From an uncultured Actinomycetes bacterium (GTDB lineage: Bacteria > Actinomycetota > Acidimicrobiia > Acidimicrobiales > JACCXE01), in assembly GCA_963718605.1 (NCBI GenBank), contig OY970363.1:834257-898256 (forward strand): a stretch of DNA of 64,000 nt, written 5' to 3'. Each line of letters opens with the position of its first letter. Within the stretch, counting starts at the first letter, position 1. A model generated the notes under the pieces. That model searched no databases. It saw nothing but the letters and a program-made list of their open reading frames with translations, and was not told where the DNA came from. Shown piece by piece: positions 1 to 64,000 of this stretch. The position numbers were made by a program, and so were the translations under genes.

Positions 1-207
1 GCTCAGCGTTGGCGATGGCGCTGTCGAGCAGCTTGCCGACGATGGTCGCAGCGTCGCGCTCGCAGAACTCGAGCACGTCACGGGCTGACTGCACGTCGAG
101 GCCGCGGATGAGGTCAAGCACGACGCGGACCTTGCTGGCCGAGCCGGGCGCGTTCCTCAACACGGCGCGCGTTCCCTCGCGCTCATTGGTCTTTGTCCCA
201 AACGCCA

Positions 208-208
<1 letters not shown>
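1..208 (-). CDS. rplV: 50S ribosomal protein L22, 5' part only (gene runs off the window start)
   Basis: Manual minus-strand translation from ATG at 208..206 gives MAFGTKTNEREGTRAVLRNAPGSASKVRVVLDLIRGLDVQSARDVLEFCERDAATIVGKLLDSAIANAE, L22-like. The start overlaps the rpsS stop by 1 nt (TAATG). Position after rpsS is as expected in the S10 operon. Confidence 0.85.
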
Positions 209-486
<278 letters not shown>

Positions 487-492
487 TTCGTA

Positions 493-1329
493 TTACCTCC
501 GCGCCCCGCGCCCACGGCGCCGGCGGATGATCATTGAGTCGGAATCCTTGCGACGGGCGCGGGTGCGTCCTTCGGGCTTGCCCCACGGCGAGACGGGATG
601 CCGTCCACCGGAGGTCTTTCCTTCGCCACCACCATGCGGATGGTCGACGGGGTTCATGGCGACGCCACGGGTCTGCGGGCGCTTGCCCAACCAGCGGCTG
701 CGGCCGGCCTTGCCCACCTTGATGAGCTCGAACTCGGAGTTACCGACTTCGCCCACCGTGGCCCGGCAATCGATCGGCACGCGGCGCATTTCCGAGGACG
801 GAAGACGCAGCGTGGCGAAGGCACCTTCACGAGCGACGAGCTGCACGCTCGAGCCAGCCGAGCGCGCCATCTTGCCGCCGGCGCCCGGGTAGAGCTCGAC
901 GTTGTGGATGACGGTACCGACCGGGATGTAGCGCATCGGCAACGCGTTGCCGACGCGGATCTCGGCGCCCTGACCACTCTGCACCGTCTCGCCGACCGTG
1001 AGGTTCTTCGGGGCGAGGATGTAGCGCTTCTCGCCGTCCGCGTAGTGGAGCAGCGCGATGCGGCAGTTGCGGTTCGGGTCGTATTCGATCGTGGCGACCT
1101 TGGCGGGCACGCCGTCCTTGTTCCGCTTGAAGTCAATCTTGCGGTACTGCTGCTTGTGGCCGCCGCCGCGGTGACGCGAGGTCTTGCGGCCGTAGCTGTT
1201 GCGCCCGCCGCTCTTGGGGGACGGCTCGAGCAGCGACTTCTCGGGCGTGGTCGACGTGACCTCTTTGAAGTCCGATACGGACATGAAGCGGCGCGCGGGG
1301 CTGGTGGGCTTGCGCTTACGAAGTGCCAT
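493..1329 (-). CDS. rplB: 50S ribosomal protein L2
   Basis: 278-aa ORF with L2 hallmarks ([41 protein letters not shown]). Confidence 0.98.
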
Positions 1330-1333
1330 TGCT

Positions 1334-1624
1334 TTAACCCTCGAACATTTCGATCCGGTCGTCGCCCTTGAGGGTGACGATGGCGCGCTTGGTGTCGGCG
1401 CGCTTGCCGTACGTGAAGCTCCGGCGATTGCGCTTGCGCTTGCCTTGACGGTTCAGCGTGTTCACCTTCTGGACGCGCACGTTGAAGATGGCCTGCACCG
1501 CATCGCGAATCTCAGGCTTCGACGCATCGGGGTGAACGATGAACGTGTAGACGCCGTTGTCGAGCAGCCCGTAGGACTTTTCCGACACAACCGGCTTGAT
1601 GATGACGTCGCGGGGGTCCCTCAT
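1334..1624 (-). CDS. rplW: 50S ribosomal protein L23
   Basis: 96-aa ORF ([11 protein letters not shown]...[24 protein letters not shown]). Position between rplD and rplB. Confidence 0.95.
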
Positions 1625-2340
1625 TCGGACGCCTCCTCACTGGTCGCGGCGGACTCGGTGGACGTAGAAGCCTCTTCGTCTCCTCCGACCGCGGGGCTTG
1701 AAGTCTCCTCCGACGAAGAGGCCTCCACCTCCGCAGTTCGAGGAAGGGTCTCTTGCGTGAACACGATCCAGTCGTTGTTCAGCACGTCGTAGGTGTTGAG
1801 CTCGCCGTGGAGCATCACTTGTACCTCGGGGAGGTTGCGGAACGACTTGAACGCGTCCTCGTCCTCACGACCGATCACGACCAGCACGTGGTCCGAAACG
1901 CCGAGCGCGTTGAGCGCCGCGACGGCGGCCTTCGTGGACGGCTTTTCGAAGTTCCAGTTGTCGACCACGACGATGCGGCCCTCGTTGGCCCGGTCTGACA
2001 GGGCGCTCTTGAGCGCGAGCGCGATCATTTTCTTCGGCGTCTTCTGCTCGTAGCTGCGGGGCTTGGGGCCCAGCGCCTTACCGCCGCCGGCCCAGTGCGG
2101 TGCACGGGTAGAACCCTGGCGGGCTCGGCCGGTGCCTTTCTGGCGCCATGGCTTCTTGCCGCCGCCGCGGACTTCGGCGCGGGTGAGCGTGGACTGGGTG
2201 CCAGCGCGCGCCGCCGCGAGCTGCGCAGTGACCACTTGGTGCATGACCGGCACGTTGGGCTGCACGGCGAAGATCGAGTCAGCCAGGGTGACGGATCCGG
2301 CGGTGCCGCCGGTGACGGTGCGAACAGAAATGTCAGGCAT
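1621..2340 (-). CDS. rplD: 50S ribosomal protein L4 with Ser/Glu-rich acidic C-terminal tail
   Basis: 239-aa ORF with the L4 core ([39 protein letters not shown]). About 40 aa of extra acidic low-complexity sequence at the C-terminus. 4-nt overlap with rplW. Confidence 0.95.
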
Positions 2341-2982
2341 TTACTTCTGCTTCCGGACTGCGTTGCGAATAAGTACGAGGCCGCCGCGCGGGCCGGGAAC
2401 ATTGCCCTTGACCAGCAACAACTCGCGCTCGGCGTCGGCCTGAATGACTTCGAGGTTCAGCGTGGTGACTTGTTCGCCACCCATGCGACCCGCCATCTTC
2501 GTGCCCTTGAACACGCGCGACGGCGTGGCGCAGGCGCCGATGGAGCCGGGAGCACGATGCTTCTTGTGGTTACCGTGCGTCGCCTTCTGGCCCTTGAAGT
2601 TGTGGCGCTTCATGCCGCCGGCGAAGCCTTTGCCCTTGCTCACCGCCGTAGCGTCGATTTTCTCACCGGCCTCGAGCACGTCGACACCAATGGAGTCGCC
2701 GACGTTGTAGGAACCCGCATCGTCGATGCGAAGTTCGATGAGCCGCTTGCCCGGGTCCACGCCGGCCTTGGCGAAATGGCCGGTCTCGGGCTTGTTAACC
2801 CGGGAGGCCTTCACCTGGCCGAACGTGACCTGAACCGCGCTATAGCCGTCACGGTCGGACGTCTTGACCTGCACGACACGGGCGGGGACGACGCGAAGCA
2901 CGGTCACCGGTACCAACCGGTGCTGCTCATCCCAAACCTGCGTCATACCGACCTTTTCGCCGATGATCGCTTTGGTTGCCAT
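2341..2982 (-). CDS. rplC: 50S ribosomal protein L3
   Basis: The ORF track gives 2341..3033. The L3-like N-terminus [17 protein letters not shown] starts at the internal ATG 2982..2980, so I trimmed to it. Rest of the protein is typical L3 ([16 protein letters not shown]). Confidence 0.93.
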
Positions 2983-3126
2983 TGCTCGGACCTTGTCTCT
3001 TCTCACGCGGACGCTCCGCCCGGGCATGCCCAAGCGGAGCGCTAATTACGTTGCGCCACGGGGTTCCCGATTGCTTTCTCACGAGGAGAAACGGGCGCCC
3101 GCGGACATCGATTTGCGAACCGGACG

Positions 3127-3155
3127 AGATTAGCGGTTCTGCGGGCCCTTGTCGA
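3127..3155 (-). promoter_or_regulatory. Candidate sigma-70-type promoter for the rplC-rplV operon
   Basis: Minus strand reads TCGACA (3155..3150), a 17-nt spacer, then TAATCT (3132..3127). It lies in the 132-nt gap between the upstream oxidoreductase stop and rplC. Sequence pattern only. Confidence 0.3.
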
Positions 3156-3165
3156 AAGCGATGAA

Positions 3166-4047
3166 TCAGCCCCTGAGCTGGGACTCGGCGTGGCTCAGGA
3201 TTCGCTGGAGGTGCAGGCCGCGGTGGATATCTGGGGCATTTGTGGGCTTTCGGGCTGCCGCGGCCGCTAGCGCGGCGGGAACGTTGGCCATCGACGTGGC
3301 GTCGGCGACGGTGCCGCAGTTGAGCGACGCCGACCCCTTCTCGGCGTACACCTCGATGCCGGACACACTTCCGACCCCGGCCGTGGCGCACAGGTCGACG
3401 CTGCTGGTGGCGCCGCTTTCGTGTTCGAGCAGCAGTGAAACCCATCCGAGTGGATCTCCGCTCGCTTTCACGCCAACCACCGGGCCCATCGCGGCGTCCA
3501 CCAGGTCCACGACGTGGGGCCCGAGGTCGAGCAGCGGCCCCCGTTCGAGGCGCCACGGAGTGGCAAAGGGGCTGTCGCCGAGCAACGCGCCCGAAACCAT
3601 CATCGCCCGTCCTCCCAGCAGCGGGCCAAGGGCGTGAGCCTGAGAGATGAAGTCGTCGGTGGCCTGGGCGTAGCGCCAGGACAGCAACACGACGGTGCCG
3701 ACCCCGGCCTCGCCCACCGCGGCTACGAGCCTCTCGGCCGCGGCGAGCTCGAGGGCGATCGGCTTCTCGAGCAGCAGCGCTTTGCCGGCTTTCGCCGCGG
3801 TCACGCCCAACTCGGCTTGCACATTCGGTGGCACGCAGAACGCCACCGCATCGCATTGATCGAGCAGTGCCTCGAATGATTCCGCGACCGCCGCGTTGTT
3901 GCGCTGCGCGGTTTTCTGGGCCGCGTCGGGCCGGCGAGCCCATACGGCCGTGAGCGTTGTATGAGCGCTGTTCGCCAAAACCGGGCCGTGGACCATGTTG
4001 GCCCAGGGGCCCGCGCCCACGAGACCGACCTTCAGGCGTTCGCTCAC
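3166..4047 (-). CDS. Gfo/Idh/MocA-family NAD(P)-dependent oxidoreductase
   Basis: Rossmann N-terminus KVGLVGAGPWANMVHGP and an EKP motif (LLLEKPIAL). I place the start at GTG 4047..4045, overlapping the upstream stop (GTGA). The 431-aa track ORF extends upstream with an Arg-rich non-coding-looking sequence. Confidence 0.8.
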   Translation of the reverse strand: MSERLKVGLVGAGPWANMVHGPVLANSAHTTLTAVWARRPDAAQKTAQRNNAAVAESFEALLDQCDAVAFCVPPNVQAELGVTAAKAGKALLLEKPIALELAAAERLVAAVGEAGVGTVVLLSWRYAQATDDFISQAHALGPLLGGRAMMVSGALLGDSPFATPWRLERGPLLDLGPHVVDLVDAAMGPVVGVKASGDPLGWVSLLLEHESGATSSVDLCATAGVGSVSGIEVYAEKGSASLNCGTVADATSMANVPAALAAAAARKPTNAPDIHRGLHLQRILSHAESQLRG

Positions 4048-4661
4048 TCGCTCATCATGTGCCGGAACGTGACGCTTATGCGCGGCCCGGACTCTTTGGT
4101 CTTGGGCACGCAGTGTTCCCACTGTCGCTGCATGAGTCCGCCAGTGACCATCAGGTCGCCGTTCGCCGGCTCGAACTTGACGGACGGACCGCCGCCGTGG
4201 GGCCGCACCAGAAATCGACGTTGCGCCCCGAGGGTGAGGATCGCCACGAACGGATAGGGGTTCCGGGCCGGAATCCGGTCGCGGTGCCAGGCCACCGAGT
4301 CGCGGCCGTCGCGGTAGAGGTTCAACCAGCCGGAGTTGAAGGCAAACCCGTAGCGCCGGCTCAGCGCCGAGCGGGCCTTCAGTAACACCGGTACTACCTC
4401 GGCCACGCGCGCGGCCTTCCACCCCGTGGTCAGCCGCGGCTCGGCCACCTTGTTGCCCCACATGACGCGGTCGTGCTGCGTCCAGGGCGCGTGCTCGACG
4501 AGCGCCGCGAACACCTCATCAGCGCCGGTCAACCATCCGGGGACGACGTCGACCCACGACGCGTCGTCGAGTTCGTGGCGGACCAAGCCCTTGAACTCGT
4601 GATCGATCGCAGGTTCAGAAGTGGCGAGCAACGAGGTCTGCCACGCGAGGTCGACTGCCAT
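4044..4661 (-). CDS. AlkB-like 2OG-Fe(II) dioxygenase
   Basis: 205-aa ORF with an HxD...H facial triad context (AWHRDRIP, WEHCVPK) and an RISVTFR C-terminal motif typical of AlkB-family dioxygenases. Confidence 0.75.
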   Translation of the reverse strand: MAVDLAWQTSLLATSEPAIDHEFKGLVRHELDDASWVDVVPGWLTGADEVFAALVEHAPWTQHDRVMWGNKVAEPRLTTGWKAARVAEVVPVLLKARSALSRRYGFAFNSGWLNLYRDGRDSVAWHRDRIPARNPYPFVAILTLGAQRRFLVRPHGGGPSVKFEPANGDLMVTGGLMQRQWEHCVPKTKESGPRISVTFRHMMSE

Positions 4662-4694
4662 CCCGCGACGGTATCCGAACTTACGTTCGAGTGT

Positions 4695-5540
4695 CTAGGC
4701 CCCGATGACGTCCAGCACCCGGGCAAAGCGTGCGACCTCGTCCGGGTTGAACTGCATGCCGATGGTGAGGGCCTGGAAGCCACACAGCAACCGGAACGCA
4801 CAGGCTCGGGCGATATCGGCGGCCGCCACCTCGTCGAGCAAGGCCTCCTCGCCACCGAACCACGCGACGGCTTCGACGGCGATCTGCGCGTCGACTGAGG
4901 CCGCGCTGCGCCAACCGGGCGAGACGTCGATGAGCGCGATCGTGTCGACGCCCGCGCCGACCAGGGTGTTGCCGGCGACGTCGCCGTGGACCACTTGGCA
5001 CTGCGCCTCCTCAGCCGCGTTGAGCGGAGGACCGGCGGCGCGCGCCCGCTCCCACTCAGCCCACTCGGGCACGTCGTAGATCGCTTGCTCCGGCAGCGGT
5101 GCCCCGTGCCACACGGTGCGCTCGGACCGCGCCCAGCGGTGCGAGCGCGGTTCGAGCCACTCGGGCTGCGCGCGCAAGCCGGCGCGTTCGGCCGCCCGCG
5201 GCAACTCGGTGTGGAACGCGCGCGCGGCGTCGATTACGTCACGCCAGCGATCCAAGCAGTGGTCACCCTCGATCCAGTGCCACGCGGTCCAGCCGTTGTA
5301 CAGCCACGCGCCGTTCGTGGCGCGTACCGGCTTGGCGACGCGAAACCCGCGCTCGTCGATCGTGTTGAGCGCGGTCGCAACCCAGTCCCCCTCGCCGGGG
5401 TTGGGTTCTTGCACGGGCTTGAGCACGACGTCGCCCACGCGCCAGACCGTTTGGCTGATGCCGCCCTTCAGATGGCGTGGCTCGCCTCGCAGCCCGAACG
5501 CCGCGAGCACCATGGGCGCCGGCGGTGTCGGTTCGGTCAT
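4695..5540 (-). CDS. APH/choline-kinase-fold phosphotransferase family protein
   Basis: 281 aa. Catalytic-loop-like VVHGDVAGNTLV followed by IALIDVSPGW (the HGDxxxxN...D pattern of the APH fold). ATGA overlap with the upstream P-loop gene. Confidence 0.65.
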   Translation of the reverse strand: MTEPTPPAPMVLAAFGLRGEPRHLKGGISQTVWRVGDVVLKPVQEPNPGEGDWVATALNTIDERGFRVAKPVRATNGAWLYNGWTAWHWIEGDHCLDRWRDVIDAARAFHTELPRAAERAGLRAQPEWLEPRSHRWARSERTVWHGAPLPEQAIYDVPEWAEWERARAAGPPLNAAEEAQCQVVHGDVAGNTLVGAGVDTIALIDVSPGWRSAASVDAQIAVEAVAWFGGEEALLDEVAAADIARACAFRLLCGFQALTIGMQFNPDEVARFARVLDVIGA

Positions 5541-6079
5541 ATGCGAAAGCGGTTTTCGACCAGTCCGTCGATCACCGCGGCCAGCGTTTCGTCTTCTGTG
5601 TGCATCGAGTTGTTCAACACGTGCCGCTCATACACGCCGAGCGCCGCGAACTCGTCGTACATCTTCGCAATCGGAATCGGATCGTTCATGTCCGGCTCGG
5701 GACGGGCGGTGCCGCGTGCGAACGCGGCTTCACGCGACGGCCGGATCACTACGTAATGCACCGGCGCGTCAAACGCGTTGCGAAAGCGGTCGAGAAACCA
5801 GGGCCCGACGATGCCGTCGACAATCACCACGTAGCCGCCACGCGCGTAGGCACCTGCGGCCGCGCCGAGCGCGTCGATCACGGTTTCGTTCTGCTTCGCC
5901 GACGCCGGCTCCCACGGAGGGATCCAGCCGCTCTTTACGTACTGGAAAAAGGCATCACCGTCGATGAGCACGCCCAGCGGCGCGGCTTCCACCACGCGTC
6001 GCACTGTGGTCGACTTGCCCGCGCCCGGTGGCCCGGTCACCACGACGACGTGGCCGGCGAGCGGCTCGAGTTGCATCAT
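5537..6079 (-). CDS. P-loop NTPase / small-molecule-kinase-like protein
   Basis: Walker A VVVTGPPGAGKSTT close to the N-terminus when started at ATG 6079 (MMQLEPLAGH...). That ATG overlaps the arsR stop (ATGA). The longer track ORF (to 6247) would run antisense through arsR. Confidence 0.7.
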   Translation of the reverse strand: MMQLEPLAGHVVVVTGPPGAGKSTTVRRVVEAAPLGVLIDGDAFFQYVKSGWIPPWEPASAKQNETVIDALGAAAGAYARGGYVVIVDGIVGPWFLDRFRNAFDAPVHYVVIRPSREAAFARGTARPEPDMNDPIPIAKMYDEFAALGVYERHVLNNSMHTEDETLAAVIDGLVENRFRI

Positions 6080-6411
6080 CGTGCCGGGCTGAGCGCGTCG
6101 CGCAACGCCGCGAGACGCGCGGGCACGACAGTGCACATAACCCAGCGACCCGACTTCTCTTTCGTGATCAGGCCGGCCTCGGCGAGGATCGAAAGATGAT
6201 GCGACACCGTTGACTGGCTCTTGTCGACCGGTTCTTCCAGATCGCAACTACACGCGGTGCAGTCCTGCGCGTTCGCGATGAGCGATAGAAGGCGGAGTCG
6301 TACGGGATCGGCCAGCGCCTTGAAGCCGGCAGCCAATTGCACCGCATCGCCTTCGCTGAGCGGTTCGCTCAGCAGTTGCGAGCAGCAATCTTGGGCGACG
6401 GTGATTGGCAT
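6076..6411 (-). CDS. arsR: ArsR/SmtB-family metalloregulator
   Basis: 111 aa. Winged-HTH core ALADPVRLRLLSLI...CSCDL...SQSTVSHHLSILAEAGLI. AAGGAG Shine-Dalgarno 6 nt upstream. Divergent from the ars structural genes. Confidence 0.85.
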   Translation of the reverse strand: MPITVAQDCCSQLLSEPLSEGDAVQLAAGFKALADPVRLRLLSLIANAQDCTACSCDLEEPVDKSQSTVSHHLSILAEAGLITKEKSGRWVMCTVVPARLAALRDALSPAR

Positions 6412-6421
6412 TAACTTCTCC

Positions 6422-6469
6422 TTGACACGTATCGATGTTCATCGATACATTGACGTTCTTCGATACATT
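6422..6469. promoter_or_regulatory. arsR/arsI divergent control region: candidate promoter overlapped by an inverted repeat plus a third half-site
   Basis: TTGACA (6422..6427), 18 nt, TACATT (6446..6451) on the plus strand. Perfect inverted repeat GTATCGAT-gttc-ATCGATAC (6429..6448). TCGATACATT recurs at 6460..6469. AGGAGG SD precedes the arsI ATG. Confidence 0.4.
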
Positions 6470-6484
6470 ACAGGAGGAACCGCA

Positions 6485-6874
6485 ATGTCGCGAGTGCAAT
6501 TGGCCTTGAACGTGTCAGACATCGACGAGGCCGTCGAGTTCTATTCGAAACTGTTTCAGGCGGAGCCGAACAAGCGCCGCGACGGATACGCGAACTTCGC
6601 TATCGAGTCGCCGCCGCTCAAGCTCGTTCTCATCGAGAATCCCGACGCGGCCGGTTCGCTAAACCACCTCGGCGTCGAGGTGTTCTCCACCGACGAAGTG
6701 ACCGCGGCCTCCGCGCGCTTCGCGAGCGAGGGTTTTGAAACTGCGAACGAGGATGGCGTCAGCTGTTGCTTCGCCGTGCAGGACAAGGTGTGGGTCGAAG
6801 GACCGGACAACCGCGCGTGGGAGATCTACACGGTGCTCGCCGACACCGAGACGCCAGCGGCCTGCTGCACCTAG
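6485..6874 (+). CDS. arsI: Glyoxalase/VOC-fold ArsI/CadI-like protein (candidate C-As lyase)
   Basis: 129 aa from ATG 6485 (MSRVQLALNVSDIDEAVEFY...). Vicinal Cys pair (VSCCFAV) and His/Glu metal-ligand contexts (HLGVEV, WEIY). Located in an ars cluster. Confidence 0.75.
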   Translation: MSRVQLALNVSDIDEAVEFYSKLFQAEPNKRRDGYANFAIESPPLKLVLIENPDAAGSLNHLGVEVFSTDEVTAASARFASEGFETANEDGVSCCFAVQDKVWVEGPDNRAWEIYTVLADTETPAACCT

Positions 6875-7570
6875 GTGACGCGACGACATGAACGTGCGCC
6901 CGCGCTCCTCGCCGAAGGCGTGGGCACAGGTCTCCTGGTAGCGATCGTCGTTGGCTCCGGGATCTTCGCTGCGCGCCTGAGCCCGCACGATGTCGGCTTG
7001 CAGCTGCTCGAGAACTCGACGGCGACCGGCGCCGGGCTCATGGCGTTGATCCTTACCTTCGGCCATGTCTCAGGTGCGCACTTCAACCCTGTCGTGACCC
7101 TGGTCGAACGGCTGCACGGCCGGCTCAGTACCGGCGACGCATTCGCGTATGTCGGCGCGCAGCTCGCGGGCGGCGCACTCGGCGCGATCGTTGCCAACCT
7201 GATGTTCGACCTGCGCGCGATAGATCTGTCGACGCACGCTCGTGCGTCCGGTTCGCTCTGGCTTGCCGAAGTCGTCGCGACGTTCGGCCTCCTCGTGGTC
7301 ATCGCCGGCGTCAGTCGTTCCGATCGCCACGACCGGGCCGCGTTCGCGGTCGGGGGCTACATCGCCGCGGCCTACTGGTTCACGTCGTCAACCTCGTTCG
7401 CCAACCCGGCAGTCACGATCGCGCGCACACTGACGAACACCTTCTCCGGCATCCGGCCGTCCTCGGCACCGGCGTTCGTCGGCGCGCAGGTCGTCGGGGC
7501 GCTGCTGGCGGCCGCGTTCACCGCGGTGGTCTTTCGTTCGACTTCCGTCGATGAGCTGGAGCCAGTGTGA
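6875..7570 (+). CDS. aqpS: MIP-family aquaglyceroporin (AqpS-like arsenite channel)
   Basis: 231 aa. Two NPx signature loops (HFNPVVT and ANPAVTIAR). GTG start directly after the arsI stop. GTGA overlap with arsC. Confidence 0.85.
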   Translation: MTRRHERAPALLAEGVGTGLLVAIVVGSGIFAARLSPHDVGLQLLENSTATGAGLMALILTFGHVSGAHFNPVVTLVERLHGRLSTGDAFAYVGAQLAGGALGAIVANLMFDLRAIDLSTHARASGSLWLAEVVATFGLLVVIAGVSRSDRHDRAAFAVGGYIAAAYWFTSSTSFANPAVTIARTLTNTFSGIRPSSAPAFVGAQVVGALLAAAFTAVVFRSTSVDELEPV

Positions 7571-7959
7571 GTAAGCCGGTCGTGTTGTTTCTCTGCATCC
7601 ACAACGCCGGACGTTCGCAGATGGCGCTCGGGTTCTTCGAGCACCTGGCCGACGGGGGCGCCGTTGGCTATTCGGGCGGCAGCGAGCCAGCCGCGAGTGT
7701 GAACCCGGCGGCGATCGCGGCCATGGCCGAGGTTGGCATCGACATCGCGTCTAACGAGCCGCGCCGTTGGTCTGACGCGGACTTCGAGGCGGCCGACGTC
7801 GTGATCACGATGGGGTGCGGCGACACCTGTACCTATGTGCCGGGGAAGCGGTATGAAGACTGGCCCCTGGATGACCCAGCCGGTCAGGGCGTGGAGGCCG
7901 TGCGTCCTATCCGCGACGACATCGAAGCGCGCGTCAAGGACCTGTTGACGCGTCTTTAG
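7567..7959 (+). CDS. arsC: LMW-PTP-type arsenate reductase
   Basis: 130 aa. CX5R P-loop LCIHNAGRSQMA plus a downstream Cys pair (GCGDTC) typical of thiol-coupled ArsC. Confidence 0.9.
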   Translation: MSKPVVLFLCIHNAGRSQMALGFFEHLADGGAVGYSGGSEPAASVNPAAIAAMAEVGIDIASNEPRRWSDADFEAADVVITMGCGDTCTYVPGKRYEDWPLDDPAGQGVEAVRPIRDDIEARVKDLLTRL

Positions 7960-7976
7960 GGCAGCGGCGGACCGCG

Positions 7977-8153
7977 CTACTTGTCTTCGACTTTGTTGAC
8001 GTGGGCCTCGTGGGTGCGGATCTCGCGGTTGTTCTTGCCAAGGGAGACCGTGATCTCGTCACCGATCACGTCCTTGTCGACAATGACTCCCCACTCGCCC
8101 TTGAAGTCACCTTCATTGATGAGGACCTTGTCGCCTTTTTTGAATCGACTCAT
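7977..8153 (-). CDS. Small (58 aa) hypothetical protein, SH3/KOW-like pattern; absent from the ORF track (below its length cutoff)
   Basis: My translation: MSRFKKGDKVLINEGDFKGEWGVIVDKDVIGDEITVSLGKNNREIRTHEAHVNKVEDK. Clean ATG..TAG ORF in an otherwise unassigned gap. No family recognised with certainty. Confidence 0.4.
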   Translation of the reverse strand: MSRFKKGDKVLINEGDFKGEWGVIVDKDVIGDEITVSLGKNNREIRTHEAHVNKVEDK

Positions 8154-8209
8154 GCGCCGACCGTAATTCGCTCGACGGCGGGCGCATCCGGAAGTGGACT
8201 GCGGCGCTG

Positions 8210-9084
8210 ATGCCAGCGAAGCGCCACGAGAACGAAGTCGACGTCGACGAGCCCCTTGTACGCCGACTCCTCGACGAACAGTTCCCGCAGTGGCACGACC
8301 TGCCGTTAACCATCGTCGAGCCGTCGGGCACCGACCACACGATCTTCCGTCTCGGGAGCGACATGGTCGTTCGCATGCCGATCATCGACCACGCGACGAC
8401 GCAGGCCGAGAAGGTTGGTTGCCGATCCTCGCACCGCACCTGCCGCTTGAGGTTCCGGTTCCCATCGCCATGGGTGCGCCGGGAGCGGGTTACCCGTTCA
8501 AGTGGTCGATCGTGCCGTGGATCGAGGGCGAGCGCGCGACTAGAGACAACATCGACTTGCACCAAGCGGCGCTGGACTTGGCCGCGTTTGTGCGGGCGCT
8601 TCACACGATCGAGGCGACCGACGGGCCCGGCGCCGGCAGGCACACCGGCTTTCGCGGCAAATCGATCCGGCCCGGGGCGGACCTCGTGCGAGAGTCGGCG
8701 AAGCGCGTCGAGGGCTACGACACGACCGCAGCGATCGCCGCGTGGGACGAAGCGGTCGCAGCAGACGAATGGAGCGGACCCCCGCGTTGGTTCCACGGCG
8801 ACCTCACGTGGAACTTGATCGCGCGCGACGGCCGGCTGGTCGGGGTGATCGACTCCGGTTACGGAACCGGCGACCCGGCGTGCGACTTGGCCGCGGGATG
8901 GGTGCTGTTCACGGGCGAGGACCGCGCCACCTTCTTCGACGCCGTCGGGCTCGACGACGCCTCGCGGTTGCGCGGCCGGGGCTGGGCCATCGGGCCGGCC
9001 ATGACGGGCCTTTGGTACTACCGCTACGTCCCGCATCTGCTGGCCAACGGGCAGCTTGTCGTCAGGAACGCACTGGCCGACTAA
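8210..9084 (+). pseudogene. Aminoglycoside/antibiotic phosphotransferase (APH) family gene interrupted by a frameshift near 8408..8421
   Basis: The N-terminal 65 aa (MPAKRHENEVDVDEPLVRRLLDEQFPQW...ATTQAEK) are in one frame. The rest (GWLPILAPHLPLEVPVP...WFHGDLTWNLIARDGRLVGVIDSGYGTGDP...) is in the -1 frame. Together they make one APH-fold protein. Confidence 0.6.
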
Positions 9085-9093
9085 AACACCGAC

Positions 9094-10260
9094 GTGCAGT
9101 CGATCGTGATCGTCGGAACCGGCGCGGCCGGATATGCAGTAGCGGAGGGGCTTCACTCGGCGGGCTTCGAAGGCGCCGTGACGTTGGTCGGCGAAGAACG
9201 TGATGAGCCTTACGACCGCCCGCCGTTGTCGAAGGAAGTGCTGAGCGGCGCGTGGGATCGCGACCGCGCTGCGCTGATCGGAGCCAAGCGCGCCGCGCCG
9301 CTCAACCCGCGCCTGATCACCGGTGTCCAGGCGACGTCGCTCGACGTCGAGGGGCATCACGTCGAACTCAACAACGGTGAGACGCTGAGCTACGACGCCG
9401 TCGTAATCGCGACCGGTGTCACGCCCAGGCGCTTGGAGCATCCGGACAGTCCCAACATCCGCGTCCTGCGCACCATGGAGGACTCGCTCGCGCTGCGCGC
9501 GCTACTCGCAGGCAACCCGAGGCTGCTCGTGGTCGGGGGCGGCTTCCTCGGCCTCGAGGTCGCCGCCACCGCTCGCGGCCTAGGCGCCACGGTCACGGTC
9601 GTCGAGCCGATACCCGGGCCGCCGCTCGCGTCGCGCATCGGCACCGAAGCCGCGAAGAAACTGCAATCCGTCCACGCCGAACACGGCGTCGACATCCACA
9701 CCGGCCTGGGCGTCGCGGGTCTCGAAGCGGAGGCGGGCGGCGGCCTGGTGCGCGCCGCACTCAGCGACGGCACCACGGTCGACGCCGACGTAGTGCTCAT
9801 CGCCGTCGGAAGCGTGCCAACCACGCAGTGGCTTGAAGGCAGCGGACTCGAGTTGGCCAACGGCGTGGTCTGCGACGAGTTCTGCTCGGCTGGCAACGAC
9901 GTGTGGGCCGCCGGCGACGTCGCGTCATGGCTGCACGTCGGCTACGACCGACGGCTCCGGCTGGAGCACAGGACCAATGCGCAGGAGCAAGGCCTGGCGG
10001 TCGGCCGCAACATCGTCGGCCCCCCGACGCCGTTCACGCCTGTCCCCTACTTCTGGACAAACCAGTACGACGTACGCATCCAGGTGCACGGCCAAATAGT
10101 GGACATCGACAACAACACGGTGATCGAAGGCGACCCGGCAGACGCCTCCTTCGTGCAGACGTTTTCCGATAGCGGACAGGTAACGGCCGCCCTCGGCTGG
10201 AACGCGGCCCGGCTGATGGCCGCGCACCGCAAGCAACTTCTCGACGCAATGCCGGCCTGA
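9094..10260 (+). CDS. FAD-dependent pyridine nucleotide-disulfide oxidoreductase (ferredoxin reductase-like)
   Basis: 388 aa. Dinucleotide folds IVIVGTGAAGYA and LLVVGGGFLGLEVA, plus a PYDRPPLSKE motif. GTG start. Confidence 0.85.
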   Translation: MQSIVIVGTGAAGYAVAEGLHSAGFEGAVTLVGEERDEPYDRPPLSKEVLSGAWDRDRAALIGAKRAAPLNPRLITGVQATSLDVEGHHVELNNGETLSYDAVVIATGVTPRRLEHPDSPNIRVLRTMEDSLALRALLAGNPRLLVVGGGFLGLEVAATARGLGATVTVVEPIPGPPLASRIGTEAAKKLQSVHAEHGVDIHTGLGVAGLEAEAGGGLVRAALSDGTTVDADVVLIAVGSVPTTQWLEGSGLELANGVVCDEFCSAGNDVWAAGDVASWLHVGYDRRLRLEHRTNAQEQGLAVGRNIVGPPTPFTPVPYFWTNQYDVRIQVHGQIVDIDNNTVIEGDPADASFVQTFSDSGQVTAALGWNAARLMAAHRKQLLDAMPA

Positions 10261-10279
10261 CTCGGTCTACCGTCCGCTC

Positions 10280-11716
10280 ATGTCCGACAGCGTTGAGCGT
10301 GCACTCGAGGTCCTGCTTCACGCCGATCTCGAACCGATCGTCGAAATGGTGTTCCGGTCGTCGGGCGCGGATCGCTACGAGGCGCTCGCGGTCGACGGCA
10401 CGGTCGCGTTTCGTCGCGGCGACGGTGGCTTTAGCGTCGACGGTGTCACGGGACGCAATCCGCTGGCCGATCAGTCGATCGACCGTTTCGCCGGTATCGA
10501 CGCCGAGTTGGGCGGCCTGCATCCTCGTCGGACGCACAACAGCTACCCGCACGGCTACGAGCAGGTGGCGCAGTTGTTCGACCACCCGGCCGCACCCGAC
10601 CTGTGCGTGTTGCATACCGCCTCGCACTACTGGGGCGACCAGGGTGGCCACATCGGCGAGCACGGGTCGATCGACATCATCCAGGCGCGGGCGCCGTTCA
10701 TCATCGCGGGGGCCGGCGTAGCCCAACTCGGCATGGTCGATCGTGCGTGCCGGCTCGTCGACGTGGCGCCGACGATCGCCGCGCTGTTGGGTGTTGGTCC
10801 GATGGTCGGCGCCGACGGCGAAGCGCTCGAGGATGTGCTGGATGATTCGACCCGGCCCCGCCACGTCATCGGCCTTCTGTGGGACGGCACGAATCCGAAC
10901 GTGCTCTACGACTTGGCCGCGAACGGCGGCGCGCCGAACGTGGCTCGGTTGATGAGCCTGGGCACGTCATACAAGTACGGCGCGATGAGCAACCTGCCGA
11001 CGGTGACGCTCGCGAACCACACGTCGATCATCACGGGGGCCGCGCCCGGTCACCACGGCATCTTGCACAACGCGTGGTACGACCGCTCCCGCGGCGAACA
11101 GATCATCACGAACTCACCGGCGACCTGGGCCGGTGCCCGCGACTGGCTGTGGCCGAGCGTCGAGACGATCCACGAGACGGTGCAGCGGGCCAACCGCGAC
11201 GCGTTCACGGTGTCGATCAACGAACCCTGCGATCGCGGCGCGTCATGGTCGAGCTTCGACGACATGCGCAACGGCATCTACGAGCGGCCTGCGCTACCCG
11301 CGGATCTGCCGCACTCGACCGAACGGTTCGTGCGGCCGTTCAAGGATTACCGGTGGTCGTCGAAGGTCGACCACCTGGGCATGGAACATGCGGTGCGTAT
11401 CTGGTCGGGCGAGGGGCCGAAGCCGACCTTCATGTGGTGCAACTTCACCTTGACCGATGCCGCGTTCCACGAGGGTGGGCCGCACTCCGACATCGCGCGC
11501 GCGTCCATCGCCGACACGGACGCCCGCCTCGGGGCAATCCTCGACGCCGTCGAAGCCGCCGGCGCGCTCGATGACACCGCGTTCGTGCTCGTCGCCGACC
11601 ACGGGATGGAAGAAGCCGACACCACCTGCACGGGCGACTGGGACGTCGCCCTGCGCGATGCGGGCTTGACGTTCCGCGACGAGGCGTACGGATTCCTCTA
11701 CCTCGACGTCACTTAG
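10280..11716 (+). CDS. Alkaline-phosphatase-superfamily nucleotide pyrophosphatase/phosphodiesterase-like protein
   Basis: 478 aa. Core LLWDGTNPNV...LPTVTLANHTSIITGAAPGHHGILHNAWYD and C-terminal VLVADHGME, typical of type I phosphodiesterase/ENPP-like enzymes. Confidence 0.7.
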   Translation: MSDSVERALEVLLHADLEPIVEMVFRSSGADRYEALAVDGTVAFRRGDGGFSVDGVTGRNPLADQSIDRFAGIDAELGGLHPRRTHNSYPHGYEQVAQLFDHPAAPDLCVLHTASHYWGDQGGHIGEHGSIDIIQARAPFIIAGAGVAQLGMVDRACRLVDVAPTIAALLGVGPMVGADGEALEDVLDDSTRPRHVIGLLWDGTNPNVLYDLAANGGAPNVARLMSLGTSYKYGAMSNLPTVTLANHTSIITGAAPGHHGILHNAWYDRSRGEQIITNSPATWAGARDWLWPSVETIHETVQRANRDAFTVSINEPCDRGASWSSFDDMRNGIYERPALPADLPHSTERFVRPFKDYRWSSKVDHLGMEHAVRIWSGEGPKPTFMWCNFTLTDAAFHEGGPHSDIARASIADTDARLGAILDAVEAAGALDDTAFVLVADHGMEEADTTCTGDWDVALRDAGLTFRDEAYGFLYLDVT

Positions 11717-12416
11717 AAGCCCAGACCTCCGCGCCGACTTTCGTGATCGACAGCGGCGCCGCAATCGTTGTGGCTTTACGTTGCCAATCGTCGACGTTGA
11801 ACGCGTGGAGGTAGTCCGCGATCGCCGACTCGTCGGGTAACACGTACGCGATCAGTCGCCACGGATCAACCTCGACGTCACCGAAGACCTCGGCGACCAG
11901 GCCCGGTGCGTCCTCGGCGTCAAACGTGGTCGGGGTGGCCCAGTTCGGGTCAATGCCTTCCAGCTCGGGATCGTTGAAGCGGCTGGGCGACGACGCCACG
12001 AACACACCGCCGCGGCGCAGGACGCGCCACGCCTCGCGGATTGCGACGACGGGGTCGTCCAAAAAATAGAGGCAGTTGATCGCGGCGACCGCGTCGAGCG
12101 AGTCGTCCGCGAATGGCAGCGCGCACAGATCGGCGCGGCACGACGGACGATGGCCCTCGGCCAACATGTCCGGGTCACGATCGACGACGCACGTCGCGAC
12201 TCCGCGCTCCGCCAGCAGCGCGGCGATCGGACCACGACCGCCGCCTACTTCGGCGAACGTCGACGCGCCCGTCGCCAGGATGCGGTCCGCCAGACCGGGG
12301 TAAATGTCCTCGACGACCAGATAGTTCTCGTAGACGCGATGCCACGCCGATAGCCGCGCCTCGTCTGGGTGGACGTAGCTATGGGTGTTCGGGCTCGGCG
12401 CGCAACCTTCGGGCAT
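11709..12416 (-). CDS. Class I SAM-dependent methyltransferase
   Basis: Motif I FAEVGGGRGP and post-I/II motifs (VVDRD, INCLYFLDD, LRRGGVFV). I prefer ATG 12416, which overlaps the upstream stop by 1 nt (TAATG), over the track start 12434. Confidence 0.8.
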   Translation of the reverse strand: MPEGCAPSPNTHSYVHPDEARLSAWHRVYENYLVVEDIYPGLADRILATGASTFAEVGGGRGPIAALLAERGVATCVVDRDPDMLAEGHRPSCRADLCALPFADDSLDAVAAINCLYFLDDPVVAIREAWRVLRRGGVFVASSPSRFNDPELEGIDPNWATPTTFDAEDAPGLVAEVFGDVEVDPWRLIAYVLPDESAIADYLHAFNVDDWQRKATTIAAPLSITKVGAEVWASK

Positions 12417-13147
12417 TACGCCTGCCTTTCCCACACCGCGATCTGCCAGCGGCTGTCGCTCGTGAACGGATCGCGCTTCCAGGTGCCCCAGCGCTCGCGC
12501 AGCGTGAGGCCCGCGAGCTGGGCCATGAGGTCGAGCTCCGCCGGCCAGACGTAACGGTACGGCGCCGAGAACTTTTCGAGCTGACCCGCCACCTCGAACC
12601 AGTGATGCGAGTAGCTGATCTGCGTCGCGATGTCGAAATCCTCAAAACCAATGTGGGTCGGCGTCGCGTGAAAGACCCGGTACTTCTCACCCGCCGGCAC
12701 CCGCTGGAGCGCCGGAATGACCACTTCGACCACGAAGCATCCGCCCGGTTCGAGATGGGCGGCCACGTTGCGGAACGTTTCGACCTGCTCGGCCTGCGTC
12801 GTGACGTTCATGATGGTGTTGTAAACGAGATACGCGAGACGGAAGGATCGATCCAGCTTCGTGGTCGCGAAGTCGCCGATCGTCACGGCGATCGCGTCCG
12901 CTCCCGGCTTGGCTCGCAGTTGCGCGGCCATGTCCTCGGAGAGCTCGATGCCGTACACGCGCGCGCCGCGCTCGCTCAGCGGCAGCGCGACGCGCCCTGT
13001 GCCAATCGCAAGCTCCAGCACCTCGCCGTCGCCCGCGAGATCGGCCAGGAACTCCACCGCCGGATCGAGCACCTCGGGGCGGAACATCTCCGTGGACGTC
13101 GCGTCGTAGGTCTCCGCGATGCGGCCGGTGAAGGTGTTCTCGGGCAT
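12416..13147 (-). CDS. Class I SAM-dependent methyltransferase
   Basis: Motif I VLELAIGTGRVALPL, then YGIELSEDM. Start taken at the internal ATG (MPENTFTGRIAETYD); the track ORF starts 5 codons earlier (13162). Confidence 0.8.
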   Translation of the reverse strand: MPENTFTGRIAETYDATSTEMFRPEVLDPAVEFLADLAGDGEVLELAIGTGRVALPLSERGARVYGIELSEDMAAQLRAKPGADAIAVTIGDFATTKLDRSFRLAYLVYNTIMNVTTQAEQVETFRNVAAHLEPGGCFVVEVVIPALQRVPAGEKYRVFHATPTHIGFEDFDIATQISYSHHWFEVAGQLEKFSAPYRYVWPAELDLMAQLAGLTLRERWGTWKRDPFTSDSRWQIAVWERQA

Positions 13148-13194
13148 GCAGCAATCTCTCATCGCCAGCCAACAGTGGCGACGGATTTAACGCG

Positions 13195-14802
13195 TCAGAC
13201 GCGCGTGAGCTTGGCGAGTAGATCGGCTTCGGTTCCATCCCGCCGCGGAATAGCTATGCGCAGGCAAAGCATCCACGCGCCGACGCAGGCGACCATCCCG
13301 GCGAGGAACACCACGAGCTGCGCGGGGCTGTCGCTGGGTACGACGTACGCCGCGATGAGCAGTGGGGAGACGGTGAGCATCGTTCCGAAGACGACCGCAA
13401 GCGATGCGAGGCCGCCGGCAGAACCGCCGCCGGAGCCGCCGCTACCGAAGACGTTGCCGCGGCCGACGTCGGGCATCGGGAACGGAGCGCGCACGCTGGC
13501 AATCGCCGAGTACCCCGAGGCCACGCCGAGCACCGCGGCCATCAGTCCGAGGGCAGGAAGCGCGCCCGCCGGGCTACGCGTGAACACGACGAGTGCGGCA
13601 AGAAGCACAAGACCCATCGGCACGGTCACGAGCGCCCGCGCAAGCGTGCGCGCCAAGAGTTCGACGCGAGTGGGCACGGCGGCGACCACGTCAGTCCAGT
13701 ACCGATCACCGTCGAACCCGAAGAGGTTGGGGTTGGCGCCAGCTGTCAGCATCGGCAACGCCGCGAGCAGACACAGCCGGGGCCCCGCGCCCGCGGCGTC
13801 GTTCAGTCGCAGGAGTGGGAAGAGCGCTGGTGTCAGTAGGCCCAACAGAGCGGCGCGTCGACGCGGCTCGCGCCACGAGTAGCGCAACTCCTTGGCGACG
13901 ATGCCGCCGAGCGCGTTCTTGGGCAACCCGCGCACTGCGCGCGGGAACAGCGCGGTCCGCACGCCTCGCTTCGGGCCGCCTCCCGTCGCCGGGTTCGTTG
14001 TCGCCGCTTGAATCGCGCGCCACCACAACACGACGGTCACACCGATCAACGCCGCGGTCGCTACGACCCCGAGCAGCGGAGCAACGAACGAACTGCTCTG
14101 CGCGCCATGAATTGCCTGCGCTCCCCATCCGGTGGGAAGCCACCGCGCGATGCGGCGGAGGGCGATCAGGAACGCCGATTGCGGATCGGTCGAGAACTGT
14201 CCCGAGTCGTCGGTGAAGCGTCGGTTCAACAACTGGACGCCGCCGTTGATGACCAACGCGAGCAGCGGGCCGACGAAGAGCGCTACATCACGCCAACGTC
14301 GCTTGCTGGTGGCCGCCGACAGCGTGGTGCTGACGAGCCGGCTCAGCGCCATGAAGAACAAGAACTCGAGCGCGACTACAAGCGCGACGGGCACGGCGCC
14401 GAGACCCGTTGGCGTCGTGCCGACGAAGACCCCGAGCAGCACGAGCGCGGTGAATAGCCCGCCCGGGCCGACCGCAGCCGACAACAGCAGTCCGGGCATG
14501 AGTTGCCGGCCGGTCAACGGAAAGAGCGACAGGCGGTCGATGTCGAGCGTGTTGTCGGATGCGAGGGCGAGCAGCGGCGCGACCACCCACCCGAGCAACA
14601 GCACAAAGAACACGAAGGCGGCGACGTCGGACGACGTGGCGTCGTCGGTCGATCGCAACGCGATGAGCCCGAGGAAGGTGGTGCCGCCGAAAAACAGCGC
14701 CACCAACAGCGATGCAACCAATCCGACGGCGGACCGCCACCCACCGCGCCTGAGCCCGCCGCTGAGCAGCGCCAGCTTCAGGGAGACGAGGTGTCCAACC
14801 AT
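13195..14802 (-). CDS. ABC-2-type transporter permease (polytopic membrane protein)
   Basis: About 535 aa from ATG 14802 (MVGHLVSLKLALLSGGLRRGGW...) with many hydrophobic spans. It overlaps the upstream ATPase gene end. The 635-aa track ORF over-extends antisense-style into the ATPase gene. Confidence 0.7.
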   Translation of the reverse strand: MVGHLVSLKLALLSGGLRRGGWRSAVGLVASLLVALFFGGTTFLGLIALRSTDDATSSDVAAFVFFVLLLGWVVAPLLALASDNTLDIDRLSLFPLTGRQLMPGLLLSAAVGPGGLFTALVLLGVFVGTTPTGLGAVPVALVVALEFLFFMALSRLVSTTLSAATSKRRWRDVALFVGPLLALVINGGVQLLNRRFTDDSGQFSTDPQSAFLIALRRIARWLPTGWGAQAIHGAQSSSFVAPLLGVVATAALIGVTVVLWWRAIQAATTNPATGGGPKRGVRTALFPRAVRGLPKNALGGIVAKELRYSWREPRRRAALLGLLTPALFPLLRLNDAAGAGPRLCLLAALPMLTAGANPNLFGFDGDRYWTDVVAAVPTRVELLARTLARALVTVPMGLVLLAALVVFTRSPAGALPALGLMAAVLGVASGYSAIASVRAPFPMPDVGRGNVFGSGGSGGGSAGGLASLAVVFGTMLTVSPLLIAAYVVPSDSPAQLVVFLAGMVACVGAWMLCLRIAIPRRDGTEADLLAKLTRV

Positions 14803-15539
14803 GCCAACGCTGTCGTGTCGTCGGGCGCGGCCCCGACCAGTTCGAAGAACACGTCCTCGAGTCGCTTGCCGCCGAGCAGCTTGTCGGTGGGGCCCGACGC
14901 CACCAGTCGTCCCGCGCTGATCACGCCGATGTGATCGCAGATGCGTTCCACGGTCTCCATCACGTGGCTGCTGAAGACGACCGTGCCCCCGGTCTCGGTG
15001 TAGCGCTCGAGCACGTTGCGAATCGTGCGCGACGAGATGGGGTCCACCGATTCGAACGGCTCGTCGAGAAACACGACGCGCGGCGCGTGCAACAGCGCAC
15101 ACGCGAGCGCGATCTTCTTGCGCATGCCTTGGCTGAAGTCGATGACAAACGTGGCCCGGTCGTCGGCCAGCCCCAGAACCTCGAGGAGTTCATCGGAGCG
15201 CTGCTGGGTCGTCGCCGGGTCCATGCCGCGCAACAGCCCGTTGTAGCTCAGTAACTCGTCGGCCGATAACCGATCGAACAAGCGCAGGTCTTCGGTGAGC
15301 ACACCGATACGCGCCTTGGCCGCGACCGGCTCGGACCACACGTCGTGGTCACACACCTCGACAGTCCCGGCGTCGGGCCGCAACAGACCCGTCGCCATTT
15401 TTAGTGTCGTGCTCTTGCCCGCGCCGTTGGGACCGACCAGTCCGAAGAACGACCCTGTCGGCACATCGAGGCTCAAGTCGTTGACGGCCTTCTTGTCTTC
15501 GAACGACTTGGAGAGACCGCGCAACGAAACCGCGGGCAT
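14778..15539 (-). CDS. ABC transporter ATP-binding protein
   Basis: Walker A GLVGPNGAGKSTT, signature FSQGMRKK, Walker B VVFLDEPFESVD. Start placed at MPAVSLRGLSKSF (15539); upstream in-frame starts up to 15632 are possible. Confidence 0.9.
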   Translation of the reverse strand: MPAVSLRGLSKSFEDKKAVNDLSLDVPTGSFFGLVGPNGAGKSTTLKMATGLLRPDAGTVEVCDHDVWSEPVAAKARIGVLTEDLRLFDRLSADELLSYNGLLRGMDPATTQQRSDELLEVLGLADDRATFVIDFSQGMRKKIALACALLHAPRVVFLDEPFESVDPISSRTIRNVLERYTETGGTVVFSSHVMETVERICDHIGVISAGRLVASGPTDKLLGGKRLEDVFFELVGAAPDDTTALAWLDTSSP

Positions 15540-15788
15540 TGCCGCCGCCTTCGGCCTGCGGCCCGACGCGCGCAGCGGCGTCGTCCGCCGAGCGCGCTCG
15601 TCCATCACCCCGCCGACTCTACGATCCGCCACGTTGCCCTATCGGCGGGTACCAACTCGAACTCAGTGTCGGCCCGGCAGCCAGGCGGCGTGAACGAAGT
15701 CACCTATTCGTACGTTTGGCGTTTCGAGAGCCTCGGCGTCGTTTACGTCCGAAAGCTACGCTCTGCCCAGAACAAGGGGGTACCAACG

Positions 15789-17572
15789 GTGCGAAACTTG
15801 ACACGTTGTGCGTGCGTGCTGGCGCTGATCGCCTGCGGGGCATTCGGGCTAGGGCCAAGCCGGGCCGAGGCGAACCCGCCGGCGCCGCGGTGCCCGCAGT
15901 CACCGATCGTCGGGCCGGTCCTCTCAGGACTCGGGCTCTGCAAGCGAGCAGCCGACCTGGCGATCGTCAGCACCATTGCGCCCGCCACCGCCCTGGTCGG
16001 GGACTCGATCACCTACACAGTTACCGCGGCGAACAACGGGCCCAATCACACGGACGCCACGCTGGACGTAACGCTCCCGTCCGACGCGCGCGCGTCCTCA
16101 CCGCGCCCTCGTCGTGCGTAACGAGTTCAGGCGGAACGGCGGTGGTGGTCGCATGCTCCCTCGGACGGATCAAGGACGGAGACAGCGCGACCCGCACGCT
16201 GAGTGTCAAGTACGCGACCCGTGGCGCGAAGCAAGCTCTGTTCGCGGTCGCGGGTGAACTTACGGATCCCAACTCCAATAACAACCAGGCTGCCGCCACG
16301 ACGAGCGTTGACCCCATCCCTTGTCATCCGGCGTCGACGTTGTCGCGGGTGACGGGTCCTGGGGTTGAGGACCAGCCCAGTGTGGGCGGTGCGTTCACGA
16401 TCCAGGCTGTCGATGCGCAAGGCGCCAACGTGACGTGTGGCGGTACGCCCTTCAGCGCCTCGGTGTTCCACGGCTACACGACGTCTATTCCCTTGACCGA
16501 CAACGGCGACGGCACCTATAGCGGCCGCTACAACAACGGATACGCCGGCGAGTACACCGTGTCGATCCTGGTCAACGGCGCGCCCATCGCCGGAAGCCCG
16601 TTCGTCATCACCCGGCCCGGCGTTGCCGCGAGCAAAACGCGGGCCTACGGCCCCGGTCTCGAAGGCGGCGCCGTCGGCACCGTCGCCGAGTTCTTCGTTG
16701 AGCTGAACCAAATAGACGGACAGCGCTACACCGAACCCGACGCACCGATCGGCGTCGACATCACGGACCCCAACGGCAACATCGTCCCCGTCGAAAAAAG
16801 CACCGTCGAACCCGGACGCCTCCGCTACACCTACCAACCCCAACTCGTCGGCACTTACCAAGTCGACGTAGTAGTCCGCAACACCCAAGACCCCAACCAA
16901 TCCCAACCCGTCCCCGGCTCCCCCTTCTCCGTACCAATCCAATGTCCGGCGTCGACGTTGTCGCGGGTGACGGGTCCTGGGGTTGAGGACCAGCCCAGTG
17001 TGGGCGGTGCGTTCACGATCCAGGCTGTCGATGCGCAAGGCGCCAACGTGACGTGTGGCGGTACGCCCTTCAGCGCCTCGGTGTTCCACGGCTACACGAC
17101 GTCTATTCCCTTGACCGACAACGGCGACGGCACCTATAGCGGCCGCTACAACAACGGATACGCCGGCGAGTACACCGTGTCGATCCTGGTCAACGGCGCG
17201 CCCATCGCCGGAAGCCCGTTCGTCATCACCCGGCCCGGCGTTGCCGCGAGCAAAACGCGGGCCTACGGCCCCGGTCTCGAAGGCGGCGCCGTCGGCACCG
17301 TCGCCGAGTTCTTCGTTGAGCTGAACCAAATAGACGGACAGCGCTACACCGAACCCGACGCACCGATCGGCGTCGACATCACGGACCCCAACGGCAACAT
17401 CGTCCCCGTCGAAAAAAGCACCGTCGAACCCGGACGCCTCCGCTACACCTACCAACCCCAACTCGTCGGCACTTACCAAGTCGACGTAGTAGTCCGCAAC
17501 ACCCAAGACCCCAACCAATCCCAACCCGTCCCCGGCTCCCCCTTCTCCGTACCAATCGCATCGGCGCCGTAG
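15789..17572 (+). pseudogene. Secreted DUF11-domain + four filamin/ABP280-type Ig repeat protein, split by a frameshift at a (CG)5 run
   Basis: GTG 15789 is preceded by AAGGGGG. Signal peptide VRNLTRCACVLALIACGAFGLGPSRAEA. The DUF11-like domain (LAIVSTIAPATALVGDSITYTVTAANNGPNHTDATLDVTLPSD...) continues in another frame after 16085..16094 (...VLTAPSSCVTSSGGTAVVVACSLGRIKDGDSATRTLSV...DPNSNNN). Four repeats then follow, each ending in the filamin hallmark GSPF. Confidence 0.7.
16328..17557 (+). repeat. Tandem direct duplication, period 618 bp (206 codons), two copies
   Basis: 16328..16939 recurs at 16946..17557. I found no mismatch by line-by-line comparison, and the ORF-track translation is identical over both copies. 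Each unit encodes two filamin-type repeats. Confidence 0.9.
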
Positions 17573-17604
17573 TCACGTCGGTAGCGCCGTAGCGCTCCGC
17601 GGAC

Positions 17605-17656
17605 GCGAAGAAGCGCCACCCGAAGGCGGGGCTTCCCCTTACAAGCTCGACTGCTT
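17605..17656. repeat. Copy A of a 52-nt 3'-flank/terminator-like module (degenerate hairpin)
   Basis: gcgaagaagcgccacccgaaggcggggcttccccttacaagctcgactgctt matches 18189..18240 at 47/52 positions. It abuts the stop codon of the 17656..18129 gene. Confidence 0.8.
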
Positions 17657-18129
17657 TACAGGACGGTGCAGGTGCCGGCGACGTCCCACGAGGCGGACTG
17701 ATCCTCCGGCAAAGTTAAGCTCGGCCCGTCGGCCCCGTAACACCTCAGAACGTGCCCGTCGGTGAAACTTGCTCTGTAGAGCGCGGCGTCAGCGAACGCC
17801 AACGAGTAGCTGCGCAGCGTCTTCGGGTACGTCCAAGCGTTCTTGTCCAAGCCCGTCGCCGGCATGCGGGTGCAGTCGAGCACCCGGGTAATGAAGTCGC
17901 CGTCGCATTGGTACGTGGCCACGGCCGCGACTTGCTTTTGGTAGGTACTGAACTGGATGGTGGCGTGGAGCTCATTACTACTGACCCCTCCGGGGCCGCC
18001 GCCGGCGGCGACGTATCGCGTCCCCTTGAAAGGGCCCACCCAGTCGCGGTCGGCGGCCGCCGCCGGGCCGACGTGCACAGGAATCAACGCAACGACCACA
18101 GCCACGACCAACAAACAAGCGCGACGCAT
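17656..18129 (-). CDS. Hypothetical secreted Cys-containing protein
   Basis: 157 aa. Signal peptide [35 protein letters not shown] 5 nt upstream of the ATG. No family recognised. Confidence 0.6.
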   Translation of the reverse strand: MRRACLLVVAVVVALIPVHVGPAAAADRDWVGPFKGTRYVAAGGGPGGVSSNELHATIQFSTYQKQVAAVATYQCDGDFITRVLDCTRMPATGLDKNAWTYPKTLRSYSLAFADAALYRASFTDGHVLRCYGADGPSLTLPEDQSASWDVAGTCTVL

Positions 18130-18188
18130 AGCAACCTCCCCAGCACGCCTGCCCAGCGCAGGCGTTGCTCGGTGAAGCGTAGACAGGC

Positions 18189-18240
18189 GCGAAGAAGCCC
18201 CGCCCGGAGGCGGGGATTCCCCTTACAAGCTCGACCGCTT
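18189..18240. repeat. Copy B of the 52-nt module, immediately 3' of rpsJ; contains hairpin CCCCGCC-cgga-GGCGGGG (18198..18215)
   Basis: Same module as 17605..17656. Here the 7-bp GC stem is perfect and on the minus strand is followed by CTTCTTCG. Candidate (weak U-tract) terminator of the rpsL-rpsJ transcription unit. Confidence 0.6.
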
Positions 18241-18553
18241 ACGCGGTCTGGATCTTGATTTCGATGTCGACGCCGGCCGGCAGGTCGAGGCGCTGAAGCG
18301 AGTCGACCGTCTTGGGCGTGTGCTCGACGATGTCGAGCAGGCGCTTGTGGATCCGCATCTCGAAGTGCTCGCGGCTGTCCTTGTACTTGTGCGGCGAGCG
18401 GATCACCGTGAAGCGGTGCTTCTCCGTTGGGAGCGGCACCGGGCCACGAACTACGGCCTGCGTACGCAGAACCGTCTCGACGATCTTCTTGGTCGACTGG
18501 TCGATGACCTCATGGTCGTACGCCTTCAACCGGATGCGAATCTTCTGAGCCAT
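18239..18553 (-). CDS. rpsJ: 30S ribosomal protein S10
   Basis: 104-aa [31 protein letters not shown]...RLLDIV, unmistakable S10. Starts only 7 nt after the tuf stop. Confidence 0.97.
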
Positions 18554-18560
18554 CGTCTAA

Positions 18561-19754
<1,194 letters not shown>

Positions 19755-19825
19755 GGTGGCGATTCCTCGTTGTTGGTGTTGGTAGTTGGAACAAAACTTG
19801 AGCCGTCGAACTGGGCCGGTAGATG

Positions 19826-21916
<2,091 letters not shown>

Positions 21917-21997
21917 TGATCGTCATTTTCGTAGTGGTCGGGACAAATGAAAGCGGGCCACTCGGGCCCGCTTCCGAATGAATCTTGGCGGGGGCCC

Positions 21998-22468
21998 TTA
22001 CCAGCGGTAGTGGGCGTAGGCGCGGTTTGATTCCGCCATCTTCTGCAAATCCTCACGGCGCTTGACTGAAGCACCGACGCCGTTCGCGGCGTCCATGAGT
22101 TCGAGGGCGAGGCGCTCGGTCATCGTGCGCTCGCGACGCGAACGCGCAAAGCCCACGAGCCAGCGAATGGCCAGCGTGGTCTGACGTTCACGACGAACTT
22201 CCATCGGGACCTGGTAGGTGGCGCCACCAACGCGACGGCTCTTCACTTCGAGCTGCGGCTTGGTGTTCTCGAGGGCGCGCTTGAGCGTGGCGATCGGCTC
22301 GGTGCCGGTCTTCTCTTCGATCGACTTCAGTGCGTCGTAGACGATGCGCTCGGCCAGCGAACGCTTGCCGCGCGACAGCACCTTGTTGACCAGCTGGGTA
22401 ACGAGCTGCGAGTGGTAGATCGGGTCCGGGTTGAGCGGACGTACCGAAGGGGGACCTTTGCGGGGCAT
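21998..22468 (-). CDS. rpsG: 30S ribosomal protein S7
   Basis: 156 aa, [31 protein letters not shown]..., typical S7. Confidence 0.98.
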
Positions 22469-22471
22469 TGC

Positions 22472-22843
22472 TTACTTCTCTCGCTTGACGCCGTAGCGGC
22501 TGCGGGCCTGCTTACGGTCTTTGACGCCGGACGCGTCGAGCGCGCCGCGGATCACCTTGTAACGAACGCCGGGCAGGTCGCGGACGCGGCCACCGCGGAC
22601 GAGCACGATGGAGTGCTCTTGGAGGTTGTGGCCCTCGCCGGGGATGTACGCCGTGATCTCGACGCCACTCGTAAGGCGCACGCGGGCGATCTTGCGGAGC
22701 GCGGAGTTCGGCTTCTTAGGCGTGGTTGTGGACACCTTCGTGCACACGCCGCGACGCTGTGGCGACCCCTTCAGGGCCGGCGACTTCGTCTTGGACTTGT
22801 TTGATTCACGGCCCTTACGGACCAGCTGCGCGATGGTGGGCAC
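22472..22843 (-). CDS. rpsL: 30S ribosomal protein S12
   Basis: 123 aa from GTG 22843 ([35 protein letters not shown]...), preceded by an AGAGG SD. The 435-aa track ORF is an upstream over-extension. Confidence 0.97.
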
Positions 22844-22985
22844 ACAAACCTCTGGAGTTGTACTGCTACGGACGGCCGCCAAGCACCCAGCTTTTGACAA
22901 GACTGAGGCGCACAAGCCAGCGGTCCATGTTAGGTGTTGTGCCCAGCCCCCGCAAACGGCGGCTACTGCCCGGTAGGGTGACGCG

Positions 22986-24341
22986 ATGGCGGGTGATCCG
23001 GCCGAGATGGCTTTTGGCCACGCCTTGGCCATGTTGGGGGACCCGGATGTCGCGTCCGAGGTAGCGATTGCCGCCCTTCGGCGCGCCGGCAGGGCGCGGG
23101 GGCTCGTCCTGGCCCACGCGCGGCACGAAGCGGTCAATCGGGCCGCCGAGGACGCGCCGCTCGACCTGTCATCGATCCAACTAGTCGTGCTCGATCTTCC
23201 TGCGCTCGCCGCCACGCTCGCCTCGACCCGTCCGCCCGAAGAACGGGCTGCCCTCGACCTGCGGACCCGCACTAGCGGCGATTTGGCCGCTTTGGGTGCC
23301 GCGTTCGGATCCCGGCCCAGCGCGGCGGCCGACCGGTGCAACGCGATCGCCGAGTCGTGGGAGGCCACGCTGGACCCGGCGCTGTTGGCCTTCAGCGGAC
23401 CCGGTGATTGTGCCGAGTTGGCCGAAGTCCTGAGCGGTCGCGAACTCGACACCCCCGCGGACCTGCTGGCTGTCGCTCCGGCTGTGCACGCGCATGCGCA
23501 GACCTGCATCGTGTGCGGCGACCGGCTGCGGGCGATGGCACCCGTGCGCGGCTTCTTCAGCGACTCCACCACGGAGATTCCTGCGCCGGTCCGCGAGGTA
23601 AGCCGTGTTAGTCGCACCAAGCGACCCTCCGCGAACCCGCCCCCGATGTTCCCGTCCGACGCGCCCGCGGCGCGACGCGGCGCGTTCACGCCGTTACGCG
23701 TCGCCGCTGGCGTCGTGGTTCTTGTCGCCGCGACGGCCGGTGGCGCGTACGTCACCACACGAGATGCAGCTCCGGGCACGCTCAGCCGTCTGACGCGATT
23801 GTCGAAGTCCGACGCGCTGTCGATCGGAGTGCCGGCGGTTGCGGGTGACGTGGCGAGCGTCTCGATTCACAATCCGACGGACAAGCCAATTCGGTACCGG
23901 GCCAAGACGTCGGTGGAATGGGCAAGCGTCGCGCCGGCGCGGGGTGTCATCGCGCCCCACACGACCAACAACCTCGTGGTGCGCGCGCTCGAGACCGCGC
24001 CCGAGGGAGCACCCCGAGCCACCTTGGTCCTGCGCACCGGGTCGGGCGCGTCCACCGAGCAGGAACTGACCTGGACGCTCGAGCATCCGCCCGACGTCGA
24101 TGCGAACGCGGCGGGCTGCGCGGTCGCGGTGAATGTCGTCGAGGAGGGCAAGGTCACGAGCCTGGTGTTGCACTGGCGCGACGAGACCGAACACGAGGTC
24201 GACATCACCAACGGCCCCGAAGGCTACGAAGCCGAACTCACCCCGAACGGCGCGCCGATCACCTATTGGGTAACTGCGGTCGACGAGCGCGGCAACCAGT
24301 CGCGCACGAACGACCAAGTCATCGCCGCCGACGCCTGTTAA
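22986..24341 (+). CDS. Membrane-anchored ZAS-motif (HxxxCxxC) anti-sigma-like protein with Ig-like extracytoplasmic domains
   Basis: 451 aa. HAQTCIVC fits H-x3-C-x2-C. A single TM follows ([20 protein letters not shown]), then about 200 aa of beta-rich sequence. The N-terminal 120 aa vaguely resemble sigma-70 regions 2/4. No sigma gene is adjacent. Confidence 0.5.
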
Positions 24342-24346
24342 CGAAA

Positions 24347-24374
24347 AAAGGCGGACCCCGAAGGGCCCGCCTTT
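24347..24374. terminator. Bidirectional rho-independent terminator between convergent rpoC and the anti-sigma-like gene
   Basis: AAAGGCGGACCC-cgaa-GGGCCCGCCTTT (one mismatch). It is flanked by an A6 run upstream on the plus strand, which is a U-run after the hairpin on the minus strand (rpoC side). Confidence 0.65.
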
Positions 24375-24390
24375 CTTCTACTTCAGTTAG

Positions 24391-31907
<7,517 letters not shown>

Positions 31908-32126
31908 GGGCTTACTCCTCAGTACGACAGGCGCGCGTCGTCAAATGGCGCGAAGAAGAAAGGGCACAGATGACGACGGACGAAACGGGCGAGCACGGAA
32001 CCAGAGATTCTACGCGCAGACGCGAACAAAGCGCAACCCCCCAAACCGGGGTTTGCTTCGGGGAGGGTAAACGGTCCCTCCCGGGAGGTCAAGCATTGAT
32101 TCCCGGGACAGGACCCCAACAACGAA

Positions 32127-32169
32127 CTGGGCGTGTCTCGTGCCGGATTCCGGCATGAGACACGCCCAG
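32127..32169 (-). terminator. Long hairpin in the rplL-rpoB spacer (candidate attenuator/partial terminator)
   Basis: CTGGGCGTGTCTCGTGCCGGA / TCCGGCATGAGACACGCCCAG, an approximately 20-bp stem with one mismatch. It lies 33 nt downstream of the rplL stop. On the minus strand it is followed by TTCGTTGTT. Confidence 0.5.
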
Positions 32170-32201
32170 TTGCGTGGGTTGAGCGGCCAGAGCCGCTTGG
32201 G

Positions 32202-32585
32202 CTACTTGACTTCGACTTCGGCGCCGGCTCCTTCGAGCTGGGCCTTGGCCGCCGCAGCGGCTTCCTTGGTGACCTTCTCCAGCACGGGGCCGGGGGCGCT
32301 GTCCACGAGATCCTTGGCTTCCTTCAGACCGAGGCTCGTAAGCGCACGGACTTCCTTGATGACCTGGATCTTTTGCGAACCGGCTGCGGTGAGGATGACG
32401 TCGAACTCGTCCTTCTCTTCCTCAACCGCGGCCTCGCCGCCGCCGCCACCACCAGCGGCCGCGGCCACAGCCACGGGCGCAGCGGCGGTGACGCCGAACT
32501 TCTCTTCGAAGTCCTTGAGGAGCTCACTGAGCTCCAGAACCGTCATGTTGCCAATTGCGTCGAGAATCTCATCCTTGGTGGCCAT
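32202..32585 (-). CDS. rplL: 50S ribosomal protein L7/L12
   Basis: [32 protein letters not shown]... from ATG 32585. The track start at 32594 is a GTG 3 codons upstream that overlaps the rplJ stop. Confidence 0.95.
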
Positions 32586-32590
32586 GGGGC

Positions 32591-33337
32591 TCACTCGCTT
32601 TCTTTTTCAGCCTCCGGCGCCGCGGCGGGCTCCGGTGACTCTTCGATTGGGGTGGTTGTTGCTTCGGGTACGTCGGACGGCGCGGTTGCAGCGTCGGAGT
32701 CGACGTCACCTTCCGCGGTGGGAGCCGCTTGTTCTGCGGGAGCTTCTTCGATGGGAGCTTCAGCAACTTCTTCTGCCGGAGCGGCCTCTGCGGGAGCAGC
32801 GGCCGCGGCTTCGGGCTCGCCGCCCTTCTGCTCGATTAGCGCCTTGAGGCCGTACGCCATGTTGCGGGGCAGGGCCTGCAACAAACCGGCGAACTGGACC
32901 ATCGGGGCGGCAATACCGCCGGCGAGGCGGGCGAGCAACACTTCACGCGGGGCGACGTCGGCGAGCGCCGTCGTGTCCTTGGCGTCGAGCACCTTTTCGC
33001 CGAGCAAGCCGCCTTTGACGACCAGCTTCGGGTTGGTCCGGGCAAAGTCGCGCAACGCCTTGGCGACCGTGACGGCGTCGCCCTTGATGAACGCGATGGC
33101 TGTCGGGCCAACGAGCATCGATTCGATGTCGAGACCCAGATCACGGGCCGCGAAGCGGACCAGCGTGTTCTTGTAGACCTTGTATTCACCACCGGCGGGA
33201 CGGAGCGTTCGGCGTAGCGCCGAGATTTCCGTGACGGTGAGCCCGCGATATTCGGTGAGGATGGCGGCGTCGGAATCATTGAAGTGACCACGCACTTCGT
33301 CGACGACTGCGACCTTTTCGGGACGGGGGTTGTCCAA
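32591..33337 (-). CDS. rplJ: 50S ribosomal protein L10 with a 76-aa Ala/Pro/Glu-rich C-terminal extension
   Basis: The L10 core is (L)[34 protein letters not shown]... I place the start at TTG 33337, 7 nt downstream of AAGGAGGTG. The track ORF (to 33406) adds 23 non-L10 residues. Confidence 0.9.
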
Positions 33338-33517
33338 CCTGTTGCACCTCCTTAAAACAAATAGGGCGTCGCAGACATGCGAACGCCCTACTCGTAGGAG
33401 GTTCACCTCGGCTGGCGGACTCGAGAGTCCTTACTCACCCGAAGGTGAACCGGCTGTCTGCGGCGAGAATCTTGATGTTGAAAGCCGGAGCAGGATAGCC
33501 GCTGCGGCCCGAATGAG

Positions 33518-34270
33518 CTATTCCGAAGCGTTGGCGGCGGCGTTTTCGGCGGCCTCCGCGGTGACTTCTTCCTCAGTAGCGCGGATGCGGTTCGTGTCGA
33601 CACGCACGCCCGGGCCCATGGTCGACGACACGGTCACCGACTTGATGTACTTGCCCTTGGCCGACGCCGGCTTGGCCCGCTGGACCTCGTCGAGCACGGC
33701 GCGGAAGTTCGACAACAGCGCCCGGGGCTCGAAGCTGGCCTTGCCGATCGGGACGTGGATGTTGCCGACCTTGTCGGTGCGGTACTCGACTTTGCCGCCC
33801 TTGAACTCGCCGACCGTCTTGGCCACATCGGTGGTGACGGTGCCGGTCTTCGGGTTCGGCATGAGCTTGCGCGGACCGAGGACGCGGGCGGCTTTACCGA
33901 CCTGGCCCATCATGTCGGGAGTCGCGATGGCGACGTCGAAGTCGACGAATCCACCGACGACGCGCTCGACCAGGTCCTCAGCGCCGACGATGTCCGCACC
34001 AGCCTGACGGGCCTCCTCGGCGGCGGGACCCGTAGCGAATACGGCGACCCGGACATCCTTGCCGGTGCCACCGGGAAGCGTGACGGTGCCGCGCACGATC
34101 TGGTCGGCCTTGCGGGGGTCAACGCCCAGGCGCACGGACAACTCGACGGTTTCGTCGAACTTGGCCTTCGCGCCGGCCTTCACGAACTTCACGGCTTCGA
34201 CGGGGGGATAAACCTCTTCCCGGTCGAAATTCTTCAATGCGTCTTCGTACTTCTTGCCACGTTGCGGCAT
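33518..34270 (-). CDS. rplA: 50S ribosomal protein L1
   Basis: 250 aa, [31 protein letters not shown]...; short acidic C-terminal tail. Confidence 0.97.
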
Positions 34271-34350
34271 TAGAGCCTCCCTCTTTCTGTAAGTAGGAAC
34301 CTGCGCCCGGTGAGGTGTTCCGGGTCGTCAGGGTGTTGCGAGAGCAGGAG

Positions 34351-34776
34351 TTACTTGACGTCGATGCCCATCGAGCGGGCGGTGCCCGCGACCTGCAGGC
34401 ACGCAGCCTCGAGGTCGTTGGCGTTGAGGTCGGGCATCTTGGTCTTGGCGATTTCCTCGACCTGCGCCTTGGTGACCGAGCCGACCGTTTCGCGACCCGC
34501 GGTGGGCGCGCCCTTTTCGAGCCCGGCGGCCTGACGCAGCAGCGCCGGCGTGGGGGGAGTCTTGAGGATGAAGGTGAAGCTGCGGTCCTCGTAGATCGTG
34601 ATCTCGACCGGGATGACCTGTCCGCGCTGGTTTTCGGTCTGCGCGTTGTACTGCTTCACGAAGTCCATCGTGGCCACGCCGTGGGGACCCAGCGCCGTAC
34701 CGACCGGGGGCGCGGCGGTGGCCGCCCCGGCGGGGAGCTGGATCTTGACGATCGCGGTGACCTTCTTGCGTGCCAT
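34351..34776 (-). CDS. rplK: 50S ribosomal protein L11
   Basis: 141 aa, [34 protein letters not shown]... Confidence 0.97.
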
Positions 34777-34793
34777 GTTCTGTCCTTAAACCG

Positions 34794-35561
34794 TTAAAGC
34801 TTCGCCACTTGGGCGAAATCGAGCTCGACCGGGGTCTCCCGGCCGAAGATGTTGACGAGCACCTTGAGCTTGAGCTGGTCCTCGTTGATTTCTGCGATCG
34901 TGCCGGTGAAGTCCGCGAACGGGCCTTCCTTGACCCGGACCGACTCGCCGTTTTCGTAAGCCGACTTGGGCCGGCTCTTCTTGGGCTCGGCGCCTTCGCC
35001 TTCCACCGGAACCTGCAGGAAGTTCTCGACGTCCTTGCGGCGCAACGGCGTGGGCTTGGCCCCCGAGCCGACGAAGCCAGTGACGCCGGGGGTGTTGCGC
35101 ACCACGAACCACGAGTCGTCGTCGAGTTCACAACGCACGAGCAGGTAGCCCGGGAACATCTTCTTGGTGACCACGACCTTGCGGCCGTTCTTCAACTCGA
35201 TGACGTCTTCCTCGGGGATGACCACCTCGTAGATGTGGTCTTCCATGTTCATCGAGGCAATGCGGCTCTCGAGGTTGCTCTTCACCTTTTTCTCGTAACC
35301 GGAGTACGAGTGGATGACGAACCATTGGCCGGGCCGGTCATACGGGCTTTGCGACGGCGCGACGTCATCGTCGTGTTCGTCGTCGGCCTCACCCGCAATC
35401 TCGTCGCTCGCGTCGGCCTGCTCCTCGAGCAGATCTTCGGCGGTGACAACCTCGGCGGCTTCGTCAGCGGGCACGTCAGCCGCCACTTCCTCGACCGGGA
35501 GGTCGAGAGATTCTTCGTTGTCTTCGGATGGGGTTTCGGAGAAGTCGGTCACAAGGCTCAC
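34794..35561 (-). CDS. nusG: Transcription termination/antitermination factor NusG with acidic N-terminal extension
   Basis: NGN/KOW core ([14 protein letters not shown]...; [18 protein letters not shown]). Start placed at GTG 35561, overlapping the secE stop (GTGA); GTG 35552 is an alternative. Confidence 0.9.
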
Positions 35562-35911
35562 GCGTGGAAGAGGAACAGGATGGATTTCGAGCACGCGTAG
35601 TCGAGCACGAAGATGAGGGAAATCAAGATGATCAGGGTTACGAGTACCACGATCGAATAGTTGCGAACCTCGAGGCGGGTCGGCCACGCGACCTTGCGGA
35701 GCTCACCACGAGTTTCACGCAGGAACTCCGCCGACGACGCAATCGGGTTGCTGCGCTGGCGCTGACCAGCCGCGCGAACGCGACGAACTTGCGTGTCCCG
35801 ACCGCCTGCGCCAGAGGCGCCCGCGGCTATCGGCTCGCCGTCCGGACCGAGCTGGCCCTGGCGTTGCAGTCTGCGCTTTTCTTCTCGGTTCAACAGAGGT
35901 CCTTCGGACAA
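35558..35911 (-). CDS. secE: Preprotein translocase subunit SecE
   Basis: 117 aa. C-terminal [42 protein letters not shown], typical of SecE. Position between tRNA-Trp and nusG. Confidence 0.85.
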
Positions 35912-35936
35912 ACTTTCGGACAGACAGATGGATGAG

Positions 35937-36009
35937 CAGGGCAGGAGGGACTCGAACCCCCAACCACCGGTTTTGGAGACCGGTGCTCTACCAATTGAGC
36001 CACTGCCCT
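35937..36009 (-). tRNA. tRNA-Trp (anticodon CCA)
   Basis: Manual cloverleaf: AGGGCAG-TG-GCTC..GAGC-A-CCGGT CTCCAAA ACCGG-TGGTT-GGGGG TTCGAGT CCCTC-CTGCCCT-G. CCA tail not encoded. Confidence 0.9.
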
Positions 36010-36056
36010 AGTGGGGGTGCGGCCGACGAGGATATCACCGGCGCGCTAATGCAGTC

Positions 36057-36809
36057 CTAGTCAGGGTGGGAAGAGACCGCCCGGCGGCGACCGAACAGCG
36101 CGATCGAGGTCGCTCCGAGCACCCCGAGACCCAATAAGAGCCACAGCGCACTCGATGCCGACCGGCCGACGCCACGTTCGACGGGCCGGTGAGCCGCGAG
36201 CGTGGGCGACGCCGCCGGGTTGTGTTGATCAAGATATGGAAGCGGGTCCACGAATCCGTACGCCGGGGCACCATCGGAGCACGACGTGAGTCCCTTGAGC
36301 CGGACATGCGGGTCCTCGCCCTCGGCGAGCGGACGAACGCCGAGGTGCAGGTGGGAGTTGCCGCCTTGATCGAACACCGTCCCGACCGCTGTCCCCGCCG
36401 GGTACGCCACATCGAGCACTAAGAGCGGATTCTTGACGATATGGCCGTACACGGCCACGAAGCGCGCGCCATGCGCGGCCAGGTGCTCAACGCCAACTGC
36501 GTCGCCCGGCCAGTTGTCCGAGAACCCCCGCACGGTGCCCGGCGCCATCATCACCACCGTCTTGCCGACCTGTGGGCCAGTGTTCGCCGGGTATGCCTGC
36601 GAGTCGGCGCCTAGGTGCGCTGACCCCGCCACGTAGGAACCGTCGCAGACGTCGAAATGCCAATCCTCAAAGGTGGCCGGCGTAAGAGGATTCGTCCAAT
36701 CGCCCGGGAAAGCGAGGTTCGCCGCGTCGGAGCGGACCGCGACGACGACGCTCATCACCACCAGCGACACGGCGACCGTTGCGATGCAAACCGACCGCAG
36801 ATGCCTCAA
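36057..36809 (-). CDS. LytM/M23-like domain protein with signal peptide and C-terminal TM + basic tail
   Basis: HLGAD (HxxxD) and SHLHLGV (HxH) in M23-like spacing. N-terminal signal sequence. C-terminus ALWLLLGLGVLGATSIALFGRRRA resembles a sorting-signal-type anchor, but no LPXTG is seen. TTG start overlaps the upstream stop (TTGA). Confidence 0.5.
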   Translation of the reverse strand: MRHLRSVCIATVAVSLVVMSVVVAVRSDAANLAFPGDWTNPLTPATFEDWHFDVCDGSYVAGSAHLGADSQAYPANTGPQVGKTVVMMAPGTVRGFSDNWPGDAVGVEHLAAHGARFVAVYGHIVKNPLLVLDVAYPAGTAVGTVFDQGGNSHLHLGVRPLAEGEDPHVRLKGLTSCSDGAPAYGFVDPLPYLDQHNPAASPTLAAHRPVERGVGRSASSALWLLLGLGVLGATSIALFGRRRAVSSHPD

Positions 36810-37468
36810 ACCTGCACCTGTCGCAACGCGAGAGCCGCGATGCTGTGGACGTCCACCACGGCATCGGTTTTCGGAAGGCCGCGGTCAACCGACACGTACA
36901 CGACGAACTTTCCTTTACGAGTTACGACGACCTCGCTAATGAATCGCTTGGGCGGCGACGCCGATGAGTCGACGCCGGTGACACGCCACGCAAAAGTGTC
37001 CCGGTTGCTCGGCGACTGCGCGACCAGGCGGGCCGTCGTTCGGTCGGCCCGGATCGTGCGACAACTCGCGATCGCACTGCGATACCCGGCGACCACCGCT
37101 TGCGCAGACGCTACCGAGTCGAATCGCGCCAGATCCTCGTAGATATCGATCTCAGTTGCTCCGTCACCCGACGAGAACCCCGCGGCGGCGTCGTGCGCCG
37201 GAACATAACCAGATTCGGTCTTGAAATACGCGTCGCAGAATCCGGGGTCCATGGTGCCCAACCGGCCATCGGCCTCAAAGTGATTCTCCCCGGGTTTGAA
37301 CCCGGGGGGAAGGTCGTCGGCAGAAACGAGCATCTCCGCGAAACCGGGTTGGATTTTCTCGACGTATTTCGGCCGAGACGCGGCGTCGTGCTTGGCGCCG
37401 CCCCCACACGCCGCTGCTGTCGTCGCCGCTCCGAGCAAAAGAACGGCAACAGCGCCGCTCACCTTCAT
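36806..37468 (-). CDS. Hypothetical lipoprotein
   Basis: MKVSGAVAVLLLGAATTAAAC GGG..., a lipobox with Cys. 220 aa; no family recognised with confidence. Confidence 0.6.
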   Translation of the reverse strand: MKVSGAVAVLLLGAATTAAACGGGAKHDAASRPKYVEKIQPGFAEMLVSADDLPPGFKPGENHFEADGRLGTMDPGFCDAYFKTESGYVPAHDAAAGFSSGDGATEIDIYEDLARFDSVASAQAVVAGYRSAIASCRTIRADRTTARLVAQSPSNRDTFAWRVTGVDSSASPPKRFISEVVVTRKGKFVVYVSVDRGLPKTDAVVDVHSIAALALRQVQV

Positions 37469-37525
37469 CGCATTCCACCCCCTGAGCCGAAGCGCAGAGA
37501 GTATGCCGACTGGTCGGCTCGCGTC

Positions 37526-37939
37526 CTACGACGCCAGGGCGCGACGGCGGGCGCGGCCCGCCAATACGACAGCGCCGGCGGCACCAGCAGCGGCGGTTGC
37601 CAGGGCAATACCGCCCATGTAGGCGCCGCGCTTGCCGCTCATGATCGAGCGAATCGCGCTGCGTTCACCGGCGGCCTCGAGGTGGGCCAACACTGAGGCG
37701 AGGTGGCCGGGCGCGGGTTCGAGCACTTCGGTGCGCAGATTGTGCAGCCCGCGCAGCAGTCGGCGGTACTGGACGATCTCGGCTTGGCAGCGCAGGCACG
37801 TCTCGACGTGGGCGCGGACGTTCGCAGGTGCGGCTTCGACGCCGTCGGCGTAGTCGCCGAGCGTGGCGGCGATGGCGTCACAGGTCAGGGAAGCCAAGGA
37901 AGTGTTATTGGCAGTGTTATTGGCAGTTTCAGACTGCAT
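37526..37939 (-). CDS. ZAS-type anti-sigma factor (single C-terminal TM)
   Basis: From ATG 37939 (MQSETANNTANNT...). HVETCLRC fits H-x3-C-x2-C. TM segment YMGGIALATAAAGAAGAVVLAG. 11-nt overlap with the sigma gene. Confidence 0.75.
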   Translation of the reverse strand: MQSETANNTANNTSLASLTCDAIAATLGDYADGVEAAPANVRAHVETCLRCQAEIVQYRRLLRGLHNLRTEVLEPAPGHLASVLAHLEAAGERSAIRSIMSGKRGAYMGGIALATAAAGAAGAVVLAGRARRRALAS

Positions 37940-38501
37940 GGGCCTGGTCCTCTCCTCGCAGCGGGTACAGCGTTTCCCGGAGCTTGCGGCGGGCCCGGTG
38001 CAGGCGGACCTTGGCGTTTGCCTCGGAAATCCCCAGCTCAGCGGCAATGGCTTCGTGGGGAAGGTCGTAAACATCGCGCAGCACGACTACCGAGCGCAGG
38101 GCATCGGGGAGTTCGCGCAGGGCGTCTTGCAGCCGATCGCGTTCGGCCAGCGCCTCGTTGTGGGCGACGGGGTCGTTCTCCACACGGACGTCTTCGATCA
38201 TCACGTCTTCGTCGAGCACATCATGGCGGTTGCGAGACCGCTTGCTCAGCGAAGTCGAGGCGCAGTTTGCGACGATTCGGTACAGCCACGTCGAAAAAGC
38301 GGCGTCCTCACGGAACTTCTTGATCGACTTGTATGCCCGTAGGTAAGCCTCTTGCACCACGTCTCGCGCGTCCTCTTCATTTCCAACGAGCCGGTAAGCG
38401 AGCGTGTACGCATCAGCGTGGGTTGCCCGAACCAGATCGTCAAAGGCTGAGCGGTCCCCCGCCTTGGCGGCGGCGACCCGTTCAGCCAGATCGGCTGTCA
38501 T
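37929..38501 (-). CDS. ECF (group 4) RNA polymerase sigma factor
   Basis: 190 aa. Region 2 (DVVQEAYLRAYKSIKKFREDAAFSTWLYRIVAN) and region 4 (LPDALRSVVVLRDVYDLPHEAIAAELGISEANAKVRLHRARRKL). Confidence 0.9.
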   Translation of the reverse strand: MTADLAERVAAAKAGDRSAFDDLVRATHADAYTLAYRLVGNEEDARDVVQEAYLRAYKSIKKFREDAAFSTWLYRIVANCASTSLSKRSRNRHDVLDEDVMIEDVRVENDPVAHNEALAERDRLQDALRELPDALRSVVVLRDVYDLPHEAIAAELGISEANAKVRLHRARRKLRETLYPLRGEDQAHAV

Positions 38502-38552
38502 CGGTCTTTCGACCCGCAGCCTGTGGAAAACGTTACGGCGAGCGCCGTCGGA

Positions 38553-38717
38553 CTAACGCGTTTCCTTGTGGGGGGTGTGCTTGCGGTCCCACTTGCAGTA
38601 CTTGTTCATTTCGATGCGCTCGCGGTCGTTGATCTTGTTCTTGACCGTGATGTAGTTACGCCGCTTGCACTCCTCGCAGGCCAGCGTGACCTTGATGCGC
38701 TTTTCATTCCTAGCCAT
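38553..38717 (-). CDS. rpmG: 50S ribosomal protein L33 (54 aa; below the ORF-track cutoff)
   Basis: My translation: [54 protein letters not shown], an L33 with CxxC...C zinc-ribbon cysteines. Confidence 0.9.
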
Positions 38718-38742
38718 TGAATTGCTTCCTTCTTGCTTTGAG

Positions 38743-38816
38743 TAGCGGCGGTCAGACTCGAACTGACGACAACACGATTATGAGCCGTGTGCTCTAACCA
38801 CCTGAGCTACGCCGCC
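38743..38816 (-). tRNA. tRNA-Met, elongator type (anticodon CAT)
   Basis: GGCGGCG-TA-GCTC AGGTGGTT AGAGC-A-CACGG CTCATAA TCGTG-TTGTC-GTCAG TTCGAGT CTGAC-CGCCGCT-A. No triple G-C in the anticodon stem, so it is not an initiator. Confidence 0.85.
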
Positions 38817-38833
38817 CTGGTCTTGTTAAACCG

Positions 38834-38906
38834 AGCCCTCTGTCGGAATCGAACCGACGACAACCTCCTTACCATGGAGGTGCTCTACCGACTGAGCTAA
38901 GAGGGC
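38834..38906 (-). tRNA. tRNA-Thr (anticodon GGT)
   Basis: GCCCTCT-TA-GCTC AGTCGGT AGAGC-A-CCTCC ATGGTAA GGAGG-TTGTC-GTCGG TTCGATT CCGAC-AGAGGGC-T. Confidence 0.9.
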
Positions 38907-38986
38907 CTGCCCAGCCGAAGACGTGGGCCGGAGGATTGTAAAGCATCGGTTGCACCTACGGCGATCCGACTTCCTAGGGTTACGTC

Positions 38987-39508
38987 ATGCGGGTGCGGCT
39001 GGCGACGTTGGGTGACGCCGAGGCCATTCGGGCGATTTACAACCCGGAGGTCCTCGAATCGACCGTGACCTTCGACCTGGTCGCGCGCACGCTCGAGGAC
39101 CAGGAGAAGTGGATCGACGAGCACTCGGGCGCTCATCCGGCGATTGTGGCCGTCGAGAACGGGGTGGTCGCGGGGTACGGATCGCTCAGTCCGTACAAGG
39201 AACGGCCCGCCTATCGGACCTCGGTCGAGGACTCCGTTTACGTCCACCGCGGCTGGCAGGGCAAGGGCGTCGGGCGCTTGTTACTCGCCTCGCTGGTCGG
39301 CCTCGCCGCGGACCATGGCTTTCATGCGATCTTCGCCCGCATCGTCGGCGGCCACGACGCCTCGATCGCTGTGCACGAGAAGTGCGGCTTCGAGACGATC
39401 GGCGTCGAGAAGGAAGTCGGGCGGAAGTTCAACCAGTGGTTGGACGTGGTGGTGATGCAAAAGCTCGTCGATCGCAACGACCGTTCAGGCCCGTCCCTCG
39501 GCGACTAG
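38987..39508 (+). CDS. GNAT-family N-acetyltransferase (phosphinothricin-acetyltransferase-like)
   Basis: 173 aa. MRVRLATLGDAEAIRAIYNPEVLESTVTFD... and an acetyl-CoA loop HRGWQGKGVGRLLL. Confidence 0.8.
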   Translation: MRVRLATLGDAEAIRAIYNPEVLESTVTFDLVARTLEDQEKWIDEHSGAHPAIVAVENGVVAGYGSLSPYKERPAYRTSVEDSVYVHRGWQGKGVGRLLLASLVGLAADHGFHAIFARIVGGHDASIAVHEKCGFETIGVEKEVGRKFNQWLDVVVMQKLVDRNDRSGPSLGD

Positions 39509-41317
39509 ACGGTCGAGGGCGCTCGCCGCAAAGTCGTGCGCGGTTCCCGGCTTCGGTAGGCGGCCCTCACGCGCCGCGGTCACGTGCGCGCAGGACGCGA
39601 TGAGGCCCATGTGCGTGAACGCCTGCGGGAAGTTGCCGAGCGCCTCACCCGTGGGCGCATCGGTTTCTTCGGCGAACAGGCCGACGTCGTTGGACAGCCC
39701 GATGAGGCGCTCGAGTAGCTCTTCGGCGTCATGCAGACGGCCTTGGTGCGTGTACACGTCGACGAGCCAGAACGAACAGAGCAGAAACACGCCTTCTTCG
39801 CCCGCAAGCCCGTCGTCGGCTTTGTAGCGCAACAGCAGGCCGTGCGCGCTGAGATCAGCGCGTACCCGCTCGACGGTCGCGACGACGGCCGGGTCGTCGG
39901 CGGGGAGCAGGCCCATCGCGGGCACCAACAGCGCGGCCGCGTCGGCCGCCTGCTCCAACGCGACTGATCCCGCGGCCTGGGGAAGCCAACCGCACCGCTT
40001 GGCCAAGTCCTCGAGGTGCGCGCGCGAGGCGTCGCGCTCGGCGCGCCACGCATCGACGTCACCCTTGAGTTCGCCGGCCTCCACGAGGGCTACTCCGCGG
40101 TCCAGTGCCACCCAACAGTGCAACGTCGAATGTACGAACAGGCGCGGGTCGGCTCGAATTTCCCAGATGCCATGGTCCGGCTCGCGCCAAGCGCGCCCGG
40201 CTACGTCAATGAGGTTGGACAGAAAGCGGCGGTTCAGTTCGCTGAGTGAGCCGCCGCCGCGCACGTACAGCCACGCCGCTTCCACCACCTGCCCGTAGCT
40301 GTCGTGTTGCGATTGTTTGGCCGCACCGTTGCCGATACGCACCGGACGCGAGTCGCGGTGGCCCCGCAGGTGCGTCAGTTCGATCTCAGGTAGATCGGCT
40401 TCGCCGGCGACGCCGTACATGATCTGCAATCGACCCGGCGTGCCTGCCGCAGTTCGCTCGAGCCAAGTCTTGAACGCGTCCGCCTCGGCGCGATAGCCGA
40501 GGATGAACAGCGAGATCAGCGTGACGGTCGCGTCGCGGATCCAGGTGTAGCGGTAGTCCCAGTTGCGCCCACCCCCGATCGCCTCGGGCAACGACGTCGT
40601 GGGCGCGGCCACGACCGCACCTGTCGGCGCGTAGATCAACGCCTTCAACGCGAGCGCGCTGCGGCGGATGCTTTCTTCGTACGCGCCGCGGTAGCTGCAG
40701 CGCGACAACCACTCGCGCCAGAAGCCGATGGTGGTGAGCAGCGCGTTGGCCGCGTCGTGCGCGTCGAGTGCGCCGTCGGCCGATCCCGGCCCGGCGAGAC
40801 GCAACCACACCGACTCCCCCGCCGACAACGACCACGTCGCGCGGTAGCCGTGCTCGGTGGAGGTAAGCGGCAGCGTGGCGGTGGCCGTGACGATGCCGAC
40901 CTGAGACGGGTCCGGTTCGGGCCGGGCGTAGTCGGGTTTGATGGCGATGTCGAGACTCGCCTCGACATGGCCCGACAGGCACCGCAGGCGTCGCAGGATG
41001 TAGTGGCCAGCCTCGACCGCCGCGGGTCGTGTGGGATCGAACGGGGCGACGGGCATGCAGTCGGTGATCTCGAGGTCGCCGTCCATGTTCGACAGGACGG
41101 TGGTGAGCACGTTGGTGTCCGGCACGTACGCGCGGCTCGATGAACTCTGATGGTCCACCCGGATGGTGCAGTGGCCGGCGTCGGGATCGAGAATGCGGCC
41201 GAAGACCGACGGGGAGTCGAAGCGCTGCGGGCACCACCAGTCGATCGACGCGTCGCGCGCGACGAGGGCGACGGTGTGACAGTCCCCGATGACCGCGTAG
41301 TCAGAAATGCGGGCCAC
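39485..41317 (-). CDS. Glycoside hydrolase family 15 (glucoamylase/trehalase-like)
   Basis: 610 aa. N-terminus ARISDYAVIGDCHTVALVARDASIDWWCPQRFDSPSVFGRILD and NWDYRYTWIRDA, typical of GH15. GTG start 11 nt after the kinase stop. Confidence 0.85.
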   Translation of the reverse strand: MARISDYAVIGDCHTVALVARDASIDWWCPQRFDSPSVFGRILDPDAGHCTIRVDHQSSSSRAYVPDTNVLTTVLSNMDGDLEITDCMPVAPFDPTRPAAVEAGHYILRRLRCLSGHVEASLDIAIKPDYARPEPDPSQVGIVTATATLPLTSTEHGYRATWSLSAGESVWLRLAGPGSADGALDAHDAANALLTTIGFWREWLSRCSYRGAYEESIRRSALALKALIYAPTGAVVAAPTTSLPEAIGGGRNWDYRYTWIRDATVTLISLFILGYRAEADAFKTWLERTAAGTPGRLQIMYGVAGEADLPEIELTHLRGHRDSRPVRIGNGAAKQSQHDSYGQVVEAAWLYVRGGGSLSELNRRFLSNLIDVAGRAWREPDHGIWEIRADPRLFVHSTLHCWVALDRGVALVEAGELKGDVDAWRAERDASRAHLEDLAKRCGWLPQAAGSVALEQAADAAALLVPAMGLLPADDPAVVATVERVRADLSAHGLLLRYKADDGLAGEEGVFLLCSFWLVDVYTHQGRLHDAEELLERLIGLSNDVGLFAEETDAPTGEALGNFPQAFTHMGLIASCAHVTAAREGRLPKPGTAHDFAASALDRLVAEGRA

Positions 41318-41328
41318 GGCGTGTGACT

Positions 41329-43485
41329 TTAGGAGGCGTTAAGCGGAACCCAGCCAGTGACGGTCGTGCCGACGCCGGGCTGTGACGTGACCTTGAGCCA
41401 ACCGTCAAGGGACTCCAACCGGTCGGCCATGTTGCGCGTGCCCATGCCCGCTTTGACGTCCGCGCTCTCAAACCCGCAGCCGGTGTCGACAATGTCGAGC
41501 CGCAGTCCACCATCGACCTCGCGCAAGGTGGCAGTAACCGAGCAATTGCCGGCGTACTTCGCCGCGTTCTGGAACGCCTCGAGACAGCAGAAGTAGACGG
41601 CGGCTTCGAGGTCTTGGGAGTAGCGCTGCACCTCCGCGTCGACCTCGATGTCGAGCGTTGACTTGCGCGCCTGCGCGTTGAGCGCGACGCGCAATCCCTC
41701 GGCCGCGAGCAGCGGGGGGTAGATGCCGCGCGCGAGATCGCGCAGGCTCTCGACCGCGTCGCCAGTTTGGTCTTTGAGTTGTGCCAACAGTTCGAGCAGC
41801 GGTTCGGTGTCGCCCTCGAGTTCGTCGGCCATGTCCTCGGCCATCGACAGCTTCACCTTCAGGGCGACCAGTTCTTGTTGCGCGCCGTCGTGCAGGTTGC
41901 GCTCGAGACGCCGCCGCTCCTCGTCGCCCGCGGCCACGATGCGTTGGCGTGACGCCCGCAGTTCTTCGAGGCGGGCACGCAGCTCGGCCGTGAGCCGCAT
42001 GTTCCGGAGCACGAGGCCGGCCTGGCGGCCGAGGTCCGCCATGAGTTTTTCCTCGGTGGGCGTGAGGGCTTCGGTGTTGCTCTTCGCGACAGACAGCGCC
42101 CCGTACAACTCGCCTTGATGACGCACGGCCACGGCGTTTGCGACGTTGTGTATCCACGGGATCTCTGGCCCGACGATCGCCAGCGGTTTGAGCTCAGGAT
42201 GTCCGCTCTCGGGCCACGTAGCGGTTGGGCGCAGTTCGCCGTCGACCGCGAGCCAAACGTCGGCGCGTACGGCGCCGGTGCCCTCGCCCAGCACACGCGC
42301 CATGCGGCTGAGCAGTTCTTCGCTCGCCACTGAGTCCGCGACGCGTTCGGAGAATTCCGACAGCACTTCGTAGGGAGTGGCGCGGTGCCCGTAGACAATG
42401 CGATTCGCGAGCCGCTCCATGCGACCTTTCGCCGGTTCGAAGGCGACCGCGATGATGAAGGTCGCGGCGACGGACAACGGGACGTTGCCGTTGGTGCCGG
42501 CGCCGAGCACGCCTCCCACACCGACGACGACGCCGATGTACACGGCCGAGACGAAGCCGGCGAGCGCGCCGTACACGAGCGTGCGGGTGACAAGCGTGTC
42601 GACAGAGAACAGCCGGTAGCGGAAGATTCCCGCGAACAACGCGAGCGGCACGATCGTGAGTGCCACCTGGAATACCCGGTACAGCGTGAGCGGCACGGTC
42701 TGGATGCCCCGGCCTTCGAACACAGGCTGGTTCGCGTTTTGCACGCCCCGCGCCACCGCGACCACGCCGATCAACACGGCGACGGTGAGCGCGAGCACCA
42801 GCAGACGCGACAGCTGGCGGTGCGTGGCCGTCGCGGGATGGCGATAGCGATAGGCCTGGGCGGCCAAGCCGATCAACGGCACGCCGAGACCGAAGACCGT
42901 CACCAGCGCGGTGGCGCGTCCGGAACCGGACTTGTTCAACGCGAGCGCGGCGAGGCCCACGGCGACAGCCGCGTAGAGCAGCAAGCGCTTGCCCCAGGAC
43001 CACATCGGCACCAGACGCCCATCCGGGAATGCCACCACGGCGAAGGCGTAGAGCAAGGCGGTGCCGACCACGAACGTGTCGTGCGACCCCGCTTGCCAGG
43101 TGCTCGCCGGCACGGCGTCGTACACGGTGTGCGCGCCGAGGTTGCAGACCGCCGCCGTGCCCACAAGCGCGAACGCCAGCAACGGCCCGGCGACGTCGCG
43201 GGGACGCAGCCACGCAAGAAAGCCGGCCAAGCCGAGGTTTACAAAACTGAACGCCAGGTCGAGGCCGAACTGCGGACCGCTCTGCGCCGCCCGCGAAGCG
43301 TCGGCCACACGGTTCGCGACGTCGCCGGCGAAGGTGGGATTGAGGCCAATCTCGCGAAGCTGCTCGAGGAAGCTGCGCGAGTACGACGCGACCTGCGCGG
43401 CGACGCCGAGGCCGATCAGGACGACGGAGACAAGGAACAGGGCCACGAAAAGGACGCGCATGAGCAGCAGTGCGCGCGGGGGCAT
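41329..43485 (-). CDS. Multi-TM sensor histidine kinase (GAF-like + HisKA_3 + HATPase_c, NarX/LiaS class)
   Basis: From ATG 43485 (MPPRALLLMRVLFVALF...). About 10 hydrophobic spans, then ERRRLERNLHDGAQQELVALKVKL (HisKA_3 H-box) and a C-terminal ATPase with DTGCGF...GMGTRNM. The 992-aa track ORF over-extends upstream. Confidence 0.85.
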   Translation of the reverse strand: MPPRALLLMRVLFVALFLVSVVLIGLGVAAQVASYSRSFLEQLREIGLNPTFAGDVANRVADASRAAQSGPQFGLDLAFSFVNLGLAGFLAWLRPRDVAGPLLAFALVGTAAVCNLGAHTVYDAVPASTWQAGSHDTFVVGTALLYAFAVVAFPDGRLVPMWSWGKRLLLYAAVAVGLAALALNKSGSGRATALVTVFGLGVPLIGLAAQAYRYRHPATATHRQLSRLLVLALTVAVLIGVVAVARGVQNANQPVFEGRGIQTVPLTLYRVFQVALTIVPLALFAGIFRYRLFSVDTLVTRTLVYGALAGFVSAVYIGVVVGVGGVLGAGTNGNVPLSVAATFIIAVAFEPAKGRMERLANRIVYGHRATPYEVLSEFSERVADSVASEELLSRMARVLGEGTGAVRADVWLAVDGELRPTATWPESGHPELKPLAIVGPEIPWIHNVANAVAVRHQGELYGALSVAKSNTEALTPTEEKLMADLGRQAGLVLRNMRLTAELRARLEELRASRQRIVAAGDEERRRLERNLHDGAQQELVALKVKLSMAEDMADELEGDTEPLLELLAQLKDQTGDAVESLRDLARGIYPPLLAAEGLRVALNAQARKSTLDIEVDAEVQRYSQDLEAAVYFCCLEAFQNAAKYAGNCSVTATLREVDGGLRLDIVDTGCGFESADVKAGMGTRNMADRLESLDGWLKVTSQPGVGTTVTGWVPLNAS

Positions 43486-43547
43486 CTGCAGCACTGCGAG
43501 GGGAGGTGGCTCCTCCTGGGGAGGAGCCTCGGCGAGGGCGGTGGCGG

Positions 43548-44750
43548 CTACGAGACCACGACCTTTCCGATCATGCCGGGGTGGACCAGACATGCATAGG
43601 GGTAGGTACCGCGTTTCGTGAACGTGACGCCGAACGTGTCGCCGGTGTTGAAGCCGATTCCGGACGACTTGAGCCCGCCGGAACCGTCGAATGTGCCTGC
43701 GTCGAGCGCGACGCGCTCGGCACTGACGGCTGGGTAGCCCTTGTGACCCGGTGGAACGCCGGGCCATCCGCCGGCGGGTTTGTCCAGGCCTTCGGCGGCC
43801 ACGATCTCGCCGTCGTCTCTCTGCCGGAACAGGGGCGTGAACGCCGGCACGTTGAACGAAATCGTGTGATTCCCGACGAAGGTCCATGTGACGCGCTCGC
43901 CCACCACCGCGTTGATTGTGCGCGGAGTGAATTCGTTGATCTCCGCCGCGATCCCCTGGGTTGACGGGTCTCCCGAACCCGCCAGGTTGCCGTCGTAGAC
44001 CGACGTGCCTGCCCGCTCCTTCCGGTACTCGGCAAGTAGCGGCGCGGCGATGGTCTTGGCCTCCTCGCGACCGATCTCGTTGATCTCGCGCTGTGGGAGG
44101 ACGTTGGCCGTCTTCGAGACTGTGACGAAACCCGACATCGTGAGCCCGTGCAGGTTGCAGTAGTAGAAGTACGTGCCGGGCCGCGCGTCGTCGGCGACCT
44201 TCATGTCGAACGCGTTCGCGCCGTCGCCTTCGGGACGGATCAAGCCGCTCGAGTAATACGCGTGGGTGCCGTCGAACTCCGGTTGCACCTGATCCGCCTT
44301 CGCACACGCCGCGTGGTCGAGCGGTAATTCGTCGATTGACTTCACGTAGCAGGGCTGCGCCGCGTCTTGACCAATCTGACGGTTCGCTCGAAAGAACGTC
44401 GGCAACTGCGTCGAGAAGAACCCCGCGTCGAACTCGGTAGGTGTGTTCCTGACGCGCTCGCCGTTGGGCGTGTGCTGGAGGAGTTGGAGCACCGGCTTGA
44501 TCTTTTCGTCTAGCGCACTACCGAAGGTGACCGAATGCGGCGCGCCCGTCCACGTTTGATGGAACTTGAGCGTCATCCCCGGGCGCACCGTGACGCTGCG
44601 CGGAAAGTAACTGAGAAACGATCCCGCGAAGTCGTCGAAGTTGTAATCAACCTCGATAGTGCGCGCGCCACTGTCGCCGCTGGAGCAGCCCGCCAAGTTC
44701 AAAGCGGATACGGCCAGGCACGCAACGACGACAGCGGCGCGGCACCTCAA
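43548..44750 (-). CDS. Two-domain cupredoxin (type-1 copper) lipoprotein, paralog A
   Basis: TTG 44750 overlaps the upstream stop (TTGA). Signal/lipobox RCRAAVVVACLAVSALNLAGC. Ligand sets are APHSVTF...YYCNLHGLTMSG and GNHTISF...YACLVHPGMIG. Confidence 0.7.
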   Translation of the reverse strand: MRCRAAVVVACLAVSALNLAGCSSGDSGARTIEVDYNFDDFAGSFLSYFPRSVTVRPGMTLKFHQTWTGAPHSVTFGSALDEKIKPVLQLLQHTPNGERVRNTPTEFDAGFFSTQLPTFFRANRQIGQDAAQPCYVKSIDELPLDHAACAKADQVQPEFDGTHAYYSSGLIRPEGDGANAFDMKVADDARPGTYFYYCNLHGLTMSGFVTVSKTANVLPQREINEIGREEAKTIAAPLLAEYRKERAGTSVYDGNLAGSGDPSTQGIAAEINEFTPRTINAVVGERVTWTFVGNHTISFNVPAFTPLFRQRDDGEIVAAEGLDKPAGGWPGVPPGHKGYPAVSAERVALDAGTFDGSGGLKSSGIGFNTGDTFGVTFTKRGTYPYACLVHPGMIGKVVVS

Positions 44751-45964
44751 CTCACGACGACCTTGCCGATCATGCCCGGGTGAATCAGGCAGGCGTAGGG
44801 ATAGGTGCCCTTCTTCGAGAACGTGACGGTGTAGGTGTCGCCCGTGTTCCAGCCGGTGCCGCTGCTGTGTATGCCGCCGGTGCCGTCCCAGGTGCCAGCG
44901 TCGACGTGCACGGGTGGCGGCGGCGGCCCTTCGCCGTGCTGGTCGCTCTCGGGTGCGCCGGGCCACCCGCCCTTGGACTTGTCGAGGCTTTCGTTGAATC
45001 CGAACACACCCTTTTTGTCGAACTTGAAGATCGGGGTGTACGGCGGCACGTTGAAGGTGAGTGTGTGGTCACCGATGAAGGTCCACGTCACCGGTTTGCC
45101 CGCGGCCGTGTTGATCGTGCGGGGCGTGAACTCGAGGATGGCGCCTTCGAGTTGCTCGGTTGCGTCGTTACCCGAGCCCGCGAGGTTGCCCTTGAACAGA
45201 CCGTTGCCCGCGAGTTCTTTCTTGTGCACCGCGAGAATGGGCTTGAGGGTCTTGTCTGCTTCGGCTTTGCCCCGACGATTGATCGATGCCTGTGACTCCA
45301 CCTTGGCGTCCTTCTGGACGGTGATGTGTCCGGACATCAACACGCCGTGCACGTTGCAGTAATAGAAGTACTTGCCCTCTTTGGCGGTGTCCGCGATCTT
45401 CATCTCGAACGAGTTCCCACGCGAACCTTCGAACGGGATGAACCCGCTGGAGTAGTACGCCTGTTTCCCGTTGAATTCGGGCTGCTTCTGTTGCGCCTTC
45501 GTGCACGCCTTGTCCTTCAACGGCAGGTCCGACTCCTTATCGACATAACAGGGATACGCCGCGTCCTGGCCCAACTGGTCGCCTTCACCGAACAGCGACG
45601 GCAATTTCTCGTCCCACACCTCGGCGTCGTATTCGGCCGGCGGTTCATCGGGCGTGGTGGAGGGGTCGGCAAGGTAGCCGTCGATCAGTTTGTCGAGCGG
45701 GGCGATGGCTTTGTCTGCGATCGTGCCCATGGAAACCGAGTGCGGTTCACCGTTCCACGTCTGGTGGAACTTGAGCGTCATCCCCGGCGTCACCGTTACG
45801 TCGCGCGGGTAGTAACCGAGGAACACGCCCGCCGCCTCGTCGGTGCGATAGTCGACCTCGATCGTGCGGGAGCTGTCACCGCTACCTCCGCACGCCGCAA
45901 CGCCCATGAACGCAAGCGCACCCGCGAGCACGCCAATCTTAAATTTCCGAATCCCCAACTTCAC
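44747..45964 (-). CDS. Two-domain cupredoxin (type-1 copper) lipoprotein, paralog B
   Basis: GTG 45964 follows a GGGAGG SD and overlaps the upstream stop (GTGA). Lipobox LAFMGVAAC. Ligand sets are EPHSVSM...YYCNVHGVLMSG and GDHTLTF...YACLIHPGMIG. Confidence 0.7.
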   Translation of the reverse strand: MKLGIRKFKIGVLAGALAFMGVAACGGSGDSSRTIEVDYRTDEAAGVFLGYYPRDVTVTPGMTLKFHQTWNGEPHSVSMGTIADKAIAPLDKLIDGYLADPSTTPDEPPAEYDAEVWDEKLPSLFGEGDQLGQDAAYPCYVDKESDLPLKDKACTKAQQKQPEFNGKQAYYSSGFIPFEGSRGNSFEMKIADTAKEGKYFYYCNVHGVLMSGHITVQKDAKVESQASINRRGKAEADKTLKPILAVHKKELAGNGLFKGNLAGSGNDATEQLEGAILEFTPRTINTAAGKPVTWTFIGDHTLTFNVPPYTPIFKFDKKGVFGFNESLDKSKGGWPGAPESDQHGEGPPPPPVHVDAGTWDGTGGIHSSGTGWNTGDTYTVTFSKKGTYPYACLIHPGMIGKVVVS

Positions 45965-47520
45965 CGTGACCTCCCTGTCAACGATCGATGGTGCAGCACA
46001 CGCTGAGCACAGTTTCGCCCGCCCATGCCGTGAACGGCGCCACCGGGATGTGACGACGCGGAACAGATGTACAAACCCTTGATAGGGGTGTTGTAGCGGA
46101 ACCAGCCCCGCACGGGCCGGAACACCAGTTGCTGATGTAGCGCCATGCTGCCGCCGGCGAGATCGCCGTCGACCAAGTTCGGATTGCGGCGCTCCAGATC
46201 GGGCGGCGTGTGCACCGCATGCCCGACGATGTGCTCGCGCAATCCAGGTGCGAAGGTCGCGACGCGGTCGATGACGCGATCCCGAAACCCATCCGCACAT
46301 TCGCTCCACCTACTGTCGCGTGGTCGCGGCGGCACGTGGGTTTCGATCCACAGGGTTGACGCGCCCGCGGGCGCGCGCGTGGGATCGGCGATGCATTGTT
46401 GGCCGATCACGAGCAAGGGATCGGTCGGTAGCAGTCCGGCCGCGATCTCGCCCGACGCCCGCGCCATATCGCCCGGCGTGCCGACCATGTGAATGACGCC
46501 GGTTCTCGCGAATTCAGCCTCGAGCCACTCAGCCGGGCGATCCAACGCGAGATCCAGCTTGAAGATGCCTGACCCGGGACGAAACCAGCGCAGCGAGGAC
46601 ACGAACTCGGGCGGCAATTCGTCCTCGGTGACGAGCGTGCCGAACAGGCGGCGGGCGTGCGTGTCGGCGACCACGGCGCGCGACGCGGAGAAGGAGCGCC
46701 CGTCGTCGGTCTCGACGCCGACCGCCTTGCCGCCACGCACGATGACGCGCGCCACGGATGCGTTGGTAACGATGGTCGCGCCCGCCTCGGTGGCCGCGGC
46801 CGCCAGACCTTCGGCCAACTTGCCGGCGCCGCCCACCGGCACGGGCATGTTCTTGGTCTGGGCGATCATCGCGAGAATCAGGGCACCCGGCGTGCTTCCT
46901 GCCGCGGTGACTGACAGGTCGGCGTGGCTCGCCCCGCCGCAGACCAACGATTGCGCCTCGGTCGACACGAAGCGGTTCGCGGCGAGCGCCTCGATCGGCG
47001 CCAGCATCATCTGCGCTAACTCCAGGCCACCTTTGATCTTTGCTGCCCGTCCTACGCGTAGTGCCGGCTTCATCGCCCCGAGCGGCGCCAACATCATCGA
47101 GAAGAAGTACTGCCCGACCTTCTCCCACCACTGTGTGAGGTCGCGCCACGCATCACCGTCGGGTGCCGCGATCTCGCCCAAGCGACGAGCTGTTTCGTTC
47201 GGATCCGCGTATCCGAGCGCCGAGCGCCCCGGTGCGATCGCCGACGCGTACGGAATGTCGAACGTCGCCCACTCGACGCGGCGGCCGAGGTCGAGCTCCG
47301 CGAAGACGGGCGAGGCGTGCAGCAGTCCATAGAACGCGGAGAACGTGTCGTGGACGTACCCGGGAACTGTGAGCTCCTCGGACGCGATCGCGCCACCCGC
47401 CACGGGGTTGCGCTCAAGCACGGTCACCGACCACCCGGCGCGCGCGAGCATCGTCGCGGCTACGAGGCCGTTGGGCCCCGAACCGATGACGATCGCGTCG
47501 GACTGATCGGCGCCGCTCAC
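45961..47520 (-). CDS. FAD/NAD(P)-dependent oxidoreductase, phytoene-desaturase (CrtI)-like family
   Basis: 519 aa. DAIVIGSGPNGLVAATMLARAGWSVTVLERNPVAGG dinucleotide-binding N-terminus. No signal peptide. Confidence 0.8.
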   Translation of the reverse strand: MSGADQSDAIVIGSGPNGLVAATMLARAGWSVTVLERNPVAGGAIASEELTVPGYVHDTFSAFYGLLHASPVFAELDLGRRVEWATFDIPYASAIAPGRSALGYADPNETARRLGEIAAPDGDAWRDLTQWWEKVGQYFFSMMLAPLGAMKPALRVGRAAKIKGGLELAQMMLAPIEALAANRFVSTEAQSLVCGGASHADLSVTAAGSTPGALILAMIAQTKNMPVPVGGAGKLAEGLAAAATEAGATIVTNASVARVIVRGGKAVGVETDDGRSFSASRAVVADTHARRLFGTLVTEDELPPEFVSSLRWFRPGSGIFKLDLALDRPAEWLEAEFARTGVIHMVGTPGDMARASGEIAAGLLPTDPLLVIGQQCIADPTRAPAGASTLWIETHVPPRPRDSRWSECADGFRDRVIDRVATFAPGLREHIVGHAVHTPPDLERRNPNLVDGDLAGGSMALHQQLVFRPVRGWFRYNTPIKGLYICSASSHPGGAVHGMGGRNCAQRVLHHRSLTGRSR

Positions 47521-48522
47521 TTAGGAGGCGTCCTCCCGCTTGTGACCCTCAGCCAGCTCACTGAGCACTTCAGGGGCCACGTTGGAGGCGTTGAGCACCG
47601 CCACCCGGGCCCTGGTCATTGCTCGCAGCGTCGCCGTGCGTTGCCCGCCTTCGATCAGCGCACGCTCGCCGAGCATCGCCCCGGGGCCCATCTCGCCGAC
47701 GGTCTCCCCGTCGACGATCGCTTCGAGAATGCCGTCGAGCAAGAGAAACATCTCCTCACCTTTGTCGCCCTGCGCGACGAGTTGCTCACCCTGCTTCAAC
47801 TTCTTGTATTTGGGCTTGGCGCCTTCGCGCATGAGCGTCTTCGACAGTTCCCGTTCCAGCGCCGTCTCGACCGTCGTGACGAACGCGGGCGAATCCTCGT
47901 CGCCCCAAGGCGAGTGGTTGTCGAAGGCATGGCGGAACCAGTCCGTGAAATCGATGAGACCGGTCTTGGCTATCAAATCGTTTTTGTCGTCGTACACCCA
48001 GTGCCGCGGGAAGGGGCTGGCGCCGGTGAGTTCACGGTCCACGGTGCCGTCCGCGTGGATTGTCAGCGACAAGGTCGACCACGCGGTTGGCGCGCGCCAC
48101 TGCATGAACGGCGGCCGGTTCACTCGGCGAGGGGCGGGGGCGCCGGTTGCGCCTCCGCCGGTCTGGACAAAGGTCACCGAGGTCGCGGTGACGATCGGTT
48201 CGCGTTGGATGTCGGGATACGCAATCGCGTTGAAGTCGAGTTCCTTCTTGCCGAGGTGCAGTCGTGTCACGCCGATGAGGCTGCCGCCGGAGTAGCCGTA
48301 GTCGAGGATCTCGTTCGAGTCGCTCACATTGATCCAGGCGCGCAGGACGTTGGCGAACCGGAACTTGTCCCCGTCGCGCAGGGCGATGATGTCGTCGATG
48401 TGGTCGGGCAGCGGCTCGTCGTAGTGGGCGACGCCCATTTCGAACGGAGCTTTGAACGAAGCCTTGCTGATGGCTTCAGAGGGAATCCACGAGATGGCCG
48501 TTACTGACGATTCGATGCGCAT
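47521..48522 (-). CDS. Cyclic-nucleotide-binding domain protein with an unrecognised 230-aa N-terminal domain
   Basis: The C-terminal 100 aa fit the cNMP-binding fold (QGDKGEEMFLLLDGILEAIVDGETVGEMGPGAMLGERALIEGGQRTATLRA). GAAGGAGA SD. The stop is directly adjacent to the next gene's start. Confidence 0.75.
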   Translation of the reverse strand: MRIESSVTAISWIPSEAISKASFKAPFEMGVAHYDEPLPDHIDDIIALRDGDKFRFANVLRAWINVSDSNEILDYGYSGGSLIGVTRLHLGKKELDFNAIAYPDIQREPIVTATSVTFVQTGGGATGAPAPRRVNRPPFMQWRAPTAWSTLSLTIHADGTVDRELTGASPFPRHWVYDDKNDLIAKTGLIDFTDWFRHAFDNHSPWGDEDSPAFVTTVETALERELSKTLMREGAKPKYKKLKQGEQLVAQGDKGEEMFLLLDGILEAIVDGETVGEMGPGAMLGERALIEGGQRTATLRAMTRARVAVLNASNVAPEVLSELAEGHKREDAS

Positions 48523-48536
48523 GGCGTCTCCTTCGA

Positions 48537-48884
48537 TTACTTCGAGCGAACTTTCAATACGCCACGCATGCCCAGACCCTCGTGATCGAGGATGCGACAG
48601 ACGTAACGGTAGGTACCAGGAGCGAGTTCGACGGGGAACGTCCCGGTCTTACCCGGGGTGACGGTGACTTCTTCTCCGAGTTTGTTGATGCTGAACGTGT
48701 GCGTGAGCGAACCGCGGTTGTGCGCGACCACCGTGTAGCGACCCGCGACCAGGGAGACCGTCGAAGGCGTGAAATGCATCTCCTTCATCGAAACCTCGAT
48801 CTCAGTAGTCGCGTCTGCGCCAGCACAGGCCGACAGGCCCGCGCCCGCGCACAAGAGGGCGCCGAACACTGCAATCGCTCTCAC
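48537..48884 (-). CDS. Single-domain cupredoxin lipoprotein
   Basis: From GTG 48884: (M)RAIAVFGALLCAGAGLSAC lipobox. Ligand context THTF...YVCRILDHEGLGM. The track ORF (to 49010) adds an unlikely N-terminus. Confidence 0.65.
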   Translation of the reverse strand: MRAIAVFGALLCAGAGLSACAGADATTEIEVSMKEMHFTPSTVSLVAGRYTVVAHNRGSLTHTFSINKLGEEVTVTPGKTGTFPVELAPGTYRYVCRILDHEGLGMRGVLKVRSK

Positions 48885-49019
48885 GCCGTCAACGTACGAG
48901 AACCGGCCCGGGCAGAGACAGGTTGCAGACCTGTGTCGTGCGGGGGTGCTGGCACCCCCGACACACCGGGGGCGACCCGGCTTGTTAAGCCGACGCGTAG
49001 CTGGGCACAATCAACAACC

Positions 49020-50330
49020 GTGGGGGAAGACCGCATCACCGTGTTTCTTGCCGACGACAACTTGATCGTGCGCGAAGGCGTACGAGCATTGCTGTCAGCT
49101 GACAAGAACCTGGAAGTCGTCGGCGTGGCCGCCGACTACGACGAGTTGGTGGCTGGCGCCTTCGCGACCGAACCCCAGGTCGTGGTCACCGACATCCGTA
49201 TGCCGCCCAACTTCGCGCGGGAAGGCATTGACGCCGCGAAAGAGATTCGAAAACGATTTCCCGGCACGGGCGTCGTGATCCTGTCGCAATACGACGATCC
49301 TGACTATGCCGTGTCGCTCATGGCTGAAGACGCCGTCGGTTACGCCTACCTCTTGAAGGATCGCGTCGCCGAGGGCGACCAATTGTCGCGGGCGGTGCTG
49401 GAAGTAGCCCGCGGTGGATCGATGATCGACCCGAGCATCGTGTCCCAAATCATGCGCCCGGTTACCAAGGACGGCGAGTTGTCCGCCAGCGACGAGGCGC
49501 TGCTTCAACTCGTCGCCGAAGGCCGTCCGATCAAAGCGATCGCCGCCGCCCGCAACATCACGCCGGCCGCCGCCGCCGCCGACGTCGACAAGCTGTTTCT
49601 GACCCTCGCCCAGCAGGCGTCCTCTGGCGGTTCGTCGCTGAAGCGTTTGCGCTCGTTGCACGAAGCGATCATCGCCAGCGAAGAGCAGGGCGAAACGCTG
49701 AGCCGGCTACTGCCGGGTGGCCTCGCCGAGAAAGTACGGCGCGACGGCGGCAAGATCGGCGAGACCGAAAACCTGCGCGTCACGGTGTTGATGTCGGACA
49801 TTCGTGGCTACACGACGCTGGCTGAACGGGCGGATCCCGCCAAGCTGGCCGGCCAGCTCAACGCCCATCGCGCCGAAATGAACCGGGCGATCATCGCGAA
49901 CGGCGGCACGGTGATGCAGTTCGTCGGCGATGCGGTGATGGCCGTGTTCGGCGCTCCCGTGGCGATGGACGCCCATGCCGCGCACGCGGTGGATGCGGCC
50001 GCGGCCATGCATCGTCAACAAGCGGCGTTGAACGAGAAGTGGGCGATCGACGGGATGCCGGCGTTTGGCCTCGGTATCGGCGTGTCGACCGGCGACGTGG
50101 CCGCGGCGCTGCTCGGCTCTGAAGAGCGCATCGAGTACACGGTGGTGGGCGACACGGTGAACCTGTCCAACCGGTTGCAGCAGTTCTGTGAGCCGGGCGA
50201 GACGGTGTTGTCGCAACCGACGATGGACGATCTGACGTCGCCGCCGCCAACCACGGCGCTCGAACCCACGCTCGTGAAGGGCCGCGAGCAGATGGTGCAG
50301 GCCTACAAGATCGCCGCCGAGGTTTACTGA
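49020..50330 (+). CDS. Response-regulator receiver + LuxR-like (degenerate HTH) + class III adenylate/guanylate cyclase fusion
   Basis: REC: ITVFLADDNLIVREG...VVVTDIRMPP...YLLKD. LuxR-like segment: LSASDEALLQLVAEGRPIKAIAAARNITPAAAAADVDKLFLTL. Cyclase: VTVLMSDIRGYT, FVGDAVMAVFG, YTVVGDTVNLSNRLQ. Start at GTG 49020 is uncertain (no clear SD). Confidence 0.8.
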   Translation: MGEDRITVFLADDNLIVREGVRALLSADKNLEVVGVAADYDELVAGAFATEPQVVVTDIRMPPNFAREGIDAAKEIRKRFPGTGVVILSQYDDPDYAVSLMAEDAVGYAYLLKDRVAEGDQLSRAVLEVARGGSMIDPSIVSQIMRPVTKDGELSASDEALLQLVAEGRPIKAIAAARNITPAAAAADVDKLFLTLAQQASSGGSSLKRLRSLHEAIIASEEQGETLSRLLPGGLAEKVRRDGGKIGETENLRVTVLMSDIRGYTTLAERADPAKLAGQLNAHRAEMNRAIIANGGTVMQFVGDAVMAVFGAPVAMDAHAAHAVDAAAAMHRQQAALNEKWAIDGMPAFGLGIGVSTGDVAAALLGSEERIEYTVVGDTVNLSNRLQQFCEPGETVLSQPTMDDLTSPPPTTALEPTLVKGREQMVQAYKIAAEVY

Positions 50331-50334
50331 GAAA

Positions 50335-50787
50335 TCAGCTGTCCGTGCGGAGTCGCCAGCCGTCTTGGCCGCCGGCCTCCCACGTCTTCTTGAGCAACCG
50401 GCCACCGAACTCTTCCTTGTTCAGGTAGGCCGCGGCGCCGCATTCGGCGACGTCAGGCGGCAGGTCTTCGACGTTGTAGGTCGACAGCAAGAAGATGGTG
50501 ACTTCTGGATGGGCCTCGGTGATCTGCATCGCCGCTTCGATGCCCGAGATGCCACCCATGTTGATATCCATCAGCACCAAGTCGGGGCCGTCGGCGTCGA
50601 CTGCGGCTACCGCGGCTTCGCCCGACTCGGCCTCGGCGATGAAGTCGAATCCCGCGGCGCGCTCGACCACGGCCCGTGCCGCGTCGCGAAAGGGCGCTTG
50701 ATCGTCGACGATCAGCACACGGACATTCGATACGCCTTCCACCTTGAAAGTGTGTGCCGTGACAGCGGTCACGCCAAGGATGCTCAC
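50335..50787 (-). CDS. Stand-alone receiver-domain response regulator (CheY-like)
   Basis: VRVLIVDDQAPFRDA...PDLVLMDINMGGISG...AAYLNKE. No output domain. The true start may be a few codons downstream of 50787. Confidence 0.8.
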   Translation of the reverse strand: MSILGVTAVTAHTFKVEGVSNVRVLIVDDQAPFRDAARAVVERAAGFDFIAEAESGEAAVAAVDADGPDLVLMDINMGGISGIEAAMQITEAHPEVTIFLLSTYNVEDLPPDVAECGAAAYLNKEEFGGRLLKKTWEAGGQDGWRLRTDS

Positions 50788-50806
50788 TCCCCCATTGTCA
50801 GGGGTG

Positions 50807-51472
50807 CTAGCCCCCCTCTGTCCCCAGAAGCATCAGGACCGCTTTTACCCGCCGATTGGTCTGTGGTTCCTCGGTAAGGCCCAATTTCGAGAAGATCGAG
50901 TTGATGTGTTTCTCGACCGCGCGCTCGGACAGAACAAGCGCCGCCGCGATCGCGCCGTTGCTTTTGCCTTGCGCCATCTCCCCCAGCACCTCGTGCTCAC
51001 GGGGCGTCAGCCGGTCCAACACGTTCGATCGGTTCGAGCGGGCGTCAACGAGGGCGTCAACCACGGCCGGGTCGATGACCGAGCCACCTTCGGCCACGGC
51101 GCGGATGGCCGCGACGAGCTGGCCGATGTCAGCGACGCGTTCTTTCAGCAGGTAGGCCCGTCCAGCGGCGCCTTTGTCGAGCAGCGCGAGCGCGTAGGCC
51201 GGGCTCGCGAACTGGCTCAGCACCACGACGCCCATGGCGGGATGCGAGTCGCCGAAACGCGTCGCCGCCCGCACGCCTTCATCCGTGCCGGTGGGAGGCA
51301 TGCGAATGTCGGTGACGACGACGTCGGGCTTGAGTTCGTCAACCAAGGCGAGCAACTCGGCTTCGTCGCTCGCCGTGCCGACAACTTCGAGGTCGTCTTC
51401 GCGGTCGACGAGCTGGTGGATGCCCTCGCGGAAAAGGGCGTGGTCCTCAGCCAGAACGACGCGAATACTCAC
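50807..51472 (-). CDS. NarL/LuxR-family DNA-binding response regulator
   Basis: 221 aa. REC (IRVVLAEDHALFREG...VVVTDIRMPP) plus GerE HTH (LTPREHEVLGEMAQGKSNGAIAAALVLSERAVEKHINSIFSKLGL). Confidence 0.9.
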   Translation of the reverse strand: MSIRVVLAEDHALFREGIHQLVDREDDLEVVGTASDEAELLALVDELKPDVVVTDIRMPPTGTDEGVRAATRFGDSHPAMGVVVLSQFASPAYALALLDKGAAGRAYLLKERVADIGQLVAAIRAVAEGGSVIDPAVVDALVDARSNRSNVLDRLTPREHEVLGEMAQGKSNGAIAAALVLSERAVEKHINSIFSKLGLTEEPQTNRRVKAVLMLLGTEGG

Positions 51473-51525
51473 GGCGCCATTCTGACCGCCAACTTCGGAT
51501 CCCCTGCGGACCTGTCGGAAGTCGG

Positions 51526-52500
51526 CTAGCCGAAAGGTGCGACAAGCGCGAGTTCTCGCGCGTTGAGATCGTCCCCCGCAGCCGGCGAGATGCCGGTGTG
51601 GACGAACGGCTGCATACCGAACGGAAGCAGCGCAACATCGACGTAGGCGTTCGGCTGCGCCGCCTTCAGGGCAGCGGCGTAGTTGGTGTTCTGCACCGTC
51701 GGCACGATCGTGTCTAGCTCGCCACTTGCGAGCAGCACGCGCGCGTTCACGTTCGTGACATACCGCATCGGGCTGCTGAACACGAGCGTGGCCGGATCGC
51801 CCCCGAACGCGGACAGGGCGACGTTGTAGAGCATGGTTGGACGAACAGGCGTGAAGGCCGTGAGAGTCGGGTCGTAAGCCGTCTGCTCGGACAGTGCGCC
51901 AAGGTCGCTCGGACCGGCCATCGCAATCACACAGGCGAGATCCTTGCGCACAGACGCCAGCATCAGCGCAAGGTGACCGCCAGCCGACATGCCAGCGGCG
52001 CAGATGGTCGCGTTCGGGCGCATTTGTCGTATGCGCTGCATGAACCAGAACACGTCGCCAAGGCTCTGGCCGCAGCCGCGATAGTCAATGCTGACGGTCT
52101 GCCAACCACGCGCCCGCCAATGGTCGACGTAGGGACGAATGCCGACAAGCAGCTCCTTCCCGACGGCGTACCACCCGCCGCCATGGATCACGATCATGAT
52201 CCCCTTCGGAGTCTTCCCGGCGAACGCGCCCGTCGTGCTTCCGATCTCGTAGTACGCGGGCGCGTTCGACCCGAGCCCCGTGGTCGTCACGCCAGCACCG
52301 GGAGCCTTGTACGGCGCTGCCACCGGGCCGGGCTGACAGGTGCTGCCCGGGAGCCCGCTATTCGGCGCGGGTATCACGTCCGCGGCCGCAGGTGCCGCGA
52401 GCGCAACCGCTACGAGACCCGCGACTACGGCAATCAGAACACCGTTACGCACGCGCGCGAGAAGGGGCAGTTGAGAACGTAAATCCGGCATGGGGACCAC
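51526..52500 (-). CDS. Secreted alpha/beta-hydrolase (esterase/lipase-like)
   Basis: 324 aa. N-terminal signal/TM, HGGGW oxyanion-type motif, and a GMSAGGHLA nucleophile elbow (GxSxG). Confidence 0.7.
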   Translation of the reverse strand: MVPMPDLRSQLPLLARVRNGVLIAVVAGLVAVALAAPAAADVIPAPNSGLPGSTCQPGPVAAPYKAPGAGVTTTGLGSNAPAYYEIGSTTGAFAGKTPKGIMIVIHGGGWYAVGKELLVGIRPYVDHWRARGWQTVSIDYRGCGQSLGDVFWFMQRIRQMRPNATICAAGMSAGGHLALMLASVRKDLACVIAMAGPSDLGALSEQTAYDPTLTAFTPVRPTMLYNVALSAFGGDPATLVFSSPMRYVTNVNARVLLASGELDTIVPTVQNTNYAAALKAAQPNAYVDVALLPFGMQPFVHTGISPAAGDDLNARELALVAPFG

Positions 52501-52669
52501 GGTATGAAAACGCCCACCAATTGGATAGAGCCCAAGTGCCCCATTTGCGCTGGTTGAACGGACTAGTCATTCGGCGCAAACGGCGTCCTGCGCCTCCGGG
52601 GCTTGCAGTTCGGCCCTCCCGCGGCTGCTCCGGGAGGACCGATCGTGCAAACAAACTGGTGTAGCTGGG

Positions 52670-52751
<82 letters not shown>

Positions 52752-52778
52752 TGGAGGCGGCAACGATAGCGTCAAGAG

Positions 52779-53267
52779 ATGCCAAGTTTCGATGTCGTGT
52801 CCGAGCTGGACATGCAGGAAATCCGTAACGCCGTCGACCAAGCCCAACGCGAGGTCAGCACGCGCTTCGACTTCAAGGACACCAATTCGACAATCGAGTT
52901 GACGCCCGACGCCATCAACCTGCATTCCTCGACCGAGGACAGGCTGCGAGCGGTCTACCAGGTGCTCGAAGAAAAGTTGGTCAAGCGCCAGGTGTCGTTG
53001 AAGGCGCTCGACGCGGGCAAGATCGAAGAGGCCGCAAAGGGAACGGCGCGCCAGACCGTCAAGCTGGTCGCCGGGATCTCGTCGGACAAGGCCAAGCAGG
53101 TCAACTCCACGATCAAGAACCTGAACCTCAAGGGGGTCGGGAGCCAGACCCAGGGCGATCAGGTGCGCGTGACGGGCAAAAAGCGCGACGACCTGCAAGC
53201 CGTGATCGCGGCGCTAAAGGAAGCCGACCTCGGCATCCCGCTGCAGTTCAACAACTTCCGCGACTAG
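52779..53267 (+). CDS. yajQ: YajQ-family (UPF0234) nucleotide-binding protein
   Basis: 162 aa, MPSFDVVSELDMQEIRNAVDQAQREVSTRFDFKDT..., a typical YajQ N-terminus. Confidence 0.9.
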   Translation: MPSFDVVSELDMQEIRNAVDQAQREVSTRFDFKDTNSTIELTPDAINLHSSTEDRLRAVYQVLEEKLVKRQVSLKALDAGKIEEAAKGTARQTVKLVAGISSDKAKQVNSTIKNLNLKGVGSQTQGDQVRVTGKKRDDLQAVIAALKEADLGIPLQFNNFRD

Positions 53268-53288
53268 GCGTTTTCCGCGGCTGCGGGC

Positions 53289-54377
53289 TTAGCGGAGGCC
53301 GAGGACGTCAAGCAGGCCGCGCGGGGTGAGCGGGCGCAGCATCGCTTTGGCCGCGACGTCGGCCTTGGCGGCGAGTTCGCGTTGGGCCTCTGCCACCTGT
53401 GCCCGATGATTCCAGTTCACCTTCAACGACGCGACGGTCGCCTCGACTTCCGCGAGGCGCAGCGCGCCACCGGTCGGATTCGCCGAACTGGCCCACGCCA
53501 GCTGCGCGCGGGGCGGGGCGATCTTCTCAATGGTGGTCGGCAGCACCTCCGGCGCCGGAGTCTGTGCAACTACCGGTGCCACGCCGGTATAGCTACTGAT
53601 GATTTGGGGCGCCGCCGCCATCGCTTGGGCGAGCCACTGGTCCAGGTAGGGCTTAGGGTTCACCGGGCCCTTGCCCTTCGGATGAATCTCGAAGTGCAAG
53701 TGGGCGGCGCCGCCTGCGGCGTTGCCGGTGTTGCCGACGTAACCGATGACGTCGCCGACCTTCACCGTCTGGCCCGGCTTGACGTCTGAGTAACTCGACA
53801 AGTCCGCGAGGTAGACCTCGTGGCCCTCGACCGTGTGGACATACGCGGCCGTGCCGCCCGCGCCACCGGCGCTGTGACGCACGACGCCGTCAACCGGAGC
53901 ACGAACCGGCGTACCCATCGGGGCAAAAATATCGGTGCCTTCGTGGAGGTGGAACACCGGCGTGAAGCGCGGGTTCAGCCAGTCGTCGGTGAAGTTGGCT
54001 GTGCCGGCCACCGGGAAACGACCAAAGCCCAGAATCGCGGCGTCGACTTTGGTCATGCCGTGATCGACCAGCGGCTGCAACGCGGCGAGCAGGCCACTCG
54101 TGTTGTTCGCCTTGCTCCGCTTCACCGACGCAATGATCTTGGCGTAGCCGGGCGGGATGACGCCCTTCGTCGCACCCGGGTCGTCGCCTCCGCCGCCAAC
54201 GAGCTTGGGTTGCGACGCCTTCGGCGCTTCCGTGGTCGGAGTGACCGGGGCGACCGAGGTAGTAGTGGTCGGCTGGAGAATCTGTGCGGACGCGCCGGAA
54301 CCGACGGCGATGTAGCCCGCCAGGATTAGAACGGCTAACGCGATTGCCCCGCGCGCCATGGTCGAAGTGGTCCGCAT
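53289..54377 (-). CDS. M23-family metallopeptidase (secreted)
   Basis: 362 aa. HEGTDIFAP (HxxxD) and AHLHFEIHP (HxH). N-terminal signal anchor. Confidence 0.85.
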   Translation of the reverse strand: MRTTSTMARGAIALAVLILAGYIAVGSGASAQILQPTTTTSVAPVTPTTEAPKASQPKLVGGGGDDPGATKGVIPPGYAKIIASVKRSKANNTSGLLAALQPLVDHGMTKVDAAILGFGRFPVAGTANFTDDWLNPRFTPVFHLHEGTDIFAPMGTPVRAPVDGVVRHSAGGAGGTAAYVHTVEGHEVYLADLSSYSDVKPGQTVKVGDVIGYVGNTGNAAGGAAHLHFEIHPKGKGPVNPKPYLDQWLAQAMAAAPQIISSYTGVAPVVAQTPAPEVLPTTIEKIAPPRAQLAWASSANPTGGALRLAEVEATVASLKVNWNHRAQVAEAQRELAAKADVAAKAMLRPLTPRGLLDVLGLR

Positions 54378-54404
54378 GGTCGGGGAGACAGGTTACTAAC
54401 GAAT

Positions 54405-54422
54405 GCGGCTGATACCAGCCGC
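54405..54422 (-). terminator. Candidate terminator hairpin after htpX
   Basis: GCGGCTG-atac-CAGCCGC, 26 nt downstream of the htpX stop. On the minus strand it is followed by ATTCGTTAG. Short stem and modest U content. Confidence 0.3.
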
Positions 54423-54447
54423 CCCGGAAAATTTGGCCAGATTTGGC

Positions 54448-55290
54448 TTAAACGTCCCACTCGCGGCCGCGGAGCCGAGCGATGCGATCTTCGGTGGGCG
54501 GGTGCGTGCGGAACCAGCTGGCGAAGTTGGCCTTGCGACCCGCGAGCGGGTTGACGATGAAGAGCGTCGCTTGGGCCGGGGTGACGTCCATCGGCACGCG
54601 TTGCGCAGCAACTTCGAGCTTCGCGAGTGCACGCGCCAACGGCTCGCCGTCGCCGATGAGGCGGGCGCCGGTGCGATCGGCCTCGTACTCGCGGCTGCGG
54701 GTCACTGCCGCCTGAACCAGCATGCCGGCGAGCGGGGCCAGGATGAACAGCATCAGCAGGACGAACGGGTTCGGGCGATCGTCGTCGCCGCCTCCCACGA
54801 ACATGCCGATCCGCGTGGCGAACATGATGCCGGTCGCTATCGCGGCCGCCACTGACCCGATGAGGATGTCGCGGTTTCCGACGTGACTGATCTCGTGGGC
54901 GAGCACGCCGCGCAACTCGTCCCAGTCGCAAATCTGCAGAATGCCTTGCGTCACTGCAACCGCGGCGTGGTCCGGGTTGCGTCCCGTCGCGAACGCGTTG
55001 GGCTGCATGTCGGGCGACACGTACAGCTTTGGCATCGGCATGCCGGCCTTGCCGGTCAGCTCACGCACGATCGCGAAGTACTGCGGCATCTCGGCTTCGT
55101 TGGCGGGCACCGCCCGCGCCGCCTTAATGGCGAGCTTGTCGGAGAACCAATACGACCCGCCGCAAAACACGAGGCCGAACAGCAAACCGATACTGGCCCC
55201 GCCCGACCCGGCGAACGCGCCACCGACGAAGACAAGCAGCGTGCCGAGTCCGGCCAGCAGGACATAGGTCTTGATGGTGTTCTTGCTCAT
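54448..55290 (-). CDS. htpX: M48-family zinc protease HtpX
   Basis: 280 aa. HEISHV (HExxH), four TM segments, C-terminal THPPTEDRI. Confidence 0.9.
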
Positions 55291-55356
55291 TGTGTCGTCG
55301 AGGGTAACGCCGATGGCTGTGAGTTCATCGGCGGGAACCTGTGAGTTGGCTGCGGC

Positions 55357-56265
55357 TTAGTTGAGGTTGCCGTGGTGCAGCCAGCGGTCGAGTTCTTGGT
55401 CGGCCAGCGTGCGCACGCGCGCCGCGTAGCGCGGCATCTCATCGGCACCGATGACGTCGCGCCACTGGCCGCTCGTTCCCTTGTGGAAGAACTCGGTTGT
55501 GCTGCGCCAGAACCCCTGATCGGAGTTCGGGGCGACGCGGTCGGCGGCGGCGCGCATTTCGTCAAAGCGTGCGTGCGGCGCCAGTTCGGCGATGCGCTCG
55601 GGCGAACGGTCGATGCCAAGTCGCGTCGCGAGGTACGACATCTGGCCTTCGAGATCGGCTTGCATGTCGCCGTAGTGCAGCATCACCACGTTGGCGTCGC
55701 CGCGACGATTCCAGAACGAACGGACGTGGTTGACCATCGCTTCGAGCCCGCTGGGTCCAGCGCCGTCGCCTTCGACCCATTGCCAAAACCCCTCAACAGG
55801 ACCTTCCGCCACGATCGGCATCGTGTCGGGAATTTCGCCGAGGTCTTCCGTGCCAACGGCCGCTACGCGCTGGGCCATAAAGATCTCGAAGTCGATGTTC
55901 GACATGTGATGCGCCATCGAAACCGCGACGTCGCGCGGGTCGCGACCTACGCAGATGTAGGTGACGCGGTCATCCTGCGGGAGCGCGTCGAAGGGCAGGT
56001 GCGACTTGATGAAACGACGATGGGTTTGTGCGTCGATCTCCGCCCGCACGTCGGCGAGCGGTCGGGTGTTCATGTCGAGCCACGGCGACAGATGCGCCAG
56101 TGGAGCGGGTAGATCGACGGTGTCGAAGATGAGCAACGCAGTGATCATCTGCGTCCAGGTCGTGCCGCACTTCGGCGGCGTGCTGATGATGATGTCGCCG
56201 TCGCGGAACTCAAACCCGTCCCAACGGCGACTGTCGAACAACACGTTGTGCAACTCGGTCGGCAT
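55357..56265 (-). CDS. Cytosolic sulfotransferase-domain protein
   Basis: From ATG 56265 (MPTELHNVLFDSRRWDGFEF...). PAPS 5'-phosphosulfate-binding loop TPPKCGTTW. The 382-aa track ORF adds an Arg-rich upstream extension. Confidence 0.8.
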   Translation of the reverse strand: MPTELHNVLFDSRRWDGFEFRDGDIIISTPPKCGTTWTQMITALLIFDTVDLPAPLAHLSPWLDMNTRPLADVRAEIDAQTHRRFIKSHLPFDALPQDDRVTYICVGRDPRDVAVSMAHHMSNIDFEIFMAQRVAAVGTEDLGEIPDTMPIVAEGPVEGFWQWVEGDGAGPSGLEAMVNHVRSFWNRRGDANVVMLHYGDMQADLEGQMSYLATRLGIDRSPERIAELAPHARFDEMRAAADRVAPNSDQGFWRSTTEFFHKGTSGQWRDVIGADEMPRYAARVRTLADQELDRWLHHGNLN

Positions 56266-56288
56266 ATGCGAACCCCCCGCTCGTGTAC

Positions 56289-56776
56289 CTATCCGTAGTA
56301 GCCGGAGTGTAGGTAGACGCAGGGCACGCCTGCTGCCCGCAGCATCATCACGTTGCGCGGGTCGTCTTCGAAGCCGAGCACCAGGTCGATTCCGCGCGTC
56401 TTCAGTTCTTGCACGGAGAAGTACTTGAAGTCGTCCGCGTAGTCGTAGTCGCCGTGGTCGCGCATGATCAGCAAGTCCCAGCGCAAGTGGTAACGCTCGA
56501 GCCAACCGACCGTTTGTGCCTGCACGCGCAACGGGCGGGCGGTGAGCAACACGATCGGAAGCGACCGGTCCAGCAGCAGCAGCAACCGGCCGACCTCCTC
56601 GATGAGCGGGTCATCGCCGCACGCGTTGAAGAACGCCTGCCAGTCGCGCCGCGGGCCTTCGATGTAGTGCTGGCGACCGACGGCGTCCGACAACACGCCG
56701 TCGAGATCAAACATGACCGCGGGACCCGGTTCGATCGGTTCCTCGTGCCACTTCCAGTTGTTTGGAGTCGGCGTGG

Positions 56777-56780
<4 letters not shown>
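56289..56780 (-). CDS. HAD-superfamily phosphatase-like protein (PNK 3'-phosphatase-like)
   Basis: 163 aa. HAD motif [11 protein letters not shown] and a later FEDDPRN. GTG start overlaps the acs stop (GTGA). Confidence 0.55.
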
Positions 56781-58741
<1,961 letters not shown>

Positions 58742-58761
58742 ACCGGTGACACTAGAACGCT

Positions 58762-59751
58762 CTACGCGGGGATATCCCACTCTGCGACGAGGAAGCCGCC
58801 GGGGCCTGACGGATCGAGCAATGCGTCGGCTTCGGTGACGCGGCTGCGTGCCTTGAGCGCCTCGAGGTCGCCGATCGAAGCACGGTCGTGCCACGTCGCG
58901 CGCGCCGCGTCGACAAGGTCATCGATGCCGTGACTGCGCAGCCAATCGGCCTGGGTGGTGAGCGCGTGCGGCACCAATTGATCGAACGCGACGTCGGTGG
59001 TGATGTCCTGCGTGCCGGGTTTGCGCAACGGGTCCTTGCCGCGGCCATGGTCGCGGTAGGTGCGCAGCCAATCGCGCCACGCCCGTTTCGCGAGTTCGGT
59101 GGTGGTCCGGGTGCCGTAGTCGATAAGCGCAATGTGCGACCGCTCGAAGATCGCGCGGGCTTGCGCGACCCACTGGATCGAGGCGGTGTGCCACGGGATG
59201 CGTGCACCCGCCTCCGCATCGACGTGATCGAAGCGAGGCACCCTGTCCCCCATCGCGAATGCGTACTGATCGGCGGCGCGTACAACTCGCAACTCGCGCC
59301 AACCGTCGTACGCCCGCTCGACGACTTTGAACACCAGGTTGTCGAGTAGTTCGTTGGCGAGCACCACACCGGTCGGGCCAAGCGAACCCGGAGCGGGTAG
59401 GTCGGCTCGAACGGCGACGATCTCGGCGGCCTCGGCCCGCGCCGGCTCGGCCCGTTCGACAATGACGTACTGCAGCGCCGCCGCGCAGCGCGGCTGCGCC
59501 TTCAAGATCGACGCGGCGAGGGTGCCCCGGCCCCCGCCGGCCTCGACGACCGGGAAGGGCGACGGGTTGCCGAGTTGGTCCCACCACGTATCAAGGGCAT
59601 TCGCGACAACCGCACCGAACAGCGGTCCGATCTCTGGGCTGGTCAGGAACGCGGCGCCACGCCGGCCCGGTCCCGACCCGCTGCTGTAAAACCCACCGCC
59701 GGCATACAGCGCCGTTTCCATGAACTCGTCGAACCCGACGCCGTCGTTCAT
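58762..59751 (-). CDS. MidA/NDUFAF7-like (DUF185) SAM-dependent methyltransferase
   Basis: 329 aa. [16 protein letters not shown]...[12 protein letters not shown]...[16 protein letters not shown], typical of the family. Confidence 0.75.
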
Positions 59752-59796
59752 CGCCGACCCGATCTGACCATTCTTGTAACCCTCAGTAGCAAAAAA

Positions 59797-59826
59797 CCCC
59801 TCCTCCGCACTACAAGAATGGAGGGG
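59797..59826 (-). terminator. Rho-independent terminator after nuoN
   Basis: Minus strand: CCCCTCC-(16-nt loop)-GGAGGGG followed by TTTTTTGC. It lies 19 nt downstream of the nuoN stop. Confidence 0.5.
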
Positions 59827-59844
59827 ACCCGCGACTCGTTCGGG

Positions 59845-61368
59845 CTAGAGGTGGGCGAGGACGGTGACGTCGGCGAGGCGGCCGAACACCGAGGGATAGA
59901 TGCCCACCGCGACGGTCAAGACGACGGTGATGGCGAGCGCGGTGGCCAGCGCCGGGGGCACGCGGATCGGGGTGACGTCGCCGTCGGGCACCGGGCTCAT
60001 CCACATCTCGCGCGCCACCGCCGCGTAATAGAACAGCGCGATCACCGAGTTCACACCGGCGATGACCGCCAGCGCGATCGCGGCGCCGGTGCCCGCGTCG
60101 AGCGTGGCGCTGAACATGAACAGCTTGGCGAACCAACCGCCGAGCGGCGGGATGCCGGCCAAGCTGAACATGAACGCCGACATGAGCAGTGTCAGGCCGG
60201 GTGCGTAGGTGAACAGCCCGCCGTAACTCGAGATCTCGCCCGACCGAGTTTTCCGCGCGACCGCGATGACAACCGCGAAGGCCCCGAGGTTCATCGCCGT
60301 GTAGACGAGCAGATAGAGCGCGCTCGCCTTTTGCGCAGTCACGAGCGCGTCGCCGTTCGCGCCGGCTACGGCGAAGGGCACGAGGACGTAGCCGGCCTGC
60401 GCGATCGAGCTGTACGCGAGCATGCGGACGATGTTCGTTTGACGCAGCGCAATGAGGTTCCCGACCGTCATCGACAACGCGGCCAAGACCCAGCAAAGCG
60501 GGCCCCACACCTCGTTGTTCGAAAGGAAGCCGACGTACAGGATTTCGATCAGTGCCACGAAGCCCGCGGTCTTGCTCGCGACCGAGAGGAACGCGGCGAC
60601 CGGGGTCGGCGCGCCCTCGTAGGTGTCAGGTGCCCAGAAGTGGAAGGGGACCGCGGACACCTTGAACGCGAAGCCGAGGACGATCATCAGCAACGCGACG
60701 GTGATGAGAGGTTCGGTGGTCCCTGTTTGCGCCAACTGTGCACCGATGTCGGCCAGCACTGTCGTGCCGGTAAAACCGAACACGAGCGACATGCCATAGA
60801 GCATCACCGCCGAGGACAGCACGCCGAGGAGGTAGTACTTCAGCGCGGCTTCGTTGCTCTTGAGGTCGCGCTTGCGCCAACCGGCGAGCATGTACGCGGG
60901 CAGAGACAACATCTCGAGCGCAACAAAGATCGTGATCAAGTCGCGCGACGACGCCATCACGACCATGCCGAGGATCGACGCCAGCAGGAGGAAGCTGTAT
61001 TCGCCCTCGTAGTAGTCGCCGTCGGCCACGTAGTTCGTCGACATCAGCAGCACGACGTAGCCCGTCGCGATGAACAACCCCTTGAAGACCAACGAGAAGT
61101 GGTCAACGACGTACGCGCCGCCGAACATCGTGCGGTCGTGGCCGTCGACCGCCAGCGTGATGATCGGGATAAGCGACGCGAGCACGCCGAGGCCGGCGAG
61201 GTTCGTGACAAGGACCTTGCGGTCCTCGGGCACGACCAAGTCGGCGAGCAGAATCAGCACGAGGACGCCCGTGAGCACGATCTCGGGCGCGAACGCGTGG
61301 TAGTCGATCACGGGACGGTGGAAACCACCCGCGCCCGTCGCTCCGATCAAAGAGGCGATTCGCAGCAT
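59845..61368 (-). CDS. nuoN: NADH-quinone oxidoreductase subunit N
   Basis: 507 aa polytopic antiporter-like subunit. Last gene of the nuo order L-M-N. Confidence 0.93.
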   Translation of the reverse strand: MLRIASLIGATGAGGFHRPVIDYHAFAPEIVLTGVLVLILLADLVVPEDRKVLVTNLAGLGVLASLIPIITLAVDGHDRTMFGGAYVVDHFSLVFKGLFIATGYVVLLMSTNYVADGDYYEGEYSFLLLASILGMVVMASSRDLITIFVALEMLSLPAYMLAGWRKRDLKSNEAALKYYLLGVLSSAVMLYGMSLVFGFTGTTVLADIGAQLAQTGTTEPLITVALLMIVLGFAFKVSAVPFHFWAPDTYEGAPTPVAAFLSVASKTAGFVALIEILYVGFLSNNEVWGPLCWVLAALSMTVGNLIALRQTNIVRMLAYSSIAQAGYVLVPFAVAGANGDALVTAQKASALYLLVYTAMNLGAFAVVIAVARKTRSGEISSYGGLFTYAPGLTLLMSAFMFSLAGIPPLGGWFAKLFMFSATLDAGTGAAIALAVIAGVNSVIALFYYAAVAREMWMSPVPDGDVTPIRVPPALATALAITVVLTVAVGIYPSVFGRLADVTVLAHL

Positions 61369-61371
61369 TAG

Positions 61372-62901
61372 CTAGTTGGCGATCGTCGCGAGGTTGTGGG
61401 CGATGTGCGCGACCGCGCCGTCGGTCATGTTGAAGATCAGCCCCGGCAGCACACCGAGCACGAGGATGAGCACGAGCATCGGGGTCCATGCGAGCCACTC
61501 GGGGCCGTGGACGTCGTGAATGTGGGCGTGGGCGAACTCTTCCTTCGGTTCGCCGAACGCGACGCGCTGGAACATCCACAGGAGGTAGCCGGCGGCGAGC
61601 ACGGTGCCGACCGACGAGATGACCATGTACAAGCGGAACGTGACATCAGACAGGCCGTTGGCCGGGTTGAACGCCGACAGAATGGCCGGGAACTCACCCC
61701 AGAAGCCCGCGAGGCCAGGCAGGCCGAGTGATGCCATGCAGCAGAACCCGAGAATCCAGCCGAGCTTGGGCGCTTGGATGAGCAGTCCACCGAGCCGGCT
61801 CATCTCACGAGTGCCGAAGCGCTCGCCGATCGACCCGGCGACGAAGAAGAGCATGCCGGTGATCAAACCGTGAGCGATCATGCCGAACATCGCGGCGTTG
61901 ATACCGAAACTGGTGAGCGTCGAAATGCCGAGCATGACGAAGCCCATGTGGGCAACCGACGAGAACGCAATGAGTCGTTTCAAGTCCTTCTGGGCCAGAC
62001 AGCCCAGCGCGCCGTAGATGATCCCGATCACCGCGAGCCCACCGATCCACGGCGCCCACGTGTGCGCGGCGTCGGGCAGGATCGGCAGCGCGATGCGCAC
62101 GAAGCCGTAGGTACCGAGCTTCAGCAGGATCGCCGCCAGGATCACCGAGCCGACCGTGGGCGCCTCGGTGTGGGCGTCGGGCAGCCACGTGTGGAACGGG
62201 AACATCGGCACCTTGATCGCGAAGCCCATGAACAGCGCGGCGAAGATCCAGACCTCGGTGTTGTGTGGCAGCAGATCGCCCGCGGTTCGGGCCAGCGTCG
62301 GAATGTCGAACGTGTGGCCGGCTCGGAAGTACAGAGCCAAGAAGCCCAAGATCATCAGGGCCGAACCAAACAACGTGAAGAGGAAGAACTTGATCGAGGC
62401 GTACTGACGGTTGGCGCCGCCCCACACGCCGATCATGAAGTACATGGGCAGCAGCACAAGTTCGAAGAAGACGAAGAACAGGATCAGGTCCTGGGCGATG
62501 AACGTGCCGTTCATCCCGGTCTCGAGCACCAGGATCAGTGCGAGGAACGCCTTCGGGTTGTGGGGCTCCGGGAAGTGATCCCACGAATAGATCACGCACA
62601 GGATGCAAATGAACATCGACAGCACGAGCAGCGGTAGCGACAGTCCGTCGATACCGATGTGGAACCGGCTGTTGATGATCTCGATCCACTCCTTGTTGAC
62701 CGAGAACTGCAACCTGCCGGTGTGGTCGTAGTCGAAGTTCTTCAGCAGCCACGCGCCGACACCAGCCGTGGCAATGGTGGTCGCGAGCGCCACCTGCTTG
62801 ATGAACAGCTCGTTCTCTTTGGGGATCAGCAGCAATAACGCTGCGCCCGCCATGGGCAAGAACATCGCAAGGGTCAGAGCCCAGTTATCGAAACCGTGCA
62901 C
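61372..62901 (-). CDS. nuoM: NADH-quinone oxidoreductase subunit M
   Basis: 509 aa. Typical NuoM blocks (FPFHTWLPDAHTEAPT, SVAHMGF). Confidence 0.95.
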   Translation of the reverse strand: MHGFDNWALTLAMFLPMAGAALLLLIPKENELFIKQVALATTIATAGVGAWLLKNFDYDHTGRLQFSVNKEWIEIINSRFHIGIDGLSLPLLVLSMFICILCVIYSWDHFPEPHNPKAFLALILVLETGMNGTFIAQDLILFFVFFELVLLPMYFMIGVWGGANRQYASIKFFLFTLFGSALMILGFLALYFRAGHTFDIPTLARTAGDLLPHNTEVWIFAALFMGFAIKVPMFPFHTWLPDAHTEAPTVGSVILAAILLKLGTYGFVRIALPILPDAAHTWAPWIGGLAVIGIIYGALGCLAQKDLKRLIAFSSVAHMGFVMLGISTLTSFGINAAMFGMIAHGLITGMLFFVAGSIGERFGTREMSRLGGLLIQAPKLGWILGFCCMASLGLPGLAGFWGEFPAILSAFNPANGLSDVTFRLYMVISSVGTVLAAGYLLWMFQRVAFGEPKEEFAHAHIHDVHGPEWLAWTPMLVLILVLGVLPGLIFNMTDGAVAHIAHNLATIAN

Positions 62902-62911
62902 ACGTAATCCT

Positions 62912-64000
62912 TTATTTAGCGAATCGCCACAATGCGACTGCGAACACGATCAGCGCTCCGAAGAGAACCGCTGCGTACTGCTGCACCTTGCCGGTTTGCA
63001 CCGTGCGCAATGCCCCACCACCGGCGTCGGCGGAAACGCCGATGCCGTTGACTGCGCCATCGACCACTTGCTGATCGATGACTTCATAGGTGAACCGCCC
63101 GAGCATGATGGCGAGGGCGGCGGTCCCGTTGAGGATTCCGTCGAGGATGTTCTGGTTGAACCAGTACGTCGCCCGTGCAATCGGGCCCTTGATACCGCCG
63201 ACCACCCCGTCCGTATAGAGGGCGTCGAGGTAGTACTTGTTGACAAGGAAGTTGTAACCCGCCTTGGGCAGACCGCCGCGGGCGACGACGCCACGGGGGC
63301 CGAGGTTCCGGAAGTAGTAGCCGCCGGCCACCGCGATGCCGCCAACGGCGGCCGCGAGCCCGGCTAGGGCCAGCCCGCCGTTGAAACCATGGTGCGTCAC
63401 GACGTTGCTGACGAGGGCGGGCTCGAACCAGTCGGCGAAGAGTTCGATGTGCAGCATCGGGGCCTGGATCAAGCCGGCGACCACCGAGAGAAACGCGAGG
63501 AAGACGAGCGGGCCCGTAATAGGCAGGGGCGACTCGTGCGGGTGGTGGTGCGCCGCATTGCCGCGCGGTTCACCGTGGAAGGTGAGGTAGATGCAGCGCG
63601 TCATGTACGCGGCGGTCATAAACGCACCGACGAGTCCGAACCAAAGGAAGACCGGGTACCCGTTACCGCTGGCGCCAACGAGGATCTCGTCCTTGGACCA
63701 GAAACCGGCGAAGGGGAAAATGCCGGCGAGGGCGAGCGAGGCAATCACAAACGTCCAGTACGTGATGGGCATGTGCTTCTTGAGCCCGCCCATGTCCTCT
63801 TTCATGTCGAAGCTGTGGTGTGAACCACTGTGCGCGACGGATCCGGCGCCGAGGAACAGGCACGCCTTGAAGAACGCGTGCGTGAAGAGATGGAAGACCG
63901 CCGCGGTCCAGGCGCCGACACCAAGCGCCATCACCATGTAGCCGAGTTGGCTGACCGTTGAATACGCGAGCACCTTCTTGATGTCGCGCTGCACGAAGGC
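62912..64000 (-). CDS. nuoL: NADH-quinone oxidoreductase subunit L, C-terminal part (gene continues beyond the window end)
   Basis: VLAYSTVSQLGYMV...FHLFTHAFFKACLFLGAGSV and a long C-terminal amphipathic region. The reading frame is open to position 64000. Confidence 0.9.
   Translation of the reverse strand, partial: AFVQRDIKKVLAYSTVSQLGYMVMALGVGAWTAAVFHLFTHAFFKACLFLGAGSVAHSGSHHSFDMKEDMGGLKKHMPITYWTFVIASLALAGIFPFAGFWSKDEILVGASGNGYPVFLWFGLVGAFMTAAYMTRCIYLTFHGEPRGNAAHHHPHESPLPITGPLVFLAFLSVVAGLIQAPMLHIELFADWFEPALVSNVVTHHGFNGGLALAGLAAAVGGIAVAGGYYFRNLGPRGVVARGGLPKAGYNFLVNKYYLDALYTDGVVGGIKGPIARATYWFNQNILDGILNGTAALAIMLGRFTYEVIDQQVVDGAVNGIGVSADAGGGALRTVQTGKVQQYAAVLFGALIVFAVALWRFAK

Follow-up and report, generated by a model that had tools for sequence, protein, structure and literature searches.

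Few gene arrays in bacteria are as conserved as the ribosomal-protein operons; how stoichiometry is kept up after such operons are re-wired is, to our knowledge, poorly documented beyond model organisms. The cyanobacterial str operon reportedly ends in rps10, and the plastid (cyanelle) str operon is said to do the same; we know of no equivalent rplC leader in either. In the E. coli-type S10 operon the order is rpsJ-rplC-rplD and onward, with a leader that responds to L4 (work of Zengel and Lindahl, summarised in PMC3616713 and PMC10931766), and this S10 leader is confined to Gammaproteobacteria (PMC3616713). Archaeal uS10 is always apart from the uL3-uL4-uL23 cluster (PMC10833476), and in the str operon of Fastidiosibacteraceae and Caedibacter, where operons were called from RNA-seq, rpsJ stands in the place of tufA (PMC7297999). 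An S10 gene in the str operon is already known, then, from archaea, cyanobacteria, and some Gammaproteobacteria. Candidate ribosomal leaders were described by Eckert and Weinberg (2020), for example L4-Archaeoglobi, which lies upstream of rplC-rplD-rplW-rplB; none of their 20 motifs comes from Acidimicrobiia and none precedes a bacterial rplC (PMC7247131).

We analysed a stretch of 64,000 nucleotides from an uncultured member of the Acidimicrobiales (the window), in which all ribosomal genes are on the minus strand (Table 1). The genes rpsL-rpsG-fusA-tuf-rpsJ are contiguous and co-directional, with spacers of 3, 81, 71, and 7 nt, and rpsJ is apart from rplC, which is the arrangement of a str operon with an appended rps10. 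The window's tuf is 74-98% identical to the tuf of related loci (100% across a single fragment of 66 aa), and the best matches of its S10 are in Acidimicrobiales MAGs (99-76% identity). The junction reads exactly TAG ttagacg ATG. A preliminary description of this DNA had proposed that rpsJ belongs with the str genes and is detached from rplC, and this holds. Because the spacer has just 7 nt and carries no GGAG-type Shine-Dalgarno sequence, rpsJ is probably co-transcribed with tuf and translated via coupling to it. The promoter and leader that precede rpsJ in a canonical S10 operon are missing from this spacer, and a promoter scan found no promoter-like site in 17500-23500; an internal promoter within tuf may nevertheless drive rpsJ. 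The gene is single-copy in the window, and a search for an rpsJ remnant near rplC found none. Where the canonical operon has rplC immediately after rpsJ, here 15,256 nt (rpsJ stop to rplC ATG; about 15.2 kb had been given before) and 16-17 genes intervene.

The cyanobacterial and plastid str operon has the same order (rpsL-rpsG-fus-tufA-rps10) and likewise has S10 detached from rplC; since the phylum is a different one, the state in the window would be either independent (convergent) or differently retained. Archaea share the uncoupling of S10 from L3-L4-L23-L2, but the window is bacterial, and archaeal promoters and regulation differ. Fastidiosibacteraceae and Caedibacter, too, have rpsJ annexed to the str operon; there tufA is gone from the operon (as in one locus discussed below, with fusA-rpsJ), whereas the window keeps tuf and has rpsJ appended after it.

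We propose, with a probability of roughly 80%, that the locus consists of two autonomous units, with the str/S10 boundary past rpsJ, a promoter and leader before rplC, and variable filler between them. The first unit would be rpsL-rpsG-fusA-tuf-rpsJ, closing at a GC-rich terminator hairpin; the second would comprise rplC-rplD-rplW-rplB-rpsS and onward, with its own sigma-A-type promoter and a 5′UTR of ∼138 nt. In Acidimicrobiales the boundary would then be shifted downstream by one gene relative to E. coli or other Actinomycetota, and the DNA between the units, presumably selectively free because the units are autonomous, would have acquired accessory genes and shed them again on repeated occasions; it ranges from 181 nt in some relatives to 15,256 nt in the window.

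Table 1. Features of the rpsJ-rplC region, in coordinates of the window.
Feature	Position	Strand	Basis
rpsL (S12), opening gene of str unit	22472..22846	-	Pfam Ribosom_S12_S23, 2e-41
rpsG (S7)	21998..22468	-	Pfam Ribosomal_S7, 1.7e-60
fusA (EF-G)	19826..21916	-	Pfam EF-G domains
tuf (EF-Tu)	18561..19754	-	translation
tuf-rpsJ spacer, ttagacg, 7 nt	18554..18560	-	sequence
rpsJ (S10), final cistron of str unit	18239..18553	-	Pfam Ribosomal_S10, 5.4e-36
Terminator-like hairpin 3′ of rpsJ, GGGGAAUCCCCGCC-UCCG-GGCGGGGCUUCUUC	18191..18222	-	fold
Second copy of 53-nt rpsJ stop and terminator segment, 91% identical	17604..17656	-	direct repeat D2
Accessory interval, 16-17 genes: GFO/IDH/MocA oxidoreductase, 2OG-Fe(II) oxygenase, TIGR02569-like protein, AAA_33 kinase, ArsI/CadI, MIP channel, ArsC, APH, ferredoxin-reductase-like flavoprotein, phosphodiesterase, two methyltransferases, hypothetical, ABC ATPase, DUF11/filamin-repeat protein, hypothetical	3166..18129	both	Pfam, NCBIfam, GC3 frames
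Predicted rplC-unit promoter, TCGACA-17 nt-TAATCT	3127..3155	-	sequence
Conserved structured leader of rplC unit, ∼115 nt	3002..3117	-	alignments A1/A2, RNAalifold, pair counts, model R1
Leader P1	3099-3106 paired with 3055-3061	-	long-range helix
Leader P2	inside P1	-	variable hairpin
Leader P3	3030-3042 paired with 3011-3024	-	nearly invariant GC hairpin
Leader tail GUCCGCGUGA, conserved, after P3		-	alignment
rplC (L3), opening cistron of downstream unit	2341..2982	-	Pfam Ribosomal_L3
rplD	1621-2340	-	Pfam L4
rplW	1334-1624	-	Pfam L23
rplB	493-1329	-	Pfam L2
rpsS	208-486	-	Pfam S19

The spacing of tuf and rpsJ is between -1 and 84 nt in 60 of the 66 measurable Acidimicrobiia loci, and at three Acidimicrobiia loci the junction is an overlapping TAAATG or TGAATG; such short spacing indirectly favours co-transcription of the two genes. 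The gap between rpsJ and rplC is 181-9559 nt in 55 of 57 measurable loci, and in about 11 further ones rplC is absent from the 5-10 kb of sequence available 3′ of rpsJ; the smallest spacers, 181-430 nt, still contain terminator, promoter, and leader. By comparison, seven Actinomycetes loci (Streptomyces, Micromonospora, Kitasatospora, and others) have an rpsJ-rplC gap of 11-16 nt, and a tuf-rpsJ spacer of 127-4308 nt in the six that have tuf in the locus. In a simple neighbour-joining tree of EF-Tu and EF-G, drawn without support values, the classic-layout locus L060 (placed in Acidimicrobiia on its sequence-record label) branches as the sister of a group formed by the 37 other Acidimicrobiia loci; rpsJ is at most 720 nt from tuf in all 37 and at most 63 nt in 35 of them, and rplC adjoins rpsJ in none. 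Since the classic layout is retained by the outgroup Actinomycetes (Streptomyces, Micromonospora, Kitasatospora) and by the basal L060, the shift of the boundary to after rpsJ appears to be old and clade-wide, common to almost every Acidimicrobiia locus examined. One Acidimicrobiales locus (L038) reads fusA-rpsJ-rplC and lacks both tuf and the leader, and the split layout is therefore not strictly universal in the clade. The preliminary description had noted that a split found throughout the class would be ancestral rather than novel: this is largely what we see, L060 and L038 being exceptions, and our literature search found no paper describing the rpsJ/rplC split for Acidimicrobiia. The class, abundant in the environment and little studied, would offer a clean clade-wide example of a str/S10 boundary moved by one gene.

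A chimeric join of tuf-rpsJ to unrelated DNA during assembly would produce a similar picture, and the comparison genomes are mostly MAGs; but the same architecture recurs in dozens of assemblies made independently of one another, among them long-read records at chromosome level (OY969694.1, OZ239143.1, OZ220474.1, and NZ_OZ241977.1) and contigs from JGI, ENA, and NCBI, so that we give an artefact almost no credence. Five independent assemblies with an identical S10 protein have tuf-rpsJ followed by differing non-ribosomal genes.

By frame-specific GC3 and Pfam, the interval between the two units holds 17 ORFs, which lie on both strands and include no ribosomal gene. Its gene content had been described before as 17 unrelated genes in both orientations; the lack of ribosomal genes and the mixed strands stand, but the ORFs at 15666-16121 and ∼16121-17572 resemble, and probably are, a single frameshifted gene, and the count is therefore 16-17. 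A recent insertion specific to this genome, such as a genomic island that broke a canonical rpsJ-rplC operon and left promoter and terminator as incidental features, would account for an interval that is large, of mixed orientation, and loaded with typical accessory cargo, including an arsenic cassette (ArsI/CadI-MIP-ArsC), and for the observation that much of its content is missing from the nearest relatives. Against this, rpsJ is uncoupled from rplC in nearly all sampled relatives, even at 181-430 nt, and five genes of the insert occur in the same order in two related loci (L006 and L007) with only 55-70% amino-acid identity, and because of this low identity the five-gene core is old. Nor does the interval look like a mobile genomic island, which would be expected to carry an integrase or transposase, to have flanking repeats or a tRNA target, and to deviate in composition: GC is flat at 0.63-0.69 throughout, Pfam and NCBIfam found no integrase or transposase domains in the interval, no tRNA was found in it, and no repeats flank the interval as a whole, the sole local repeat being a 53-nt duplication around a single gene. 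We therefore consider a recent insertion very improbable, and the earlier view that about 15 kb of accessory genes were inserted into the otherwise canonical operon of this genome does not hold, given that the boundary is shifted in almost every Acidimicrobiia locus. Since nearly all relatives share the two-unit layout, the 15 kb are better read as lineage-variable filler than as a recent disruption; only the amount and content of this filler appear to be lineage-specific, built up in layers. The opened boundary would have become a hotspot for accessory DNA, and the locus may serve as a warning for genome scans that what stands out as a 15-kb interruption can belong to the variable portion of an architecture that is itself old and stable. 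A comparable landing site for accessory genes at an inter-operon boundary of the ribosomal supercluster is seen in a Streptomyces locus (L078), with 4.3 kb between tuf and rpsJ, and in M. tuberculosis, which has Rv0686-Rv0699 between these two genes; a gap of this kind, once open, tends to grow. In those two the gap opens before rpsJ, and the S10 operon therefore stays intact, whereas in the window it opens after rpsJ.

The hairpin noted earlier after rpsJ is present and terminator-like. In the window it carries a CUUCUUC tail instead of a long U tract and, folded as a single sequence, reaches only a weak z-score (-1.24); in close relatives rpsJ is followed by GAAGAAGCCCCGCC-UUCG-GGCGGGGCUUCUUC or by a UUUUU tail. 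Folding of the 80 nt 3′ of rpsJ in 75 loci gives a median MFE of -38.2 kcal/mol vs. -27.7 kcal/mol in random windows (p=1.5e-18), and this enrichment of stable hairpins suggests that transcripts terminate after rpsJ, with partial read-through of the hairpin a possibility. The 53-nt repeat copies, each with the rpsJ stop and terminator segment, flank the hypothetical gene at 17656-18129. That rpsJ and rplC still form one transcription unit by read-through across the whole 15 kb is, in our view, very improbable: the rpsJ hairpin does lack a strong U tract and the next gene (17656-18129) is co-directional with rpsJ, but such a transcript would cross 8-9 plus-strand genes in antisense (6221-11716 and 15666-17572) and pass two copies of the terminator segment, and rplC is served by its own conserved promoter and leader.

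The non-coding spacer 5′ of rplC measures 183 nt, bounded by the GFO-family stop codon (3166) and the rplC ATG (2982), and not the 132 nt first given. The two hexamers reported in it are there, TCGACA at 3155-3150 and TAATCT at 3132-3127, separated by 17 nt; a strict scan for sigma-70 promoters passed them over. The position of the second as a -10 box is conserved in relatives: of 138 distinct loci, 137 have TANNNT in the 100 nt that precede the leader, vs. 7% of random windows, and TTGGAa/c is often found ∼17 nt upstream of this box. These data point to use of TCGACA-17-TAATCT as a sigma-A-type promoter, and transcription is predicted to start near 3120. Terminator prediction gave nothing between the GFO-family stop and this promoter, and transcripts of the four co-directional genes at 6247-3166 may continue into rplC. 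The window's L3 is 91% identical to that of L006 and L007. The order rplC-rplD-rplW-rplB-rpsS and the long structured 5′UTR are as in the E. coli S10 operon, for which L4 feedback is the prior model; unlike there, the unit excludes rpsJ and the leader precedes rplC.

The preliminary description had argued that stoichiometry must be kept up across re-wired transcription units, which does call for re-wired control, and had suggested testing any leader structure upstream of rplC for L4 binding; a conserved structured leader is found there. The covariance model (R1) scores the window's leader at 77.9 bits (E=2e-17). Paired cells amount to 91.8%, vs. 81.0% in shuffles and 35-48% when partners are slid (92-94% vs. 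33-49% on sliding, across both sequence sets); P1 has compensatory changes in six of its seven pairs (4-6 pairs across both sequence sets). None of 500 shuffles reached the observed values, and the outcome was repeated with 88 distinct metagenome sequences. The element thus has the conserved secondary structure with covariation support expected of a ribosomal-protein leader, and it lies in the operon's 5′UTR downstream of the promoter, as judged from the predicted transcription start. In each of the 56 genome loci the model finds a single match, immediately 5′ of rplC. A metagenome scan that started from the motif recovered 94 full elements, with rplC 46-125 nt downstream in all 91 with enough sequence; a search with filters off found no leader in classic-layout genomes. 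In Rfam 15 the window's leader has no match, either at the gathering threshold or at E<=10, and that of L013 has only matches of E ∼1 or more, far under family thresholds; it resembles neither the L4-responsive leader of E. coli, in sequence or by Rfam, nor other Rfam ribosomal-leader families, and in the window no U-tract attenuator follows it. The leader of the orphaned rplC operon, structured and strongly conserved, is immediately usable for annotating Acidimicrobiia genomes.

A new ribosomal-protein leader is the likeliest identity of the element, as predicted from its structure and context; like L4-Archaeoglobi, it is a clade-restricted, covariation-supported RNA motif in a ribosomal-protein operon 5′UTR, upstream of rplC. 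It would most likely serve as a feedback-control site for a ribosomal protein of the rplC operon, with L4 as the prior candidate; ligand and mode of action are putative. That it is an undescribed, clade-specific autoregulatory RNA, bound by L4 or another protein of the operon, which arose alongside the relocation of the operon boundary, is a reading we hold tentatively, at somewhat less than even odds. If true, it would be a datable natural birth of a ribosomal feedback element during operon re-wiring, convergent with the S10 placement of cyanobacteria and archaea.

The element could instead be something other than an RNA leader bound by a ribosomal protein, namely a DNA operator for a transcription factor, a small uORF or initiation signal, a metabolite riboswitch, or a 5′ stability or RNase-processing structure; taken together, these seem unlikely. 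The P3 arms do form a perfect inverted repeat in the DNA, but the loop between them varies from ∼8 to 45 nt and the two strands of P1 covary although an insert of variable size separates them, as expected of RNA pairing rather than of a protein-DNA site. In favour of the alternatives, a comparison with E. coli rRNA gave no sequence mimicry beyond chance (the best nhmmer match has E=0.66, and there is one shared 9-mer, at chance level). A metabolite riboswitch is disfavoured by the lack of an Rfam match and by a genomic context that is exclusively the ribosomal-protein operon. The distance from leader to rplC start varies from 16 to ∼200 nt across loci, which argues against simple Shine-Dalgarno sequestration. 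A GGAG in the 3′ arm of P3 is followed 6 nt on by GUG, which varies like a start codon (GUG, AUG, and CUG in 114, 13, and 4 loci), but this NUG is in frame with rplC in just 50 of 131 loci, the chance level, and that frame is no more open than another. A role as a 5′ stability or RNase-processing structure may also apply and is compatible with a regulatory one.

In the window the ribosomal and elongation-factor genes concerned all lie on the minus strand, and the single rpsJ follows tuf, which has fusA, rpsG, rpsL and then rpoC on its 5′ side. The exact tuf-rpsJ junction given in the preliminary description, TAG ttagacg ATG, is present, with 7 nt between the two genes; neither this spacer nor the last tuf codons contain a GGAG-type Shine-Dalgarno sequence. 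The hairpin reported after rpsJ is there as well, and the distance to rplC, put at about 15.2 kb, measures 15,256 nt from the rpsJ stop to the rplC ATG; no second copy or remnant of rpsJ was found near rplC. The spacer before rplC had been given as 132 nt, and the actual non-coding stretch is 183 nt. Both hexamers of the proposed promoter, TCGACA and TAATCT with a 17-nt spacer, are located before rplC; a strict consensus promoter scan did not score them. The opposite-strand ORF between rpoC and rpsL has no Pfam or NCBIfam match, and its position means that the rpoBC-str junction is interrupted as well.

Features of the rpsJ-rplC region and its flanks, in window coordinates
Feature	Position	Strand	Remarks
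ORF between rpoC and rpsL	22986-24341	+	451 aa; coding-like GC3
tuf	18561-19754	-	stop TAG
rpsJ	18239-18553	-	104-aa ORF, full-length S10 (Pfam PF00338, 5.4e-36)
Hairpin GGGGAAUCCCCGCC-UCCG-GGCGGGGCUUCUUC	18191-18222	-	17 nt past the rpsJ stop
Direct repeat, 53 nt	18188-18240 and 17604-17656		91% identical
157-aa orphan	17656-18129		interval gene
DUF11/filamin-repeat surface protein			interval gene; apparent frameshift near 16090-16120
Direct repeats, 300 nt	16327-16626 and 16945-17244		100% identical, 618 nt apart
GFO/IDH/MocA oxidoreductase			interval gene
2OG-Fe(II) oxygenase			interval gene
TIGR02569-like protein			interval gene
AAA_33 kinase			interval gene
APH-family kinase			interval gene
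Ferredoxin-reductase-like flavoprotein			interval gene
Type I phosphodiesterase			interval gene
Two methyltransferases			interval genes
535-aa orphan			interval gene
ABC ATPase			interval gene
Arsenic module	6221-7959	+	ArsI/CadI, MIP channel, LMW-phosphatase-type ArsC (arsenate reductase)
TCGACA hexamer	3155-3150		
TAATCT hexamer	3132-3127		
Leader RNA	3002-3117	-	covariance model R1, 77.9 bits
Helix P1	3099-3106 with 3055-3061		long-range helix; 6/7 pairs with compensatory changes, 93% of cells paired
Helix P2			variable hairpin within P1; foot pairs conserved, first inner pair covaries
Helix P3	3030-3042 with 3011-3024		GC hairpin, nearly invariant
rplC	2341-2982	-	next ribosomal gene after rpsJ; then rplD, rplW, rplB, rpsS

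The window's S10 falls in the Acidimicrobiales, and its best genome matches are Acidimicrobiales MAGs; an identical S10 is found in five independent assemblies, all having tuf-rpsJ and then differing non-ribosomal genes. We placed fusA, tuf, rpsJ, rplC and rplD by tblastn in 80 genome loci (named by L numbers) and measured the gaps. Of 66 Acidimicrobiia loci, 60 have a tuf-rpsJ spacer of -1 to 84 nt (the two genes overlap in three, as TAAATG or TGAATG, and at least 25 spacers are at 15 nt or less), and the rpsJ-rplC gap is 181-9559 nt in 55 of 57 loci, about half of the gaps being 181-430 nt and the remainder 1.2-9.6 kb; in about 11 further loci rplC was not found in the available 5-10 kb past rpsJ. 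In Streptomyces, Micromonospora, Kitasatospora and other Actinomycetes (7 loci), rpsJ lies 11-16 nt before rplC, and 127-4308 nt after tuf (measured in 6 of the 7). This classic layout, with rpsJ directly before rplC, is also that of the basal Acidimicrobiia locus L060 (362 nt between tuf and rpsJ, which overlaps rplC). Locus L038, on an Acidimicrobiales chromosome (OZ241989.1, Ca. Hopanoidivoransaceae; 6694-11650), has the order rpsL-rpsG-fusA-rpsJ-rplC-rplD, with tuf absent from the cluster and 5 nt between rpsJ and rplC; it is probably a secondary rearrangement or compaction, and L049 (Ca. Poriferisocius), from the same family, has tuf, 5 nt, rpsJ, 4080 nt and rplC. A neighbour-joining tree of EF-Tu and EF-G places L060 as sister to 37 other Acidimicrobiia loci, all 37 with the derived layout; most simply, the boundary shifted once, long ago, and L038 is secondary. 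The window's subclade (L002 and L006, then L022, L028 and L030) has large gaps throughout. The split layout is a property of the clade, not an event in the window's genome. The interpretation originally proposed is supported in part: the re-wiring of rpsJ and rplC is real, but the shift is ancient and clade-wide and the 15 kb are its variable part.

The rpsJ side and the rplC side are most likely separate units, as judged from the stable folding past rpsJ, a conserved TANNNT box before rplC, and the genes in between. The first 80 nt past rpsJ fold with a median of -38.2 kcal/mol, versus -27.7 for random 80-nt windows of the same loci (75 loci, Mann-Whitney p=1.5e-18), and close relatives have textbook terminators there, e.g. 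GAAAAGGCCCCGCC-UUCG-GGCGGGGCUUUUUC. The TANNNT box is found within 100 nt upstream of the leader RNA described below in 137 of 138 distinct loci, versus 7% of control windows, often with TTGGAa/c about 17 nt 5′ of it; the window's GCTAATCTC before rplC is unchanged in its relatives L006 and L007. To reach rplC from rpsJ, a transcript would have to cross 8-9 plus-strand genes in antisense. The first unit, from rpsL to rpsJ, would supply S10 as its final cistron, while the transcript of the second would begin near 3120, with a 5′UTR of ~138 nt that contains the leader. Since many lineages have spacers of 0-15 nt and no Shine-Dalgarno sequence, reinitiation after tuf is the probable mode of rpsJ translation.

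The main addition of this analysis is a well-supported, uncatalogued leader RNA before rplC. Aligning the sequences upstream of rplC revealed a shared motif, with the consensus CAAyCGACGUCCnnnnnGGCC-[variable hairpin]-GGGAACCnnnnnGGCACAACCGA-n-GCGCUCCGCCGGG-loop-CCCGnGCGGAGCGUUCGCGUGA. Its covariance model, R1, has exactly one strong match (39-95 bits) in 56 loci, on the rplC strand and directly upstream of rplC; with filters off, it found nothing in L060, L038 or any of the seven outgroup loci, so that leader and split layout go together without exception in this sample. For an independent check, metagenome contigs were scanned with a 19-base piece of the motif: 94 of the 120 matches are the full element by R1 (the other 26 are the bare pattern without the structure), and rplC follows 46-125 nt past the pattern match in 91 of the 91 elements with enough downstream sequence. 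We considered and rejected the idea that the leader is homologous to sequence lying before rpsJ in classic genomes, since R1 (filters off, E<=10) finds nothing in the tuf-rpsJ spacers of the classic loci L060, L069, L076 and L082. In the Microthrixaceae locus L029, where 4.4 kb separate tuf from the downstream rpsJ, there is a weak R1 match directly after tuf (5580-5658; 25 bits, E=0.002), and a strong copy is also present before rplC.

A leader structure upstream of rplC had been raised in the preliminary description, and we found there a conserved element. With 47 sequences aligned by MAFFT, both RNAalifold and explicit counts of pairs support three helices in it, P1, P2 and P3. In this alignment 91.8% of cells are paired, versus 81.0% in column shuffles (0/500 reach the observed value), and sliding the partners by 1-3 columns leaves 35-48% paired. 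The covariation was reproduced in 88 distinct metagenome sequences (93.8% paired versus 86.5% in shuffles, 0/500), an alignment that is fitted to the R1 model and biased to one sequence subgroup. We relied on the comparative structure because the window's leader, folded as a single sequence, gives a different, non-conserved pairing with a weak z-score (-1.54). We also rejected a pseudoknot or fourth helix that would join CAACCGAA to the UUCGCGUG tail: in a brute-force scan of column pairs, strong covariation was confined to P1 plus the first inner pair of P2, and the lineage of the window has changes in the tail that are not compensated.

Taking the E. coli S10 leader (PMC3616713, PMC10931766) as a model, we consider it somewhat better than even (about 0.55) that the leader serves as a feedback site for some ribosomal protein of the operon; L4 is the prior candidate for the ligand, its specific involvement being somewhat less likely than not. 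The distance from leader to rplC start varies from 16 to ~200 nt, and in many lineages an extra stable GC-rich hairpin of variable sequence lies in between (for example, in L040, L043, L046, L056 and L057), which may be an attenuator; in the window's lineage, which is without it, the leader adjoins the purine-rich ribosome-binding region. This variable spacing and the inserted hairpin would point to regulation at the level of transcription or mRNA stability, rather than to a Shine-Dalgarno sequence that is occluded directly. In the 3′ arm of P3 there is a GGAG, and 6 nt past it (exactly so in 128 of 131 loci; 3002-3011 in the window) stands a GUG whose only variants are AUG (13 loci) and CUG (4 loci), as might be seen for a start codon. 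An extended L3 N-terminus or an upstream ORF starting from GGAG-N6-(G/A/C)UG was nevertheless rejected, since the triplet is in the rplC frame in only 50 of 131 loci, the chance level, and its frame is no more open than another. For rRNA mimicry, the comparison with E. coli gave nothing beyond chance at the sequence level: the best nhmmer match of the leader profile to the E. coli rrnH operon is in the 5S region (E=0.66), and the leader and E. coli 23S (~1192) have one 9-mer in common, GGAGCGUUC, the number expected by chance.

Rfam 15 contains nothing similar to the leader (copies from the window, L040 and L013), and at gathering thresholds the whole 64-kb window yields four tRNAs only and no known ribosomal-leader family; the window includes rpoC and the 5′ portion of the supercluster, a region that in other Actinobacteria commonly carries L10 and L1 leaders (PMC3616713). 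In the published catalogue of ribosomal-leader candidates, only an Archaeoglobi motif is located before rplC (PMC7247131). The leader is most likely a new family within the known class of clade-restricted ribosomal leaders.

Our literature search found no description of the split layout for Acidimicrobiia. S10 is detached from L3-L4-L23 and linked to elongation-factor genes also in cyanobacteria and cyanelles. The same arrangement is the rule in Archaea (PMC10833476), and in one family of Gammaproteobacteria rpsJ occupies the place of tufA within the str operon (PMC7297999); the gene order in Acidimicrobiia is therefore a further case of a known pattern. Inter-operon insertions that tend to grow have been reported in the supercluster of Gammaproteobacteria and Bacilli (PMC8046335); in those cases the opening lies before rpsJ, as it also does in the Streptomyces locus L078 of our set.

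Between rpsJ and rplC, frame-specific GC3, Pfam and NCBIfam identify 16-17 genes; the 17 unrelated genes in both orientations counted earlier hold as to orientation, and their number depends on one apparently frameshifted gene. GC is flat across the interval (0.63-0.69), there is no integrase, transposase or tRNA inside, and no repeats bracket the whole 15 kb. Five genes (ferredoxin-reductase-like, AAA_33 kinase, TIGR02569-like, 2OG oxygenase and GFO oxidoreductase) have homologues, 55-70% identical, that keep this relative order in L006 and L007 and to some extent in L001; since S10 and L3 of L006 and L007 are 91-99% identical to those of the window, this five-gene core is old. The arsenic module (not in the nearest relatives), phosphodiesterase, methyltransferases, surface protein and orphans are lineage-specific. 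The ArsI/CadI-family metalloenzyme (NF041414, 1.7e-55) has an additional N-terminal region of ~90 aa. Each copy of the 53-nt repeat holds a stop codon and terminator, such that the segment ending rpsJ is duplicated directly after the stop of the 157-aa orphan; bracketed in this way, the orphan looks like a cassette added at the rpsJ terminator, with duplication of the terminator. In the surface-protein gene, the 300-nt repeats reflect a very recent duplication of an internal domain or else a collapse/expansion in the assembly. DUF11 is split over two frames near 16085-16125, with profile positions 1-45 in ORF 15666-16121 and 59-113 in the frame of ORF 15539-17572, which suggests that one ~635-aa gene has a frameshift, whether real or due to a sequencing error.
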